This document shows positions 1 to 51,081 of a stretch of 51,081 bases of DNA, piece by piece. Source of the DNA: a bacterium. Lineage in GTDB: Bacteria; Patescibacteriota; Microgenomatia; Levybacterales; UBA12049. The stretch is from assembly GCA_030698775.1 (NCBI GenBank), contig JAUYMJ010000011.1, positions 1 through 51,081 of the forward strand, written 5' to 3'. A model generated the notes under the pieces. The model was given only the letters and a program-made list of their open reading frames with translations. It did no database searches and was not told where the DNA came from. The translations under genes and the position numbers were made by a program. Position 1 is the first letter of the stretch. The number at the start of each line of letters is the position of its first letter.

Positions 1-152
1 CAAATGCATCAGCAGGGAACTGAACAGTTAATTTTCGCAGCTTCTGGCGTTCCTCGTAGATAAAAAAACCTATCAACACCGAAGAACTTATTTCGTCCCC
101 GAGCGCTCTTACAAGCACAACTTTACATTTATCTTTACAAATATATTTACAA

Positions 153-167
153 TAAATTAGCCTCAAT
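153..167 (+). repeat. copy 1 of recurrent motif: -10-like hexamer (TAAATT) fused to AGCCTCAAT
   Basis: TAGCCTCAAT at 158-167, in the intergenic region upstream of Fic. Confidence 0.5.
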
Positions 168-199
168 GAGAATTTCCAGCCTCGGTGTTTACATATATA

Positions 200-228
200 T
201 TGACAAATAGCTTTACATATGCTAAACT
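200..228 (+). promoter_or_regulatory. sigma70-like promoter for the Fic gene (TTGACA-N17-TAAACT with TG extension)
   Basis: TTGACA at 200-205, a 17-nt spacer, TGcTAAACT with the hexamer at 223-228. The ATG is at 244, so the predicted leader is only about 9 nt with no SD. Confidence 0.5.
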
Positions 229-243
229 AGCCTCATATCTGCT

Positions 244-1302
244 ATGTTTGAGCCTAAATTTACCTTCACCCTCCGTATCATCAACGAGCTCAGTAAGATA
301 GAGCGTCTCTACGGCAAAATGGCCTCAGAGAAGCTCATACCCTCTCTTGCCCTGCAATTAGCCACGGAAAACCAGATCCTGGCCACGCACTACTCAACGA
401 GTATTGAGGGCAACCCGCTCACGCCTCTGGACGTGACCAATATTATCCTTGGTGACCAGGTGGCGACAACCAAGCCTGACAGGGAGGTAAAAAACTATTT
501 CGCCGTCCTCACAAAGCTATTTGACCTTGAGAGACAGCGTGTGCCGATCACAACTGAGCTGACGCGGGATTTGCATAAGCAGCTTATGGAAGGCTTAGAG
601 ACGAAAAACTTAGGGGAATTCCGTGACAGCGGGGTCTTTGTCGGGCATAAAGAGCGAGACCAGCTGGTCATAAAACACAACCCCCCCTTTCATACCCGGC
701 TGGAAATAGAGAAAGCGCTCAACGAGCGGTTTGATTGGGTCATGCAAAATGATGAGATACATCCTATGGTCAAGGCGGGTATCCTGCATCATGAGTTTGT
801 CTACGTCCATCCTTTTTTGGACGGAAACGGACGGCTCGCAAGGCTTTTGACCGCGTATTACCTTCTGCTGAAACAGTATGAAGTTGCACGGTATTTCATC
901 CTCGATGATTATTACGACGTTGACAGGCATCTGTATTCTGATTCTCTTCATACGGCAGACAGCGGGGACGAAACGAGTTGGCTTGAGTATTTCCTGGAAG
1001 GCATTGCGTATTCTCTACAAGCTGCATCCGGCCGTATCGAGATTATGCGGAAAGCAGGCGTTGAGGAAGTCATGGGCGAAAAACGGGTACTGGTAACCCC
1101 TCGTGAAGAACAAGTGTTGGAAATTGTGATCAATAAGAAGGCGATAAAAACCCCGGATATTGAGGGTGCGTTGTCTGTGACGAGGCAACAGGCACATGCA
1201 CTTCTTGCATCACTCGTTGATAAAAAAATCCTGCAAAAACACGGGAGGACTAAGATGAGTTACTATACCCTCGCAAAAAGAGAAAAAAGCCCATCTTCCT
1301 AG
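244..1302 (+). CDS. Fic family protein (AMPylase-type fold) with C-terminal winged-HTH-like tail
   Basis: 352-aa ORF. Fic motif HPFLDGNGRLAR (HxFx[D/E]GNGRxxR). An upstream STSIEG matches the [S/T]xxxE[G/N] inhibitory-helix motif. The C-terminal segment VTRQQAHALLASLVDKKIL looks wHTH-like. Confidence 0.9.
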   Translation: MFEPKFTFTLRIINELSKIERLYGKMASEKLIPSLALQLATENQILATHYSTSIEGNPLTPLDVTNIILGDQVATTKPDREVKNYFAVLTKLFDLERQRVPITTELTRDLHKQLMEGLETKNLGEFRDSGVFVGHKERDQLVIKHNPPFHTRLEIEKALNERFDWVMQNDEIHPMVKAGILHHEFVYVHPFLDGNGRLARLLTAYYLLLKQYEVARYFILDDYYDVDRHLYSDSLHTADSGDETSWLEYFLEGIAYSLQAASGRIEIMRKAGVEEVMGEKRVLVTPREEQVLEIVINKKAIKTPDIEGALSVTRQQAHALLASLVDKKILQKHGRTKMSYYTLAKREKSPSS

Positions 1303-2372
1303 TGGATGTTTTCTCTTCGAATCTGTTGCAGCTCAGAGAGGATAATTTTATTTTGCTCAAGCACTCCGACAACAGTAAACTCGAGATTCATTTTTTTACA
1401 AATCTCCTTAAGAAACGGTGATATTTGGCTCAGTTTGTTACGGGGCGTACTGGGGAAGAGATGGTGTTCTATTTGGTAATTTAGTCCCATATATACAAAA
1501 TCGGTAAGCCAGTTCCCCCTGATATTTCGTGATGTAATGACCTGGTGCTCGAAGAAGGAAAGCTTCACTCCTTTTTCCAATTCAGGCATACCTTTATGGT
1601 TCGGAGCAAAGACGTTCAGAAGATAAAGGCCTTCGGCGAGATGGAAGGTGACGATAATAAGTGTTGCTTTGAGGGGGTCAAAAAGAAAAAACGGCAAAAT
1701 AACAAAGAAGAAGAAACCCAGACAAAATAGAACGATTTCCGGAATAATTGACTTCCCCGAATGTTTCTTAAAACTTACAAAATCATTCATCCGCATACGG
1801 AATGCAACAAGAGACCCGAGCGGAAAATATAAGTATGCCTGGTATTTCCTGATTAGCCGTATGATCCCCCTTCTCCGTTTGTATTGCTCATCAGTGAAAG
1901 AGAAGGGAATTTCTATATCAGGGTCGCCCTCGTCTTGGTTAGGGTGTGCATGGTGCCGATTGTGGTTTGTTCGCCAGTTGGTGTAGCGTTTGCCGATAAA
2001 AGCACTGCAGATATAGCCAAAGAGGTCATTAAATTTCGTTGATGAAAATATCGCACGGTGACCCGCATCATGAAGTAATCCGCCCATCTGGACATTGAAG
2101 AAAGCAAAGAGCATAGACCACCCAACGAGCGGAAGCAGGCGTGTTTCAACGTAGAGAAAATAGAGACAGAGCAAAAAGCCTCCGAACGTAAAAAAGCTTA
2201 TTACCACATAGTATAGATACGATCTTTCCAGGATCCCATTATCCGATACTTTTTTTTTAAGCTTCATGTATGCTTCTGTTCCCGCTCCCACCGAGAGCTT
2301 CTGCATTGAATGGAGAGTAGAGGCTTTTAGCGTTATGGCCATAGTTATCGTATCATTGTACATTTGCGGCAT
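1299..2372 (-). CDS. membrane fatty-acid/acyl-lipid desaturase, front-end-like (QxxHH third His box)
   Basis: His boxes HDAGH, HNRHH and QIEHH, with several hydrophobic segments. The first ATG is at 2372 and the ORF-track start at 2384 is TTG. The stop overlaps the Fic stop in a shared CTAG. Confidence 0.85.
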   Translation of the reverse strand: MPQMYNDTITMAITLKASTLHSMQKLSVGAGTEAYMKLKKKVSDNGILERSYLYYVVISFFTFGGFLLCLYFLYVETRLLPLVGWSMLFAFFNVQMGGLLHDAGHRAIFSSTKFNDLFGYICSAFIGKRYTNWRTNHNRHHAHPNQDEGDPDIEIPFSFTDEQYKRRRGIIRLIRKYQAYLYFPLGSLVAFRMRMNDFVSFKKHSGKSIIPEIVLFCLGFFFFVILPFFLFDPLKATLIIVTFHLAEGLYLLNVFAPNHKGMPELEKGVKLSFFEHQVITSRNIRGNWLTDFVYMGLNYQIEHHLFPSTPRNKLSQISPFLKEICKKMNLEFTVVGVLEQNKIILSELQQIRRENIH

Positions 2373-2429
2373 GCTTTTTTGCAAGCTCTCCGATTGACTT
2401 ACCAGGCGTGAGTTGCAATACTTATACTA

Positions 2430-4016
2430 ATGCCCGAACAACAAAACGAGGAACATCTACCTGTTCAAACGCAATCTCCTCATGTGCAAGTACCAACGCA
2501 AGTGCATCATGTCTTCCTGCCGCTCTTTTTACAAAAACATGTGGTGGTATTGCTTCTTAGTCTCGTTATTGTGAGTGTTCTTGGTACAACAATTCTGGCC
2601 TATCTTTATTTTGCGAACGATGCACAAAAATCCCCGAAAAACGGAGGGCAAGACACAAGGCCTCAGGGGTCAGTGAGCATTTCCGGAACATTTGACATGA
2701 ACGGACAGATCCCGCAAGGTGCAAACGTGACTGTACTTGCCAAAAGGGACGGGGATGATGCTTTTAACTCAGTCATCACGAATGCCTCGCCTGTCGATGG
2801 CGGTGCGTGGGAGTGGGTAGGGGCCAGGGCAAATACACCATATGATATTCAGGCTGTTATCAATGCAGGCGGACAAACGATTGCTACTTCAAATACCATC
2901 ACAGTCGTTGCGCCTGCTGATTCGGAAGTGCTTCGGTTTAATATTGCGTCACAACAAGCAGCAACAACTCCGGTTATGACAACGATATCCGGCACAATCG
3001 GTTTGAATGGGTATGTTCCGCAAGGAGCAACTATTTCTATTTCTGCCGGACAGAACGGTTCACCGCCGGCAGTTGTTATCCCATCGCTTCCCGCAGTTGA
3101 TAATGTCTCCTGGAGTTGGAATGGTGCCACAAGTGGGGTCGTCTATTCCGTGCAGGCGAATATCATCGTCAATGGAAATCTCGTCATCTCGTCACCTCTC
3201 TTAATGATTGCTGCCCCGGCGACAAATGAGATTATCAATATTAACTCAACGCTTACCCCACCTATACCGACATCTGTTCCTATATCCGGATCACTAAATC
3301 TCAACGGATACATTCCTGCGGGAAGCACCGTGAACGTTGCTGCACGTCAGACAGGAACCGGTGCTTTCACCATATTTGCCTCAAACCTTTCGGCAACGGA
3401 CGGCACGACATTCACGTATACGTCTGCTCTCTCCGGGACATCGTATGACCTTCAGGCATATCTTCAAAATAACGGCAGCACACTAAGCTCATCATCTCTT
3501 CTCACGGTTCCCGCTCCCGCAAGCGGTGAGACATTAACAATCAATGCACAGCCTCAACCCGTTGCTCCACCGGCAAATAGTATGACCAATACCTGTCTTT
3601 CAAAAAATCCGTCAACGAATCTTTGGCAGGTACAAATTACGTACAATAATAATAATTCTGTTCCGGGCGTACAGCAGTATCTCCTGACTGTCGGTAACAC
3701 GCAGGGTGGAAATCAGTTTGTGAATAATACTTCCTCCCCTTCAAGCCCACAAAGCCCCAATCAGACCCAGAGCTACACGACAGGGTTTGTATTTACGGAA
3801 GGGCAGACCTACTACGCTTCATGGTCATATGCGACATGCGCCAGCTGCAATACATTTTCTCAGCCCTCACAATCACTGCAGTTTTACTGCACGACACAGG
3901 TTTCTACGAGTACGCCGGTCCCTTCCCTCACCCCGTCCAATACGCCAGTTCCTTCAAATACTCCTGTCCCCACCAATACACCAGTCCCGACAAATACCCC
4001 CGTTCCGACTACGTAA
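2430..4016 (+). CDS. N-terminally membrane-anchored surface protein with three ~90-aa internal repeats and a Pro/Thr-rich tail
   Basis: 528-aa ORF with one N-terminal TM segment (VVVLLLSLVIVSVLGTTILAYLYF). Three repeats begin ISGTFDMNGQIPQGANVTV, ISGTIGLNGYVPQGATISI and ISGSLNLNGYIPAGSTVNV. The tail is TPVPSNTPVPTNTPVPTNTPVPTT. I recognise no catalytic motif. Confidence 0.8.
   Translation: MPEQQNEEHLPVQTQSPHVQVPTQVHHVFLPLFLQKHVVVLLLSLVIVSVLGTTILAYLYFANDAQKSPKNGGQDTRPQGSVSISGTFDMNGQIPQGANVTVLAKRDGDDAFNSVITNASPVDGGAWEWVGARANTPYDIQAVINAGGQTIATSNTITVVAPADSEVLRFNIASQQAATTPVMTTISGTIGLNGYVPQGATISISAGQNGSPPAVVIPSLPAVDNVSWSWNGATSGVVYSVQANIIVNGNLVISSPLLMIAAPATNEIININSTLTPPIPTSVPISGSLNLNGYIPAGSTVNVAARQTGTGAFTIFASNLSATDGTTFTYTSALSGTSYDLQAYLQNNGSTLSSSSLLTVPAPASGETLTINAQPQPVAPPANSMTNTCLSKNPSTNLWQVQITYNNNNSVPGVQQYLLTVGNTQGGNQFVNNTSSPSSPQSPNQTQSYTTGFVFTEGQTYYASWSYATCASCNTFSQPSQSLQFYCTTQVSTSTPVPSLTPSNTPVPSNTPVPTNTPVPTNTPVPTT
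2670..3542 (+). repeat. three tandem ~90-aa domain repeats (diverged, protein level) within the surface protein
   Basis: Repeat starts share ISG(T/S)xxxNGxIPxGxxVxV, and repeat ends share the pattern L(T/R)(I/F)N. Boundaries are approximate. Confidence 0.7.
3909..4013 (+). repeat. imperfect 15-nt tandem repeat encoding (S/T)NTPVP units
   Basis: Reiterated aatac(n)cc(n)gt(n)cc(n) units with synonymous variation at the 3' end of the CDS. Confidence 0.8.
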
Positions 4017-4115
4017 GATAAAGGGTGAGTAATCTTATATAATTATCCTGGAATGTTTTTACATCTTTTACCTCTGAAAACCGTAAATGACCTGACGATA
4101 TGGAGGAGAAAATAA

Positions 4116-4700
4116 ATGCCGCGGCGTATGCAAAAGTCCCTCATAGCGCTAGGTATTACGTTTCTCATCAGCATCCTCTTGTATTCAAAGGACACGTTGA
4201 CGGAATATTTTCCAGAACTCAAGATACTTGATCAGCTGGTTACTGCGCCTGTCGCTAGAGATGTAAAGGGCGACGCGACCGGAAGCAACGTTGTCAGAGT
4301 GGTTGATGGAGATACGATTGTCGTGAAAATCGAGGGGCATGACGAGAAGGTGAGATTGATCGGAATCAATTCCCCGGAAACCGTTGACCCGAGAAAGCCT
4401 GTTGAATGTTTCGGAAAAGAAGCGAAAGAGCATCTTCAACGGCTTCTGAGCGGAGCGAACGTACGGCTTGAAGACGATCCTTCCCAGCAAGACAAAGACA
4501 AATACAACAGGTTTCTTCGCTACATTTTTCTCAGCGATGGAACGTTCGTAAATCTGCTTATGGTAGGGGATGGATATGCTTATGAATATACATACGAAGT
4601 CCCTTATAAGTACCAACAAACATTTAAGGACGCCCAGCAAAAAGCGACGGAGCAAGGAATGGGACTTTGGAATAAGAAAACGTGTAACGGGGAAAAGTGA
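4116..4700 (+). CDS. thermonuclease (staphylococcal nuclease, SNase family), membrane-anchored/secreted
   Basis: An N-terminal TM segment, then VVRVVDGDTIVV...VRLIGINSPET...CFGKEAKEHL...DKYNRFLRYIF...GYAYEY, typical of SNase. SD GGAGGAG lies upstream. Confidence 0.9.
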   Translation: MPRRMQKSLIALGITFLISILLYSKDTLTEYFPELKILDQLVTAPVARDVKGDATGSNVVRVVDGDTIVVKIEGHDEKVRLIGINSPETVDPRKPVECFGKEAKEHLQRLLSGANVRLEDDPSQQDKDKYNRFLRYIFLSDGTFVNLLMVGDGYAYEYTYEVPYKYQQTFKDAQQKATEQGMGLWNKKTCNGEK

Positions 4701-4703
4701 CGG

Positions 4704-5246
4704 TTATTTTTGGGAAGGTACTTTGGGGGGGATGTTGGTTTGGTTGACGCGGGGAGATTTTTCGACAGCTGAGAGCTTTTGTTGAATAAAATCCATCGCC
4801 TTTTTTATATCGTCCAAATCTTTCTGGATGTCCTCAACCTCTTCTTCTAATTCTTCCTGTTCGATCTCTTCTTCTCTTTGCTCCTGATCTTCTTCAAGTT
4901 CGCGATATGTTTCAACAAGCGCCTGGCGGTTTTGGGAAATCATGATGAAGGTTGCGAGGAAAATCGCTTCCAGTGATACAACCATTGTCAGAAGACCATA
5001 CGGGAAAGGGTCAAATATCGGGATAAACGGGCGCAGTGCACCGTCGTTTGCAAAAATCCAGAACCCAAACCAGAGAACGTGGAAGTATACAAAATACATG
5101 CTTCCTGAAAAGAAAGTGATATAGTCTGCGAGCCTTCCTTCAACCGAGTGGAGTTTTTTTATGAGGTGATCGGGTCGCTGATTATGTGGAAGTGTCGTCC
5201 CGGAGGGATTTTTCAATTTAAACATACATTCATTGTAGAAGCTCAA
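4704..5246 (-). CDS. DUF1003 family membrane protein with acidic coiled-coil C-terminus
   Basis: RLADYITFFSGSMYFVYFHVLWFGFWIFAN...PFPYGLLTMVVSLEAIFLATFIMISQNRQA resembles the DUF1003 core. The tail is E/D-rich. Confidence 0.7.
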   Translation of the reverse strand: MSFYNECMFKLKNPSGTTLPHNQRPDHLIKKLHSVEGRLADYITFFSGSMYFVYFHVLWFGFWIFANDGALRPFIPIFDPFPYGLLTMVVSLEAIFLATFIMISQNRQALVETYRELEEDQEQREEEIEQEELEEEVEDIQKDLDDIKKAMDFIQQKLSAVEKSPRVNQTNIPPKVPSQK

Positions 5247-5396
5247 AGGTATTTGTCAACCCTTGGAAACTAATGAGAGGAGAAGTTTTTGGAATGAAAA
5301 AGAGAAAAAGTTTGCGATAGAGACCACATTCTTTGTAGGTGTTTGAGAAAATTACCTTGACATATCATCATATGGGTGTTTAAATACAGGGGATAC

Positions 5397-5430
5397 TTGA
5401 CAACTAGCAGTACCTATGATAGAGTGCTAA
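5397..5430 (+). promoter_or_regulatory. lon promoter (TTGACA-N17-TAGAGT) overlapped by a CIRCE-like inverted repeat
   Basis: TTGACA at 5397-5402 and TAGAGT at 5420-5425. CTAGCAGTA-N9-GAGTGCTAA (5404-5430) compared with CIRCE TTAGCACTC-N9-GAGTGCTAA gives a right arm of 9/9, a left arm of 6/9 and exact N9 spacing. Confidence 0.5.
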
Positions 5431-5436
5431 TACATC

Positions 5437-7866
5437 ATGCAGGACAGTAAAAACAAACAGCCACACGTAACCTCAGAAGAAAAACTCGTCCCGGTTATCC
5501 CAATTCGCGACGGTATCATCTTTCCAAGCACCGACTCAGTCCTCACTTTCGGCAGACCAAAAAGCCTCGCTGCTCTTGAATCATCATTTCAACATGAAAG
5601 AATTGTGTGTTTTGTTTTGCAAAAAAATGCCAGACTCAATGACCCAAATGTTGAAGACCTCTATGAGATTGGGACGCTTTCAAGGATTGAAAGAATGATT
5701 CGGGCAGATGGAGAAATAAACGCACAAGTGAGAGGCCTTTCACGGGTGAAGATTTTGTCTTTTGAGAAACACGAGACATTTTTTATGGCACGTGTTGTCG
5801 AGATTCCTGATGTCATTACGGTTACCGAAGAAATCAAAGCCCTGTGTAACCACCTTACCAATGAGTTCCGCCGGGCGATGAATTTTGGGAAGTCGGCTGA
5901 TTTTCTCGTCTTCATGAATATCATGTCGTCTGAAAATACACCTGCTGAGCTTTCAGACCTCATCGCATCCGCCCTTGACCTTCGTCCCAGCGAGCGGCAG
6001 GAACTTTTGGAGATGTCAGACGTAAAACAGCGATTGCAGAAATTAACCGATCTCCTTGCGAAAGAAATTAAGGTGTTGGAGCTTGAACGAAGGATAGCCA
6101 GTAAGACACAGGAAAGATTTGAGAAAGGGGCTAGGGAGGCGATGCTTCGTGAGAGACTCAAAACGATTGAGAAAGAGCTTGGCGACGAAGAGGGCTCTGA
6201 GATAAAAGAGCTCATGCTGAAACTCAAAGAGGCAAAAATGCCGGAGGATATAGAGGAAAAGGTAAAAAAAGAGATCAAGAAACTCGGCAGCATGAACCAA
6301 TTCAATCCGGAGGCAGGATATATCCGGAACTATGTCGACTGGATGCTCTCTCTCCCTTGGAGTATTGAAAGCAAAAGCACTGTCGATATCAAAACAGCAG
6401 AGCGGATCCTCAATGAGGATCATTACGGGCTTGAAAAAGTAAAAGAGCGGATTGTCGAGTACCTCGCAGTACATAAACTCGCAGGGAAGATAAAAGGGCC
6501 GATTCTGTGCTTTGTCGGACCGCCGGGGGTAGGAAAAACCTCGCTTGGAAAATCTATCGCAAGGGCACTTGGAAGGAAGTTTGTGAGAGTATCCTTGGGA
6601 GGAATCCGTGACGAAGCAGAGATCAGGGGCCATCGAAGGACATATGTCGGTGCATTGCCGGGGCGTATCATTCAGGGGATTAAAGATTCCGGGACGAGAA
6701 ATCCGGTCTTTATGCTTGATGAGATTGACAAAGTCGGAGCTGATTTCCGGGGAGACCCATCATCGGCTCTTCTTGAAGCTTTGGATCCAGAGCAGAATAC
6801 TGAGTTCTCAGACCATTATTTAGAAGTAGCCTTTGATCTCTCAGATGTGCTTTTTGTGACGACTGCGAATGTGCTTGATACGATCCCTCCGGCACTACGT
6901 GACAGATTGGAAATCATTCAGTTTGCAGGATATACGCATCATGAGAAATTTCACATTGCCAAGAGTTTCCTCATGAAAAAGCAGCTTGAAAGCCATGGGC
7001 TCAATGATGCTCAGTTAAAGATCTCAGATGATGCGCTTCATTTTATCATCAGCCATTACACAAGAGAGGCGGGCGTACGAAATTTTGAACGGAAAATAGC
7101 AGCGATCATGCGAAAAATTGCCAAAAAGGTTGCAGAAGGAAAAACTGCGAAGAGCCTGATTGACGAGAAGGCAGTGACAAAGTATCTTGGTCCGATCAAA
7201 TTCAGGGGGACAATGGTTGAGAAGCAAAACGAAGTCGGGATGTCGACAGGGCTTGCCTGGACGGAAGCGGGAGGGGATATCCTCTTTATCGAGGTTGCGC
7301 TTATGCCGGGACGGGGAAATCTCACGCTGACCGGGCAGCTAGGGGATGTGATGAAAGAATCGGCACAAGCGGCAATGTCGTATATCAGGGCACGGGCTGA
7401 AAAATTTGGACTGTCTGAGAAGTTTTATCAAAAACTGGATGTCCATATCCATGTGCCGGAAGGCGCAGTACCAAAAGACGGCCCATCTGCAGGCTCTGCA
7501 ATTACGACGGCTATCGTCTCGGCGCTCACAAAAATTCCTGTCAAACGGACAGTGGGAATGACGGGTGAGGCGACACTTCGGGGAAGGGTTCTCGAAATCG
7601 GAGGCGTGAAAGAAAAAGTTATTGCAGCCCACAGGGCAGGACTCAAGACGATTATTTTACCCAAAGACAATAAAAAAGATTTGGAGGATGTGCCAAAAGA
7701 AGTGCTCAAGGACCTCTCATTCCACTATGTCGAGCACATGGACGAGGTTTTGCCGGTTGCACTTGCGAAGCCTTTGCCTGGAGCAAAAGTTGTCAGAAAA
7801 GAACATGAGACTATCCTCCGGTCCCGTCCCATCATGCGGACGACACAGCCATATCCGGCTGACTAA
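5437..7866 (+). CDS. lon: ATP-dependent Lon protease (LonA)
   Basis: 809 aa with a LonA N-domain, Walker A GPPGVGKTS, a coiled-coil insert, and the protease motif PKDGPSAGSAITTA containing the catalytic Ser. Confidence 0.97.
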   Translation: MQDSKNKQPHVTSEEKLVPVIPIRDGIIFPSTDSVLTFGRPKSLAALESSFQHERIVCFVLQKNARLNDPNVEDLYEIGTLSRIERMIRADGEINAQVRGLSRVKILSFEKHETFFMARVVEIPDVITVTEEIKALCNHLTNEFRRAMNFGKSADFLVFMNIMSSENTPAELSDLIASALDLRPSERQELLEMSDVKQRLQKLTDLLAKEIKVLELERRIASKTQERFEKGAREAMLRERLKTIEKELGDEEGSEIKELMLKLKEAKMPEDIEEKVKKEIKKLGSMNQFNPEAGYIRNYVDWMLSLPWSIESKSTVDIKTAERILNEDHYGLEKVKERIVEYLAVHKLAGKIKGPILCFVGPPGVGKTSLGKSIARALGRKFVRVSLGGIRDEAEIRGHRRTYVGALPGRIIQGIKDSGTRNPVFMLDEIDKVGADFRGDPSSALLEALDPEQNTEFSDHYLEVAFDLSDVLFVTTANVLDTIPPALRDRLEIIQFAGYTHHEKFHIAKSFLMKKQLESHGLNDAQLKISDDALHFIISHYTREAGVRNFERKIAAIMRKIAKKVAEGKTAKSLIDEKAVTKYLGPIKFRGTMVEKQNEVGMSTGLAWTEAGGDILFIEVALMPGRGNLTLTGQLGDVMKESAQAAMSYIRARAEKFGLSEKFYQKLDVHIHVPEGAVPKDGPSAGSAITTAIVSALTKIPVKRTVGMTGEATLRGRVLEIGGVKEKVIAAHRAGLKTIILPKDNKKDLEDVPKEVLKDLSFHYVEHMDEVLPVALAKPLPGAKVVRKEHETILRSRPIMRTTQPYPAD

Positions 7867-7921
7867 TTTTTCATTTATCTACTCCCAACAGTGTACGTCC
7901 CAAAAAGAAAGTATATTCATT

Positions 7922-7930
7922 TGTTATACT
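7922..7930 (+). promoter_or_regulatory. extended -10 element (TGtTATACT) upstream of the first glycosylation-locus gene
   Basis: TG at 7922-7923 and TATACT at 7925-7930, 31 nt upstream of the ATG at 7961. There is no clear -35. Confidence 0.4.
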
Positions 7931-7960
7931 ATTTTTGTGGCTTGTGATTAGCTACAAAAT

Positions 7961-9598
7961 ATGAATTCCTGGAAAAAGTACCTTCTCATCCTTCTTCTTT
8001 CATCTTTCCCCCTCGTCCACATGTTTTTGACACCCGACCTTCCCCACACAAGTGACGGTGCAATGCATACCATCAGGTTTGCTTCGTATTATAAAGAATT
8101 GGTCGCCGGACAATTTCCCGTGAGATGGGCGAGTCAGTTCGATTATGGATACGGCACCCCTATATTTAATTTTTTTGCTCCGCTTCCGTATATGCTTGGA
8201 GTTCCTTTCATCGTGTTCGGAGTTCCTCTTGTAATGGTCCTGAAGCTTAATTTTGCACTCTCTTACCTTCTCGCCGGTATATGTATGTACCTTTTTGCGA
8301 AATCCTACTTCAAAGACGAAAAAGTCGCGATATTTGTTACCCTCATGTACCAGTATGCGCCGTTCCGGCTGGTAGATATGCTCGTTCGGGGAAGCTTGGG
8401 GAGCCTTTACTCGTATACAATGCTGCCGCTTCTTTTTTATGCCATTACGAAATTTATTGAGAAAAAAACATATGCGTATTTTGTGTTGATCGCTCTTGCA
8501 ACTGGCCTTCTTTCGATGAGCCACAATATTGTCGGATTTGTGTTCTTCGGGATAAGCGTCCTTTATATTCCGTTTGCGACGAGGAAAATCCGTGAGATTG
8601 TTTCGGTGTATCTGGCAATGGGACTTGGCTTAACGTTAGCCGGTTTTTTTCTCATCCCGGCGATCCTGGAGCATAAGTATGTCAACGGATATCTTTTCAC
8701 CAAGGACCTTTTTTATGACCATTTCCCGCCTCTTTATAAACTGATTCTTCCAAACATCACGAATGATGTTTCACTCCGTGTCGCTGAGGTTTCTGTTCAG
8801 ATCGGGATCTTTCATTTGATTGCGTTTGGTATACTTTTCTTTCTTTTTGTTAGGAGACGTCTCACGGGGAGCAGTAAACATCCGGTACTCTATCTTCTTC
8901 TTATCTCCTTTCTGACATTTCTTTTTATAGAACCTATTACGAAACCTCTTTGGGAAAATATTTCAGTGATCAGGCAGTTTCAGTATCCATGGAGGCTCCT
9001 TTCTATTATTTGCTTCACATCTGCTTTTGCGTCTGCATTTGTTATCATCAAATATCCAATTCTCCAAAAGAAAACTGTGTATTTTGTCCTCTCCGGGCTT
9101 GTCATATTCTCAACGGTTGTTTATTGGGCGCCATACCAAGGTTATCAAAAGGTTAGTCAGGAAGCGTTTTGGAATTATCCGAAGTCAACAAATTATTTTG
9201 CAGAGGTCAATACCATCTGGATGGCTGATGAGCCAAGAGCGTTTCCAAAAAACAGAATTGAAATCATTGCGGGTGATGCGAGTGTTTCAGATATTAAGAT
9301 AGCACAAACAACACATTCGTTTTTGGTTAATGCAAGGGAGCCCTCAACCGTCCTTGACAGGACGTATTTTTTCCCCGGGTGGAGAGTTCTCGTTGATTCG
9401 GCAGAAGTACCTATGCAGTTCCAAGATCAGAACTACAGGGGCTTGATCACATTTGCTGTTCCTCAAGGAAATCATAAGGTCACTGTTTTTAAAGGTGAAA
9501 ACAAGCTTGAGATAATTAGTGACGGCATTAGTATTGCAACAGGTATCGTTTTGATCGGTGGCTGGTTTTTCTTCCAGAAAAAACAAAAAATCGTATGA
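7961..9598 (+). CDS. PTPS-related-domain polytopic membrane protein (PF10131-like), paralog A
   Basis: DGAMHTIRFASYYKELVAGQFPVRW...YGYGTPIFNFFAPLPYMLG. It has more than 10 hydrophobic segments and the C-terminal FPGW...VPQGNHKVTVF module. It is a paralog of 30718 and 32285. Confidence 0.75.
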   Translation: MNSWKKYLLILLLSSFPLVHMFLTPDLPHTSDGAMHTIRFASYYKELVAGQFPVRWASQFDYGYGTPIFNFFAPLPYMLGVPFIVFGVPLVMVLKLNFALSYLLAGICMYLFAKSYFKDEKVAIFVTLMYQYAPFRLVDMLVRGSLGSLYSYTMLPLLFYAITKFIEKKTYAYFVLIALATGLLSMSHNIVGFVFFGISVLYIPFATRKIREIVSVYLAMGLGLTLAGFFLIPAILEHKYVNGYLFTKDLFYDHFPPLYKLILPNITNDVSLRVAEVSVQIGIFHLIAFGILFFLFVRRRLTGSSKHPVLYLLLISFLTFLFIEPITKPLWENISVIRQFQYPWRLLSIICFTSAFASAFVIIKYPILQKKTVYFVLSGLVIFSTVVYWAPYQGYQKVSQEAFWNYPKSTNYFAEVNTIWMADEPRAFPKNRIEIIAGDASVSDIKIAQTTHSFLVNAREPSTVLDRTYFFPGWRVLVDSAEVPMQFQDQNYRGLITFAVPQGNHKVTVFKGENKLEIISDGISIATGIVLIGGWFFFQKKQKIV

Positions 9599-11973
9599 TT
9601 GAGAATCTTCGTCGTTTTCTTCCCGTTTTTCTCGTAATTAGTGTTGTCACTGCCATTTTTTTCTCACCGGTTTTTTTGAAAGGAAAGATTCCTTTTCCGG
9701 GAGATCTTCTTCTCGCACAATATCAGCCTTGGCGGTCAACATCTTTTAGCGGGATTGCACCAGGTGCTGTTCCGAATAAGGCCCAGTACTTCGATACGCT
9801 GCGTCAGCTCTACCCTTGGAAGACGTTTGCTATTCAGGAGATAAAGCAGGGAAGATTCCCTCTCTGGAATCCTCATAATTTTTCAGGAACACCTCTTTTC
9901 GCAAATTTCCAATCTGCAATTCTCTATCCTCTTAACATTTTGTATCTTCTGTTGTCGCAGGTGAACGCATGGACAATCATTGTCATGCTGCAACCTTTTC
10001 TCTCGATGATTGCTGTTTTTCTTCTCTCCCGCAAATATAAGATTTCTAACTCAGGAGCAATGCTTGCATCAGTATCGTATGCATTTTGTCTCTACATGAC
10101 GAGTTTTCTTGAATATAACATTATGGGCCATTTTATGTACCTTGTCCCTTTTTCAATGCTGATTGTTGAGTATGCGTTGGCAAAAAAGTCATGGGCGTAT
10201 CCAATTCTTTCACTTCTTATCGCACTTTCTGGTTTTGCCGGTCACGCGCAACTCTTCGCCGGAACGGTTTTGTATCTTGTTTTGTACACTTTTCTCAGAA
10301 ACTTCCAAAGTGTGACAAGATTTCGAAGCGTTCTTAGAGCATATGCCGTTTTTCTTTTCTTCCTTATTCTTGGTGTTGGTATTGCTTCGGTGCAACTCCT
10401 CCCGGGAGTTGAACTTATCAACCATGCCGCAAGGTCATCGCATCCGTCAGCGTATTTTTTTACGAACCTTCTTATCCGCCCGTCGCAATTTATCCTGTAT
10501 TTAATTCCTGATCTTTTCGGAAATCCCGCAGCCAAAAACTATTTACTCCCTTTTTCCTATCCGTCTAAGGCTTTGTATGTAGGGATGAGCGCCTTTTTCC
10601 TTGCGATCCTTGCGATTGTTTCCCGTACATCAAGTCCTGTAAAAAAAACTATCCTTCTGACCACTGTCGTAGTTGGTTTGGGCGTATTCCTCAATCCAGT
10701 CTCAATGGTTTATGCATTGAACATTCCTTTTTTCTCCTCAAGTTCCCCAAGTAATTTTATCTTTTTTATTTCTTTAGGATTGTGTTTACTTGCTGGTTTT
10801 GGACTTGATAGCGTGCAGCAAAGCGTAAAAAAAACGCTCGTAGTACTTTCCGGAATATGGTCTGTGATGGTTGTGTGGATAGCAGTACTTTTCCTTTCAC
10901 GAACCCCTGTCGTGAACAACAACATTATCTATTCATTCCTCATTCTCGCATTGTTGACTGGTGGTGTCTTGTTGCGTCTCAAAATAAAAAAATTCTCAAT
11001 GATGACCGGTTTTTTTGTGCTTCTTTCGGTGTTTGACCTCTTGTATTTTTTCAATAAATTCAACTCCTTTGTCCCCGCGTCTTACGTATACCCCAACACT
11101 CCGATCGGTGAATATCTTTCATCACAGACTGGTATAGAAAGGAGCTGGGGATATAGCTATGCTGGCATCGAAGCGAATTTTGCGACGCAGCTTGGTATGT
11201 ATTCTCCTGACGGATACGACCCTCTCTATCCGAAAGAGTACGGACAGCTTATTCAGACATCGAAAGATGGCAAAATTCCGTTAGATTTCACTGATCAGAC
11301 AAGATCCGATGCGGTCATTCCGGGCGGGTTTGGAAAAACAGATATGGCTGATAATCCCTATCGTCTGCGGCTCCTCTCACTTCTTGGGGTAAAATACATT
11401 CTTGATAAAGTAGAGAATGGTTCAACGGCAGAAACATTTCCGCCTGAAATATTTGACAAGACTTCCACAATTGATGATTTTTCTGTCTTTACCTATAAGG
11501 AGGCGGCACCACGTTTTTTTCTCACCTCAAATTATGAAATATACTCCTCGGATGATGAATTAACGAAAAAACTTTATGCGAAAACGTTTGACCCGAGACA
11601 AACTGTTCTTCTTGACGAAATTCCTTCATTTCCAACACACAGAAACAAGGAGAGAAAGATAGCCAAACTTATTTCCTACAACCCCCGTTTTGTGACTATT
11701 CAAACTGAGACAAATGATTCCTCCCTTTTGTATCTATCGGATACATACTATCCGGGATGGAATGCATTTATTGATCAAAGACCGGTGAAGATATATCAGG
11801 CAAATTATGCATTCCGGGCCGTAGAAGTGCCTGCAGGACGCCATACCGTCACGTTTACCTATGAGCCAAAGTCGTTTTTATCTGGACTTTTTCTGAGTAT
11901 TGTGAGTATCATAATTCCGATGTACGGATGTGTGATTATGGTTTTTTCACGTAAGAAATCACGATTACAATGA
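9595..11973 (+). CDS. YfhO family membrane protein (putative extracytoplasmic glycosyltransferase), paralog 1
   Basis: FPGDLLLAQYQPWR, LWNPHNFSGTPLFANFQSAILYPLN, and C-terminal YYPGWNAFIDQRPV...VPAGRHTVTFTYEP. It has an ATGA overlap with the upstream gene. Confidence 0.8.
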   Translation: MIENLRRFLPVFLVISVVTAIFFSPVFLKGKIPFPGDLLLAQYQPWRSTSFSGIAPGAVPNKAQYFDTLRQLYPWKTFAIQEIKQGRFPLWNPHNFSGTPLFANFQSAILYPLNILYLLLSQVNAWTIIVMLQPFLSMIAVFLLSRKYKISNSGAMLASVSYAFCLYMTSFLEYNIMGHFMYLVPFSMLIVEYALAKKSWAYPILSLLIALSGFAGHAQLFAGTVLYLVLYTFLRNFQSVTRFRSVLRAYAVFLFFLILGVGIASVQLLPGVELINHAARSSHPSAYFFTNLLIRPSQFILYLIPDLFGNPAAKNYLLPFSYPSKALYVGMSAFFLAILAIVSRTSSPVKKTILLTTVVVGLGVFLNPVSMVYALNIPFFSSSSPSNFIFFISLGLCLLAGFGLDSVQQSVKKTLVVLSGIWSVMVVWIAVLFLSRTPVVNNNIIYSFLILALLTGGVLLRLKIKKFSMMTGFFVLLSVFDLLYFFNKFNSFVPASYVYPNTPIGEYLSSQTGIERSWGYSYAGIEANFATQLGMYSPDGYDPLYPKEYGQLIQTSKDGKIPLDFTDQTRSDAVIPGGFGKTDMADNPYRLRLLSLLGVKYILDKVENGSTAETFPPEIFDKTSTIDDFSVFTYKEAAPRFFLTSNYEIYSSDDELTKKLYAKTFDPRQTVLLDEIPSFPTHRNKERKIAKLISYNPRFVTIQTETNDSSLLYLSDTYYPGWNAFIDQRPVKIYQANYAFRAVEVPAGRHTVTFTYEPKSFLSGLFLSIVSIIIPMYGCVIMVFSRKKSRLQ

Positions 11974-13709
11974 AGCCCCACACAAAAAAAATTCTTCTAC
12001 TCCTGTTTATTTTTTCGGTTGCACTTATTCTGCGCTTTTACAAGCTTGGCGTCATACCGGACGGATTGCAGCAGGATGAATCATCGATTGGGTACAACGC
12101 ATATAGCATCCTTTTGACCGGAAAAGACGAACATGGAGTATTTCTTCCGCAAAATTTCCAGGCATTTGGTGAATATAAATTGCCGGGTTATATCTATGCT
12201 TCGGTTGTTCCGATTGCAGTTTTCGGACTGAACCCTTTTGCAATTCGCTTCGTTTCTGCAGTGTCGGGATTTCTGTCGGTTGTTGTCGTATTTTTTCTCA
12301 CAAAGACATTGATTCATTTTTTTCGTCGCGATCCAACTGTAAACGAGTCAAGGCTTGAGGAATATCTTCCCTACATCACGGCATTTTTGGTAGCAATTAA
12401 TCCGTCCCACCTGCAATTCTCACGAGCAGCGTTTGAAGTAATGCTTGCCAATTTTTTGATCCTCAGCGCAGTCCTCCTTTTCCTAAAAGGAGTCAAAAAG
12501 TCGGGAAGATTCATTTTTTTCTTCTCTGCTGTTTTTTTCTCCCTGTCGATATACACCTACAACATTGCCCGCATTTTTGTTCCGCTGTTGGTCATAGCGC
12601 TTTTTATCGTTTTCTGGAAAGATTTTTTTTCGCGGAGAAAAAGTTCACTTTTCATTTTCGCTTTGGCGTTTCTCATCTGTCTTGTCCCTTTTGCTGTTGG
12701 AGTACTGACTAAGGGCGGGGCTGATTCGACCATCGGGACGCTCATTTTCTCAAGCGCTAAAGTGCAGGCACCTCTTCTGGAGTTTCGGAGTTATTTTATT
12801 GATGTTCCTACGATACTGAATAAATTACTTTTCAACTCCTGGATTTTGACATTTTGGCAGTATCTTCAAAATGTCGCTGCAAATCTTTCCATACCATTTT
12901 TTTTCATCAAAGGATCTGGGAACGGGATCGATGGAATCGGCACGACAGGGCAGTGGTATCTTTTCGAACTTCCTCTCGTGGTTTTTGGACTGTTCCGCCT
13001 ATGGAAAGAAAAGAGTAAAGGAGCAACAATCGTCCTTTTCTGGATACTTTCACTTGTATTCATTTCCGGGTTCACGAGGGAACCTCCGCAAGCGACAAGA
13101 ACGTTTTTTCTCATTTTTCCTGTCACACTTTGTTCAGGGCTTGGTCTGCTTCAGGTAGTCAGACGTATAATAGCGATGAGGAATAACTATCTGCAACGTG
13201 TAGTAACAGGAGTTTCAGTAGCCGTTGTGGTTTATTTTGTTTTTCTTTATTTTGCCTCCTACTATTATCGATTCCCGATTTACTTTGCTAAAAACTGGAG
13301 GACGGGAGACAGGGATGTCGCTTTATTTATTAAGGCTCAGCAGGGTAACTATGACAAGATTCTCATTGATGAGAAATCGGGGTTTATGTATACCTCACTG
13401 CTCACCTATCTTCCGTTGTCTCCTCTTGAGTTTCAAAAGAGCGCTTTGTGGAAGAAGGAAGATTCGGAAGGCTTTACCCACCCTGTATCGTTTGGGAAAT
13501 ACTTAATAAAAGATATTGACTGGACGAAAGACCTGACTCCCAAAACACTTATCGTGACGACTGTGAGCAATAAACCTGTGGAGATGGAAACAGTAGAGAC
13601 GATCTCTTATCCACTGCGTCCGGTCGTCATCAATGTCGGCCAGGAAATCATGCAGTTTCCGACAAAAGATGATGCGTATGTCCTGGTCGATACGGAAAAC
13701 TTACACTAG
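11970..13709 (+). CDS. GT39/ArnT-like (PMT_2-type) membrane glycosyltransferase
   Basis: DESSIGYNAYSILLTGKDEHG in the first loop (the Asp-Glu motif region of GT-C enzymes). It is polytopic, has an ATGA overlap, and is a paralog of 13725..15407. Confidence 0.75.
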   Translation: MKPHTKKILLLLFIFSVALILRFYKLGVIPDGLQQDESSIGYNAYSILLTGKDEHGVFLPQNFQAFGEYKLPGYIYASVVPIAVFGLNPFAIRFVSAVSGFLSVVVVFFLTKTLIHFFRRDPTVNESRLEEYLPYITAFLVAINPSHLQFSRAAFEVMLANFLILSAVLLFLKGVKKSGRFIFFFSAVFFSLSIYTYNIARIFVPLLVIALFIVFWKDFFSRRKSSLFIFALAFLICLVPFAVGVLTKGGADSTIGTLIFSSAKVQAPLLEFRSYFIDVPTILNKLLFNSWILTFWQYLQNVAANLSIPFFFIKGSGNGIDGIGTTGQWYLFELPLVVFGLFRLWKEKSKGATIVLFWILSLVFISGFTREPPQATRTFFLIFPVTLCSGLGLLQVVRRIIAMRNNYLQRVVTGVSVAVVVYFVFLYFASYYYRFPIYFAKNWRTGDRDVALFIKAQQGNYDKILIDEKSGFMYTSLLTYLPLSPLEFQKSALWKKEDSEGFTHPVSFGKYLIKDIDWTKDLTPKTLIVTTVSNKPVEMETVETISYPLRPVVINVGQEIMQFPTKDDAYVLVDTENLH

Positions 13710-13724
13710 CCTGCGTGAAGAGAG

Positions 13725-15407
13725 TCATTTTTTCGGAAGAAGCCAAGGGTTTTTTGCAGTGTCAACAAGTATAAAAATGGGATTGTTTTTCGGGTCTTTG
13801 ATCGTGTAGGTTATTTTCGTTGTTTTTGGGAATTCGGATTTAGCCCCGGCAAGAAGGATATGCGGAACAGGGATTTTATAGTCTTTTGATGTCAGGCTGA
13901 TTGACGGGAGGAAATATATTTTTCCTATTCTCGTTACTCTTGTCCATCCTCCATTCTCCTGCACCTTCTCAATGTCCTCACTTTTTTGGAAGAGAGCAGG
14001 ATCGTACTTCGTGTAGAATAAATAATAGACGTATTGCTTCGTGTCATTGACTGCGCTTGAAATAACAAGTTTGTCAAATTTATCGTGATTTGTTACGAGG
14101 TAGTCAATTAACTGTTTATATCCATAATGTGACGATGTCGCGAAGAATCTGGGAAAGTATGTCGTGTAGACGAGAAAAAATGCAACGACCTCAAAACAGA
14201 AGATTGCAAAAATTGGGCCGAATACGAGCATTCTTCGTTTTTTCACAAGGGTCCATATCTCGTAGATGCAAAATGCGCTTACCAGCTGGATCGCGGGGAT
14301 GATGGGAAGATACCGCGAGTAGTGACCCGCACCGGTCAAGCTGTCAGGAAGCGGGGAGAGAAAAATCCACAACAGGAGAAACCAGTCCTCCCTCTGTCTT
14401 CTCCTAAGGAGTAGGATAACGCCTGCAATAAAAAGCAGATATTCGGTTGTGAGAAGAAGCCCCCTGGGAGGAAGGACAGAGTATTGTGTTGGTGTACCGT
14501 TTTTCATCAGTAAGTCGGGGGAGAAGTGGTTGAGATAATTAAACGTAAATGCTGATACATAGGCGACGAATTTATTCTCAAATATCTGGCAGATACGGGG
14601 GTTGAATCTAGTCAGGCATTCACCACGCTTGTCATTTACGATATTTACAATCCCGATATCACTGGTGAGATTGACCTGACGTGATCTTGCCCTGGCTGTT
14701 GCGTTTCCACCGGTAACGAGGGGAAGGAGTAACACGAAGAAGAAAATCAAAGCAAAAACTCCCGACTTTTTCCGTAGGGAAAACTCCCGGCGGTAAAACC
14801 AAAAGAGAAGAAGGACAAGAAGCGGGGAAAGGATAATATACGAAGGATATGTGTAGACCGTTACTGCAAAAAGGAAGATTGCAGGGAAGAGAAAATATTG
14901 TTTCGTTCGCGCTGTAAGAAACAAGGTAAGCGCTGTGGTGATGAGAAACACACCGAATGTCGACTCTATCCCGGCCCTGCTCATTCCGATATGCCAAGGA
15001 TTAAATGCGACAAACCCCATAGCCACTATCCCGATTGCTGGTTTTCTCCAAAGTTGCATAGCGAGAAAATAGACAAGAAGGACTGTGAATGACCCCGCTA
15101 ACGCGGCAGGCAGCCGTACTGCGAATTCATTAAGGCCGAAAAGGGCAACTGATGGAATAACCATATATGTGTACACGGGCGGGCGATAGTCTCCAAAGCC
15201 AACAAGTGCTGTGCTTGGCTGATTATGCCCCCACTGGTCTTTTCCGGTTTTGAGGATAGAATAGGCGTCATAGCCTACATTTGCTTCGTCATTGGTGAGT
15301 CCTATCGGAATTTGACCAAGATGGGAAAGCCTAATGAATGAACCTGCGAAAAAAATAAGAATCAGGAGAATGAGGTGGCGTCCTGGAAGATCCTTGAAGA
15401 ACTGCAT
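13725..15407 (-). CDS. GT39/ArnT-like (PMT_2-type) membrane glycosyltransferase
   Basis: NDEANVGYDAYSILKTGKDQWG. It is polytopic and convergent with its paralog 11970..13709, with a 15-nt gap. Confidence 0.75.
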   Translation of the reverse strand: MQFFKDLPGRHLILLILIFFAGSFIRLSHLGQIPIGLTNDEANVGYDAYSILKTGKDQWGHNQPSTALVGFGDYRPPVYTYMVIPSVALFGLNEFAVRLPAALAGSFTVLLVYFLAMQLWRKPAIGIVAMGFVAFNPWHIGMSRAGIESTFGVFLITTALTLFLTARTKQYFLFPAIFLFAVTVYTYPSYIILSPLLVLLLFWFYRREFSLRKKSGVFALIFFFVLLLPLVTGGNATARARSRQVNLTSDIGIVNIVNDKRGECLTRFNPRICQIFENKFVAYVSAFTFNYLNHFSPDLLMKNGTPTQYSVLPPRGLLLTTEYLLFIAGVILLLRRRQREDWFLLLWIFLSPLPDSLTGAGHYSRYLPIIPAIQLVSAFCIYEIWTLVKKRRMLVFGPIFAIFCFEVVAFFLVYTTYFPRFFATSSHYGYKQLIDYLVTNHDKFDKLVISSAVNDTKQYVYYLFYTKYDPALFQKSEDIEKVQENGGWTRVTRIGKIYFLPSISLTSKDYKIPVPHILLAGAKSEFPKTTKITYTIKDPKNNPIFILVDTAKNPWLLPKK

Positions 15408-15467
15408 TAGAGAAAGTATAACAAATTTTTCAACGTCTGCTTTAAGTGTGAAGACTCGGGTGAGTCA

Positions 15468-16418
15468 TTAGGTTTTTAACAATTTTTTTGCCAATGGAAG
15501 ATACCCAAATGACGCAAGTTGCGGATTTGTCCTCGTACTTATTTCCCTGAGCTCTTTCCTGCTAAGTTCCCTGGCTGTTTCTATATTCGTTTTCTCATCG
15601 GCTTTTCTGATAGTTCCCCAAGGGTATACTTCGGTAAGTCGTTTCCCGTTCCAGCTGGGATAGAGGAGCGTATCGCTTTTTTGAAGCCCGGTTTGCGTCA
15701 GGAATTCATCCAGTGCGGCAATCGGACCTTTGATTATGTCTTCGTATCTGACTATAAAGAAGCGGTCAGGGTACAGTTCTTTATACCAGAGCGCATATAA
15801 TTGACAGAGGATCCATCCGGTTAGATAGTGGTCCATAGACAGCGGGACGGGCCGCTTTTTGGTCTCCGCGTAAGCTGAAAAAGGGTTCCTGACAACATGA
15901 AGGATGAAAGCCTCTCCGGGGAAGTCTTGCAGGATTTTACCGGAATCAACGCCTACGATCGGACTGTAACCCATGAAGTATTTTTCTTTACCACTTCTGT
16001 TGTAATTTTCCCAGGCGTGAAACGTCGCAACGAAAAACGCCTCGACAATCCTTTTTCTCGACAACGCTCTTTGAGCCAAAAATGCGACAAATTCACTCTT
16101 TCTACCTTTTTCTGAAAAAACAAAATCTGCATCTTTGAATTTACTTACATAGGGTGTTTTGGCAAGGATTTTGCATTCCTCATCGATAATCATCTCGTAC
16201 AGTTCATCTGGAGATGCGGAATTCGGAAAAATCGGCCAGCGGTATTTTTGTGGAAAGAGACTTGAGAGATGATCGTTGACGAATTTTGTCCCGATCTGTG
16301 ATTCAAATGGATACACATGTATTTCGTTATGCCCATCGAAAAGCCGATGCGTCGTATTCCCGCCGTTCTCATACATTGCGGAAATCATGATGAGCTTAAA
16401 GTTGTCTTTTTTTACCAT
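15468..16418 (-). CDS. sulfotransferase-like protein (tentative)
   Basis: The N-terminal ISAMYENGGNTTHRLF resembles a 5'-PSB P-loop-like motif, and HVVRNPFSAYAETKKR resembles the RxPxD-type 3'-PB motif. It appears soluble. Confidence 0.5.
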   Translation of the reverse strand: MVKKDNFKLIMISAMYENGGNTTHRLFDGHNEIHVYPFESQIGTKFVNDHLSSLFPQKYRWPIFPNSASPDELYEMIIDEECKILAKTPYVSKFKDADFVFSEKGRKSEFVAFLAQRALSRKRIVEAFFVATFHAWENYNRSGKEKYFMGYSPIVGVDSGKILQDFPGEAFILHVVRNPFSAYAETKKRPVPLSMDHYLTGWILCQLYALWYKELYPDRFFIVRYEDIIKGPIAALDEFLTQTGLQKSDTLLYPSWNGKRLTEVYPWGTIRKADEKTNIETARELSRKELREISTRTNPQLASFGYLPLAKKLLKT

Positions 16419-16424
16419 ACGCCA

Positions 16425-17603
16425 TTATACCTTATACCGATAGAAAAAATTTCTTGCCCTTTTTATATTTTTCATTCCCTTTTCATAGATGAATCCATCG
16501 GTACTATCTGATGACATAAAATCAATTGAAAATATCTGGTTTCCGTTCGGCCAGATGAGTGCTCCAAGAACTGTACCTGATTTTACATCGACTGCATGAA
16601 TACCGCACTGCTGACTGGCTGAGTGAATCCCCGGTGCATATTTTTTATATCTTGGTAAAACTCTTGACGTTCCGACAAAAAGTATATTATTAACAACGCA
16701 TAACCCCCTTGTCCATCCGGGAAGCCTGGTTACGCTTTGAAAACGATTGCCATCAATAACGCCGACTTCACCGTAGCCGCTATTGTCCACCCAAATAGTA
16801 TTTTTTACAAGCCTTGCGGAGTGAGGTCTGGTTAATCCTCTCGCGATTACCTCACGCGTTTTTCCTGAAAAAACTACCCCCTTTTTATCAACCGGATAAT
16901 TCAGATGTCCCGGTCTTCGTTTTGAGATTGTTTCACTAGATGCCGTAAAATACGAATTACGTAGTGTTTTACCTGGAGCTATTGAATTCAGCTGAATAAA
17001 ATTTGCTTTCGTATTTGGTGTACCGTCTTTTCTCTCAATACACCGGGGCCACCACACGAGCCTATCTGTTCTAGGTGACTCAAACTGCACATGCACGATA
17101 CCGTTTTGGCCAACCGAAACCGCGAAAAGTTTGTTTTGTATTATTGCCAAGTCATGAAAGTAGTGGGCACCACTGAAAAATTTTGTTCTTGTAGGAACAA
17201 GGTATTTTCCAGAAGCGTTTTGCGTAGCGTCGCTTCTTTCAAGAAGTGACGTGACAGGTTTCCATTCCCAAATTTGGTTCGGGTTTCGCGTGCTGACTAT
17301 ATATACTGTTTTGCTTTCCCTGTTTACTGTTAGACCTGATGGGTGTGGAAGGCTGATGAATGATTGGCGAAGAGCAGTCGATGTTGCGCGGAGTGCTATG
17401 ACGAGATGTTCATATTCCCTTGTTACAAAAAGAGTTATTTTTGCTTTCGATAAAATATCAGCGAATGAACCGGTTAACCGAAAGCGTAAGGATTCTTTGT
17501 CTACGTCCTTCCAAGCTGTTGTATCATATACAACCTGTGAAGGGTTTCTGTATAACCGGTTTTGTGCCTCCCAAAGAATTTCGGATTTGCTTCTGACAAT
17601 CAT
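16425..17603 (-). CDS. TIGR03032/DUF4915-like protein (uncharacterised, probable beta-propeller)
   Basis: LTRPHSARLVKNTIWVDNSGYGEVGVIDGNRFQSVTRLPGWTRGLCVVNNILFVGTSRV and CGIHAVDVKSGTVL match my recollection of conserved TIGR03032 motifs. I moved the start to the ATG at 17603, which forms an ATGA overlap with the upstream stop. Confidence 0.6.
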   Translation of the reverse strand: MIVRSKSEILWEAQNRLYRNPSQVVYDTTAWKDVDKESLRFRLTGSFADILSKAKITLFVTREYEHLVIALRATSTALRQSFISLPHPSGLTVNRESKTVYIVSTRNPNQIWEWKPVTSLLERSDATQNASGKYLVPTRTKFFSGAHYFHDLAIIQNKLFAVSVGQNGIVHVQFESPRTDRLVWWPRCIERKDGTPNTKANFIQLNSIAPGKTLRNSYFTASSETISKRRPGHLNYPVDKKGVVFSGKTREVIARGLTRPHSARLVKNTIWVDNSGYGEVGVIDGNRFQSVTRLPGWTRGLCVVNNILFVGTSRVLPRYKKYAPGIHSASQQCGIHAVDVKSGTVLGALIWPNGNQIFSIDFMSSDSTDGFIYEKGMKNIKRARNFFYRYKV

Positions 17604-18292
17604 AAACGTTTCTTTAATTCCAAAAGGCCAAGATACATCCTGAATGCAGACAGTAAATTCGTCGTGCTCTTTCCTCCTTTTCGCTTTGTAAAGAGCACGG
17701 GAACTTCGAGAATCGGTATGTGGTTCCTGAAGCATTTCACCATGAGTTCTGCATCAATGAGGTCGTTTTCAGAGTCTAAGGTAATCTTTTTAAGAAGATT
17801 TTTAGGAAACACTTTTGGTGTACCGTTTACATCCCATACTGGTGTTTTCAAGAGAAAGCGGTTTTCAAGATTATACAGAATGGAGCCAAATTTTCTCATC
17901 CAGCTTTCCCTTATAATCCGAGTCGCTTTCACAACAACATCTTTGTTATTTTTCGAATAGGAGAGCATTTGGAGGAGGTCGGCTACATTTGTCCGTGCAG
18001 AATTTGTATAACATATGTATCTCCCCTTAGCTTTGGAAATGCCAAATTTTACCGCCCGTCCCCATCCCGCTCTATCAAGATAGAAGGCCCTGATAAAATC
18101 CCTAGGTTTTGCAAACTCTACTAACCGCTTATATTCGTTTGATGCCGGCCCGTTTATGATAACTAAAAGCTCGTATTGCTTTGTGATTTTTTGCAGTCCT
18201 TTAATAAATTCTTGTAGCAGCGGTACGATATGTGACTCCTGTTTGTAGACAGGGAGAATTATTGAAAAAAGCAAGCCGTTTTTTTTACGCAT
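17600..18292 (-). CDS. GT2 family glycosyltransferase
   Basis: FSIILPVYKQESHIVPLL, an N-terminal GT-A beta1 motif. 230 aa. Confidence 0.7.
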   Translation of the reverse strand: MRKKNGLLFSIILPVYKQESHIVPLLQEFIKGLQKITKQYELLVIINGPASNEYKRLVEFAKPRDFIRAFYLDRAGWGRAVKFGISKAKGRYICYTNSARTNVADLLQMLSYSKNNKDVVVKATRIIRESWMRKFGSILYNLENRFLLKTPVWDVNGTPKVFPKNLLKKITLDSENDLIDAELMVKCFRNHIPILEVPVLFTKRKGGKSTTNLLSAFRMYLGLLELKKRL

Positions 18293-19286
18293 ACCGGGTA
18301 TTTTTTTGCCAATCTAAGGTCTGACGAAGGCCATTGATAAGTGATGTGCTAGGCTTCCATCCGAGTGTCGTCCGGATAGTTTGTATACGTGCGTACCAGT
18401 CATCCTTATGATCCCACGAACGGCTCGCGAATGTACTAAATTCAGGGTTTGTCTTAAGTGATGCTATCTTTCTTACAAGGTATGCCAATTCTTTAATGGT
18501 TGTTTTTACCCCGGTACCTACATTCAATGTTTTTCCGTAGAATTTTGTGTCGAGTGATGTTGCCCCGAGGATGAATGCTGATAGTACATCATTGACAAAG
18601 ATAAAGTCCCTGGATATTTCAGGCGACACAAGTGGAGGATATTTTTTTTGGAGTGCGTTTCTTAAGAGAACAGGAATTAGCCTGTCAGGTTCTTCAAATG
18701 GTCCGTACACCGAATAAAGCCTGAGGTGGAGAATAGGAAGATTTTCTATTTGTCCCAGATATTGAGCAAGAAACGACATCGCAACTTTTGAAACGGCATA
18801 ATGGCTATTTGGGTACAGTCTTGCTGTTTCCAGTGGTCCCGCCGAATTTTGTCCGTATTCCGAGCTTGAACCTGCCTGAAGGTATGCAGAAAACCCTTGT
18901 TTTTTAAGAAGAGAAAGAATCGTAACGGCAGCTGTGAGATTTGTTACATATATTTTTTTTGTATCGTTTTGTTTTTCATACGACCCATACGCCGCGAGAT
19001 TAAAAACTGTTTGCGGTTTTAGAGACCGGATTATGTGTTCTACTTGCCGAGGTTTTGTTATGTCGCATTGAACGAGATTTTTTTTTGAGATTCCTGCAAT
19101 GAGTAATCTTCGATTTTTTTCAGGGTCTTTTGAGACACCAAAGACATCATTTCTTTTGAGAAGTAAGGATTGCAGCAAATTAATCCCGATAAATCCCCCT
19201 GCACCAAAAATGAGAATAGGGCCTTTCATGAGAGCTATTTTTGATGTCATTGATGTCGGGAGTCCATGATAGCTTTTTCTCTTCAT
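18285..19286 (-). CDS. NAD-dependent sugar epimerase/dehydratase (extended SDR)
   Basis: Rossmann motif IFGAGGFIGINL and catalytic YAVSK (YxxxK). It has an ATGA overlap with the transketolase C subunit. Confidence 0.85.
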   Translation of the reverse strand: MKRKSYHGLPTSMTSKIALMKGPILIFGAGGFIGINLLQSLLLKRNDVFGVSKDPEKNRRLLIAGISKKNLVQCDITKPRQVEHIIRSLKPQTVFNLAAYGSYEKQNDTKKIYVTNLTAAVTILSLLKKQGFSAYLQAGSSSEYGQNSAGPLETARLYPNSHYAVSKVAMSFLAQYLGQIENLPILHLRLYSVYGPFEEPDRLIPVLLRNALQKKYPPLVSPEISRDFIFVNDVLSAFILGATSLDTKFYGKTLNVGTGVKTTIKELAYLVRKIASLKTNPEFSTFASRSWDHKDDWYARIQTIRTTLGWKPSTSLINGLRQTLDWQKNTRYA

Positions 19287-20197
19287 AGCATGCGTGTGAT
19301 TTGTCGGGAAATTCCTTTGACGTCAAGATGATTCTCTTTTAAATGGAATGTATGGCTCCCATAAAGCCCAGAGTGATAGCCACGGGCAAATAGGTGTGAA
19401 AATGTATTGATATTCATTTTTTTTTTCATAAGTTTGGCGAGGATTTTTTCTCCCAATCCCCCTGAAAAACCATGCTCTTCTATTATCAATAATTTTTTCG
19501 TAGAACGCAGTGAATTGAGAAGGGGAGTCGAGAGTGTAAAAGGAATCTCTGTCACGCACCAGAGATCGACTGCGTTTGTTTGTCTCAAACTTTCCAATCC
19601 CTTCAAAACATTATGGACAAGGTAGCCAAGGACGATGACCGTAAGCTTCTTTCCTTCCCGAATTTTTCGAAGCTTACCATAGCGGAATTTTTTTATTCCG
19701 CTTGTTTGCAGAAGATTTAAGCGCGCATAAGAAGGTGTTTTGCTTAATGACATTATTTTTACAATACTTGGAATATCCTCTTTAAATGCAGGTGCAAAAA
19801 TTTTTATGTTAGGTAGGGCAGAGAAAATCGCTACGTCTTCAAGGGCATGATGTGTTTCTCCCATAATTCCATAGCCGTATCCCCCGCCGTTTCCCAGGAA
19901 TTTGACAGGAAGATTCGGGTGACAGATGTTATTTCTTACCTGCTCAAATGCTTTGAGCGTTAAGAACGGAGCGATGCTGTAAACCCACGGATGTAGACCC
20001 ATTCTCGCCATACCCGCGGCAACGTCAATCATATTTTGTTCCGCAACCCCCGCATTGATGAAACGTTTCCCAAGTATCTCACGTAAATGTTCAAACGCAT
20101 TGAAGCCCAGGTCTCCGGTTAAAAAAACTAACCGTTTATCCCGTTTCGCGAGGAGAATGATTTCCGTAACGATTTCAGTTCTCATATCTGGCGTCAA
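19283..20197 (-). CDS. transketolase, C-terminal (pyrimidine-binding) subunit
   Basis: FINAGVAEQNMIDVAAGMA and GETHHALEDVAIF motifs typical of the Pyr/C-terminal half of a split transketolase. Confidence 0.85.
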   Translation of the reverse strand: MTPDMRTEIVTEIILLAKRDKRLVFLTGDLGFNAFEHLREILGKRFINAGVAEQNMIDVAAGMARMGLHPWVYSIAPFLTLKAFEQVRNNICHPNLPVKFLGNGGGYGYGIMGETHHALEDVAIFSALPNIKIFAPAFKEDIPSIVKIMSLSKTPSYARLNLLQTSGIKKFRYGKLRKIREGKKLTVIVLGYLVHNVLKGLESLRQTNAVDLWCVTEIPFTLSTPLLNSLRSTKKLLIIEEHGFSGGLGEKILAKLMKKKMNINTFSHLFARGYHSGLYGSHTFHLKENHLDVKGISRQITRML

Positions 20198-21047
20198 TCT
20201 CTTTCATTGCTTTTTTATACAGCTCGTCGGTAAGGCGATGGTAATGCCACTCAAGTTTATTCTCCATAAATGAAACCCCAAATCCTTTAATCGTGTCACA
20301 GATGATGACTTTCGGCTTCATTGTGTTTCGGGAGCGAATTGTGTCGAATGTTTTTTGAAGCTCCTCTGGTTTGTGGCCGTTACAGGAATACGTTTCGAAT
20401 CCGAACGACTTCCATTTCTCAACTGATGCAGAATCCCCTAATACATCAGATGTTCTACCGAAGGCTTGCAGCTTATTTTTATCAATCAGGACGATGAGGT
20501 TTCCGAGTTGTCTCTTAGTGGCATATTGTGCCGCCTCCCACACCTGTCCTTCATTACACTCACCATCAGAAATCAGGCAATATACCCTTGCCGCTTTTTT
20601 GTTTTTTGGGGTTAACAGCCTCATAGACTCTGCGATACCGCAGGAGAGAGACAATCCGTGTCCCAGGCTTCCTGAATGGAACGGAATCGACCGATCGAGA
20701 TTTTGTGGGGGATGAGCCGGAAGCGTTGTCCCATCTTTATGAAACGAATAGAGTGTTGCCCGGCTCATTTTTCCCATAAAATAAAGAATGACGTATAATG
20801 AAGGTACAGCATGCCCTTTTGAAAGGATAAATTTGTCCGCTTTCCCCATCTCGGAAAAAAAGAGCACAGTGAGAATATCCAGGCAGGAGAGTGAGCTTCC
20901 AATATGTTCAGAATTTGCTTTATAAAGAAGCGTCAATAATTCTTTGTAAAGTTTTGCCCGGAATGCTGCCGAAATCAATCCTGGATAGTTGTGATTTTTT
21001 ATTGATTCGTTTGCGTTGTTGTAAGAGTTGTTGTTTTTCCTCTGCAT
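20175..21047 (-). CDS. transketolase, N-terminal (TPP-binding) subunit
   Basis: LSKGHAVPSLY, GSLGHGLS and SDGECNEGQVWEAA motifs. Confidence 0.85.
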   Translation of the reverse strand: MQRKNNNSYNNANESIKNHNYPGLISAAFRAKLYKELLTLLYKANSEHIGSSLSCLDILTVLFFSEMGKADKFILSKGHAVPSLYVILYFMGKMSRATLYSFHKDGTTLPAHPPQNLDRSIPFHSGSLGHGLSLSCGIAESMRLLTPKNKKAARVYCLISDGECNEGQVWEAAQYATKRQLGNLIVLIDKNKLQAFGRTSDVLGDSASVEKWKSFGFETYSCNGHKPEELQKTFDTIRSRNTMKPKVIICDTIKGFGVSFMENKLEWHYHRLTDELYKKAMKEIDARYEN

Positions 21048-21156
21048 ACGGCGAGATCAGAGAAATACTACTCTACGCGTTATGCTTTTGCAATAAACAG
21101 AATTGTTTGTCAAAATAAATCGTGTTATAAAGGGTGGATCAGCATTGCCCTTATTA

Positions 21157-23646
21157 ATGAAACAGTTTATAAACTTTTTGAAGGACCGGAAATCAGCGCA
21201 ACTTGTCACAATTTGCATTATAGTTCTCCTTTCTCTTTCCCAGTTGCCGAAGCTGTATTTTTCCTATGAAGATTATCACCTATTTTATATTTTGCAGTTT
21301 CCGAATGAAGCCAGAACCATGCTGCAAATACCTGAATATGCCCGGCACCTTAATTATTTTTATGTAATCGGTCCATTGTTCAGGTTATTTGGATACAGCA
21401 CACTTGGTTATTATCTTGTAGCAATTTTTTTTACTTGTCTTACCGCTGTTCTCTACTATTTTTTTGTTCTCTTGCTTACAAAAAAACGTTTTCTCGCGTT
21501 TATTGCTTCATCAATTCTTGCTACATCGTATATCGGAATAGAATCGTACACATGGAACACTGTCAATGGCATTGAGTTTGCTTTATCATCGGTTCTTTCA
21601 ATACTTATATTAGTATGTGTTATCTACTTTATTCAGACAAAAAAAAGTCTGTACTTTTTTATTTCTTTACTCCTTTATCCAATACTTTTATATTTTTTTA
21701 AAGCAAAAGCGTTAAATCTCCCGTTTGTTATCACGCTTATGCTTTTTATGTTTTCAAAATTTTCAAAGAAGTCCGCGATATTTCTTGCTGCGCCGTTTTT
21801 GTTTATCACAGGTTTTTTCTTTCTTGGGACGGTCTCAAGCGGGATAAGCAAGATGCATATCGGGATAGAGAGTAACAGTGTCATTCTTCATTTCCTGGGG
21901 ACTGTCGGTAACCTTTTTTTTCCATCGACAGTCACTGAGAGAATATTTTTAGCTCTTAAAGATTCACCCTTGTTGAAACCAATTTTAACATCCCTCACGC
22001 TGGACGGTGTGTTTGCTGCTATAGGAATAGTATGTGTCGTGCTGTTTTTACAGTTAGTATTTTTTCTGAAAAAAAAAGAACGGTTGATATTTTTTGTTTC
22101 ACTATTTTGTATTCTCCAAATTATTTTTTACATTCTCCTCGTTTTTTCAGCAGCAATAACCGAGTCAGGACTTTCGATTACGACCCTTCAGAGTGTCCAT
22201 CATAATCTTTCGGGAATCGTATTTTGGTCTACCCTACTTCTCGCAATAGGGTTACATACGCTCTGCATGAGCAAACGTACGTGGAAGAAAAAGGTTGGCA
22301 TTGTTCTCTTTGTGGTGTATATTCTCGGTGGGATTTTTCTCTCCCTTTTTGAAATTAACCGAATCTACCAAAGCAAGAGGCAGCTGGAATATTTTTATTC
22401 CCATCTTCTTTCTTTGGTTCCGCGAATAACAGAGCCCTCAGTTTTCTATGTGTTGTATAGCTATCCGAGGCCGTACTATCCTTTTAGTTCCGGTAATCCG
22501 AAAATTCAAGCAAGTTGTTATTTGGCTGGATTTTACCATACTCGCTGCTCAAATATATTTATTGCACAAACATTTGACCAGGCTATGCAGCTACTTCATG
22601 AGAACAAGATTCCTAAAAACCGTTTCTATTATCTCTACTTTGAAACAGACAGTCTTATTGATCTCACAAAGAGCACAATGAAGGTTTTGGGTGCGCCAAA
22701 GGAAACACCGATCAATCTTGACAGCGGGGAGAACGTAGGACTGAAAGATATTCCTGCATTCATGCCATTTTTTCTTGAATTCGATATGACGTCAGTACCT
22801 GATCTACGTACCATCCCTATCAAGAGCGATAAAAAGGAATTGTCCCCCTACTACGACCTTTTAATCGGTAACTACGAAGACGCGAAACAGTATTCCGCAA
22901 CCTCTGTTCCGAGTGAATCAGCTGATGAATTCACCAAACCGGGCAATGTGTTTGATGGAAATTACAAGACAATCTGGCAGCCTAGGGGTTGGACGAGAGA
23001 CGGAGTATCGATCACGCTTGATCTCGGTAAACAGAAAGATATATCACATATTGTATGGTCATCTGCCCGAATAAGTCCTTGGAAGATGCGTTCGCCTACG
23101 GAATACACGTTCCATCTCTCGGAAGATAATATGACGTGGGAGAAGGTCGTTGACGGACACCGCACTGCACCCTTGGGTACCGATGAGTATGTCGTACATA
23201 AGATTGCAGTAACAACTGCCAGATATGTCAAGATGACAATAACGAAGACCTATCTGAATTACCAGCCGGCAGTTGATGAGATAGAAGTGTTCGGAAGTGA
23301 TATCCCGGGTTTTGATTACGCGAACTATTATCTTGTCAAATCGGAACCGCTCCAACATATCCCGTCAGAAGAGCTTCTTGAGAAGCTCTTTCGCGATGTG
23401 TACAGCGACAGTATTTTTATGAACGTACAGTGGAAGATCGATAAGTCAATTATATGGACAGACGAGAGGAAAAAGAGATTTGCCGTTACTAATTTTGATT
23501 ATCCTACTCATTACAGCATCCCGATTCCGCCATCGGGGCGAATGCTTACCGCTCTTAAAGTCAGTCCTGACAATTTTCCGCTCCAGTTTTCTATCAGTAA
23601 CCCCAAAATCCGCTTGGTGACTTGGGAAGATGTGTTGGAGGAGTAG
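21157..23646 (+). CDS. polytopic membrane protein with extracytoplasmic F5/8 type C (discoidin) domain
   Basis: About 450 aa of hydrophobic segments, then FDGNYKTIWQPRGW...ITLDLGKQKDISHIVWSS...YTFHLSEDNMTWEKV...ARYVKMTITKT...VDEIEVFG. The start is uncertain: ATG 21157, TTG 21145, or the ORF-track TTG 21103. Confidence 0.75.
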   Translation: MKQFINFLKDRKSAQLVTICIIVLLSLSQLPKLYFSYEDYHLFYILQFPNEARTMLQIPEYARHLNYFYVIGPLFRLFGYSTLGYYLVAIFFTCLTAVLYYFFVLLLTKKRFLAFIASSILATSYIGIESYTWNTVNGIEFALSSVLSILILVCVIYFIQTKKSLYFFISLLLYPILLYFFKAKALNLPFVITLMLFMFSKFSKKSAIFLAAPFLFITGFFFLGTVSSGISKMHIGIESNSVILHFLGTVGNLFFPSTVTERIFLALKDSPLLKPILTSLTLDGVFAAIGIVCVVLFLQLVFFLKKKERLIFFVSLFCILQIIFYILLVFSAAITESGLSITTLQSVHHNLSGIVFWSTLLLAIGLHTLCMSKRTWKKKVGIVLFVVYILGGIFLSLFEINRIYQSKRQLEYFYSHLLSLVPRITEPSVFYVLYSYPRPYYPFSSGNPKIQASCYLAGFYHTRCSNIFIAQTFDQAMQLLHENKIPKNRFYYLYFETDSLIDLTKSTMKVLGAPKETPINLDSGENVGLKDIPAFMPFFLEFDMTSVPDLRTIPIKSDKKELSPYYDLLIGNYEDAKQYSATSVPSESADEFTKPGNVFDGNYKTIWQPRGWTRDGVSITLDLGKQKDISHIVWSSARISPWKMRSPTEYTFHLSEDNMTWEKVVDGHRTAPLGTDEYVVHKIAVTTARYVKMTITKTYLNYQPAVDEIEVFGSDIPGFDYANYYLVKSEPLQHIPSEELLEKLFRDVYSDSIFMNVQWKIDKSIIWTDERKKRFAVTNFDYPTHYSIPIPPSGRMLTALKVSPDNFPLQFSISNPKIRLVTWEDVLEE

Positions 23647-23656
23647 TCGCAGCGTT

Positions 23657-23674
23657 TGATAATATAGCCTCAAT
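23657..23674 (+). promoter_or_regulatory. copy 3 of recurrent motif: extended -10 (TGaTAATAT) fused to AGCCTCAAT, a candidate promoter for GIY-YIG/tRNA-Glu
   Basis: TG at 23657-23658, TAATAT at 23660-23665 and TAGCCTCAAT at 23665-23674. Confidence 0.4.
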
Positions 23675-23764
23675 CCTTTCTCCCTCGATTGTGTCCAGCT
23701 TCAGTTTAAGGTAAAATAAGACAGGAATTCTGAATTCATACTTCTGAATTCTTAATTCTGATCC

Positions 23765-23831
23765 GGCCCCATCGTCCCCGATGATCGATGTCATCGGGAT
23801 CCCGATGGAAGCTACCATCGGGGCTAGTGGT
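23765..23831 (+). repeat. partial duplicate of the tRNA-Glu 5' end interrupted by twin 8-bp hairpins
   Basis: GGCCCCATCGTC (23765-23776) equals tRNA nt 1-12, and TAGTGGT (23825-23831) equals tRNA nt 13-19. Between them lie CCCGATGA-N6-TCATCGGG (23777-23798) and CCCGATGG-N6-CCATCGGG (23801-23822). Confidence 0.7.
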
Positions 23832-23844
23832 ATTAGGAGGCAAA

Positions 23845-24099
23845 ATGTTTATTACGTATATACTGCAAAGCGAAAAGAATGGCAGTTATTATATAGGAAG
23901 TACGCAAGATCTCGAAGAGAGAATTAAAAAACACAATACTGGTCAGTCTAAATATACAAAAAAACTAAAGCCTTGGATTTTAGTCTACACAGAGAAGTAT
24001 GGCACTCTTTCAGAGGCAAGAAGAAGAGAAATGTATTTAAAATCGCTAAAGAGTAAGGTTGCGATTGAAAAGCTATTAATCAATGGCCCCATCGTCTAG
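23845..24099 (+). CDS. small GIY-YIG nuclease family protein
   Basis: YILQSEKNGSYYIGSTQDLEERIKKHN (GIY...YIG with downstream R/E). SD AGGAGG at 23835-23840. The ATG at 23845 replaces the ORF-track start at 23788. The last 15 nt and the stop lie inside tRNA-Glu. Confidence 0.85.
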   Translation: MFITYILQSEKNGSYYIGSTQDLEERIKKHNTGQSKYTKKLKPWILVYTEKYGTLSEARRREMYLKSLKSKVAIEKLLINGPIV

Positions 24100-24158
24100 T
24101 GGTCCAGGACGTCGGGTTCTCATCCCGAAAATCGCGGGTTCGACTCCCGCTGGGGTCA
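24085..24158 (+). tRNA. tRNA-Glu: tRNA-Glu (anticodon CUC), no encoded CCA
   Basis: The hand-folded cloverleaf has acceptor GGCCCCA/TGGGGTC, D stem GTC/GAC, anticodon stem TCGGG/CCCGA with loop TTCTCAT, and T arm GCGGG-TTCGACT-CCCGC. Confidence 0.9.
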
Positions 24159-24245
24159 CCGAAGGGGACTATCCCTTTATCGCATTCACGAATAGCTTGA
24201 TAACACAGGCTAATCTCGAGTTTTACAACTTAAACAGTTCAATTT

Positions 24246-24260
24246 TTAATTAGCCTCAAT
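24246..24260 (+). repeat. copy 4 of recurrent motif (TTAATT + AGCCTCAAT)
   Basis: TAGCCTCAAT at 24251-24260. It points into the 3' end of the minus-strand ORF 24299..24895. Confidence 0.45.
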
Positions 24261-24298
24261 TCTGCATAACCCGACGAGGACTTCGAACCACCTAAAGA

Positions 24299-24895
24299 TT
24301 AAAGATAATCTTCGTTTATTGGATGTTCAGTATTGTTAATGACAAACTGCAGATCGGAAGCGAGAGCTTGTAAAATGGTTGCCTTATGATGAGTGTCTAT
24401 GACAGGAGTTGTTGATACAGGAACATCTAATCCAGTTTGATCAAGTTCTCCTTCATCAAACTCGACTGAATTACTTCCGTAAAATAAGCTGAAGGAATTG
24501 AGAGTTTTTACATCAGCACCATATATTTCTTTTTTACAGATAAAGCTGGAGGTATCTAGTTTTGGATCAGTGTAATGCTCGGTTTGTTCAGTCTGTGTCG
24601 CAATTCGTATAGTATCAGCAGGAGTTCGTGTGGCAACAATTCTTCCTCGAACTACTGTTTCTATCTGTGGTAACGATGGATCTCTGTCATCAGATTCTAC
24701 AAGCTTGGGAGAAATATCTGTTAATAATTTCGGTCTTTCTGGTTGAATGCTGTCAAAGGTTGGCTGCAATGCTTTATAGGCTCTGACAAAATCTCGTTGA
24801 GCTTGGTCATATTCAGTCTTCACTCTTTTACGCTCTGCAGATCTTGGTCCAACTTTAGAAATAACGCTAGCTAATGCTTCATGAAGTCCTGACAT
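24299..24895 (-). CDS. hypothetical protein (orphan, no recognisable domain)
   Basis: 198-aa ORF. It appears soluble and is rich in T/D/E/Q. No competing ORF of 60 aa or more is listed at this position on either strand. Confidence 0.55.
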   Translation of the reverse strand: MSGLHEALASVISKVGPRSAERKRVKTEYDQAQRDFVRAYKALQPTFDSIQPERPKLLTDISPKLVESDDRDPSLPQIETVVRGRIVATRTPADTIRIATQTEQTEHYTDPKLDTSSFICKKEIYGADVKTLNSFSLFYGSNSVEFDEGELDQTGLDVPVSTTPVIDTHHKATILQALASDLQFVINNTEHPINEDYL

Positions 24896-25140
24896 TATAC
24901 GTGGATTATATCACTTAGCCTGCCAGGTAAGCGTGTTTCGAGTTAACTCACTTACAGTTTAAATAGCTAGGCCTGACTATAATATTGAAAATAGTACTTG
25001 TTTGAAAATTTAATTCTCTTCAATTTCTTGATAAGCTTTTCTCAGATTTTCTAGCCATGCTAAACTTGGTTCAAATAGTGATGCCTTCGGGTCACATATG
25101 GAAGCCACGGTCAGCTTCAACATTCAGGTTGCGACGAATA

Positions 25141-25169
25141 TTGACAAAATTTTAATTAAAACTTACAAT
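25141..25169 (+). promoter_or_regulatory. sigma70-like promoter for the GYD gene (TTGACA-N17-TACAAT)
   Basis: TTGACA at 25141-25146 and TACAAT at 25164-25169, followed by SD GAGGAG and the ATG at 25188. Confidence 0.55.
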
Positions 25170-25187
25170 TCATCCGAGGAGAAAATA

Positions 25188-25529
25188 ATGTCGCTCTATT
25201 TATCGAAATTCAGCTACACGTCGGAAACTTGGGCCAGGCTGATTGGCAAGCCAGAGGATCGTCGGAAGGCCGCTCAATCGTATATCAAATCAGTTGGTGG
25301 AAAGCTCCACGGGTTTTGGTACGCCTTCGGTGAGCACGACGGATACACGCTTTGGGAGGCCCCCGACAACGTGTCCATGGCCGCGGTTGCGCTGGCGATT
25401 AGTGGAGGTGGTGCGCTCAGCTCGTTTGAAACGACAGTCCTCCTGACCGTAGATGAAACGATGGATGCCCTGCGCAAAGCCAAACGAGTTAAGTACCAAG
25501 CCCCCGGTGCATCCTCAAAAAAACGATAA
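25188..25529 (+). CDS. GYD domain protein
   Basis: SKFSYTSETWARLI...GGKLHGFWYAFGEHDGYTLWEAPDN...ALAISGGGA, containing the GYD-type motif. The start was moved to the SD-preceded ATG at 25188. The gene is visibly GC-richer than its flanks. Confidence 0.75.
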   Translation: MSLYLSKFSYTSETWARLIGKPEDRRKAAQSYIKSVGGKLHGFWYAFGEHDGYTLWEAPDNVSMAAVALAISGGGALSSFETTVLLTVDETMDALRKAKRVKYQAPGASSKKR

Positions 25530-25710
25530 GCCCTCAACTATATCATCACAAGTGACGAAGCTTCTTGCACCATTCAGCAGGCGATTCATCAGCTCATTGC
25601 TTCCTCTTATATATTGCCATTAGGTCAATAATCTAATCTAAAAGCTGTTCAAATAAACTCTCCATAGGGTCCACTTAGGATCAAGTTTACCCTCTTGCTT
25701 CCTTTATTTA

Positions 25711-26487
25711 TTGTATAATTTGTCTGTGAAGGAAGTTTTTCTCTCAGTTGTCATACCCTCATACGATGAGATGGCGAATTTGCAAAAAGGCGTCTTGGAT
25801 CATGTGAAGTCCTTTCTCGATAAGCAAAACTATACGCACGAGGTAATCGTGGTTGACGATGGATCAAAAGACGGCAGCGATACGTTCATTGAGGATTTCG
25901 TCAAAGAGAATAAGACGTTTCGTCTCATTAAAAATCTCCATACCGGCAAGGCTGGTGCAGTCTCGACCGGTGTTCTCTCGGCAAAGGGAAAATATGTCCT
26001 ATTTACCGATATGGACCAGGCGACGCCGATTGAGGAAGTAAAAAAACTCTTACCATTTTTTGAGGAGCATTTTGATATTGTTATTGGCTCAAGAAACTCC
26101 AACAGGAAAGGTGCACCATGGACAAGGGTGCTTATGGCACGAAGCATGATGCTTCTTCGGAGCATCGTAGTCGGGATCCGGGGGATTTCAGATACGCAGT
26201 GTGGGTTCAAAATATTTAAAGGACAAGTGGCAAGGACGTTATTCTCAAGACTTAAAACGTTACACAATGGATTTGCAAAGGTGAGTGGTTCAAGTGTTTC
26301 AGCAGGGTTTGATGTGGAGCTTTTATTTCTCGCACAGAACATGGGGTATTCTATTAAAGAAGTCCATGTATCCTGGCTTTATGTTGAATCACGGCGCGTG
26401 AATCCGGTCGGTGATTCGGTTCGTGGAGTTGCCGACCTTCTGAGGATCAAGAGGAACTCATTGTTAGGTAAATACAACGCAGCATGA
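25711..26487 (+). CDS. GT2 polyprenyl-phosphate glycosyltransferase-like (Alg5/GtrB/DPM1 type)
   Basis: LSVVIPSYDEMANL, VVDDGSKDGS and FTDMDQATP (DxD). The start is uncertain (TTG 25711, TTG 25720 or GTG 25726), and TGTATAAT at 25712-25719 sits on top of it. Confidence 0.8.
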   Translation: MYNLSVKEVFLSVVIPSYDEMANLQKGVLDHVKSFLDKQNYTHEVIVVDDGSKDGSDTFIEDFVKENKTFRLIKNLHTGKAGAVSTGVLSAKGKYVLFTDMDQATPIEEVKKLLPFFEEHFDIVIGSRNSNRKGAPWTRVLMARSMMLLRSIVVGIRGISDTQCGFKIFKGQVARTLFSRLKTLHNGFAKVSGSSVSAGFDVELLFLAQNMGYSIKEVHVSWLYVESRRVNPVGDSVRGVADLLRIKRNSLLGKYNAA

Positions 26488-27698
26488 CCCTTGCACATTT
26501 ATTTACGGGTATTTTGCCGAAAAAACGTGAATCTCTCGCTATCTTTTTCCTTCTCATTTTTTCATTGATAGGACTGTTCCTTTACTCTTTTACGCAGGTC
26601 GACCTCTCGCTCACCATCACTCGGACCTCATTTTGGCAACCGATCCAACATGCGTTCCAATATATCGGGTATTTCAATAGGCCCCTTTCGACCCTGTTCT
26701 ATCTTCTCATCATAGGGATGTTATGCCTCAGTTATCTCCTTTTTCTTCATCTTGCGAGGAGAGGTGATGTGACTGTACGGACGGTGTGGTTTGTGATCAT
26801 TTTTATCGGTATCCTTTTTATATTTTCATACAGCGCATTTTCGTATGATATTTTTAATTACATTTTTGACGCAAAAATAATTACTCATTATGGTGAGAAT
26901 CCATACATTCGGAAAGCACTTGACTATCCCTCAGACCCTATGCTTTCTTTTATGCACTGGACACACAGGACCTATCCGTACGGTCCAAGCTGGCTGCTTC
27001 TCACTGTTCCGGTTTCATTTATTGGTTTTTCCTATTTCGTGCCGACGTATTTTCTTTTTAAAGGGCTTATTATCCTTTGCTACATCGGCACAGCGTATTA
27101 TCTTCAGAAGGTTGCCGAAAAGCTTCGCCCCGGTACGGGGCTCACGACGCTTGTCGTTTTTGCTCTTAACCCACTTGTCATCATTGAGTCGGTTGTTTCC
27201 TCACACAATGACATTGTGATGATCTTTTTTACTATCCTCAGCATCTGGTTGCTGCTGCAAAGAAAAGTTTCCATGAGTTTTCTTTCACTGATTTTTTCAA
27301 TAGGAATAAAGTTTATAACAGGATTTCTTATACCGGTATTTGTCTATATGACTGTAAAGCAGAAGACGCAGAAAACTTCAGATCTGGAACGACCCCTCAT
27401 CGTGATGTTTTTTTTGATGTTTCTTGCAATGCTTCTTGCAATAGCGAGGACAAATTTTCAGCCATGGTATTTCTTACATGTATTCGTTTTTGCATCGATT
27501 CTGATGAACAGGCGGTTTATTCTCATTCCCGCGGTAATTTTTTCGTTTTTTGCGCTTTTTCAGTATATCCCATACCTCTATCTCGGGAATTATGACCCAC
27601 CGGTTCCGGCTATTCTCCAAACCTTATGGATTGTCCCGCTTGCTTTTTGTATCATCCTTGGAATCATTTTACTTTTTCAACAAAAGAGAGAGCAATGA
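26484..27698 (+). CDS. polytopic membrane protein, GT-C-like (family unassigned)
   Basis: 404 aa with about 10 hydrophobic segments and the loop YGENPYIRKALDYPSDPMLSFMHWTHRTYPYGPSWLL. It is ATGA-coupled to the upstream GT2. Confidence 0.55.
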   Translation: MTLAHLFTGILPKKRESLAIFFLLIFSLIGLFLYSFTQVDLSLTITRTSFWQPIQHAFQYIGYFNRPLSTLFYLLIIGMLCLSYLLFLHLARRGDVTVRTVWFVIIFIGILFIFSYSAFSYDIFNYIFDAKIITHYGENPYIRKALDYPSDPMLSFMHWTHRTYPYGPSWLLLTVPVSFIGFSYFVPTYFLFKGLIILCYIGTAYYLQKVAEKLRPGTGLTTLVVFALNPLVIIESVVSSHNDIVMIFFTILSIWLLLQRKVSMSFLSLIFSIGIKFITGFLIPVFVYMTVKQKTQKTSDLERPLIVMFFLMFLAMLLAIARTNFQPWYFLHVFVFASILMNRRFILIPAVIFSFFALFQYIPYLYLGNYDPPVPAILQTLWIVPLAFCIILGIILLFQQKREQ

Positions 27699-29203
27699 AT
27701 GTGAGAACCGTCTTTTTCGGAAGGCAGAGGACGCTTTTTTTGTTTTTCATACTCATCCTCGCTTACCTTTTTACCAGGTTTTACCACCTCCTCTCACTTC
27801 CGATATTTACTGATGAAGCAATTTATATAAGGTGGGCACAAATAATATCTGATCACCCCCGCAGTCTCTTTATCTCACTTGTGGACGGTAAACAACCCTT
27901 GTTTATTTGGGCAATTGTTTTTCTCCTCAAAATATTTCATGACCCGCTTTTCGCGGGAAGGTGTGCAGGAATATTTTTTGGATTACTGACACTTCTCGGA
28001 ATATTTGTCTTTGTGAGGGTCTTTTTTCAAAATACAAGGTTTGGCCTTTTGAGTATGTTTCTCTACATTTTGTTCCCTATGGCATTAGTCTATGACAGGA
28101 TGGCTTTGTACGAGTCAGCGACCAGTGCTTCCGTCATGTGGAGTATGGTTATTTTTTCATACTTTCTTCAGAAACCCTCATCCCGCTTTGTTCTTCTCCT
28201 CGGTCTTTCGTGGGGGATTGGCCTTCTGATTAAAACGACCGGGTTTTTCATCATATATCTCTCTTTTTTTCTGCCGTTTCTCATGCCCCCTAAAAATAAA
28301 CGAAAAATTGGCTTATTTGTGAAGTATGGAATATTTCTCCTGCTCTCCTTAGGCGTTGCAGTCGCGATGTATTCAGTTTTGCGTTTGTCCCCTCATTTCT
28401 CACAGCTTGAGGCAAAAAATGCCGTGTTTGCCTACCATTTTTCTGAGCTTATTCCGTATGGTGCGTTTATTTCCTGGCCAAATAATTTGGTAAAATTGGG
28501 AAACTGGACCGTCCTGTATTTTACGGCAGCGTTTAGCCTCCTATCGTTTTTTTCATTTCTGTTTTTGAGAGAGTATAAGAGGCAGATACTTGTTTTATGG
28601 TTTCTTTTTCTTACACAATTTCTTCTACTTGGACTTTTTGGAAGACTCCTGAACCCACGCTACTTATTTAGTATCTCAATATTTCTTATCCCTCTTGCCG
28701 CAATTTCACTCGAAGGTCTGTTGCGTTTATCCCGTACTGTCCTTGCCTTAAGAATACTTGTTGTCTTTCTGCTACTTCCCGTTGCTGCAATCGATTACGG
28801 GATTTTGCGAAATTTTCAAGAGGCCCGGATTCCAAGAGAAGATCTTATGCAGTATATAAACGGATGGCCGGCAGGAGGAGGAATGAGAGAAATCATGACA
28901 TATTTATCGGAAAGAAGTAAGGTAAGAAGACTCTTTGTCTACACGGAGGGAATTTATGGGAGCCTTCCGACAACGGTTTCTGAGATCTATCTGGGGAAGA
29001 ACAAAAATATCCGTCTCAGCTCCTATGACCCAACTAACCCTGATGCATGGAAGGAATTTACGAGGGGTGATAGGGATTATGAGACATTCATTGTGGTAAA
29101 TCAGGCCCAGGAATTACAGAGAGAATGGCCGGTGAGGCTGATTGCCTCATACAGAAAGGGAAGTAGCGACGTCTTAAGTAGCCTCTACATTCTTGTCCCA
29201 TGA
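27695..29203 (+). CDS. GT39/ArnT-like membrane glycosyltransferase
   Basis: LPIFTDEAIYIRWAQ in the first-loop motif. It is polytopic. The ATG at 27695 forms an ATGA overlap, so the ORF-track N-extension is rejected. Confidence 0.75.
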   Translation: MNVRTVFFGRQRTLFLFFILILAYLFTRFYHLLSLPIFTDEAIYIRWAQIISDHPRSLFISLVDGKQPLFIWAIVFLLKIFHDPLFAGRCAGIFFGLLTLLGIFVFVRVFFQNTRFGLLSMFLYILFPMALVYDRMALYESATSASVMWSMVIFSYFLQKPSSRFVLLLGLSWGIGLLIKTTGFFIIYLSFFLPFLMPPKNKRKIGLFVKYGIFLLLSLGVAVAMYSVLRLSPHFSQLEAKNAVFAYHFSELIPYGAFISWPNNLVKLGNWTVLYFTAAFSLLSFFSFLFLREYKRQILVLWFLFLTQFLLLGLFGRLLNPRYLFSISIFLIPLAAISLEGLLRLSRTVLALRILVVFLLLPVAAIDYGILRNFQEARIPREDLMQYINGWPAGGGMREIMTYLSERSKVRRLFVYTEGIYGSLPTTVSEIYLGKNKNIRLSSYDPTNPDAWKEFTRGDRDYETFIVVNQAQELQREWPVRLIASYRKGSSDVLSSLYILVP

Positions 29204-29219
29204 TACAATATGTTTAGTT

Positions 29220-30716
29220 ATGCTTGCCTATCTCCGAAATGACCGGGTTATCATGCTCATCCTTTCCGCAGTATATCTTATCACCCGTCTCTACAACCTT
29301 ACCGTTCTCCCCATCTTTACCGATGAATCGATTTATATCTACTGGTCGAAATACATCCTTGATACGCACTCACATTGGTTTATTGCCTTAACCGATGGAA
29401 AACCTCCCATTTTGACCTGGATAATAGGGATACTTCTCGGTGTCCTGCCACAGTCGTGGTATTTGGTTGCCGGAAGGCTTCCTTCTGTATTTTTCGGCCT
29501 TATTTCCCTCATCGGAACATTTAAACTTTCTCAGTTGCTCTTTGGATCACGAAAAGCAGCCTTTCTTGCGTCGGTATTTCTTCTCCTTTCTCCTTTTATG
29601 TTTGTGTACGACAGGTTGGCTCTTTATGACGCACAGCTATGTGCGATGCTTGTTTGGAGTGTATATTTCTGCATCAAAACCTCAAAATCACTGAGTGTAA
29701 AGGATGCGCTCCTCTGGGCAATATTTTTAGGATTGGGATTTCTCTCGAAGCCACCGGCGGTCTTATATCTATTGATTACCCCACTCTGCTTCTTGGTGAT
29801 GATGAAGGCGAAGACGATCTTTGCACATTGGAAAAGGATTACTCTTTTTTTACTGAGCGTACTCCTGATCAGTGAAGGGATGAATAATCTTCAAAGGGTT
29901 TCAGGTGCATTTCAGGCAGCACAATTGAAAAATCAACAATTTGAACAACCCCTTCAAGAGCTTATTCGTCATCCTTTTCAGCTGCTGCCAAGCAATCTCT
30001 ATCAATTCACAATTTGGCTACTCGGTTACTATACTCTTCCGCTTTTTCTTGCGGTTATCGTAAGCTTCGGAGTGATTATTCTTACCAGGAGAAGGGAAGG
30101 CTTTGCGCTTTTTTTCCTTTGGGCGCTTCCGATTCTCGCGTTTGCATTTGCAGCCCGGGAAATTTTTCCCCGCTATTTACTTTTTATCACCCCGTTTGCG
30201 ATGATTACGCTCTCGTGGGCATTAGTAGAGATATGGAGAAGAGGTAAAGTTCAGAGAACATTATCTCTTGGTGTAGCCTCTCTTCTTCTCGTGCTTCCCA
30301 CGATCTTTTGTTTCTTCCTTCTGACCGATCCCAAACAAGCACCACTGCCGCTTGCAGACTACAATCAACTCGTCGCCGAACATCCATCAGGATACGGACT
30401 TGACCGTGTGTTCTCATATATCCGCTTACAGGAGTTGAAAGGAGATCTTACTGTAGTGACACAAGGAACGTTTGGGCTATATCCTTACGCATTTTACCTT
30501 GAGTTTTGGGGGGATCCGCATGTGCGTATTTTGCCGAAATGGCCTCTGGACAAGCTCGATGCCGAGATATATCAGGCGAGAGAAAAAGGCGAGGTTATAG
30601 TGATATTAAAAGACGTGAAAGTTATGCCCCTTCAGCTTTCTGATCTGGTTCTTATCGAGAAGATTGTAAAACCCAGAAGCATCAAATACCCTATTTTTCT
30701 TACAAGGCTGAAGTAG
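29220..30716 (+). CDS. GT39/ArnT-like membrane glycosyltransferase (tandem paralog of 27695)
   Basis: LPIFTDESIYIYWSK. The first ATG is at 29220 (the ORF-track start is TTG 29193). Confidence 0.75.
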   Translation: MLAYLRNDRVIMLILSAVYLITRLYNLTVLPIFTDESIYIYWSKYILDTHSHWFIALTDGKPPILTWIIGILLGVLPQSWYLVAGRLPSVFFGLISLIGTFKLSQLLFGSRKAAFLASVFLLLSPFMFVYDRLALYDAQLCAMLVWSVYFCIKTSKSLSVKDALLWAIFLGLGFLSKPPAVLYLLITPLCFLVMMKAKTIFAHWKRITLFLLSVLLISEGMNNLQRVSGAFQAAQLKNQQFEQPLQELIRHPFQLLPSNLYQFTIWLLGYYTLPLFLAVIVSFGVIILTRRREGFALFFLWALPILAFAFAAREIFPRYLLFITPFAMITLSWALVEIWRRGKVQRTLSLGVASLLLVLPTIFCFFLLTDPKQAPLPLADYNQLVAEHPSGYGLDRVFSYIRLQELKGDLTVVTQGTFGLYPYAFYLEFWGDPHVRILPKWPLDKLDAEIYQAREKGEVIVILKDVKVMPLQLSDLVLIEKIVKPRSIKYPIFLTRLK

Positions 30717-30717
30717 A

Positions 30718-32283
30718 ATGAAATTATTGCATCCAAAAAGTACCCGAACATTAATAATCCTCATATTGCTGATTTTCTTCCTTATTCCCGTTTTAATGCC
30801 ACTATTTTACAAAGGTTTTTTTGTTTCAGACGACGGGGAGTGGATGGTAATCCGGTTCAGCGCCTTTTATGAAGCAATTCGCTCAGGACAATTTCCTGTT
30901 CGGTTCCTTATGCGGTTAAACCAGGGGTATGGTTATCCTGTCGCAAATTTTCTGTATCCGGGGTTTATGTACCTGGGTGTTCCGTTACATGTTGTGGGTT
31001 TTTCTTTTGTAGATACGGTAAAAATTCTCATGGGTGCAAGTATCATTGCATCGGTTGTCTTTTGTTATCTATGGCTAAGGATGTTTTTTTCCGAAAAAGC
31101 TGCCGTTATCGGTGCGCTTTTCTATGGATATGCCCCTTACCATCTTTATGATCTTTATACGAGAGGAAATATCGGTGAATTGTTGGTACTCGCGTTTGCG
31201 CCATTTGTCCTTTGGCAGCTTGAGAGAAAGAGTTTGTTTTGGTCATGCTCAGGCTTGGGGATACTTCTTATCATGCACAACACACTTGCGGTTTTTTTCT
31301 TTTTGTTCCTGCTTTTTTATCTGTTCTTTAAAGCTATTGTGTCGAAGAAACCAAAAACGCTACTTCTTCAATTTTCGTTGCTTGTTCTCGTTGGTTTAGG
31401 ACTATCGGCATTCTTTTGGATACCGGCAGTAAGTGATTTACGATACACTATTTTTTCAGAAACCGTAGTGTCGGACTGGCAAGCACATTTTAGCTCCCTT
31501 TGGCTGGTGGGACTACAAACGTATCTTATTTTTGTCATCGTCTTAATGCTTTTTTTATCAAAACGGGTTGCTCCTTCTTCTCATCATCTGACAATATTGC
31601 TTTTATTTCTCGGGCTTGTAAGCACATTTTTTGCGACAGTAGGGAGTACTTTTCTATGGCAAATATTGCCGGTATCATTCGTTCAATTTCCGTTCCGTTT
31701 CCTTTCAATCTCAATCCTTTGCGCGTCATTTCTGATCGCATTTCTTTTCTCACAGTTTTCAAAAAGAGAGACTATTGTCGGTTTTGTTATAGCACTCATT
31801 CTTACAGGTGTTAGTTACTGGCAGATGGTGATACCGGTCACGCAAATTGATAAAGGAGAGGGTTTTTATGCAACCAACCTGGATACGACAACAGTCAGAA
31901 ATGAGTATATGCCACGATGGGTGAACCAGCTACCGTCGGGATACCCCCATGAAAAAGTTTCAGCAGGTGACGCGAAGGTTACGAATGTTGTGACAGATCC
32001 AAACAGTATATCTTTCATGGTACAAGGTGATAAATCTTCGCGTATCGAAGTGAAAACTATAGATTTTCCCGGATGGGAGGCTACAATCGATAGTAAGAAA
32101 ACAGAAATTTCACATACAAATCCCCTCGGTGTTATCGAGCTAAGGGTTCCTCCGGGGTTTCATGACGTTCAAGTCGTTTTTAAGGAGACTTTTCTGAGAC
32201 GAATAAGCAATCTCATCACTCTTGTAAGTTTTGTTACACTCGTCGTGCTCTTGCTGTTTTACAAACGGAACAGGTGGTTTTGA
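30718..32283 (+). CDS. PTPS-related-domain polytopic membrane protein, paralog B
   Basis: DDGEWMVIRFSAFYEAIRSGQFPVRF...GYGYPVANFLYPGFMYLG, with the C-terminal FPGWEATID...VPPGFHDVQVVF module. Confidence 0.75.
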   Translation: MKLLHPKSTRTLIILILLIFFLIPVLMPLFYKGFFVSDDGEWMVIRFSAFYEAIRSGQFPVRFLMRLNQGYGYPVANFLYPGFMYLGVPLHVVGFSFVDTVKILMGASIIASVVFCYLWLRMFFSEKAAVIGALFYGYAPYHLYDLYTRGNIGELLVLAFAPFVLWQLERKSLFWSCSGLGILLIMHNTLAVFFFLFLLFYLFFKAIVSKKPKTLLLQFSLLVLVGLGLSAFFWIPAVSDLRYTIFSETVVSDWQAHFSSLWLVGLQTYLIFVIVLMLFLSKRVAPSSHHLTILLLFLGLVSTFFATVGSTFLWQILPVSFVQFPFRFLSISILCASFLIAFLFSQFSKRETIVGFVIALILTGVSYWQMVIPVTQIDKGEGFYATNLDTTTVRNEYMPRWVNQLPSGYPHEKVSAGDAKVTNVVTDPNSISFMVQGDKSSRIEVKTIDFPGWEATIDSKKTEISHTNPLGVIELRVPPGFHDVQVVFKETFLRRISNLITLVSFVTLVVLLLFYKRNRWF

Positions 32284-32284
32284 G

Positions 32285-33979
32285 ATGAGAAAAGGTTTTT
32301 CGTCATTGTGGTTTTTCATAGTCGTCGCAGTTTCCTACTGGGCCGTTGCTCCCCTACTTGTTCCCGGCTTTTTCCCAATGCACGATGCCACGCAGGTGGC
32401 AAGGGTTTATGAAATGGCAAGAGGGCTTCTTGACGGGATGTTTCCCGTGCGTTGGGTCGTGGATCTTGGATACGGATACGGCTACCCGATCTTCTCGTTT
32501 TACGGGCCGTTTGCCTATTACATCGGTGCAATTCCTGTGATACTTGGAACAAATGCACTTGTTGCAACAAAAATTATGTTTGGGGTAGGCATCATCCTCA
32601 GCGGGATTGGGATGTTTTATTTAGCGAGGACTTTTTGGGGAAACGCAGCAGCAGTTGTGTCCTCGCTTCTCTACATTTATGCGCCCTATCATGCAGTTAC
32701 CGTTTACGTTCGTGGTGCGGTTGGAGAGTTTTTTGGCTATGCACTCCTCCCATTTGTTTTTTATGGTGCTATCAAGATGTATAAGGTGGGGGCATTTCGT
32801 TATTTTGTCGTCTTTGTGCTTTCTTACGCCGCCCTTATTTTGTCACACAATCTTACAGCGCTCATGATAACGCCGTATCTTCTTTTCTCCCTTGTGGTGC
32901 TTGCATTTTTTTCTCTGAAAGAAAAAAAAGTAAAGAGTTTTTACTTTCTTCTTTTTGGATTGTTGCTCGGGTTGGGTGTAAGCGCGTTTTATTGGTTGCC
33001 AGCATTTTTGGAGATGCAATATACAAATGTATTCTCACAAGTTGGTGGTGGGGCAAATTTTAGAGACCATTTTGTTTGTTTAGCCCAGCTTTGGAGTAGC
33101 CAATGGGGATTTGCCGGGTCGGCGAGAGGGTGTATTGATGGGCTTTCGTTTCAGATTGGTAAGCTGCATATTTTGTTTGTGTTTTTGACAATACCGCTTT
33201 TCGTGATACTTTTCGGGACACAAAAAGAAAGGGCATTTGTTCTTGGCACGGGGATGGTTTTTTTCTTACTGTCAATTTTTTTACTGCTTCCGTACTCAAG
33301 ATTCCTCTGGGAACTGGCGCCTCAGATTTGGTTTATCCAGTACCCATGGCGTTTTTTAATGTTTGTCTCCTTTTTTTCATCTTTTATCGCAGGTGGGGTT
33401 ATCTGGTATATCTTCACAAGGGAGGCTGTGTGGAATAACAGGGTGTTCCGTGTTTGTGTTTTGGGATCTGTAAGTGTCGTAATACTTCTCCTGTATACAA
33501 AGCTCTTTATTCCTCAGGCAATCCTCAATAAATCGTCAAACGATTATACGAATATCAATGAGCTTCGTTGGAAAACCTCTAAGATATCGGATGAGTATTT
33601 GCCTACAGATTTTTCAAAACCGTATGCAGAAAATGAATTTCCGTTGAACACTTTTTATGTTCTATCGGGAGATGCGAAGCCATTTAACGAGATGACAAAA
33701 GCACAAGAATATTCCGTTGAATATCGCTCCTTCTTTCCGAGTACAATTGGTGCCCGAATTGCCCATTTTCCAGCGTGGGTAGCCTACCTTGACGACAATT
33801 TGATCCCGTATGAGGGAGAGGGCAATGGGTATAGCGTGGAAGTGCCTTCGGGTAGGCATCAACTGAAGTTTTCCTATCACAATACACCAATTGAAGAGGC
33901 TTCGAATATCCTATCTGTAATTAGTATCCTTATCCTTCTTACTGGTATAATACTCACTGAGCGGAAAGGCCAGCTATGA
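32285..33979 (+). CDS. PTPS-related-domain polytopic membrane protein, paralog C
   Basis: HDATQVARVYEMARGLLDGMFPVRW...GYGYGYPIFSFYGPFAYYIG, with C-terminal FPAWVAYLD...VPSGRHQLKFSY. The ATG at 32285 is one nucleotide after the upstream stop. Confidence 0.75.
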   Translation: MRKGFSSLWFFIVVAVSYWAVAPLLVPGFFPMHDATQVARVYEMARGLLDGMFPVRWVVDLGYGYGYPIFSFYGPFAYYIGAIPVILGTNALVATKIMFGVGIILSGIGMFYLARTFWGNAAAVVSSLLYIYAPYHAVTVYVRGAVGEFFGYALLPFVFYGAIKMYKVGAFRYFVVFVLSYAALILSHNLTALMITPYLLFSLVVLAFFSLKEKKVKSFYFLLFGLLLGLGVSAFYWLPAFLEMQYTNVFSQVGGGANFRDHFVCLAQLWSSQWGFAGSARGCIDGLSFQIGKLHILFVFLTIPLFVILFGTQKERAFVLGTGMVFFLLSIFLLLPYSRFLWELAPQIWFIQYPWRFLMFVSFFSSFIAGGVIWYIFTREAVWNNRVFRVCVLGSVSVVILLLYTKLFIPQAILNKSSNDYTNINELRWKTSKISDEYLPTDFSKPYAENEFPLNTFYVLSGDAKPFNEMTKAQEYSVEYRSFFPSTIGARIAHFPAWVAYLDDNLIPYEGEGNGYSVEVPSGRHQLKFSYHNTPIEEASNILSVISILILLTGIILTERKGQL

Positions 33980-34689
33980 CACAAAAATTGGACGAGCTGT
34001 CAATTTTCTTCCCTTTCTGGAATGAGGAAAGGAATATTGAGGAGGTTGTGACGAGAGCAATCCCCGTTGCTGAGAAGGTGGCAAAAAAGTGGGAAATCCT
34101 CATGATTGACGACGGATCATCAGATAAGACCCTCGAAATTGCGAAGAGGATTGAGGCTGGGAACAAACATGCCCACACAATAAGCCTTCATCCAAATAGG
34201 GGATATGGTGCAGCCCTCAGAGCAGGATTTGATCATGCTAAGTACAGATATGTCGTGTTTACGGATGGAGACTTGCAGTTTGATTTTTCTGAAGTCGAAC
34301 GGTTCCTGGAGAAAATAGGGGAAGCAGATATTGTGATAGGCTTCCGTCAACATAGAAAAGATAATCTTATGCGCCATGTCCTTATGGTTCTTCTTAAGAT
34401 TTGGGATTTTGTTTTTTTTAGATTTTACTACCGTGATATTGATTGCGGGTTTAAAATGTTTCGAAAGGAGGCACTTGAGCAGATCATGCCTCTTCGGTCA
34501 GAAGGAGCGATGATTACAACTGAGATTTTGGCAAAGGCGAAGGCAAAAAAGTTGCAAGTAGTACAGGTTGGCGTTACACATTACTCAAGAAAGTTTGGAG
34601 ATCAAAGCGGTGGTAATGTTTCTGTCATCATACGGGCGATGCTTGAGACATTTATTCTCTTTTGGGATATAAAAAACCGTCGGTTTTAA
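33976..34689 (+). CDS. GT2 polyprenyl-phosphate glycosyltransferase-like
   Basis: LSIFFPFWNEERNIEEVV, MIDDGSSDKT and FTDGDLQF. It has an ATGA overlap. Confidence 0.8.
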   Translation: MTQKLDELSIFFPFWNEERNIEEVVTRAIPVAEKVAKKWEILMIDDGSSDKTLEIAKRIEAGNKHAHTISLHPNRGYGAALRAGFDHAKYRYVVFTDGDLQFDFSEVERFLEKIGEADIVIGFRQHRKDNLMRHVLMVLLKIWDFVFFRFYYRDIDCGFKMFRKEALEQIMPLRSEGAMITTEILAKAKAKKLQVVQVGVTHYSRKFGDQSGGNVSVIIRAMLETFILFWDIKNRRF

Positions 34690-34713
34690 GATGACCCCTC
34701 CGTTCTGCTCTAT

Positions 34714-36174
34714 ATGCACGATCTTGATATTGCCACGATTACAAAAAAATCTATACACGGTGTCGTAGCGCTGGTGTCCCGTACTTTCCTTATTCAGTTG
34801 ATTGGGCAGGTAGTGACATTTCTCCTGACCGTCTATCTGTCTCCGACTGATTACGGAGTTTTTTTCCTTGTTTCGTCAGTTATTGTTTTCTATTCGTACT
34901 TTTCCGATATTGGCTTGGCTGCAGCGCTTATTCAGAAGAAAGAAGACCTGACAGATGAGGATCTGAAAACGACTTTCACCGTCCAACAGGCTTTGGTTCT
35001 GACGCTCATCATCGTTGGGGTCTCACTCACAGGATGGATAAGAACGACATATACCCTTGATGATAAGGGGATAGTGCTCTATCATGCGCTTCTTGCCGCC
35101 TTTTTTCTTTCATCACTCAAAACTATTCCATCAATCCTCCTTGAACGTCATCTCGATTTCAAACGCTTGGTTATACCCGAAATTGTGGAGACGTTGCTCT
35201 TTAATTGTACGGTTCTTGTTCTTGCGATAAAGGGTTTCGGAATTAGTAGTTTTACCTACGCGGTGTTAGCGAGGGGAATTGCAGGGACTACGACAATGTA
35301 TCTTGTCAAACCGTGGAGAATCACTTTCGGTTTCTCAAGACCCGTTGCGAAACGCTTGCTTTCCTACGGAGTTCCCTTCCAGGCTAATAGCCTTCTCGCA
35401 CTCGTCAAGGATCAGCTTCTCATCTTGTATCTTGGAGCAGTCCTTACAAAACCCATGCTCGGATTTGTTGGATTTGCGCAAAAATGGGCGTTCATGCCGC
35501 TTCGATTAATAATGGACAACGTCATCCGGATCACCTTCCCATCTTTTTCGCGCATGGCCGATCAAAAAGAATATCTGGGAAAAGCAATAGAAAAATCTAT
35601 TTTTGCTGTGGTGTTTTTTATCTTCCCGATCACAACAGGTATGGTTATTTTAATGCCATATCTTTTCTCAATTGTTCCAAAGTATCAAAAATGGGAGCCG
35701 GCTATGTTATCCGTTCTTTTTTTTGCGGTTAACGCTGCGTTATCCTCTATATCGACTCCTTTAACCAACGCGCTTAATGCTATTGGAAAAATAAAAGTGA
35801 CACTGTACCTTATGATTTTCTGGACACTTAGCACCTGGATATTGACACCGATTTTAATCTTTTCGATGGGTTTTACCGGGGTTGCATTAGCGTCTGCTAT
35901 CGTTGCGTCCTCTGTTGTACTCGTTGTGTATGTCACAAATAAATATGTCCCAATAAAATTAGTTGGCCTGGTTTTCAGGCCTCTTTTTGCCACAGTTGTG
36001 ATGGGACTGACAATCTGGAGCCTGAGTCCGTATATTGTGAGAAATGTGCCGTCGTTTGTTCTCATGGTTGTGATTGGTGCAATTGTTTATGCCCTCAGCA
36101 TGATCATAGTGGCAAAAAAGCAGTTAGTTGCCGATTGGAAGATGGTAAGACTACAATTGAAGGGAGAAGCATGA
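34714..36174 (+). CDS. Wzx-like polysaccharide/oligosaccharide flippase (MOP superfamily)
   Basis: 486 aa with about 12-14 TM segments. The N-terminus KKSIHGVVALVSRTFLIQLIGQVVTFLLTVYLSPTDYGVF is typical of Polysacc_synt-type exporters. Confidence 0.75.
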   Translation: MHDLDIATITKKSIHGVVALVSRTFLIQLIGQVVTFLLTVYLSPTDYGVFFLVSSVIVFYSYFSDIGLAAALIQKKEDLTDEDLKTTFTVQQALVLTLIIVGVSLTGWIRTTYTLDDKGIVLYHALLAAFFLSSLKTIPSILLERHLDFKRLVIPEIVETLLFNCTVLVLAIKGFGISSFTYAVLARGIAGTTTMYLVKPWRITFGFSRPVAKRLLSYGVPFQANSLLALVKDQLLILYLGAVLTKPMLGFVGFAQKWAFMPLRLIMDNVIRITFPSFSRMADQKEYLGKAIEKSIFAVVFFIFPITTGMVILMPYLFSIVPKYQKWEPAMLSVLFFAVNAALSSISTPLTNALNAIGKIKVTLYLMIFWTLSTWILTPILIFSMGFTGVALASAIVASSVVLVVYVTNKYVPIKLVGLVFRPLFATVVMGLTIWSLSPYIVRNVPSFVLMVVIGAIVYALSMIIVAKKQLVADWKMVRLQLKGEA

Positions 36175-37073
36175 AGAAGCTGAGCGTTGTCATATCTGCT
36201 TTCAACGAGGAAAGAAATATTGAAGAATGCCTGAAGTCTGTCAATTTCGCAGATGAAATCATAGTTATCGATAATCAGTCGATTGACACCACGGCGAAAA
36301 TAGCAAAAAAGCATAAAGCAAAGGTATATGAAAAACCAAATAACCTGATGCTTAATGTGAACAAGAATTTTGGGTTTACAAAAGCAACAGGGGAGTGGGT
36401 TCTTAATCTTGACGCCGATGAGCGGGTGACGCCTCAACTCAGGGACGAAATCCTCGCACTCATTGCAGATACAAAGAACCAGACGGAAGGGTATGAAATT
36501 CCGAGGAAAAATATTATCTTCGGGAAAGTCATGATGCATACCGGGTGGTATCCGGATCTCAACCTCAGGTTATTTAAAAACGGAAAGGGAAAATTTAATG
36601 AGAGGCATGTCCATGAAAAGATAGTTGTGGAGGGAGAGACAGGAACACTTAATAATTTTCTTATTCATGAAAACTACAATTCGGTAAAGGAGTTTTTCAG
36701 AAAAACAGTGCTGATATATGCTCCGAATGAAGCTGACCAGTTGTTGGAAAACGGTTACGTATTCAGCTATGCGGATGTCATCAGGTTTCCTCTCAGAGAG
36801 TTTCTTGGGAGGTTTTTTGCAAGAGAAGGGTATAAAGACGGATACCACGGACTCGTACTGTCTTTTTTGATGGCATGTTATCACCTTGTCGTATTCGCCT
36901 ATATCTGGGAGAAGAAGCGTTTTGTTGATGAACACGAATCGTCACTTCCGTTATTTAAGGAGCAAGTCAAACTGGCGAAAAAGGATCTGTCATATTGGTT
37001 GAATACGAGCGAAGTTGCACATGCCTCAAATCCTTTCGTCAGACTGTTCTACCTCATTCGAAGGAAACTCTGA
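36171..37073 (+). CDS. GT2 family glycosyltransferase
   Basis: LSVVISAFNEERNIEECL, VIDNQSIDTT and NLDADERV. It has an ATGA overlap and is a paralog of 38643. Confidence 0.8.
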   Translation: MKKLSVVISAFNEERNIEECLKSVNFADEIIVIDNQSIDTTAKIAKKHKAKVYEKPNNLMLNVNKNFGFTKATGEWVLNLDADERVTPQLRDEILALIADTKNQTEGYEIPRKNIIFGKVMMHTGWYPDLNLRLFKNGKGKFNERHVHEKIVVEGETGTLNNFLIHENYNSVKEFFRKTVLIYAPNEADQLLENGYVFSYADVIRFPLREFLGRFFAREGYKDGYHGLVLSFLMACYHLVVFAYIWEKKRFVDEHESSLPLFKEQVKLAKKDLSYWLNTSEVAHASNPFVRLFYLIRRKL

Positions 37074-37076
37074 TGT

Positions 37077-37721
37077 ATGTTTGGAAAAAATCATTGGTTT
37101 ATGCGGTTTGTTGTATTTGCATTCTTCGGATTCACGATGGTGAATCTGATGTTTCTCAATTACATTGTGTTACAAAATTATAAAAATGCTGGACAAATGC
37201 AGGTTGTAGGATCTTTGGAGAAAACGAATGAGGGGGATACCATTTGCGATACGGAAAATTGTGTTCCAGCTCTCTATAATGCTATTTATCAGGCTACAGC
37301 ATCGCAGAAATTACAGCAACCTGTGACGCAGGCTAATCAGGCCTCATCCGGTTCTACACAAGAATATTATATACAGTTGGGAACCGGTACGAATTCAACG
37401 AGTTCGTGGGCGGATGTAGGCGGAGTTTCGGCATATATTGATAGCGGCGCATATGGTGATATCCAGCAGGTTACTTTCGAAGCATCAGTTTCGGTACCTA
37501 CGGGAAACCAGACAGCGTATGTACAACTTTACAATAAGACAGCGCAGCATCCGGTATGGTTCTCGCAGGTGTCTCTCCAAGGGGGTACCCCTCAGCTTCT
37601 TGTGTCGTCTCCGATTACTCTGGATTCGGGTACGAATCTGTATCAGGTGCAGATGATGACACAATTACAGTATCCGGCTAATCTTACTCAATCAAGGGTG
37701 CATATTATTTCATCAAACTGA
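37077..37721 (+). CDS. membrane-anchored extracytoplasmic protein of unknown function
   Basis: An N-terminal TM segment (FMRFVVFAFFGFTMVNLMFLNYIV), then a Q/S/T-rich beta-looking domain carrying the NST, NQT, NKT and NLT tripeptides. Confidence 0.6.
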   Translation: MFGKNHWFMRFVVFAFFGFTMVNLMFLNYIVLQNYKNAGQMQVVGSLEKTNEGDTICDTENCVPALYNAIYQATASQKLQQPVTQANQASSGSTQEYYIQLGTGTNSTSSWADVGGVSAYIDSGAYGDIQQVTFEASVSVPTGNQTAYVQLYNKTAQHPVWFSQVSLQGGTPQLLVSSPITLDSGTNLYQVQMMTQLQYPANLTQSRVHIISSN

Positions 37722-37722
37722 A

Positions 37723-38646
37723 ATGAAAAAATTTGTTTTTATCGTTCTTCACTTCCGGGATGTCAAAAACACAAAAGCCTGCATAGAATCGCTCTGCCAT
37801 ATGAAAAGTCCCAAAGATGTCGCAGTCGAGATCCTCGTTGTTGATAACTATTCTCCGGATCCTTTTCCGGAGAATGAAATAAAGTGCAAAATTGGTCAGG
37901 TGACGGTTGTGAAAAATGCCGAAAACCTCGGGTTTTCAGGAGGGATGAACTCGGGTATGAGAAGTGCTTTGGAAAAAGGAGCGGACTATGTTGTCATCGT
38001 CAATAATGATACAGTGTTTGACGAAGCATTTTTGCAAGCTGCGAACAAGTTCATAGCAAGTGAGAAAGGAATGGGTATTTTCGTCCCAAAAATTTATTTT
38101 TACCCCGGGAACGAATACCATTTTGACCGTTATAAAGAGAATGAACGCGGGAAAGTAATCTGGTATGCAGGGGGAAATATCGACTGGGATAACGTCATTG
38201 GTTTTCATAGAGGGGTTGATGAAGTTGATTTCGGACAACACGATAAGGAGAGGGAGACAATGTATGCTACAGGTTGTTGTATTGTATTTCCAAAAGAAGT
38301 GATCGAGCATGTAGGTTTTTTTGACGACTCATATTATCTCTATTACGAAGATATTGATTTAAGCATGCGGGTGAGAAGGAAAGGATTTAAAATATTCTTT
38401 GTACCGGAGGCCATGTTATGGCATAAGAACGCGAAATCTTCTGGAGGTTCTGGTTCTCCCCTGCAAGACTATTTTATAAGCAGGAACAGAATGCTTTTTG
38501 CTATGCGTTATGCTCCTGCCCGCACGAAACTTGCAATTCTTCGAGAGGGTCTCCGGTTATTAGTATCGGGAAGAGAATGGCAGAGGAAAGGGGTCCGTGA
38601 CTACTTTTTAGGACGGTACGGAAAAGGAAGTTTTATTATCTCATGA
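37723..38646 (+). CDS. GT2 family glycosyltransferase (rhamnosyltransferase-like architecture)
   Basis: FIVLHFRD...VVDNYSPD, GFSGGMNSG, VNNDT and YYEDIDLSMR. Confidence 0.8.
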   Translation: MKKFVFIVLHFRDVKNTKACIESLCHMKSPKDVAVEILVVDNYSPDPFPENEIKCKIGQVTVVKNAENLGFSGGMNSGMRSALEKGADYVVIVNNDTVFDEAFLQAANKFIASEKGMGIFVPKIYFYPGNEYHFDRYKENERGKVIWYAGGNIDWDNVIGFHRGVDEVDFGQHDKERETMYATGCCIVFPKEVIEHVGFFDDSYYLYYEDIDLSMRVRRKGFKIFFVPEAMLWHKNAKSSGGSGSPLQDYFISRNRMLFAMRYAPARTKLAILREGLRLLVSGREWQRKGVRDYFLGRYGKGSFIIS

Positions 38647-39425
38647 TGCACACAATCACTGCCGTGATAATAGCAAAAGATGAGGAGGAGATGATCGGTG
38701 GATGCCTCTCCTCATTAAAGTTTTGTGATGAAATTCTCCTCATCGATGGTAGGTCAACCGATAAGACACGGGAGATTGCACATAGTCATGGTGCAAAAAT
38801 TATTCAATATCCCTCAGGGGATTTTTCAAAATCCCGGAATCAGGCACTCCTGCATGCAACGGGGGATTGGTTATTGTACGTTGATGCGGATGAGCGGGTT
38901 ACGAAAGAGCTGGTTGTTTCGATAAAGTCAAAGCTTTCACTTCCTCATCCACATAAGGCGTACAGGATAAAGCGAAAAAATTTCTACTTTAAGAAATATG
39001 AATGGCCGGCAATAGAGAGGCTTGAGCGTTTGTTTCAAAGAGAAAGCATTAAGGAATGGTATGGGGAACTCCATGAAACAGCGGTGATAGAAGGAGATGT
39101 CGGAGATGCGGACGGGTTTCTCTTGCATTTTTCACACCGTGACCTTTCGTCAATGCTTGATAAGACACTTTTGTGGTCAACGGTTGAGGCAAAAAACCGG
39201 TTTTCGGCACACCATCCGCAGATGACTTGGTGGCGTTTTCCCCGTGTCATGCTGACTGCCTTTTTCCGTTCGTTCATTGGGGAAAGAGGATGGCAGGTGG
39301 GGACAGCCGGGTTAATTGAGAGTATATATCAGTCATATAGTGCATTTGTTACGTATGCCAAGTTGTGGGAGATGCAGCATGAACTCAAAACTCAAAATGC
39401 AAAACTCAAAGTTACAAGAAATTAA
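38643..39425 (+). CDS. GT2 family glycosyltransferase
   Basis: ITAVIIAKDEEEMIGGCL, LIDGRSTDKT and YVDADERV. It has an ATGA overlap. Confidence 0.8.
   Translation: MMHTITAVIIAKDEEEMIGGCLSSLKFCDEILLIDGRSTDKTREIAHSHGAKIIQYPSGDFSKSRNQALLHATGDWLLYVDADERVTKELVVSIKSKLSLPHPHKAYRIKRKNFYFKKYEWPAIERLERLFQRESIKEWYGELHETAVIEGDVGDADGFLLHFSHRDLSSMLDKTLLWSTVEAKNRFSAHHPQMTWWRFPRVMLTAFFRSFIGERGWQVGTAGLIESIYQSYSAFVTYAKLWEMQHELKTQNAKLKVTRN
39384..39411 (+). repeat. four tandem heptamers (CTCAAAA CTCAAAA TGCAAAA CTCAAAG)
   Basis: Read directly from the sequence. The repeat lies in the overlap between the 3' end of GT2 38643..39425 and the 5' end of the YfhO gene. Confidence 0.8.
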
Positions 39426-41664
39426 AACCTTTGTCTATAGGTCTTTGCCAGTACTCCTCATTCTTGTAGTTTGGTTTGTGTTTGCTTACCCTTTTTTTCT
39501 GCAAGCAAAAGTGCCGTTTCCCTCAACCTATCAGGTAAACCATTTTCACCCCTGGAGTCTGGATCAGAAATACTGGGGACCGGTGAAAAACGGAGCAATG
39601 CCAGATATTATTGACCAGATTTATCCTTGGAGGCATTTCTCAATCGAGCAGTTGACAAAAGGTCAGATTCCCTGGTGGAATCCGAACAGTTTTTCAGGAA
39701 ATCCGCATGTCGCCAACGTTCAATCGGCCGCATTTAACCCTTTCAATGTGCTTTTTTTTGTTATGCCGTTTATCGATGCTTGGAGTCTTATCGTTTTGTT
39801 GCAGCCTTTAGTTGCAGGTATGGGGATGTATGTATTCCTCCGTTCACAAAATATCACAAAGCAAGGGGCATTTCTCGGAAGTATTGCATGGATGTTTTGC
39901 GGGTTTATTGTCGTCTGGATGGCCTACGGAACGCTCTCACTGGCAATTTCTTTCTTGCCGTTGACTCTTTTTGGATTGTATAAACTTTCCGAAACAAAAC
40001 GCATCAAGTGGGGAATTTTGTCATCAGTACTTATCGCAACCTCGTTTTTTTCTGGCCATTTCCAAACAAGCCTCTATCTTGCCGGTACAACGATTCTATA
40101 CATAACATTTTTGGGTTTTCGGAAAGAAACGCGTACGAAAGCCTTGCTTATTGGAGCCTTTCTACTTGGCATCCTCATCTCGCTTATTCAGATTCTTCCA
40201 GCGATACAATTTTATACACTTTCCCCAAGAAGCTCAATTTATCTTTTCTCTGGAGGAATACCAGTTCATTATCTTATTACGCTTATCGCTCCTGACTTTT
40301 ATGGGAACCCTGTGACCCGAAATGACTGGTTTGGTTTTTATGCCGAGTGGGCGAGTTTTATTGGGGTGATCCCATTACTTTTTGCGTTTTTTACCCTGCG
40401 AAGAAAGCCGCGACGTGTTGTCATATTTTTCCAATTACTTTTTCTATTTTCGTTTCTTTTTGCCCTCGACTCTCCACTCCTTCGTCTCTTAGGAAGCCTT
40501 CATATACCAGTTATTTCGACAAGTACTCCGTCCCGACTGATCGTGATTACGAGTTTTGCATTAGCCACGCTTTCTGGGTTTGGGTACGATGCTGTTTTGG
40601 AAATGATCCGAAAAGTAAAGTTACGCAGTGTACTTCCGCAACTTATATTATTTTTTGTTGTGATTGCATCGATCTGGGGTGTAATACTGTTCGGAGGTAT
40701 CCTCACATCGGAACAGGCAGCAATAGCTAAGAAAAATTTTCTTCTTCCGACTTCGCTTTTTTTTCTCACAGGGGTAACTCTTTTACTCGTTTTTCTGCTT
40801 AAGAAAAAACAAAAGTTTTTTATCGTCCTTCTTTTATTTCCTCTTTTCCTTATGGTGTTTGATAGTTTGAGGTTTGTGACAAAATGGATGCCGTTTGACC
40901 CGAAAAATCTCGTTTTTCCCGATGCTCCGGTTATAGCGGCTATGCAGCAAAAAATCGGTCACGGGAGGGTATTTGGGAATATCAGTGCACAAGTCGGAAC
41001 ATACTTCAACTTGCCTCTCATTGAAGGATACGATCCGTTGTATATCGACCGATATGGGGAGTTTATAAGAACAAGTTCAAGAGGGGTGTATACACCGTCC
41101 GAGCGGTCTCTCGTCAGAATTGACCGAAATGGCGACTACACAAAACGCATTCTTGATTTACTTGGAGTGACACTAATTTACCACCCGCTTCCCGATACGA
41201 ATCAGGCATGGGCTTTTCCTGTGTGGAATGATCCAAATTATATACTCTTCTACAAGGATGACCTCTTTTCTCTTTACTCAAACACCAGAGTAATAAACCG
41301 TCCTAGTCTTTACTATCGATATCAGGTCATACCTGATGAGAAAAAACTATTAGCAACGTTTTTTACGGTGAAGTTTGATTATAGAAACACCTTGCTTCTT
41401 GAAGCAGATCCAAAGATTCCAGTTTCGGAGGGTGAACACACATCGTCTGTCCTGGTAGTAAAGGATACTCCTAATTTCCTGAAGTTTGCTGTTTCATCCG
41501 ATATGCCTGCGTTGCTGTTTCTGTCCGATAACTATTACCCTGGTTGGAAGGCATATGTAAACGACAAAGAAACTACGATTTTCAGGGCAGATTATACGTT
41601 CCGGGCAGTTGTTGTTCCAGCGGGGGAGTCAAGCGTAAAATTTATCTATAGGGGATTATTTTGA
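39397..41664 (+). CDS. YfhO family membrane protein, paralog 2
   Basis: VPFPSTYQVNHFHPW, WWNPNSFSGNPHVANVQSAAFNPFN, and C-terminal YYPGWKAYVNDKET...VPAGESSVKFIY. The start is uncertain: ATG 39397 is favoured by alignment with the paralogs, and ATG 39379 is also possible. Confidence 0.8.
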   Translation: MQNSKLQEIKTFVYRSLPVLLILVVWFVFAYPFFLQAKVPFPSTYQVNHFHPWSLDQKYWGPVKNGAMPDIIDQIYPWRHFSIEQLTKGQIPWWNPNSFSGNPHVANVQSAAFNPFNVLFFVMPFIDAWSLIVLLQPLVAGMGMYVFLRSQNITKQGAFLGSIAWMFCGFIVVWMAYGTLSLAISFLPLTLFGLYKLSETKRIKWGILSSVLIATSFFSGHFQTSLYLAGTTILYITFLGFRKETRTKALLIGAFLLGILISLIQILPAIQFYTLSPRSSIYLFSGGIPVHYLITLIAPDFYGNPVTRNDWFGFYAEWASFIGVIPLLFAFFTLRRKPRRVVIFFQLLFLFSFLFALDSPLLRLLGSLHIPVISTSTPSRLIVITSFALATLSGFGYDAVLEMIRKVKLRSVLPQLILFFVVIASIWGVILFGGILTSEQAAIAKKNFLLPTSLFFLTGVTLLLVFLLKKKQKFFIVLLLFPLFLMVFDSLRFVTKWMPFDPKNLVFPDAPVIAAMQQKIGHGRVFGNISAQVGTYFNLPLIEGYDPLYIDRYGEFIRTSSRGVYTPSERSLVRIDRNGDYTKRILDLLGVTLIYHPLPDTNQAWAFPVWNDPNYILFYKDDLFSLYSNTRVINRPSLYYRYQVIPDEKKLLATFFTVKFDYRNTLLLEADPKIPVSEGEHTSSVLVVKDTPNFLKFAVSSDMPALLFLSDNYYPGWKAYVNDKETTIFRADYTFRAVVVPAGESSVKFIYRGLF

Positions 41665-41889
41665 TGTTTTTTCCCAGAAACGAAGCTCTTCAATCGTAAA
41701 TCGTTTTTTTGCAAACCGAAAAAGATAGAGTATCTCAAGTATCCCGGCAGTGTTGATAACAAGGAGTACGATAAACCAATTCCTCTGGTCCAACTTTGCT
41801 GCTCTCCACAACGCGATTCCTTTCCAAAGCAGCGACCAGGCAAACAGAAGGATGAAGACAGGTGAGTTCGGATTCAGGATATTTTCCAT
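41656..41889 (-). CDS. small two-TM membrane protein (DUF5652-like)
   Basis: FAWSLLWKGIALWRAAKLDQRNWFIVLLVINTAGILEILYLF. The ATG at 41889 is preferred over the ORF-track start. Confidence 0.55.
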   Translation of the reverse strand: MENILNPNSPVFILLFAWSLLWKGIALWRAAKLDQRNWFIVLLVINTAGILEILYLFRFAKKRFTIEELRFWEKTSK

Positions 41890-41909
41890 AGCTACGGAGA
41901 GTATAGCAC

Positions 41910-42989
41910 ATGCGAGAAACATGCTACAATAATTCAGTGAGAATTGGTGTGTATGATCCCTACCTTGACACGCTTGGAGGCGGTGAGAGGTACATGCTTA
42001 CGCTTGCCTCCGCACTAAGCACGGAGCATACGGTTTCCCTTTTCTGGGGTAATGATGAGATTCTTCAGGCTGCAGGCGAGAAATTTGGTCTCCCTTTGGG
42101 GAATGTATGGGTGTATCAAAATATCTTCTCTTCTTCATATAGCAAGCTGAGGAGGATACGGCAGATGCGGAGGTTTGATCTACTTTTTTTTCTCAGCGAC
42201 GGAAGCGTGCCGCTCCTTCTGGCAAAGAAAAATATCTTACTTTTTCAGTTTCCTCTTCCATGGAGAAAAAGTCTTACTCTGTATGATCATATGAAGTTAC
42301 AATTCGTTTCAAGAATTATTTATAATTCAGAGTTTGTCATGCAAAGTAATTCTAAGCTTTTTAAGATGCCAAGTGAAGTGCTTTACCCACCTGTTTCTCC
42401 TGTTCCTACGTCGACGCGAAAGAAAGAAAAACTCATACTTGGTGTCGGGCGTTTTACAAAAGGGATGAACATGAAAAAACAGGATTTTCTCATTACGACT
42501 TTTAAATCGCTTAGTCGAAACCTGCGTGACTGGGAGCTTATATTAATAGGTTCTGTTTTAGATTCCGATATGGATTTTTTAGAAAAACTCAAGGTAATGG
42601 CGAAAGGTTGCCGGGTCAAAATTATTCTCAATCCCCCACATAAAACATTAGTTGCATATCTAGAGAGGGCGAGTATTTTTTGGCATGCTGCAGGATTTGG
42701 CGAAGATCTGTCAGTCTATCCTGAAAGGGCAGAACATTTTGGTATTGCAACGGTTGAAGCCATGTCGGCAGGTTGTGTCCCCGTAGTTTTTAACGGGGGA
42801 GGCCTTCGCGAGATAGTTGATGACGGGGTAAACGGTTTTCTTTACACCTCAGCAGATCAGCTTGAAAGTCGTACGACTGAGCTGACGGCAGATGCAGCAT
42901 TATGGAGAACCCTTTCAAAAAAAGCAATTGATAAAGCAGCTGATTTTTCCCCCGAGAGATTTCGAAAACGCCTCATGACGTTCTTATGA
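41910..42989 (+). CDS. GT4 family (GT-B fold) glycosyltransferase
   Basis: EHFGIATVEAMSAGCVPVVFNGGGLREIVDDGVNGFL (EX7E region). The start is either ATG 41910 or GTG 41937 (VRIGVYDP...). Confidence 0.85.
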   Translation: MRETCYNNSVRIGVYDPYLDTLGGGERYMLTLASALSTEHTVSLFWGNDEILQAAGEKFGLPLGNVWVYQNIFSSSYSKLRRIRQMRRFDLLFFLSDGSVPLLLAKKNILLFQFPLPWRKSLTLYDHMKLQFVSRIIYNSEFVMQSNSKLFKMPSEVLYPPVSPVPTSTRKKEKLILGVGRFTKGMNMKKQDFLITTFKSLSRNLRDWELILIGSVLDSDMDFLEKLKVMAKGCRVKIILNPPHKTLVAYLERASIFWHAAGFGEDLSVYPERAEHFGIATVEAMSAGCVPVVFNGGGLREIVDDGVNGFLYTSADQLESRTTELTADAALWRTLSKKAIDKAADFSPERFRKRLMTFL

Positions 42990-45268
42990 AAGGCTGGCTC
43001 TTCGCTTTCACGTTACTACCCTTCGCAGCGGCACTGTTTTTTTATCCTGTTTTACTCAGCGGAAAACTTCCGATTCCTTCAGATACAATCGTCGGCTTGT
43101 ATCATCCGTATCGTGATTTTTATCGTCAGTCATTCCCTAATGGAATTCCCTTTAAAAACTTTCTCATCACCGATCCGGTGAGGCAGCAGTATCCCTGGAG
43201 AGAATTGAGTGTTGAAATATTTTCGCAAGGAAGATTGCCTCTATGGAATCCCTATAGTGGTTCCGGTTCACCGCTGTCTGCAAATTTTCAGTCCGGTGCA
43301 TTCTACCCTCTCAATATTTTATATTTATTCTTCCCGTTTACCTATTCATGGACGCTGCAAGTAATGCTGCAATGCGTCCTTTCGGCACTATTCATGTTTA
43401 TCTATCTTCGTTTTCTTAAGCTACGTTTCTTTTCCTGCATACTTGGATCATTGACATTTGCTTTCTCCGGTTTCTCAGTAGCGTGGCTCGAGTGGAATAC
43501 AATGGTTCAGACGGTAATGTGGGTTCCCTTGCTTCTTTTTGCAAAAGAAAAGTTTTTAACACAAAGACGGTTGAAATGGGCAGTCTTGCTCATCTTTTCT
43601 GAGAGCTCACTTCTTTTAGCCGGTCATCTGCAAATTGCGTTTTACTCCTTACTTGTTATCAACCTTTACCTTCTTGTGAGAGTGCTGCAGATGGTAAACA
43701 AACGGTCCTCGGGTGGCGCCTTGACTGAGTTTTTTCGCATCTATACACCATTTTTTTTCATTGGTGTACTGGTTGCAGTTATCACGAGCATACAATGGAT
43801 CCCGACACTGCAACTCATCCTCCATTCTGCACGCGATATTGATCAATCAAATTGGCAAAAGGAGGGCTGGTTTCTTCCATGGCAGAATCTCGTCCAGTTC
43901 GTAGCTCCTGATTTTTTTGGAAACCCTTCGACCCTTAATTATTCGGGAGTTTGGAACTATGCGGAGTTTATCGGATATGTGGGGGTAATTCCATTATTGA
44001 TGTCACTGTTGGCACTAGGGTTCCGAAGAGATAGAAAGACGGCATTTTTCGGATCGCTGTTTTTCTTTTCTCTCCTTTTTAGCCTACCAACGTTTTTTGC
44101 AAAAATTCCATTTTTTCTTTCAATACCATTTCTCTCATCAGCGCAACCGACACGTCTTCTTTCAGTAACCGATTTTTCACTGGCAGTACTTACGGCACTA
44201 GGTGCTGATATGTTTCTTGTTCGAAAAAAATACCTGCTGTATCCTCTCGTTTTCCTGGGTGTGACGTTATGTTGTCTATGGGTCGTGTCATTTTTATCAT
44301 ACCTGACATTTGGAATGACAGCCGACCAGCTTGCCATAGCGCGAAATAATCTTAAGCTTCCGACGATTCTTTTCGTCTCGGTAACGTTTGTCTATATCCT
44401 GTTTCTATTATTCCGACAGAAAAAACTACAGATTTTATTGCTGGCGGTTTTTGTTGGAATTACACTCTTTGATTTGTACAGGTTTGGATGGAAATTTACT
44501 CCTTTTGTAGAAGCATCGTATGTATTCCCGGTAACAAAAACGCTTTCGTTTTTACAAAAAGACCCTTCCAAGTTTCGTGTGATGACAACAGATAGCAGGA
44601 TATTGCCTCCTAATTTTTCCTCTGTGTATCGTGTGGAGTCGATAGACATTTATGATCCTCTGTACTTGCTCCGCTATGGAGAATTTGTTGCCGCCTCCGA
44701 AAGGGGCGTACCAAATATCGATCCACCGTTTGGTTTTAATCGTATCTTAACTCCCCACAATAGTATATCTCCCCTCGTCAATCTTATGAATGTGAAGTAC
44801 GTTTTGTCTTTTTCAGATATCGGGTCTAAGCGCTTTGAGAAGGTATTCCAGGAAGGAAGCACTATGGTATTTAAAAACAATAACTATCTCCCGCGCTACT
44901 TTTTTGCACGGGAGCTGATGACTGCTCGTGACAAAAAGGATGCAATGCAAAAAATATTTACTCACGCTGACCTTCTCGAATCGCTTGCAGTGGTTGAGGA
45001 TTTACCAAACAATTCAGTGATATCCGGGTTATCGGATGGAGTGATTGATTTGGTCACGTATTCGGCAAACCAAGTCGACTTTAAGGTTCAAAACGACAGG
45101 GAGGCATTCTTCGTATTGCTTGATGTGAATTATCCGACCTGGCATGCGTACCTGTCATCGCCGGGAGGGTTTATTGAGACAAAAATCTTCCAAACGGATT
45201 TTCTCTTTAGGGGTGTGTTTATCCCAAGGGGTGAGCATATCCTCAGTTTCCGAAGTCATTTATTATAA
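42986..45268 (+). CDS. YfhO family membrane protein, paralog 3
   Basis: LPIPSDTIVGLYHPYR, LWNPYSGSGSPLSANFQSGAFYPLN, and C-terminal NYPTWHAYLSS...IPRGEHILSF. It has an ATGA overlap. Confidence 0.8.
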   Translation: MKGWLFAFTLLPFAAALFFYPVLLSGKLPIPSDTIVGLYHPYRDFYRQSFPNGIPFKNFLITDPVRQQYPWRELSVEIFSQGRLPLWNPYSGSGSPLSANFQSGAFYPLNILYLFFPFTYSWTLQVMLQCVLSALFMFIYLRFLKLRFFSCILGSLTFAFSGFSVAWLEWNTMVQTVMWVPLLLFAKEKFLTQRRLKWAVLLIFSESSLLLAGHLQIAFYSLLVINLYLLVRVLQMVNKRSSGGALTEFFRIYTPFFFIGVLVAVITSIQWIPTLQLILHSARDIDQSNWQKEGWFLPWQNLVQFVAPDFFGNPSTLNYSGVWNYAEFIGYVGVIPLLMSLLALGFRRDRKTAFFGSLFFFSLLFSLPTFFAKIPFFLSIPFLSSAQPTRLLSVTDFSLAVLTALGADMFLVRKKYLLYPLVFLGVTLCCLWVVSFLSYLTFGMTADQLAIARNNLKLPTILFVSVTFVYILFLLFRQKKLQILLLAVFVGITLFDLYRFGWKFTPFVEASYVFPVTKTLSFLQKDPSKFRVMTTDSRILPPNFSSVYRVESIDIYDPLYLLRYGEFVAASERGVPNIDPPFGFNRILTPHNSISPLVNLMNVKYVLSFSDIGSKRFEKVFQEGSTMVFKNNNYLPRYFFARELMTARDKKDAMQKIFTHADLLESLAVVEDLPNNSVISGLSDGVIDLVTYSANQVDFKVQNDREAFFVLLDVNYPTWHAYLSSPGGFIETKIFQTDFLFRGVFIPRGEHILSFRSHLL

Positions 45269-45275
45269 TAACCAT

Positions 45276-46250
45276 ATGAAAGTGAGTTTTATTGTCCCGA
45301 ATTTTAACGGAGAGGAAATTCTTCATAAAAATCTTCCTAGGGTTCTTGAGGCTGCCGAGCTCTATGGAGAAGCCATACAACACTTTACAGAGGTAATTGT
45401 CATTGACGACTGCTCAACAGATCGGTCGGTGACGGTTATTGAGAGTATTTTTTCCAAAAAAATGAGTAAGCATGTCAAATGCCTCCTGTTAAAGAATTCT
45501 GTTAATAAAGGATTTTCTTCAACCGTTAACAAAGGTGCACGTCAGGCAACGGGGGAGATCCTTGTTCTTCTCAATACTGATGCGTATCCTGAGGATACGA
45601 AAAATTTTCTCGTTTCACCGCTTGGATATTTTTCTGACCCTAATTGTTTTGCAGTCGGGTTTATGGATAAAAGCGTCGAGCAGGACGGAAGTATTGTGAT
45701 GCGCGGAAGGGGAGTGGGATGCTGGAAGAGAGGAGTGCTCGTTCATATAAAAGGTAATGTCTCAAAACAAAATACCCTTTGGGTCAGTGGGGGGAGCAGT
45801 GCGTATCGAAAAACGACATGGGATACACTCGGGGGCATGAATGAGATATATAATCCGTTTTATTGGGAGGATATCGATCTCTCGTACCGTGCTCTTAAAT
45901 CCGGATACTCGATTATTTTTGACCCAAAGTGTGTCGTCGTTCATGAGCATGAGAGAGGAGCGATTAAAAGAAGCAGGTCCCGTTTTACGGTACAAACAAT
46001 CGCACACAGGAATCAACTTTTCTTCGTATGGCTTAACTTGACCGACCCTGCCCTACTGATTGCACATATTTTGTGGCTTCCCTACCATATCCTCAATACC
46101 CTCCGACAAGGAGATTGTACCTTTCTCATCGGATTTTTTCAGGCGGTAATGAGACTTCCGGAAATCCTTCGTCTGAAGGGACACAATAGTGCCCAATTTG
46201 TCCTATCAGACGGTCAGGTTGTGAGTGAATTTACATCAGAGGTCCGCTAG
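45276..46250 (+). CDS. GT2 family glycosyltransferase
   Basis: VSFIVPNFNGEEIL, VIDDCSTDRS, LNTDA and YWEDIDLSYR. The ATG at 45276 replaces the ORF-track N-extension. Confidence 0.8.
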   Translation: MKVSFIVPNFNGEEILHKNLPRVLEAAELYGEAIQHFTEVIVIDDCSTDRSVTVIESIFSKKMSKHVKCLLLKNSVNKGFSSTVNKGARQATGEILVLLNTDAYPEDTKNFLVSPLGYFSDPNCFAVGFMDKSVEQDGSIVMRGRGVGCWKRGVLVHIKGNVSKQNTLWVSGGSSAYRKTTWDTLGGMNEIYNPFYWEDIDLSYRALKSGYSIIFDPKCVVVHEHERGAIKRSRSRFTVQTIAHRNQLFFVWLNLTDPALLIAHILWLPYHILNTLRQGDCTFLIGFFQAVMRLPEILRLKGHNSAQFVLSDGQVVSEFTSEVR

Positions 46251-46251
46251 C

Positions 46252-47652
46252 ATGTTTTTGTCTTTACGAAAAAGTATTTCACTATGCACACTGTTGTCTA
46301 TCGTACTTTGTGTTCTGTTTGCTGTTGTTGGGTCGCTTATTTCGCTCAATAGGTATTGGCAATATGACGTTTACTATTATGATTTTGGAATTTTTGACCA
46401 AGCTATCTGGAGCGTTTCACGCTTGCAACCTCCGATCATTGACCATTTAGCTGCAGGTCATACCTTCATATTTGCCGATCATTTCAGTCCGGGGATTTTC
46501 CTCCTTTCGCCGTTGTACTGGGTTACGCAAAAGCAAGAAGTCATCCTGATTGCCCAGGCAACTGCAGTTGCCGTGAGCGGCCTCTTTCTTTACCTGAGCG
46601 GGAGAATAATCGTAAAAGACGAATGGTGTTCGGCAGGGGTGATGCTCTGTTATTTTCTTTTTATAGGTGTCCAGAATGCGGTTATTACCGATTTTCATGA
46701 AGTAACCGTTATGGTTCTTCCGCTTGCGGTACTATTTTGGTCAATTGCATCGGGGAGAAAGAGAGCATTTTTAATTTCTTTTATCGTCATGCTTCTATTT
46801 AAAGAATCAAATTTCCTTATCGGATTGGGTGTGAGCTTTTTTGTGTTTATCACCTATCCTTCATGGAGAAAACTGGCGGGAGTGACCGCTTTCGTTTCTG
46901 TGCTTTGGGCAATCCTGGCAATTCTCATTGTTATTCCCTTCTTCTCACATGGAATTTATTCTTACAAACCTGAATTACCCCAGGGCGTTTCACTTCTTAC
47001 TGCTTTTTTTGACGACCAGAGAAAACGTGATACGTTATGGTTCAGTTTTTTATCGTTCGGATTTTTACCTCTCCTCACACCTGCATTTTGGCCGTTACTT
47101 CTTGAGGAGTTTGCTGTCAGGTTTCTTCCCCGTTTTTCCGAAACGAGGTGGGGACTTGGGCTTCATTACAATATTGTGACTGCGGTTTTTCTCTCTGTCT
47201 CTTCGATGTACGCACTTACGAAATTACGGAATCGTTTTTCGAGTCGTATAGTACGCGTTTTGATAATTCTCATCATTTTCGTCTCATTAGTCCTTTATCG
47301 GTTTGTTCTTCGTGGCCCGTTTGCACTCGGATATAATAGTGCCTTTTATTCACACACGAAGGATTTTCATTTTTTAAACAACATGCTTTCGATGATTCCA
47401 AACGATGCTTCTGTCATGACCCAGAATAACCTTGGTGCCCATGTTACCCACCAACCGGTGTATATGCTTACAGGAGAGTATAAAACAGTAAAACCCGACT
47501 ATATTATGCTTGATTTACGGGATGGGCAGAATCCAAACGATTTTTTTCCGACAAGAAAAGTCCCGGATGTCGTGAAAGCAATCAAGTCGGATGCTGAGTA
47601 TGACGAAATCTATCATGCCGGTGACCAGTACATCTTCAAACGGAAGAGATAA
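46252..47652 (+). CDS. DUF2079 family polytopic membrane protein
   Basis: YDFGIFDQAIWSVSRL...FADHFSPGIFLLSPLYW matches the DUF2079 signature as I recall it. Confidence 0.7.
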   Translation: MFLSLRKSISLCTLLSIVLCVLFAVVGSLISLNRYWQYDVYYYDFGIFDQAIWSVSRLQPPIIDHLAAGHTFIFADHFSPGIFLLSPLYWVTQKQEVILIAQATAVAVSGLFLYLSGRIIVKDEWCSAGVMLCYFLFIGVQNAVITDFHEVTVMVLPLAVLFWSIASGRKRAFLISFIVMLLFKESNFLIGLGVSFFVFITYPSWRKLAGVTAFVSVLWAILAILIVIPFFSHGIYSYKPELPQGVSLLTAFFDDQRKRDTLWFSFLSFGFLPLLTPAFWPLLLEEFAVRFLPRFSETRWGLGLHYNIVTAVFLSVSSMYALTKLRNRFSSRIVRVLIILIIFVSLVLYRFVLRGPFALGYNSAFYSHTKDFHFLNNMLSMIPNDASVMTQNNLGAHVTHQPVYMLTGEYKTVKPDYIMLDLRDGQNPNDFFPTRKVPDVVKAIKSDAEYDEIYHAGDQYIFKRKR

Positions 47653-47675
47653 ATAGTATATACTAAGAGCCGATT

Positions 47676-48392
47676 ATGCTCGTGTCGATCATTGTCCCTG
47701 TGTTTAATGAAGAGAAGACTATAGCAACAGTGCTTCATGAACTTTCCGTCCTCCGAATTCCGGAAACTGAGTTTGAGATTATCGTTGTCAATGACGGTTC
47801 GTCTGATGCGACTCAGTCCGAGATTAATTCAGTGAAGTCCAAGATAAAGCGGTTGAAGGTTATCGAACATAAAGAGAACATGGGGAAGGGCGCCGCGATA
47901 CAGACCGCTCTTAAATCTGCAAAGGGTGAGTATGTGCTGATTCAGGATGCTGATCTTGAGTATAACCCTTCGGATATTTCAGTCCTGCTTAAGCCAATTG
48001 TCACAAAGCAGGCAGAAGTCGTTTTCGGAACGCGTCTGCGACGGTTTCCAAATTTCTCGCGCGATGAGAGGACCCCTACCTTCTTTTTGCATTATTTGGG
48101 AAATAGGCTTCTCAGTTTTGCAACAAGCGTTCTCTACGGCCAATGGGTCACAGACATGGAAACGGGATATAAGCTTCTGCCGAGACCTTTTTTGACAAAG
48201 ATTAGGCTAAATGCAAAAAGTTTTGATTTTGAGCCTGAAATCACCGCAAAAATACTAAAAAGAGGATATCGGATTTGCGAAATTCCAATTACAACGAATC
48301 CCAGGGACCACACGGCGGGAAAAAAACTTGTTGCGAGTAAGGATGGACCCGTAGCGCTTCTGACGCTTTTAAAATATCGTTTTACAGATTAG
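47676..48392 (+). CDS. GT2 polyprenyl-phosphate glycosyltransferase-like
   Basis: VSIIVPVFNEEKTI, VVNDGSSDAT and IQDADLEY. Confidence 0.85.
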   Translation: MLVSIIVPVFNEEKTIATVLHELSVLRIPETEFEIIVVNDGSSDATQSEINSVKSKIKRLKVIEHKENMGKGAAIQTALKSAKGEYVLIQDADLEYNPSDISVLLKPIVTKQAEVVFGTRLRRFPNFSRDERTPTFFLHYLGNRLLSFATSVLYGQWVTDMETGYKLLPRPFLTKIRLNAKSFDFEPEITAKILKRGYRICEIPITTNPRDHTAGKKLVASKDGPVALLTLLKYRFTD

Positions 48393-48393
48393 T

Positions 48394-49884
48394 ATGGTAT
48401 TACGTTCCTTTTTTCGGAAGCATTGGTACGAAATTTCGCTTTTTGCTATTCTTTTGCTCTCGGTGGCCCTTCGTTTTTATGATTTTTCAAACAGATTTGG
48501 TCTCGCATACGACCAGGCGAGGGATGTGATCGTTGCGAGAGAGGCTCTTCGGGCGTTTACCATTCCGATGATCGGACCCTTCGCCTCTGCCGGTCCCTTC
48601 GTGTATGGCCCTCAGTGGTACTGGTTACTCATGCTGTTTGTTGCTGTTTCCCCCGGCGCATTAATAACTCCTTGGATTGTTCAGGATCTCTTGTATGTGC
48701 TTTCGGTTTTTGTCATGGTTCTGATCGGGAAAGAAATTTCCGGAAAAACTTTTGGTTTGCTTCTTGGGCTTTTGTTTTCCGTCTCAGTAGGGCAGGTTGC
48801 CCAATCGGTAAACCTATCGTCTCCTTCGATGGTCGGTATTGTTGCAGTTTATTGTGTCTATGTAGCGGTATTGTTTCTAAAAAAGGAAAATCCCATCTTC
48901 GCAGGTTTATTAGGGTTTCTTATAGGCAACGCAATTAATATCCATTTTCAGGCAATCGGCCTGATCTTCCTTGGCATTTCTTCATTACTTATCATCCGGA
49001 AAAATCGATTCAGGTCGGTTGGTTATTTCCTGATAGGTTTTCTGATACCGTTTATTCCGCTTTTTCTTTTCGATATCAACAACAATTTTTTTGAGAGTAA
49101 AAATATCCTTGAATACTATCTCCATGGGCAATACGTAACAGCCTTGCCTAAGCGGTGGTTGACATATGCGTTCGTTTTCTGGCCTGACGCATGGGCAAGG
49201 ATAGTTGGGGGATACCTGTATTTTTCATACCCGCTCATTGTTTTTTTGGGAATTATTACGATATATCACCTATGGAAACGGTCCATTAGTCGAGTTATCG
49301 TGTCTTTGTTGTTGTTTTTTGCAGTCGAGATCGTTTTGCTTCGTTATTATACTGGACCTCTCTATCACAGCTACCTCTCTACCCTCCATCCAGTTATTGT
49401 TCTTTTTTCGGGATGGGCACTGTATCAACTCATAAAAATGAGAAAGCGTATAGGAATGCTCGTTACACTCATACTCATTTGTGGAAGTTTGCTCCTCAAT
49501 ATTAATGAGATACGCAATTCGAGCAACAACACAGCCCGCCAGGCGGAGGCAAAAAGAAAGCTTCTTCTTGCAGTATATCCTGAAAGGAAATTTGCCGTCT
49601 ATGATTACGGGTATAATTCGACGGCAAATAGCCTTCCGCTTGTACTATATTTGCAAGTCAATGGAGAAATATCAGATGATGGATATAAGATAGGATTTGG
49701 ATCTACAACGGGTGTGAAAAAACAGATACATAATGAGATCTCTGGAAATTTATCAGGATTTCGACTAAGGGATCTAAACAGTAGCTCGTCCGCAGAATTA
49801 TCAAAAGAAGGGTGGGCATTCGTGAATCCGAGTATTGTCTATCATTCCACTGTGAGGTGGTATGAAGATAAAAATAGTGAATAA
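48394..49884 (+). CDS. GT39/ArnT-like polytopic membrane protein (divergent)
   Basis: LRFYDFSNRFGLAYDQARDVIVAREAL...GPFVYGPQWYW. It is polytopic and starts one nucleotide after the upstream GT2 stop codon. Confidence 0.6.
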   Translation: MVLRSFFRKHWYEISLFAILLLSVALRFYDFSNRFGLAYDQARDVIVAREALRAFTIPMIGPFASAGPFVYGPQWYWLLMLFVAVSPGALITPWIVQDLLYVLSVFVMVLIGKEISGKTFGLLLGLLFSVSVGQVAQSVNLSSPSMVGIVAVYCVYVAVLFLKKENPIFAGLLGFLIGNAINIHFQAIGLIFLGISSLLIIRKNRFRSVGYFLIGFLIPFIPLFLFDINNNFFESKNILEYYLHGQYVTALPKRWLTYAFVFWPDAWARIVGGYLYFSYPLIVFLGIITIYHLWKRSISRVIVSLLLFFAVEIVLLRYYTGPLYHSYLSTLHPVIVLFSGWALYQLIKMRKRIGMLVTLILICGSLLLNINEIRNSSNNTARQAEAKRKLLLAVYPERKFAVYDYGYNSTANSLPLVLYLQVNGEISDDGYKIGFGSTTGVKKQIHNEISGNLSGFRLRDLNSSSSAELSKEGWAFVNPSIVYHSTVRWYEDKNSE

Positions 49885-51081
49885 TCTCAAATTTGACTCA
49901 GTCTTGCTCTTCGCTCTTGTTGTTCCTTTCATCATGGGATATCGGATCGGGAGCGATGAGACGCCTTATCTGCTATTCGGGTTTATCTTTTTGCTTCTCA
50001 TAGGTTATGCCGGTCTTGATCTCGTAAATCTACCACGATTAATTTTTGAAAAATTGAAACTTGTCATCCTTTGGCTGACGATCGTTACCGTAATTGGGAG
50101 CGGTTTTGTTTCAGCGATCATTGTCCGTCACCAGACAGCACCTATTTATATGATCCACGACATTATTATCCAACAGGAAGTGGCGATTCGATACGTGTTG
50201 CACGGAAAAAATCCGTATAAAGAGACGTATTTTGGTACCCCTCTTGAGCAGTGGCACTACGATGAGAAAGAGGTGAATCCTGCTCTCTATCATTTCGTGA
50301 TGGAGCCGTTCTACCTTCTCTTTGCCATTCCGTTCTATTTTGTATCAAATATACTTTTTGGATATTTTGATGCCCGAATGCCTCTTCTTTTTCTCTTCTT
50401 TATCGTCTTAAGCACAGCATCCCTGCTTGTGAAAGAGCAAGAGAAAAAGCGGCTTTTTTTACTGCTTCTTGCCTTCCACCCATCGATGCTTCCTTATACG
50501 CTTGAGGGCAGATCTGATATGTTCATGTATGCATTTTTGCTTGTGGGATGGGCGTTATTATTCTGGAAAAAAGAATTTCTCTCTGGCATCTCACTTGGTC
50601 TGGCATGTGCGGTGAAGCAGTCGGCATGGCCGTTCATTCCATTCTACGCTGCGTATGTATTCTATAAGAAAAGGTCTTTAAGAAAGACGATCATATCCTT
50701 AGCGCCGTTTCTCATCACGTTTGTGATTGTTACTTTGCCATTTTTACTTTGGGATCCAAAAAACTTCTATGAGAGCACCATAGCGTACCTATCCGGGAGT
50801 ACTGCGCATAGTTATCCTATTTCAGGATATGGTTTGGGAAGCGTGTTGCTGCAACTTGGGGTCATCAAGGATAAATTTGCATACTATCCCTTTGTAATCT
50901 GGCAGATAGTAGTCTGTCTTCCGCTGCTGGTCGTTTTTCTCTGGTTTTTGAGAAGCCATCTTACCGTGAGAAACATGATAGTATCGTATGCGCTGTTTCT
51001 CTTTATTTTCTGGTATATGTCCCGATATTTTAACAATAGCCATATTGCATTTGTCTCCTATATCCTCATCGCCGCATATTT
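49862..51081 (+). CDS. polytopic membrane protein, GT-C/DUF2029-like, 3'-truncated by the window end
   Basis: This gene is not in the ORF track because it has no stop in the window. My own translation from the ATG at 49862 (MKIKIVNNLKFDSVLLFALVV...) stays open to 51081. It contains GRSDMFMYAFLLVGWALLFWKK...GLACAVKQSAWPFIPFY, and several hydrophobic segments are visible in the translated part. Confidence 0.6.
   Translation, partial: MKIKIVNNLKFDSVLLFALVVPFIMGYRIGSDETPYLLFGFIFLLLIGYAGLDLVNLPRLIFEKLKLVILWLTIVTVIGSGFVSAIIVRHQTAPIYMIHDIIIQQEVAIRYVLHGKNPYKETYFGTPLEQWHYDEKEVNPALYHFVMEPFYLLFAIPFYFVSNILFGYFDARMPLLFLFFIVLSTASLLVKEQEKKRLFLLLLAFHPSMLPYTLEGRSDMFMYAFLLVGWALLFWKKEFLSGISLGLACAVKQSAWPFIPFYAAYVFYKKRSLRKTIISLAPFLITFVIVTLPFLLWDPKNFYESTIAYLSGSTAHSYPISGYGLGSVLLQLGVIKDKFAYYPFVIWQIVVCLPLLVVFLWFLRSHLTVRNMIVSYALFLFIFWYMSRYFNNSHIAFVSYILIAAY

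What the first reader, a model, noticed from the sequence alone, without database searches (positions are those of the whole stretch)
7961..51081. Hyper-expanded locus of polytopic GT-C-type envelope glycosylation proteins
In about 43 kb I count 15 large polytopic membrane proteins. They are 3 YfhO-family (9595, 39397, 42986), 3 PTPS-related PF10131-like (7961, 30718, 32285), 5 GT39/ArnT-like (11970, 13725, 27695, 29220, 48394), one unassigned GT-C-like (26484), DUF2079 (46252), a partial DUF2029-like (49862) and a discoidin-domain membrane protein (21157). Alongside them are 8 GT2, 1 GT4 and one Wzx-like flippase. I do not recognise a priming phosphoglycosyltransferase (WecA/WbaP type), a Wzy polymerase or O-antigen ligase, or an STT3/PglB-type WWDxG oligosaccharyltransferase. 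The locus therefore does not look like a classical O-antigen or capsule cluster. It looks more like many parallel lipid-phosphate-sugar-dependent extracytoplasmic decoration systems concentrated in one place. PTPS-related and DUF2079 proteins have no established function, so their embedding here gives a functional hypothesis for them.
Basis: partly seen in the sequence, partly recalled or inferred. Interest (0 to 1): 0.75.

Follow-up and report, generated by a model that had tools for sequence, protein, structure and literature searches.

The report
Giant membrane glycosyltransferase array in Levybacteria
A tiny-genome candidate-phylum bacterium (Levybacteria) devotes at least 43 kb to 15 membrane-embedded GT-C sugar transferases plus their donor-making enzymes; related genomes share the core of this locus, which points to an elaborate, still unknown surface glycan.

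Summary
Between 7961 and 51081 there are 34 protein genes. Fifteen encode polytopic proteins (at least 8 hydrophobic segments) that fall in GT-C families:
- 3 YfhO
- 3 PTPS_related
- 6 PMT_2-like, including the discoidin-domain protein
- 1 GT87
- 1 DUF2079

Also confirmed are 8 GT2, 1 GT4 and one MOP/Wzx flippase. I found no priming transferase, Wzy, ligase or STT3.

A high-confidence AlphaFold model of a PTPS_related protein matches only GT-C enzymes (STT3, PglB, Emb, ArnT). The MptA/B-like model best matches PIG-M, ALG3 and PimE.

The organism is a Levybacteria (CPR/Patescibacteria) MAG. The array is typical of the lineage, not unique to this strain. Relatives keep the same gene order with one-to-one orthologs, while paralogs within the window share only 25-35% identity. 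In relatives the array runs at least 10 kb past the window's end, giving at least 17 GT-C genes.

About 16 kb (7961-23650) lies between Lon and a conserved tRNA-Glu and is an accessory island. It contains an Arn-like sugar-modification operon.

Best reading: glycan assembly or decoration on the outer face of the membrane, using polyprenyl-phosphate-sugar donors made by about 4 short DPM1/ArnC-like GT2 enzymes. Whether the GT-Cs act in series or in parallel, and on what acceptor, is unresolved.

The parts
7961..9598 (+). PTPS_related GT-C (545 aa, 13 hydrophobic segments), first gene of the island trio
   Evidence: Pfam PF10131 at 46 bits. 27% identical to 30718 and 32231. Conserved Asp after TM1. 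Ortholog in L081 at 40% identity.
9595..11973 (+). YfhO-family GT-C (792 aa)
   Evidence: Pfam PF09586 at 76 bits. C-terminus hits NCBIfam PgfM1/PgfM2. 28-30% identical to 39316 and 42986.
11970..13709 (+). PMT_2-like GT-C (579 aa) with no Pfam hit of its own
   Evidence: 28% identical to 13725 over 566 aa, E 8e-40. DE motif in loop 1 (QQDESS). Orthologs at 41-44% in L036, L067 and L081.
13725..15407 (-). PMT_2/ArnT-like GT-C (560 aa), last gene of the reverse Arn-like operon
   Evidence: Pfam PMT_2 at 37 bits and PMT at 31 bits. Weak ArnT hit in NCBIfam. DE motif TNDEAN.
15468..21047 (-). Sugar-modification genes of the reverse operon: sulfotransferase (15468-16418), DUF4915/TIGR03032 (16425-17735), short GT2 ArnC/AglJ-like (17600-18292), NAD-dependent epimerase/dehydratase (18285-19286), split transketolase (19283-20197, 20175-21047)
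   Evidence: Pfam; NCBIfam. No operon counterpart in the 80 Lon-anchored loci: no hits for 15468, 16425 or 17600, and only isolated weak hits (24-37% identity) for 18285, 19283 and 20175.
21103..23646 (+). Polytopic PMT_2-like membrane domain fused to an F5/8-type-C (discoidin) carbohydrate-binding domain (847 aa)
   Evidence: Pfam F5_F8_type_C at 50 bits, residues 606-716. 9 hydrophobic segments. hhalign to the PMT_2-like profile: probability 79%, E 1.5e-5.
24085..24160 (+). tRNA-Glu(CTC), a conserved landmark that separates the accessory island from the core array
   Evidence: ARAGORN. The same tRNA lies between Lon and the GT2/MptA_B core in L001, L037, L065 and L070.
25711..26487 (+). Short soluble GT2 (258 aa), candidate polyprenyl-phosphate-hexose synthase and first gene of the conserved core
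   Evidence: Pfam Glycos_transf_2 at 85 bits. NCBIfam hits to EpsD, PgfS, ArnC, PpgS and dolichyl-P-hexose transferase, all below cut-off. Orthologs at 55-80% identity directly upstream of the MptA_B gene in 27 of 80 relatives.
26484..27698 (+). MptA/B-family (GT87-related) GT-C, 404 aa
   Evidence: Precomputed PF26314 MptA_B_family. NCBIfam MptA 50 bits, MptB 29 bits. AF2 pLDDT 89; best Foldseek hits are PIG-M, ALG3, ALG9 and PimE. Invariant D40 at the end of TM1.
27626..30716 (+). Two PMT_2 GT-C genes (27626-29203 and 29193-30716)
   Evidence: Pfam PMT_2 at 44 and 51 bits. 32% identical to each other. DE motifs FTDEAI and FTDESI. 29193 has a 65% ortholog in L081.
30718..33979 (+). Two PTPS_related GT-C genes (30718-32283 and 32285-33979)
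   Evidence: Pfam at 23 bits (sub-threshold) and 34 bits. Paralog BLAST 5e-37 to 9e-42. AF2 model of 32285 has pLDDT 92, and its top 36 Foldseek hits are all GT-C. Near-invariant H33 and D34 (consensus motif HDD) after TM1.
33976..34689 (+). Short soluble GT2 (237 aa), ArnC/AglJ/PgfS-like candidate polyprenyl-P-sugar synthase
   Evidence: NCBIfam ArnC at 89 bits over residues 3-211, AglJ at 72 bits. 84% ortholog in L081.
34714..36174 (+). MOP/Wzx-type flippase (486 aa)
   Evidence: Pfam Polysacc_synt_3 at 154 bits. NCBIfam MOP flippase 95 bits, O-glycosylation flippase 84 bits, TuaB 70 bits. 77% ortholog in L081.
36135..39425 (+). Cytoplasmic transferases: GT2 (36135-37073), conserved 214-aa protein with one TM and no family (37077-37721), GT2 rhamnosyltransferase-like (37723-38646), GT2 (38643-39425)
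   Evidence: Pfam; NCBIfam. Orthologs at 59-67% in L081.
39316..41664 (+). YfhO-family GT-C (782 aa; likely start 39397)
   Evidence: Pfam YfhO at 79 bits. 61% ortholog in L081.
41656..41889 (-). Small two-TM DUF5652 protein (77 aa) on the opposite strand, in the only sizeable gap of the array
   Evidence: Pfam DUF5652 at 87 bits. Conserved at the same position and strand in L081-L084 at 59-77% identity.
41910..42989 (+). GT4 glycosyltransferase
   Evidence: Pfam Glycos_transf_1 at 78 bits.
42986..45268 (+). YfhO-family GT-C (760 aa)
   Evidence: Pfam YfhO at 42 bits. 61% ortholog in L081.
45144..46250 (+). GT2 with one C-terminal TM segment
   Evidence: Pfam Glycos_transf_2 at 61 bits. TM count.
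46225..47652 (+). DUF2079 polytopic protein (GT-C-like), a window-specific insertion
   Evidence: Pfam DUF2079 at 149 bits, with a secondary PMT_2 hit at E 0.004. Absent from the syntenic position in L083 and L084.
47676..48392 (+). Short soluble GT2 (238 aa), AglJ/PpgS/dolichyl-P-hexose-transferase-like
   Evidence: NCBIfam AglJ 115 bits, PpgS 64 bits, DPhHxTase 59 bits.
48394..49884 (+). Divergent PMT_2-like GT-C (496 aa)
   Evidence: Own Pfam hit is sub-threshold at 20.3 bits. 28 of 47 homologs hit PMT_2, best E 1.5e-10. Near-invariant D40 in loop 1.
49862..51081 (+). GT87 (DUF2029) GT-C, cut about 5-13 residues before its end by the window edge
   Evidence: Pfam GT87 at 38 bits. Orthologs of 406-419 aa at 60-70% identity.

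Best explanation
This is the left and central part of a very large envelope-glycan locus that is conserved in Levybacteria (CPR/Patescibacteria).

Proposed mechanism:
1. Short, soluble GT2 enzymes of the DPM1/Ppm1/ArnC/GacI type (25711, 33976, 47676, and 17600 in the island) load single sugars from nucleotide sugars onto polyprenyl phosphate at the inner face of the membrane.
2. The MOP/Wzx-type protein (34714) carries lipid-linked sugars across the membrane. These may be monosaccharides, or an oligosaccharide built by the four other GT2 and the GT4.
3. On the outer face, the 15 GT-C enzymes (YfhO, PTPS_related, PMT_2-like, MptA/B-family, GT87, DUF2079) transfer these sugars to envelope acceptors.

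Each GT-C paralog is ancient (25-35% identity to its paralogs) and has its own ortholog in fixed order in relatives. There are only about 4 candidate donor synthases for 15 GT-C. I therefore favour mostly non-redundant, largely sequential steps that build and decorate one or a few complex surface glycopolymers. This is the logic of actinobacterial lipomannan, LAM and arabinogalactan assembly, rather than 15 independent Gtr-like systems.

The 16-kb block between Lon and tRNA-Glu is an accessory island. It adds an Arn-like module: transketolase, epimerase and sulfotransferase would modify the sugar, an ArnC-like GT2 would load it onto lipid, and an ArnT-like GT-C would transfer it. The island also carries a GT-C fused to a lectin domain.

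Shown: family and fold membership, gene order, conservation, and absence of the classical Wzy-pathway parts.
Inferred: donor type, membrane orientation, serial action, and acceptor.
For: - Families and topology: Pfam, NCBIfam and hydropathy.
- Fold: the PTPS_related model (pLDDT 92) matches STT3, AglB, PglB, Emb, ArnT, AftA/D, Pmt4 and DPY19, with 18 hits at E 1e-3 or better. The MptA/B-like model (pLDDT 89) best matches Dol-P-Man-dependent PIG-M, ALG3, ALG9 and PimE.
- Loop-1 acidic residues: a DE motif in four PMT_2-like proteins. A conserved Asp is seen in the PTPS_related, MptA/B-family and 48394-family alignments. In the YfhO trio no loop-1 acidic position is conserved across all three; only a later Asp is.
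- Operon structure: 25711-51081 is entirely on the + strand, with gaps of 24 bp or less or overlaps, apart from one 245-bp gap that holds an antisense DUF5652 gene.
- Conservation: the order MptA_B, PMT_2, (PTPS, YfhO, PMT_2), PTPS, PTPS, GT2, Wzx, GT2, X, GT2, GT2, YfhO, GT4, YfhO, GT2, GT2, PMT_2-like, GT87 recurs in independent assemblies. One-to-one orthologs are 38-84% identical, against 25-35% for paralogs.
- The GT2/MptA_B core lies downstream of Lon in 22 of 48 informative related genomes.
- Known precedents: systems of GT-A + flippase (GtrA- or Wzx-type) + GT-C (PMC8035078); LM/LAM made by an array of GT-C enzymes using polyprenyl-P-mannose from Ppm1 (PMC3123699, PMC3485146, PMC2440535).
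Against: - There is no biochemical data for any protein here.
- All NCBIfam hits are far below equivalog cut-offs, so donor sugars and acceptors are unknown.
- The short GT2 enzymes lack TM segments, and no GtrA-type flippase or GacJ-like partner was identified. The role of DUF5652 is unknown.
- The Foldseek match of the MptA/B-like model is weak (best E 0.02, TM 0.47).
- Three adjacent GT2-then-GT-C arrangements (25711/26484, 47676/48394, 17600...13725) look like classical one-to-one decoration pairs and favour the parallel reading.
- Four ordinary GT2, a GT4 and a Wzx would equally fit a conventional lipid-PP-oligosaccharide pathway whose priming enzyme and polymerase lie elsewhere.
- TM counts come from a crude hydropathy rule.
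Confidence: 0.62

Rival explanations
1. Many independent, parallel decoration systems. Each GT2/GT-C pair adds one sugar type to a different acceptor, as in Gtr, CsbB-YfhO or Csd systems, and the systems simply sit side by side.
For: GT2 lies immediately upstream of GT-C at 25711/26484 and 47676/48394, and within the reverse operon (17600...13725). The island and the DUF2079 gene are gained or lost as modules. B. subtilis and L. lactis carry several such pairs (PMC8035078).
Against: Only about 4 candidate polyprenyl-P-sugar synthases serve 15 GT-C. The order is fixed and each paralog has a one-to-one ortholog across relatives. Runs of 5-7 consecutive GT-C genes have no GT2 of their own.
Confidence: 0.25
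2. Mainly a protein O-glycosylation machinery. PMT-like and YfhO/PgfM-like enzymes would glycosylate S-layer proteins, pilins or Ser/Thr-rich surface proteins of the episymbiont.
For: PMT and PMT_2 hits. The YfhO C-terminus hits streptococcal PgfM1/PgfM2, and GT2 enzymes hit PgfS. The flippase hits the 'O-glycosylation flippase' model at 84 bits. Pilin glycosylation is suspected but unexplored in Patescibacteria (PMC11623550).
Against: All these hits are far below family cut-offs. MptA/B and GT87 relatives act on lipoglycans (PMC2440535). No acceptor protein gene is evident in the locus. Fifteen enzymes is many for protein glycosylation alone.
Confidence: 0.1
3. An ordinary Wzx/Wzy-type O-antigen or capsule cluster whose priming transferase, polymerase and ligase lie outside the window, with the GT-C proteins being incidental neighbours.
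For: The Wzx-like flippase is flanked by 4 GT2 and a GT4. Priming enzymes can be encoded away from their cluster (my own knowledge: GacO/WecA).
Against: No Wzy_C, chain-length regulator, Bac_transf or Glycos_transf_4 is present in 51 kb here or in the syntenic stretches of four relatives, which reach 10 kb past the window end. GT-C genes are interleaved with these genes and translationally coupled to them.
Confidence: 0.03

Closest known systems
Multi-component transmembrane glycosylation systems of Gram-positive bacteria (CsbB-GtcA-YfhO; GacI/J-GacK(Wzx)-GacL; Csd pairs) (PMC8035078)
   Same: A GT-A (GT2) enzyme that would make a polyprenyl-P-sugar, a flippase (here Wzx-type, as GacK), and a polytopic GT-C of the YfhO or PMT_2 type encoded next to it. 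Short GT2 enzymes without TM segments resemble the GacI arrangement.
   Different: There are 15 GT-C genes in one locus instead of 1-3 scattered pairs. No GtrA-type flippase or recognisable GacJ partner is present. Additional GT-C families (PTPS_related, MptA/B, GT87, DUF2079) occur. The acceptor polymers (LTA, WTA, rhamnan) are not known to exist in CPR bacteria.
Actinobacterial lipomannan/LAM/arabinogalactan assembly (Ppm1 + PimE, MptA, MptB, MptC, Emb, Aft) (PMC3123699, PMC3485146, PMC2440535)
   Same: Many different GT-C enzymes act in sequence outside the membrane, using a few polyprenyl-P-sugar donors made by a GT2 (Ppm1). 26484 is an MptA/B-family homolog and 49862 is GT87. The PTPS_related fold matches Emb and Aft enzymes.
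   Different: In mycobacteria the genes are dispersed over the chromosome; here they form one co-directional array. Identities are very low (MptA model 50 bits against a cut-off of 439). No PimA/PimB or phosphatidylinositol anchor pathway is seen. The organism is a CPR bacterium of roughly 1 Mb (estimated; not measured here).
Arn (Ara4N) lipid A modification pathway (ArnA/B/C/D/T)
   Same: The reverse operon 13725-21047 has the same logic: nucleotide-sugar tailoring enzymes, an ArnC-like GT2 (17600) and an ArnT/PMT_2-like GT-C (13725).
   Different: The tailoring enzymes differ (split transketolase, epimerase, sulfotransferase, DUF4915). CPR bacteria are not known to make lipid A (my own knowledge). 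The ArnC and ArnT hits are weak (35 and 23 bits).
Wzx/Wzy-dependent O-antigen or capsule loci
   Same: A MOP/Wzx flippase with several soluble GT2 and GT4 enzymes.
   Different: No initiating phosphoglycosyltransferase, Wzy, chain-length regulator or ligase is present. GT-C enzymes dominate.

Membership tests
GT-C superfamily (fold level) | Polytopic membrane domain (8-13+ TM helices) | tested here: met
   All 15 proteins have 8-18 hydrophobic segments. The AF2 models are all-helical TM bundles.
GT-C superfamily (fold level) | Structural similarity to solved GT-C enzymes | tested here: met
   Tested for two of the 15. PTPS_related 32285: the top 36 Foldseek hits are all GT-C, with 18 at E 1e-3 or better. 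26484: best hits are PIG-M (probability 1.0, E 0.02), ALG3, ALG9 and PimE, which is weaker.
GT-C superfamily (fold level) | Conserved acidic residue(s) in the first extracytoplasmic loop | tested here: met
   DE motif in 11970, 13725, 27626 and 29193. Conserved Asp in the PTPS trio (near-invariant H33/D34; consensus motif HDD). D40 is invariant in the 26484 family and near-invariant in the 48394 family. Not clear for 39316 at the first YfhO position, nor for 46225 and 49862.
GT-C superfamily (fold level) | Uses a lipid-phosphate-linked sugar donor on the extracytoplasmic face | not testable with these tools
   Inferred from family membership and from the adjacent DPM1/ArnC-like GT2 genes.
YfhO (PF09586) | Pfam score above the gathering cut-off (28.5 bits) | tested here: met
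   76, 79 and 42 bits for 9595, 39316 and 42986.
YfhO-CsbB-GtcA teichoic acid glycosylation system | A membrane-anchored CsbB-type GT2 and a GtrA-family flippase as partners | tested here: not met
   The short GT2 enzymes have no TM segments. No GtrA-like small ORF is present; the only small membrane ORF is DUF5652. The flippase present is Wzx-type.
PMT_2 / GT39-GT83 (PMT, ArnT-like) | Pfam PMT_2 above the cut-off (26.1 bits) | tested here: met
   Met for 13725, 27626 and 29193 (37, 44 and 51 bits). 11970 qualifies only through paralogy (E 8e-40). For 48394 the evidence is at family level only (28 of 47 homologs). 21103 qualifies only through hhalign (probability 79%).
PTPS_related (PF10131) | Pfam score above the cut-off (26.4 bits) | tested here: met
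   7961 scores 46 bits and 32231 scores 34 bits. 30718 scores 23 bits (below cut-off) but is a clear paralog (5e-37 and 9e-42). The family belongs to Pfam clan GT-C (PMC7801869).
MptA/MptB alpha-1,6-mannosyltransferases | Reaches the NCBIfam equivalog cut-offs (MptA 439 bits, MptB 40 bits) | tested here: not met
   50 and 29 bits. The protein is a member of the broader Pfam MptA_B_family (PF26314, precomputed) but is not an equivalog.
GT87 (PF09594) | Pfam score above the cut-off (25 bits) | tested here: met
   49862 scores 37.8 bits.
DUF2079 (PF09852) | Pfam score above the cut-off (28.2 bits) | tested here: met
   46225 scores 148.7 bits.
Wzx/Wzy-dependent polysaccharide locus | Initiating phosphoglycosyltransferase (WecA/WbaP type) in the locus | tested here: not met
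   No Pfam hit to Glycos_transf_4 or Bac_transf in any ORF of 150 aa or more, nor in the gene lists of relatives.
Wzx/Wzy-dependent polysaccharide locus | Wzy polymerase, O-antigen ligase or chain-length regulator | tested here: not met
   No Wzy_C or Wzz hit. One of 47 homologs of 48394 hit EpsG, which I treat as noise.
STT3/PglB oligosaccharyltransferase | STT3 Pfam domain and the WWDxG motif | tested here: not met
   No STT3 hit. No WWD motif in any GT-C protein. The PTPS_related model resembles STT3 only at the TM-fold level.
Polyprenyl-phosphate glycosyltransferases (DPM1/Ppm1/ArnC/GtrB/AglJ type GT2) | Reaches an equivalog model cut-off | tested here: not met
   Best scores: 47676 against AglJ, 115 of 325 bits; 33976 against ArnC, 89 of 529 bits. 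These are homologs of this GT2 subgroup, and their specificity is unassigned.

The most novel reading that the evidence does not exclude
Levybacteria, and perhaps many Microgenomates, build a previously unknown complex envelope heteroglycan almost entirely outside the membrane. A dedicated single-locus assembly line of 17 or more GT-C enzymes would do this, analogous to but independent of mycobacterial LAM and arabinogalactan. PTPS_related and DUF2079 would then be active, uncharacterised GT-C glycosyltransferase families. The conserved antisense DUF5652 protein would be a new small membrane partner of the soluble polyprenyl-P-sugar synthases.
Probability: 0.3. Interest if true: 0.75.

Novelty: new variant of a known kind. 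Interest (0 to 1): 0.52.

Why it matters
CPR/Patescibacteria have tiny genomes and are thought to live attached to host cells, yet their surface chemistry is essentially unknown (PMC11623550 calls glycosylation in Saccharibacteria unexplored). This organism spends more than 40 kb on 15 or more GT-C enzymes, and relatives keep the order. That would be several percent of a genome of roughly 1 Mb (an estimate; genome size was not measured here). It implies strong selection for an elaborate surface glycan, which is a candidate determinant of host attachment, phage resistance or envelope integrity.

The locus also gives a compact natural context for three GT-C families with no demonstrated activity: PTPS_related, DUF2079 and the divergent PMT_2 subfamily of 48394. 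Each comes with candidate donor synthases next door, which makes their function testable in vitro. None of the six literature searches I ran for this found a description of such arrays in CPR bacteria.

Tried and rejected
- Exact-sequence look-ups of the window's Lon and DUF2079 proteins found nothing on record, probably because the called starts differ.
- Sequence searches of the PDB with 26484, 7961, 9595 and the 48394-family profile gave no meaningful hit. Fold comparison was therefore needed.
- A small four-sequence PMT_2-like profile did not detect 48394 or DUF2079 by hhalign. 48394 was rescued only by scanning its homologs.
- Relaxed Pfam scans (E up to 5) gave nothing for 37077, 2430 or 24299.
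- A direct-repeat search for att-like island boundaries between 7800 and 25750 returned only short T-rich matches of chance type.
- Promoter and terminator scans of the two intergenic regions were uninformative.
- GC content is uniform (0.40-0.45), so composition gives no evidence that the island is foreign.
- Transporter identity was rejected. MATE/MOP structures appear in the 26484 Foldseek list only at probability 0.13 or less and TM about 0.15.
- An assembly artefact was rejected because the same order occurs in independent ENA, Logan and NCBI assemblies.
- Recent tandem duplication was rejected because paralogs are only 25-35% identical.

Full report
**1. What is in the sequence**

The window has 40 protein-coding ORFs worth calling, plus one tRNA. 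Upstream of the finding lie unrelated genes: Fic, a fatty-acid desaturase, a 528-aa protein with no family, an SNase, DUF1003 and Lon protease at 5437-7866.

From 7961 to the window end there are 34 protein genes. I scanned every ORF of 150 aa or more against Pfam and scanned selected ones against NCBIfam.

| Family | Genes | Support |
|---|---|---|
| YfhO | 9595, 39316, 42986 | 76, 79, 42 bits |
| PTPS_related | 7961, 32231 | 46, 34 bits |
| PTPS_related | 30718 | 23 bits, below cut-off; paralog BLAST 5e-37 and 9e-42 |
| PMT_2 | 13725, 27626, 29193 | 37, 44, 51 bits |
| DUF2079 | 46225 | 149 bits |
| GT87 | 49862 | 38 bits |
| F5/8-type-C (discoidin) | 21103, C-terminal half | 50 bits |

- All 15 candidates have at least 8 hydrophobic segments.
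- The eight GT2 are 17600, 25711, 33976, 36135, 37723, 38643, 45144 and 47676.
- The GT4 is 41910. The MOP/Wzx-type flippase is 34714 (Polysacc_synt_3, 154 bits).

**2. The doubtful cases**

- 11970 has no Pfam hit. It is 28% identical over 566 residues to the PMT_2 protein 13725 (E 8e-40) and carries the loop-1 DE motif.
- 48394 scores only 20.3 bits against PMT_2. A search of 1.84 billion representative proteins gave 1373 homologs. Of 47 sampled homologs, 28 hit PMT_2 on their own, best E 1.5e-10. I treat it as a divergent PMT_2 subfamily.
- The membrane half of 21103 aligns to a PMT_2-like profile at hhalign probability 79%, E 1.5e-5.
It also hits NCBIfam MptA (50 bits, E 1.6e-13) and MptB (29 bits), both far below the equivalog cut-offs.

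**3. Fold evidence**

None of these proteins matches a PDB sequence directly.

- An AlphaFold2 model of the PTPS_related protein 32285-33979, built from 39 sequences, has mean pLDDT 91.6. Its top 36 Foldseek hits are all GT-C enzymes: STT3, AglB, PglB, EmbA/B/C, ArnT, AftA/D, Pmt4, DPY19 and ALG9/12. Eighteen of them have E 1e-3 or better.
- This model ends in an extracytoplasmic beta-sandwich (457-531) followed by a terminal TM helix. That region shows weak sequence similarity to the YfhO C-terminus.
- The model of 26484 has pLDDT 89.4. It best matches the Dol-P-Man-dependent enzymes PIG-M (probability 1.0, E 0.02, TM 0.47), ALG3, ALG9 and mycobacterial PimE. These matches are weak, but transporter hits are far worse.
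- Acidic residues sit where GT-C enzymes have their catalytic Asp, just after TM1: near-invariant H33 and D34 (consensus motif HDD) in PTPS_related, invariant D40 in the MptA/B-like family, DE in four PMT_2-like proteins, and D40 in the 48394 family.
- In the YfhO trio no loop-1 acidic position is conserved in all three; only a later Asp is.

The would-refute condition "transporters or non-glycosyltransferases" is therefore not met.

**4. What is absent**

No ORF hits Bac_transf, Glycos_transf_4 (WecA/MraY), Wzy_C/O-antigen ligase, Wzz or STT3. No GT-C protein carries WWD. No GtrA-like small membrane ORF exists.

The only unannotated small membrane ORF is a DUF5652 protein on the minus strand at 41656-41889 (87 bits).

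**5. Organism and conservation**

Using Lon as an anchor, 80 species-representative genomes were retrieved. Of those carrying an informative label, most are Candidatus Levybacteria/Levyibacteriota or Patescibacteria MAGs; many others carry uninformative or evidently wrong labels. The best Lon identity is 88%.

- In 22 of the 48 genomes with at least 8 kb held downstream of Lon, an MptA/B-type GT-C gene follows within 10 kb.
- In the loci examined gene by gene, this gene is preceded by an ortholog of GT2 25711 (55-80% identity) and is itself an ortholog of 26484 (44-62%). PMT_2, YfhO or PTPS_related and further PMT_2-like genes follow.
- Context look-ups in four independent assemblies show the same long order as the window: MptA_B, PMT_2, (PTPS, YfhO, PMT_2), PTPS, PTPS, GT2, Wzx, GT2, 211-aa protein, GT2, GT2, YfhO, [antisense DUF5652], GT4, YfhO, GT2, GT2, about 500-aa PMT_2-like, GT87.
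- Beyond the point where the window ends, the relatives continue with 5-6 more PMT_2-type genes and one or two methyltransferases, and the array is still running 10 kb further on. One relative therefore has at least 17 GT-C-type genes in about 37 kb.
- Each window gene has a one-to-one ortholog in L081 at 38-84% identity. Paralogs within the window are only 25-35% identical.

The expansion is therefore ancient and conserved. It is not a recent or strain-specific amplification.

**6. What is specific to this genome**

In relatives, tRNA-Glu(CTC) lies between Lon and the GT2/MptA_B core. In the closest relative, L001, Lon is followed by one ORF, the tRNA, and then the core.

In the window, about 16 kb (7961-23650) sits between Lon and that tRNA. 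It contains:
- a PTPS-YfhO-PMT_2-like trio, whose orthologs (38-44%) lie inside the array in L081;
- a reverse operon (13725-21047) of split transketolase, epimerase/dehydratase, ArnC-like GT2, DUF4915, sulfotransferase and PMT_2;
- the discoidin-fused GT-C.

The reverse operon has no counterpart in the 80 Lon-anchored loci. 15468, 16425, 17600 and 21103 have no hits there at all. 18285, 19283 and 20175 have only isolated weak hits at 24-37% identity.

- DUF2079 (46225) is likewise absent from the syntenic site in relatives.
- GC content is uniform and no flanking repeats were found.
- I call this block an accessory island on synteny grounds only.

**7. Mechanism**

Four of the GT2 (25711, 33976, 47676, 17600) are short (230-258 aa), lack TM segments and are related to one another. 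Their best NCBIfam hits include polyprenyl- or dolichyl-phosphate sugar transferases (ArnC, AglJ, PgfS, PpgS, haloarchaeal Dol-P-hexose transferase) for all four; for 25711 the single top hit is EpsD. All hits are below the cut-offs. The other four GT2 and the GT4 look like ordinary chain-extending enzymes; 37723 hits a rhamnosyltransferase subfamily model.

Established knowledge (PMC8035078) describes systems in which:
1. a GT-A enzyme makes C55-P-sugar;
2. a GtrA- or Wzx-type flippase moves it across the membrane;
3. a YfhO or PMT_2 GT-C transfers the sugar to a wall polymer.

In the streptococcal GacI/J/K/L variant, a soluble GT-A works with a Wzx-type flippase.

Actinobacteria show the other precedent. 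An array of GT-C enzymes (PimE, MptA/B/C, Emb, Aft) builds LM/LAM outside the membrane from polyprenyl-P-mannose made by Ppm1 (PMC3123699, PMC3485146, PMC2440535).

The locus here combines both features. My reasons for favouring a mostly serial assembly and decoration pathway for one or a few complex glycans over 15 independent systems are:
- there are about 4 donor synthases for 15 GT-C;
- the order is fixed;
- start and stop codons overlap from 25711 to 51081;
- the paralogs are old but each is individually conserved.

I give this modest confidence. The adjacent GT2/GT-C pairs argue the other way. The acceptor (lipoglycan, wall polymer or surface protein) cannot be inferred from sequence.

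**8. Comparison with the known, and novelty**

Every component belongs to a known family or superfamily. PTPS_related is already listed in Pfam's GT-C clan with function unknown (PMC7801869).

What is unusual is the scale and organisation: at least 15 GT-C genes here and at least 17 in relatives, from six families, in one co-directional locus of a CPR bacterium. The genes take up 61% of the 43 kb.

Literature searches combining CPR, Patescibacteria, Microgenomates or Levybacteria with GT-C, YfhO, GT39, mannosyltransferase or glycosyltransferase found no description of this. A recent Saccharibacteria study calls their glycosylation unexplored (PMC11623550).

I rate it a new variant of a known kind, of moderate interest.

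Noticed in passing
window 41656-41889 (-); L081 19355-19585, L083 3083-3313, L084 3062-3292, L082 18662-18889: A 77-aa two-TM DUF5652 gene (Pfam 87 bits) lies antisense in the only sizeable gap of the co-directional array, between YfhO 39316 and GT4 41910. It is conserved at the same place and strand in four relatives (59-77% identity), and no gene was called on that strand in any of the four relatives' annotations (only L084 has a 34-aa + strand call in the gap). It could be a small membrane partner for the soluble GT2 enzymes; that is pure speculation.
   Followed up: partly
window 23765-24160: The first 12 nt of tRNA-Glu (GGCCCCATCGTC) are repeated 320 bp upstream at 23765-23776 (0 matches expected by chance). 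The next tRNA bases, TAGTGGT, follow there after an inserted stretch of about 48 nt containing inverted-repeat (hairpin-like) sequence. A GIY-YIG endonuclease ORF (23788-24099) fills the space, and its stop overlaps the tRNA 5' end. This looks like a GIY-YIG element inserted at the tRNA with partial target duplication.
   Followed up: partly
window 7961-23650: A block of about 16 kb between Lon and the conserved tRNA-Glu landmark is absent at this position in the closest relative (L001) and in other Levybacteria. It is an accessory glycosylation island without compositional signature or detectable flanking repeats.
   Followed up: yes
window 13725-21047 (-): An Arn-like reverse operon combines a split transketolase, an NAD-dependent epimerase/dehydratase, DUF4915/TIGR03032 and a sulfotransferase with an ArnC-like GT2 and a PMT_2 GT-C. 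This suggests a branched or two-carbon-extended and possibly sulfated sugar delivered through a lipid carrier. DUF4915 has no known function.
   Followed up: partly
window 1299-2384 (-) and 244-1302 (+): A membrane fatty-acid desaturase (Pfam 137 bits) and a Fic-domain protein sit upstream of Lon. From my own knowledge, a desaturase is notable in a CPR bacterium, because the group is generally thought to lack de novo lipid synthesis. Orthologs occur in L001 at 48% and 87% identity.
   Followed up: no
window 2430-4016 (+), 24299-24895 (-), 37077-37721 (+): Three conserved-looking ORFs have no Pfam or NCBIfam family even at relaxed thresholds. 37077 (214 aa, one N-terminal TM) has a 67% ortholog at the same position inside the array in L081 but is missing in L082.
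   Followed up: partly
L083 11314-21260; L084 11226-21248: In relatives the array continues past the GT87 gene, where the window ends. It adds 5-6 more PMT_2-type genes, one or two SAM-dependent methyltransferases (possibly for methylated sugars) and 550-560-aa polytopic proteins with no Pfam hit. The right-hand end of the locus was not reached.
   Followed up: partly
window 8000-51000, + strand: AT skew is strongly negative (-0.10 to -0.20) wherever + strand GT-C genes lie. This probably reflects T-rich codons for Phe, Leu and Ile in membrane proteins and is not a replication signal (that reading is mine and was not tested).
   Followed up: no

Follow-up and report, generated by a model that had tools for sequence, protein, structure and literature searches.

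A conserved cassette joining an atypical split transketolase to DUF4915 and sulfotransferase-fold proteins in a Patescibacteria glycan locus

The Arn (Ara4N; ArnA/B/C/D/T) and Gtr (GtrA/GtrB/GtrC) systems combine an NDP-sugar-type SDR, a GT-A-fold protein of the ArnC/GtrB kind and a GT-C enzyme in one locus, and in Gtr systems a type-specific GtrC stands beside the conserved GtrAB. ThDP enzymes that act on nucleotide-sugar ketones or on atypical or sulfonated ketoses have precedents as well: YerE, the branched-sugar synthase of yersiniose synthesis, belongs to an acetolactate-synthase-like family and not to the transketolase family, while SqwGH (sulfoglycolysis) and AptAB (apiose) are split transketolases of catabolic pathways, in which an altered-specificity split transketolase accompanied by a dehydrogenase is typical. 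To our knowledge, none of the three is linked to DUF4915 or a sulfotransferase. The split transketolase of C. hydrogenoformans (ChTK; 6YAK/6YAJ) consists of two chains with PP and Pyr/C architecture, and R358, S385, D469 and R520 (E. coli numbering, used throughout) are specificity residues of transketolase; none of the substitutions made at these positions in the engineered E. coli enzyme occurs in the bona fide split transketolase (PMC7661550).

The locus described here lies in a stretch of 51,081 nucleotides from a member of the Patescibacteria (the window) and comprises the following genes.

20175-21047, minus strand: TktN, ThDP-binding (PP-domain) subunit of a split transketolase-like enzyme, 290 aa
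19283-20197, minus strand: TktC, Pyr/C-terminal subunit of the split transketolase-like enzyme, 304 aa, TTG start at 20197
18285-19286, minus strand: extended SDR of the NDP-sugar epimerase/dehydratase type, 333 aa
17600-18292, minus strand: GT2-like protein, GT-A-fold, ArnC/GtrB-related, without DXD motif, 230 aa, soluble
16425-17603, minus strand: DUF4915 protein, predicted NHL-type six-bladed beta-propeller, 392 aa from the ATG at 17603
15468-16418, minus strand: ST-like, sulfotransferase-fold protein with an atypical 5'-phosphosulfate-binding loop, 316 aa
13725-15407, minus strand: GT-C-fold (PMT_2/GT39-like) polytopic membrane glycosyltransferase, 560 aa
21103-23646, plus strand: polytopic membrane protein with an F5/8 type C (discoidin) domain, 847 aa

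The seven co-directional minus-strand genes are found where an earlier note on this DNA had placed them, and its junctions hold in the sequence, with overlaps of 23, 4 (ATGA), 8 and 4 (ATGA) nt followed by gaps of 6 nt and 60 nt. An alternative in-frame ATG of TktC at 20185 would give an overlap of 11 nt. The mechanical ORF of the DUF4915 gene extends to 17735, and the start that yields 392 aa is favored by the homologue alignment. Promoter and terminator scans across the region gave chance-level signals only.

Together, these six overlapping genes make up one instance of a cassette that has not been described before, a functional unit that is conserved across phyla. Of 82 non-redundant genome loci, drawn from more than 15 phyla, 81 have the genes for the GT2-like, DUF4915 and ST-like proteins together and 59 carry the complete six-gene set, in nine gene orders; metagenomes supplied 26 further loci with all six genes. 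Because the same genes recur jointly in ~108 independent loci, the linkage is far above chance. The carriers include Patescibacteria, Chloroflexota, Acidobacteriota, Planctomycetota, Cyanobacteria/Melainabacteria, Bacteroidota, Verrucomicrobiota, Desulfobacterota, Actinomycetota and others. The locus lies in a variable island that a close relative (Lon 87% identical) lacks at the syntenic position, indicating accessory status, and the best explanation is that the cassette is widespread and horizontally mobile. The neighborhood survey proposed in the earlier note finds DUF4915 recurring with sulfotransferase-fold and GT2-like genes, and the Tkt-SDR adjacency recurs across phyla.

Both transketolase subunits are readily recognized (TktN, Pfam Transketolase_N 1.7e-32; TktC, Transket_pyr 8.6e-25 plus Transketolase_C), and their closest solved structures are the ChTK N-chain 6YAK (2e-48) and 6YAJ (6e-32), respectively. 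The cassette enzyme shares the two-chain architecture and all the cofactor-binding and catalytic His/Glu residues of ChTK: in TktN, residues equivalent to His26, His66, His100 and His261 are kept across 68 cassette homologues together with the Asp/Asn Mg ligands, and in TktC, the equivalents of Glu411 and His473 are invariant across 69. ChTK has the canonical residues at the Ser385, His461, Asp469 and Arg520 equivalents (Arg358 is outside the aligned stretch), whereas in the same 69 TktC homologues His461 is replaced by Gly in every sequence, neither Asp469 nor Ser385 is retained, and Arg520 gives way to Lys in 61 and to Leu in the window. Judged by these residues, the split transketolase of the cassette is atypical, with its cofactor and catalytic residues intact and its canonical substrate-binding residues lost. 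Could it still be an ordinary pentose-phosphate enzyme that lies beside glycan genes by coincidence? Some lineages do use split transketolases for housekeeping (PMC7661550), and neither a second transketolase nor a PAPS synthesis route is encoded within the 51-kb window. The same adjacency, however, occurs in about 85 loci from unrelated phyla, the carriers include cyanobacteria and large genomes that must own another transketolase, and the changes at His461 and Asp469 and the island missing from the relative's syntenic site also speak against this reading, which is already largely refuted and which we regard as barely credible. The earlier suggestion of a non-housekeeping role is therefore strengthened: the enzyme travels with the SDR, GT2-like, DUF4915 and ST-like genes through nine gene orders and, unlike ChTK, has glycan-type genes as constant partners. 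Breakdown of a rare or sulfonated sugar, by a pathway like those of SqwGH or AptAB, would fit the modified substrate pocket, but the cassette has no conserved transporter, kinase, isomerase or regulator as a companion, sulfotransferase-fold and GT-A-fold proteins would be unexpected in catabolism, and the SDR is of the extended NDP-sugar class in a context of glycan biosynthesis, making such a route highly improbable.

The SDR matches Pfam Epimerase (8e-43) and GDP_Man_Dehyd (3e-34) and carries the family motifs GxxGxxG, GSSSEYG and PNSxYAxxK; its best PDB relatives are dTDP-glucose 4,6-dehydratase and UDP-sugar 4-epimerases, none of them decisive. Two loci (L088, L068) encode its orthologue as a fusion with a GtrB/ArnC-like membrane GT2, a third (L047) encodes an SDR paralogue fused likewise, and the GT2 part of all three fusions has two C-terminal TM helices. 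These fusions recall the ArnA-to-ArnC logic. The stand-alone GT2-like protein matches Glycos_transf_2 (4e-9) and aligns best in the PDB with ArnC and GtrB, whose DAD/DaD motif falls on N-S-A. Its family of 83 sequences has the consensus CYTNsART, and xNG in place of DDG, so that the protein, labelled GT2 in the earlier note, is not an ordinary glycosyltransferase. Because the DXD motif is absent, the protein may not be a glycosyltransferase at all.

The literature library searched contains no mention of DUF4915. The earlier assignment to TIGR03032/DUF4915 stands for Pfam DUF4915 (8e-52) and not for NCBIfam TIGR03032, where the score of 120.6 bits is under the cut-off of 251.5; the protein is therefore a member of Pfam DUF4915, but of a separate subfamily. 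It contains the motifs quoted for it, TRPHSAR, NSGYGE and LPGWTRGL, which do not vary within the family, and an alignment of 20 sequences from many phyla contains 80 invariant columns. The AF2 model of the 392-aa protein, a prediction proposed in the earlier note, is all-beta (pLDDT 88, pTM 0.91); Foldseek matched it to YWTD/NHL propellers, the PAL lyase 3FVZ and strictosidine synthase at a TM of about 0.5, and its profile matches NHL repeats weakly. By its predicted fold, DUF4915 is an NHL-type six-bladed beta-propeller. It shares this propeller, at a weak NHL-repeat sequence signal, with the NHL-repeat enzymes PAL (peptidyl-alpha-hydroxyglycine alpha-amidating lyase, 3FVZ) and strictosidine synthase (2FP8), but the TM-score to these two is only about 0.4-0.5 at 11-14% identity, and the invariant TREYEH, PHPSG, TRNPNQ, TRPHSAR, NSGYGE and LPGWTRGL have no described counterpart in NHL-repeat propeller enzymes. 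DUF4915 is fused to the GT2-like protein in P0245, to the ST-like protein in P0264 and, in a distant branch, to canonical Sulfotransfer_3 domains (P0383, P0366, P0386). The link to sulfotransferases is thus borne out by invariant adjacency and by independent gene fusions, and DUF4915 is a general sulfotransferase partner.

The profile search proposed earlier for the 316-aa protein gave a marginal match to Sulfotransfer_3, above the cut-off (1.7e-6; 28.9 bits against 27) and restricted to residues 136-247. All of the top 40 Foldseek matches to its AF2 model (pLDDT 84) are sulfotransferases (TPST2, CurM ST, OLS ST, Stf1), with E-values of 1e-6 to 1e-8 for the activating ST domains of CurM and OLS (4GBM, 4GOX) and for TPST-type Sulfotransfer_3 enzymes, which share its fold, a Dx-H-x-[DE]-I segment and the RNP 3'-phosphate segment. 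The SAMYENGGNTTHR loop and the RNPFS segment are invariant in the family. The PAPS-binding motifs reported earlier hold in part: the sulfotransferase fold and the RNP 3'-phosphate-binding segment are there, but the 5'-phosphosulfate (5'-PSB) loop is YENGGNTT, without the conserved Lys/Arg, where the CurM/OLS/TPST-type enzymes have PRSG[ST][ST], and at position +8 of the 3'-PB motif a Glu/Asp, with Thr after it, replaces Ser. Because the Lys/Arg of the 5'-PSB loop is absent, PAPS-dependent sulfotransfer, and with it a sulfation step by this protein, is something we only infer, and a sulfated envelope glycan, the product raised in the earlier note, would be putative. The transketolase, the GT2-like and the ST-like proteins are all non-canonical for their names, as read from their motifs. 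In the PDB, sequence similarity to the ST-like protein, which is stand-alone and not a PKS domain, extends only to the CurM and OLS domains. These are also among its top fold matches, so that it may activate as they do, with sulfate as the leaving group and DUF4915 as a lyase or cyclase that expels it, yielding an unsaturated, anhydro or cyclised sugar in place of a sulfated one. The resemblance of DUF4915 to NHL-type enzymes including the PAL lyase and strictosidine synthase would fit, as would the ST-DUF4915 fusions, one of which has an N-terminal Asp/Asn beta-hydroxylase-like domain, suggesting a hydroxylate-sulfate-process order. The PDB sequence matches are marginal, however (E 0.01-0.03), and the propeller matches are generic and led by non-enzymatic YWTD domains. 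We consider this activating chemistry unlikely.

In the window, polytopic membrane genes flank the cassette on both sides; the surrounding locus contains 14 genes of this kind, along with several GT2 genes and a Wzx-like flippase. The 560-aa GT-C protein, encoded 60 nt downstream of the ST-like gene in the same direction, matches PMT_2 (6e-9) and PMT (1.7e-7), both over the cut-off, and has at least 8 hydrophobic segments. The 847-aa protein, divergently transcribed across a 55-nt intergenic region from TktN, has an N-terminal polytopic domain (about 9 hydrophobic segments in residues 30-413) and an F5_F8_type_C match (4e-13, residues 606-716); it is a possible second membrane partner whose membership in the system is uncertain. 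Across loci, 38 of 130 flank sides of the cassette have an abutting large protein with at least 7 TM segments, where 2.9 would be expected; about half of the loci have no polytopic membrane protein next to the cassette. Such neighbors are mutually unrelated in sequence; 14 of 37 match GT-C or related large membrane-protein families (8 PMT_2, 3 YfhO, 1 GT22, 1 DUF6044, 1 DUF6077) and for the other 23 the Pfam match is absent or to an unrelated family. Polytopic membrane proteins, GT-C where identifiable, thus cluster beside the cassette, like the variable GT-C partners beside the conserved donor module of Gtr systems.

A different reading is that the product is a soluble small molecule (a sulfated or glycosylated metabolite, a cofactor or a compatible solute) and that the membrane neighbors are incidental or exporters. 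None of the six cassette proteins has a TM segment, and no membrane protein family is constant in the cassette. Chitinophagales have the trio by itself among secretion-related genes, with neither transketolase nor SDR, PKS genes lie near the cassette in Gemmataceae, and a distant ST-DUF4915 fusion adjoins an SsuA/NMT1-like ABC importer and not glycan genes. The strong enrichment of large polytopic proteins directly beside the cassette, several of them recognizable GT-C, the fusion of the SDR to a membrane-anchored GtrB/ArnC-like transferase, and the embedding in glycan loci in the window and in other Patescibacteria weigh against a soluble product, which we find doubtful, if the least so of the alternatives considered here.

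The reading we favor, tentatively and at somewhat short of even chances, is that the cassette makes or modifies an unusual sugar as the donor-modification module of a Gtr/Arn-like lipid-linked glycosylation system. The product would most likely be a sugar, possibly sulfated and two-carbon-modified, for decoration of the cell envelope. Compared with Arn and Gtr, the cassette lacks an aminotransferase, a formyltransferase, a deformylase and a GtrA/ArnEF flippase, neither a flippase nor a canonical polyprenyl-phosphate GT being a constant member; its GT-A protein is without DXD and TM helices, and its ThDP enzyme, sulfotransferase-fold protein and NHL propeller have no counterpart in those systems. 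We infer each chemical step from family membership. The extended SDR would oxidize an NDP-sugar or polyprenyl-phosphate-linked sugar to a carbonyl intermediate, and the split ThDP enzyme would transfer a two-carbon ketol unit to or from this non-phosphorylated substrate. The DXD-less GT-A-like protein, the DUF4915 propeller and the ST-fold protein would then work as one unit, in which the ST-fold protein may sulfate a hydroxyl, DUF4915 may next act on the anionic intermediate, and the degenerate ArnC-like protein may bind or hand over the carrier-linked sugar. The product would finally be flipped, and the variable neighboring GT-C enzymes would attach the sugar to an envelope acceptor. For the uncharacterised DUF4915 family, the cassette provides a first functional context, as a partner of sulfotransferases.

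The six genes of the cassette follow one another on the minus strand, as the earlier note had read from the sequence, and both this linkage and the co-directional membrane gene next downstream are borne out by the ORF list and the junction sequences. The genes, as placed by the ORF list and Pfam, are the following.

20175-21047, minus strand, TktN, the PP-domain subunit of a split transketolase (TK)
19283-20197, minus strand, TktC, the Pyr and C-terminal subunit of the split TK
18285-19286, minus strand, SDR
17600-18292, minus strand, GT2-like protein
16425-17603, minus strand, DUF4915 protein, 392 aa
15468-16418, minus strand, ST-like (STL) protein
13725-15407, minus strand, PMT_2 membrane protein, 560 aa

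The junction sequences reproduce the proposed overlaps of 23, 4 (ATGA), 8, and 4 (ATGA) nt and the two gaps after them, 6 and 60 nt long, and each of the gene-family labels given there is backed by a Pfam match. An alternative start of TktC, an ATG 12 nt further in, gives an 11-nt overlap with TktN, and the 392-aa start of the DUF4915 protein agrees with its homologues in the alignment. A promoter and terminator scan of the region returned matches at chance level only.

The DUF4915 and ST-like proteins have homologues in the thousands (~50% and ~55-65% identical, respectively), and a scan of one genome per species located a close DUF4915 relative in 246 genomes. For a locus survey, the six-frame ORFs of the best 80 loci, plus five from an exact-protein look-up, were searched with the window proteins, the survey set being 82 non-redundant loci. 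The trio of GT2-like, DUF4915, and ST-like genes occurs in 81 of these, the lone exception being cut by a contig end, and is the invariant core of the cassette. All six genes are present in 59/82 loci, and the 23 incomplete loci are mostly ended by contig edges; three loci with sufficient flanking sequence, one from Lloydbacteria and two from Chitinophaga/Chitinophagales, are genuine exceptions in having the trio alone, and the SDR is absent in two further loci with enough flank. We found nine gene orders, the commonest being TktN-TktC-GT2-DUF4915-STL-SDR (44 loci), while the window order recurs in two loci (L004 and L068) and TktC takes the last position in Bacteroidota. A metagenome scan, run with a single-protein query and aimed at intermediate DUF4915 branches, mostly returned the same cassette type: 26 more loci of at least 4 kb, each with the part of the cassette that its contig spans, and 14 of them with six genes. 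It also yielded a distant DUF4915 member whose sole neighbour is a divergent GT2 (L151). Among the phyla with carriers are Patescibacteria, Chloroflexota, Acidobacteriota, Planctomycetota, Cyanobacteria and Melainabacteria, Bacteroidota, Verrucomicrobiota, Nitrospinota, Desulfobacterota, Actinomycetota, Poribacteria, Latescibacterota, Dormibacterota, and Firmicutes. Because the genes are kept together through repeated rearrangement, the cassette behaves as a functional unit. BLAST clustering of the flanking ORFs did not add a further gene conserved in all loci, and its biggest cluster was a generic GT4 in 23 loci.

Several loci hold additional genes. Patescibacteria versions carry a SAM-methyltransferase gene between TktC and the GT2-like gene (L006 8342-9301; L091 18014-18871; L090 18131-18988), and L091 additionally has a ~5-kb insert with LexA/N6_N4 methylase, Endonuclease_7, DUF4238, and HTH genes that splits the cassette, with the ST-like gene adjoining a B12-binding radical SAM gene. 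Upstream of the cassette in L004 (1-2001) lies a separate acetolactate-synthase/YerE-type ThDP enzyme (TPP_enzyme_N/M/C) and then an SDR, accompanied by radical SAM and methyltransferase genes; these genes may be another branched-sugar-type module, independent of the cassette. The start of TktN is overlapped by a DegT/DnrJ/EryC1 aminotransferase gene in one metagenomic copy (L087 6445-7545). The paper on the Actinoplanes wps-2 cluster also describes, but does not explain, a split TK beside DegT aminotransferases; that cluster differs from the cassette in its DegT context and in having no DUF4915 (PMC13390465).

The nearest solved structure of the cassette TK is the C. hydrogenoformans split transketolase. 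In E. coli TK numbering, the window protein keeps the catalytic PP-domain histidines His26, His66, His100, and His261 and the ThDP/Mg2+ motif, as do 66-68 of 68 homologues, the TktN motif reading xDxE...N with Ser replacing the first Gly of GDG, and in the Pyr domain the equivalents of the cofactor-activating Glu411 and His473 are invariant in 69/69 cassette homologues. The equivalent of His461, a sugar-phosphate/aldose-specificity residue of TK, is Gly in 69/69. The Asp469 equivalent is changed to Ala, Asn, or Met and that of Ser385 to Met, Asn, or Thr, and the position of Arg520 is Lys in 61/69 homologues and Leu in the window. Among the substrate residues tested, only the presumed Arg358 equivalent is kept, a position mapped by motif and outside the reference alignment. 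R358, S385, D469, and R520 are TK specificity residues, and ChTK has none of the engineered substitutions at these positions (PMC7661550). With the cofactor residues kept but the substrate-pocket residues changed, the cassette TK should, judging from its sequence, carry out ThDP chemistry on substrates other than the usual sugar phosphates. A housekeeping TK is essentially excluded.

The SDR is of the extended class (NDP-sugar epimerase/dehydratase) and has the motifs GAGGFIG, GSSSEYG, and PNSHYAVSK, which equal the family consensus (Rossmann GxxGxxG, catalytic Ser/Thr, and YxxxK), and it matches Pfam Epimerase at 8e-43. As to its reaction type (4-epimerase, 4,6-dehydratase, or decarboxylase), the NCBIfam equivalogs all score far under their cut-offs and PDB relatives of several types score alike. 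Two loci encode the cassette SDR as one protein with a GtrB/ArnC-like GT2 that bears a pair of C-terminal TM helices (L088 7329-9287; L068 7185-9197), and in L047 the cassette is followed by a paralogous SDR-GT2 fusion with the same two helices (12789-14777). These fusions tie the SDR to polyprenyl-phosphate sugar synthesis. The DXD position of the fused GT2 reads SGS in L088, whereas it is DGD in L047.

The GT2-like protein of the trio has the GT-A fold and scores 37 bits against Pfam GT2 (cut-off 23.3), and its best alignments are to ArnC, over residues 9-210, and GtrB. At the DXD metal/diphosphate-binding motif, where ArnC has DAD and GtrB has DaD, the GT2-like protein reads N-S-A, and the nucleotide-binding DDG is matched by I-N-G, the consensus of the family (83 sequences) being CYTNsART and xNG; an RxxGxS[KT] segment near the C-terminus is retained. 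The maximal 19-residue mean hydropathy is 1.12, which gives no TM segment. Since both DXD and DDG are replaced and a TM helix is lacking, the GT2-like protein does not qualify as a canonical metal-dependent NDP-sugar transferase. It may work without a metal, or it might bind a carrier-linked sugar for fused or adjacent partners.

The earlier note had labelled the last gene of the operon sulfotransferase-like with PAPS-binding motifs, and this assignment stands for the fold and the Pfam match but not for the 5'-phosphosulfate Lys/Arg, which is absent. The match to Pfam Sulfotransfer_3 is marginal (28.9 bits, cut-off 27) and covers residues 136-247 only, a search of NCBIfam gave no match, and the sequence-level PDB matches are the CurM and OLS ST domains only, also marginal. 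For the AF2 model (pLDDT 84), the top 40 Foldseek PDB matches are all sulfotransferases, including TPST2, CurM ST, OLS ST, and Stf1. At the 5'-phosphosulfate site, the strand-loop-helix is SAMYENGGNTTHR, without Lys/Arg, and the invariant loop is YENGGNTT as against the canonical P[KR]SG[ST][ST]. In the 3'-phosphate region, R177-N-P after the beta-strand is invariant, as are Ser181 and Thr186 (+9), while the +8 Ser is replaced by Glu/Asp. PAPS may plausibly be used by the ST-like protein.

The DUF4915 protein belongs to PF16261, scoring 176.9 bits over residues 46-364 against a gathering threshold of 35; the proposed membership of TIGR03032 failed, with 120.6 bits on an NCBIfam profile whose cut-off is 251.5. 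The canonical DUF4915 branch (e.g. the proteins P0383 and P0366; ~400 bits in Pfam) is only ~30% identical to the cassette protein, and at E up to 10 neither the DUF4915 protein nor the ST-like protein matched a further Pfam family. AlphaFold models a six-bladed propeller (pLDDT 88, pTM 0.91), for which Foldseek returned YWTD/NHL propellers, the lyase PAL, and strictosidine synthase at TM ~0.5, and the profile gives a weak match to NHL repeats. In an alignment of 20 sequences from many phyla, 80 columns are invariant, many of them Arg, His, Asn, or Glu, a composition compatible with an enzyme that would bind an anionic substrate.

A search of 1.84 billion representatives gave 1,032 DUF4915 clusters at 50% identity, among which are informative fusions. 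P0245 joins a DXD-less GT2-like domain to DUF4915 and P0264 joins a cassette-type ST-like domain to it, and in the distant branch (~30% identity), P0383, P0386, and P0366 combine Sulfotransfer_3 with DUF4915, the canonical loop being present in the ST domains of P0383 (PRSGAA) and P0366 (PRSGSS). These independent fusions with ST-like and Sulfotransfer_3 domains make DUF4915 a general sulfotransferase partner. From the fusions, the GT2-like, DUF4915, and ST-like proteins are predicted to form a complex. P0366 (L093 1917-5186, 1089 aa) is a triple fusion that begins with an Asp/Asn beta-hydroxylase-like domain and continues with a canonical Sulfotransfer_3 domain and DUF4915, suggesting a hydroxylate, sulfate, and process sequence within one polypeptide; the contigs of P0366 and P0386 are too short for gene context. 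P0383 (L092 6620-11746) lies directly downstream of an ABC importer with a binding protein of the NMT1/SsuA/phosphonate-binding type and with an OmpA domain, a context that is sulfur or organo-anion rather than glycan.

Large membrane proteins are frequent beside the cassette. Partners were defined by a length of at least 380 aa, a minimum of 7 hydrophobic segments, and a distance of up to 300 bp from the cassette; such proteins occurred at 38/130 flank sides, against 2.9 expected from the distal-flank density (Poisson P ~3e-29), and their per-gene share was 29% beside the cassette versus roughly 4%. The 37 adjacent membrane proteins comprise PMT_2 (8), YfhO (3), GT22 (1), DUF6044 (1), and DUF6077 (1), so that only 14/37 are GT-C or related large membrane families; three more are unrelated transporters and the others have no match. 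In Jackhmmer clustering, the adjacent membrane proteins are unrelated to each other. Gtr systems have conserved GtrA/GtrB beside a variable, type-specific GtrC, and the cassette with its variable membrane neighbours resembles this arrangement; the window PMT_2 gene, 60 nt downstream of the cassette, likewise recalls the three-component system of GT2, flippase, and GT-C. Clustering of the flanking ORFs gave neither a GtrA/ArnEF-type flippase nor a canonical polyprenyl-phosphate GT as a constant cassette member, and a canonical GtrB-like domain is present only as the SDR fusion in some loci.

The window encodes a Lon protease that shares 84% identity with proteins of Candidatus Levybacteria (Patescibacteria/CPR), and the window sequence from 7961 onward forms a very large glycan locus. 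In 7961-49884, the density of GT-C-type large polytopic membrane proteins is unusual, with 14 genes by Pfam and hydrophobic segments, and a Wzx-like flippase and ~8 GT2/GT4 genes (several GT2, a GT4) are also present.

13725-15407, 27626-29203, 29193-30716, and 48394-49884, PMT_2 membrane genes (Pfam)
9595-11973, 39316-41664, and 42986-45268, YfhO membrane genes (Pfam)
7961-9598, 30718-32283, and 32231-33979, PTPS_related membrane genes (Pfam)
46225-47652, DUF2079 membrane gene (Pfam)
11970-13709, 21103-23646, and 26484-27698, genes whose membrane part has no Pfam match
34714-36174, Wzx-like flippase

The gene at 21103-23646 (plus strand), divergent from the cassette across a 55-nt spacer, encodes an 847-aa protein with ~9 N-terminal TM segments and, as its sole Pfam match, a C-terminal F5/8 type C (discoidin, carbohydrate-binding) domain. 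At 23788-24160, a GIY-YIG domain protein (103 aa) and then a slightly overlapping tRNA-Glu(CTC) divide the island in two, a pair that may mark an integration or recombination point. Window 1-7866 is syntenic with 1-12421 of L095, a Levybacteria-like relative with an 87% identical Lon, through the genes for Fic, a fatty-acid desaturase, a ~525-aa protein without Pfam match, SNase, DUF1003, and Lon. The synteny stops right after Lon, where L095 continues with hydrolase, APH, acetyltransferase, PycTM, LexA, and resolvase genes and has no glycan island. The more than 40 kb downstream of Lon is thus a variable region, and the cassette-bearing island is accessory, because the relative has unrelated genes there. 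The 51-kb window holds no PAPS-synthesis genes (Sat/CysDN/CysC).

The cassette is one unit, and DUF4915 is a sulfotransferase partner. The evidence best supports reading the cassette as a module for donor modification in a lipid-linked glycosylation system, with its substrate, product, and sequence of steps inferred; the sulfate placed by the ST-fold protein would be a leaving group or else a final decoration. The rival to this reading is a pathway for a soluble metabolite, while a catabolic pathway was considered and rejected. A bolder and rather improbable proposal is that DUF4915 is the missing catalytic partner of 'activating' sulfotransferases, such that the ST-fold enzyme would add sulfate as a leaving group, the NHL-type propeller would expel it as a lyase or cyclase, and a transketolase-like C2 transfer would take place on a carrier-linked, non-phosphorylated sugar. 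If so, bacteria of many phyla, including Patescibacteria, would display on their envelopes a so far undescribed monosaccharide that is chain-extended or branched and anhydro or unsaturated.

Envelope glycan modification via lipid-linked donors is of a known kind, and what is new is the enzyme set of the cassette. The literature searched has no mention of DUF4915, TIGR03032, PF16261, CHP03032, or the InterPro ids, and searches combining TK with sulfotransferase, GT-C, O-antigen, or branched-sugar returned no description of the cassette; an Anabaena paper considered as such concerns other genes. DUF4915/TIGR03032 is an extremely conserved family of ~1,000 clusters at 50% identity, and its ties to sulfotransferases and to a set of five partner genes make its function directly testable. 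The routine labels 'transketolase', 'glycosyltransferase family 2', and 'sulfotransferase' are misleading for three cassette genes, and if the cassette TK is counted as pentose-phosphate capacity, the metabolism reconstructed for Patescibacteria and for other uncultured lineages would be wrong. As a compact mobile module of ~5.6 kb, the cassette occurs in over 240 species-level genomes from more than 15 phyla, among them the genome-reduced Patescibacteria, and this spread points to a portable envelope trait that would combine ThDP-dependent C-C chemistry with sulfotransfer on a sugar.
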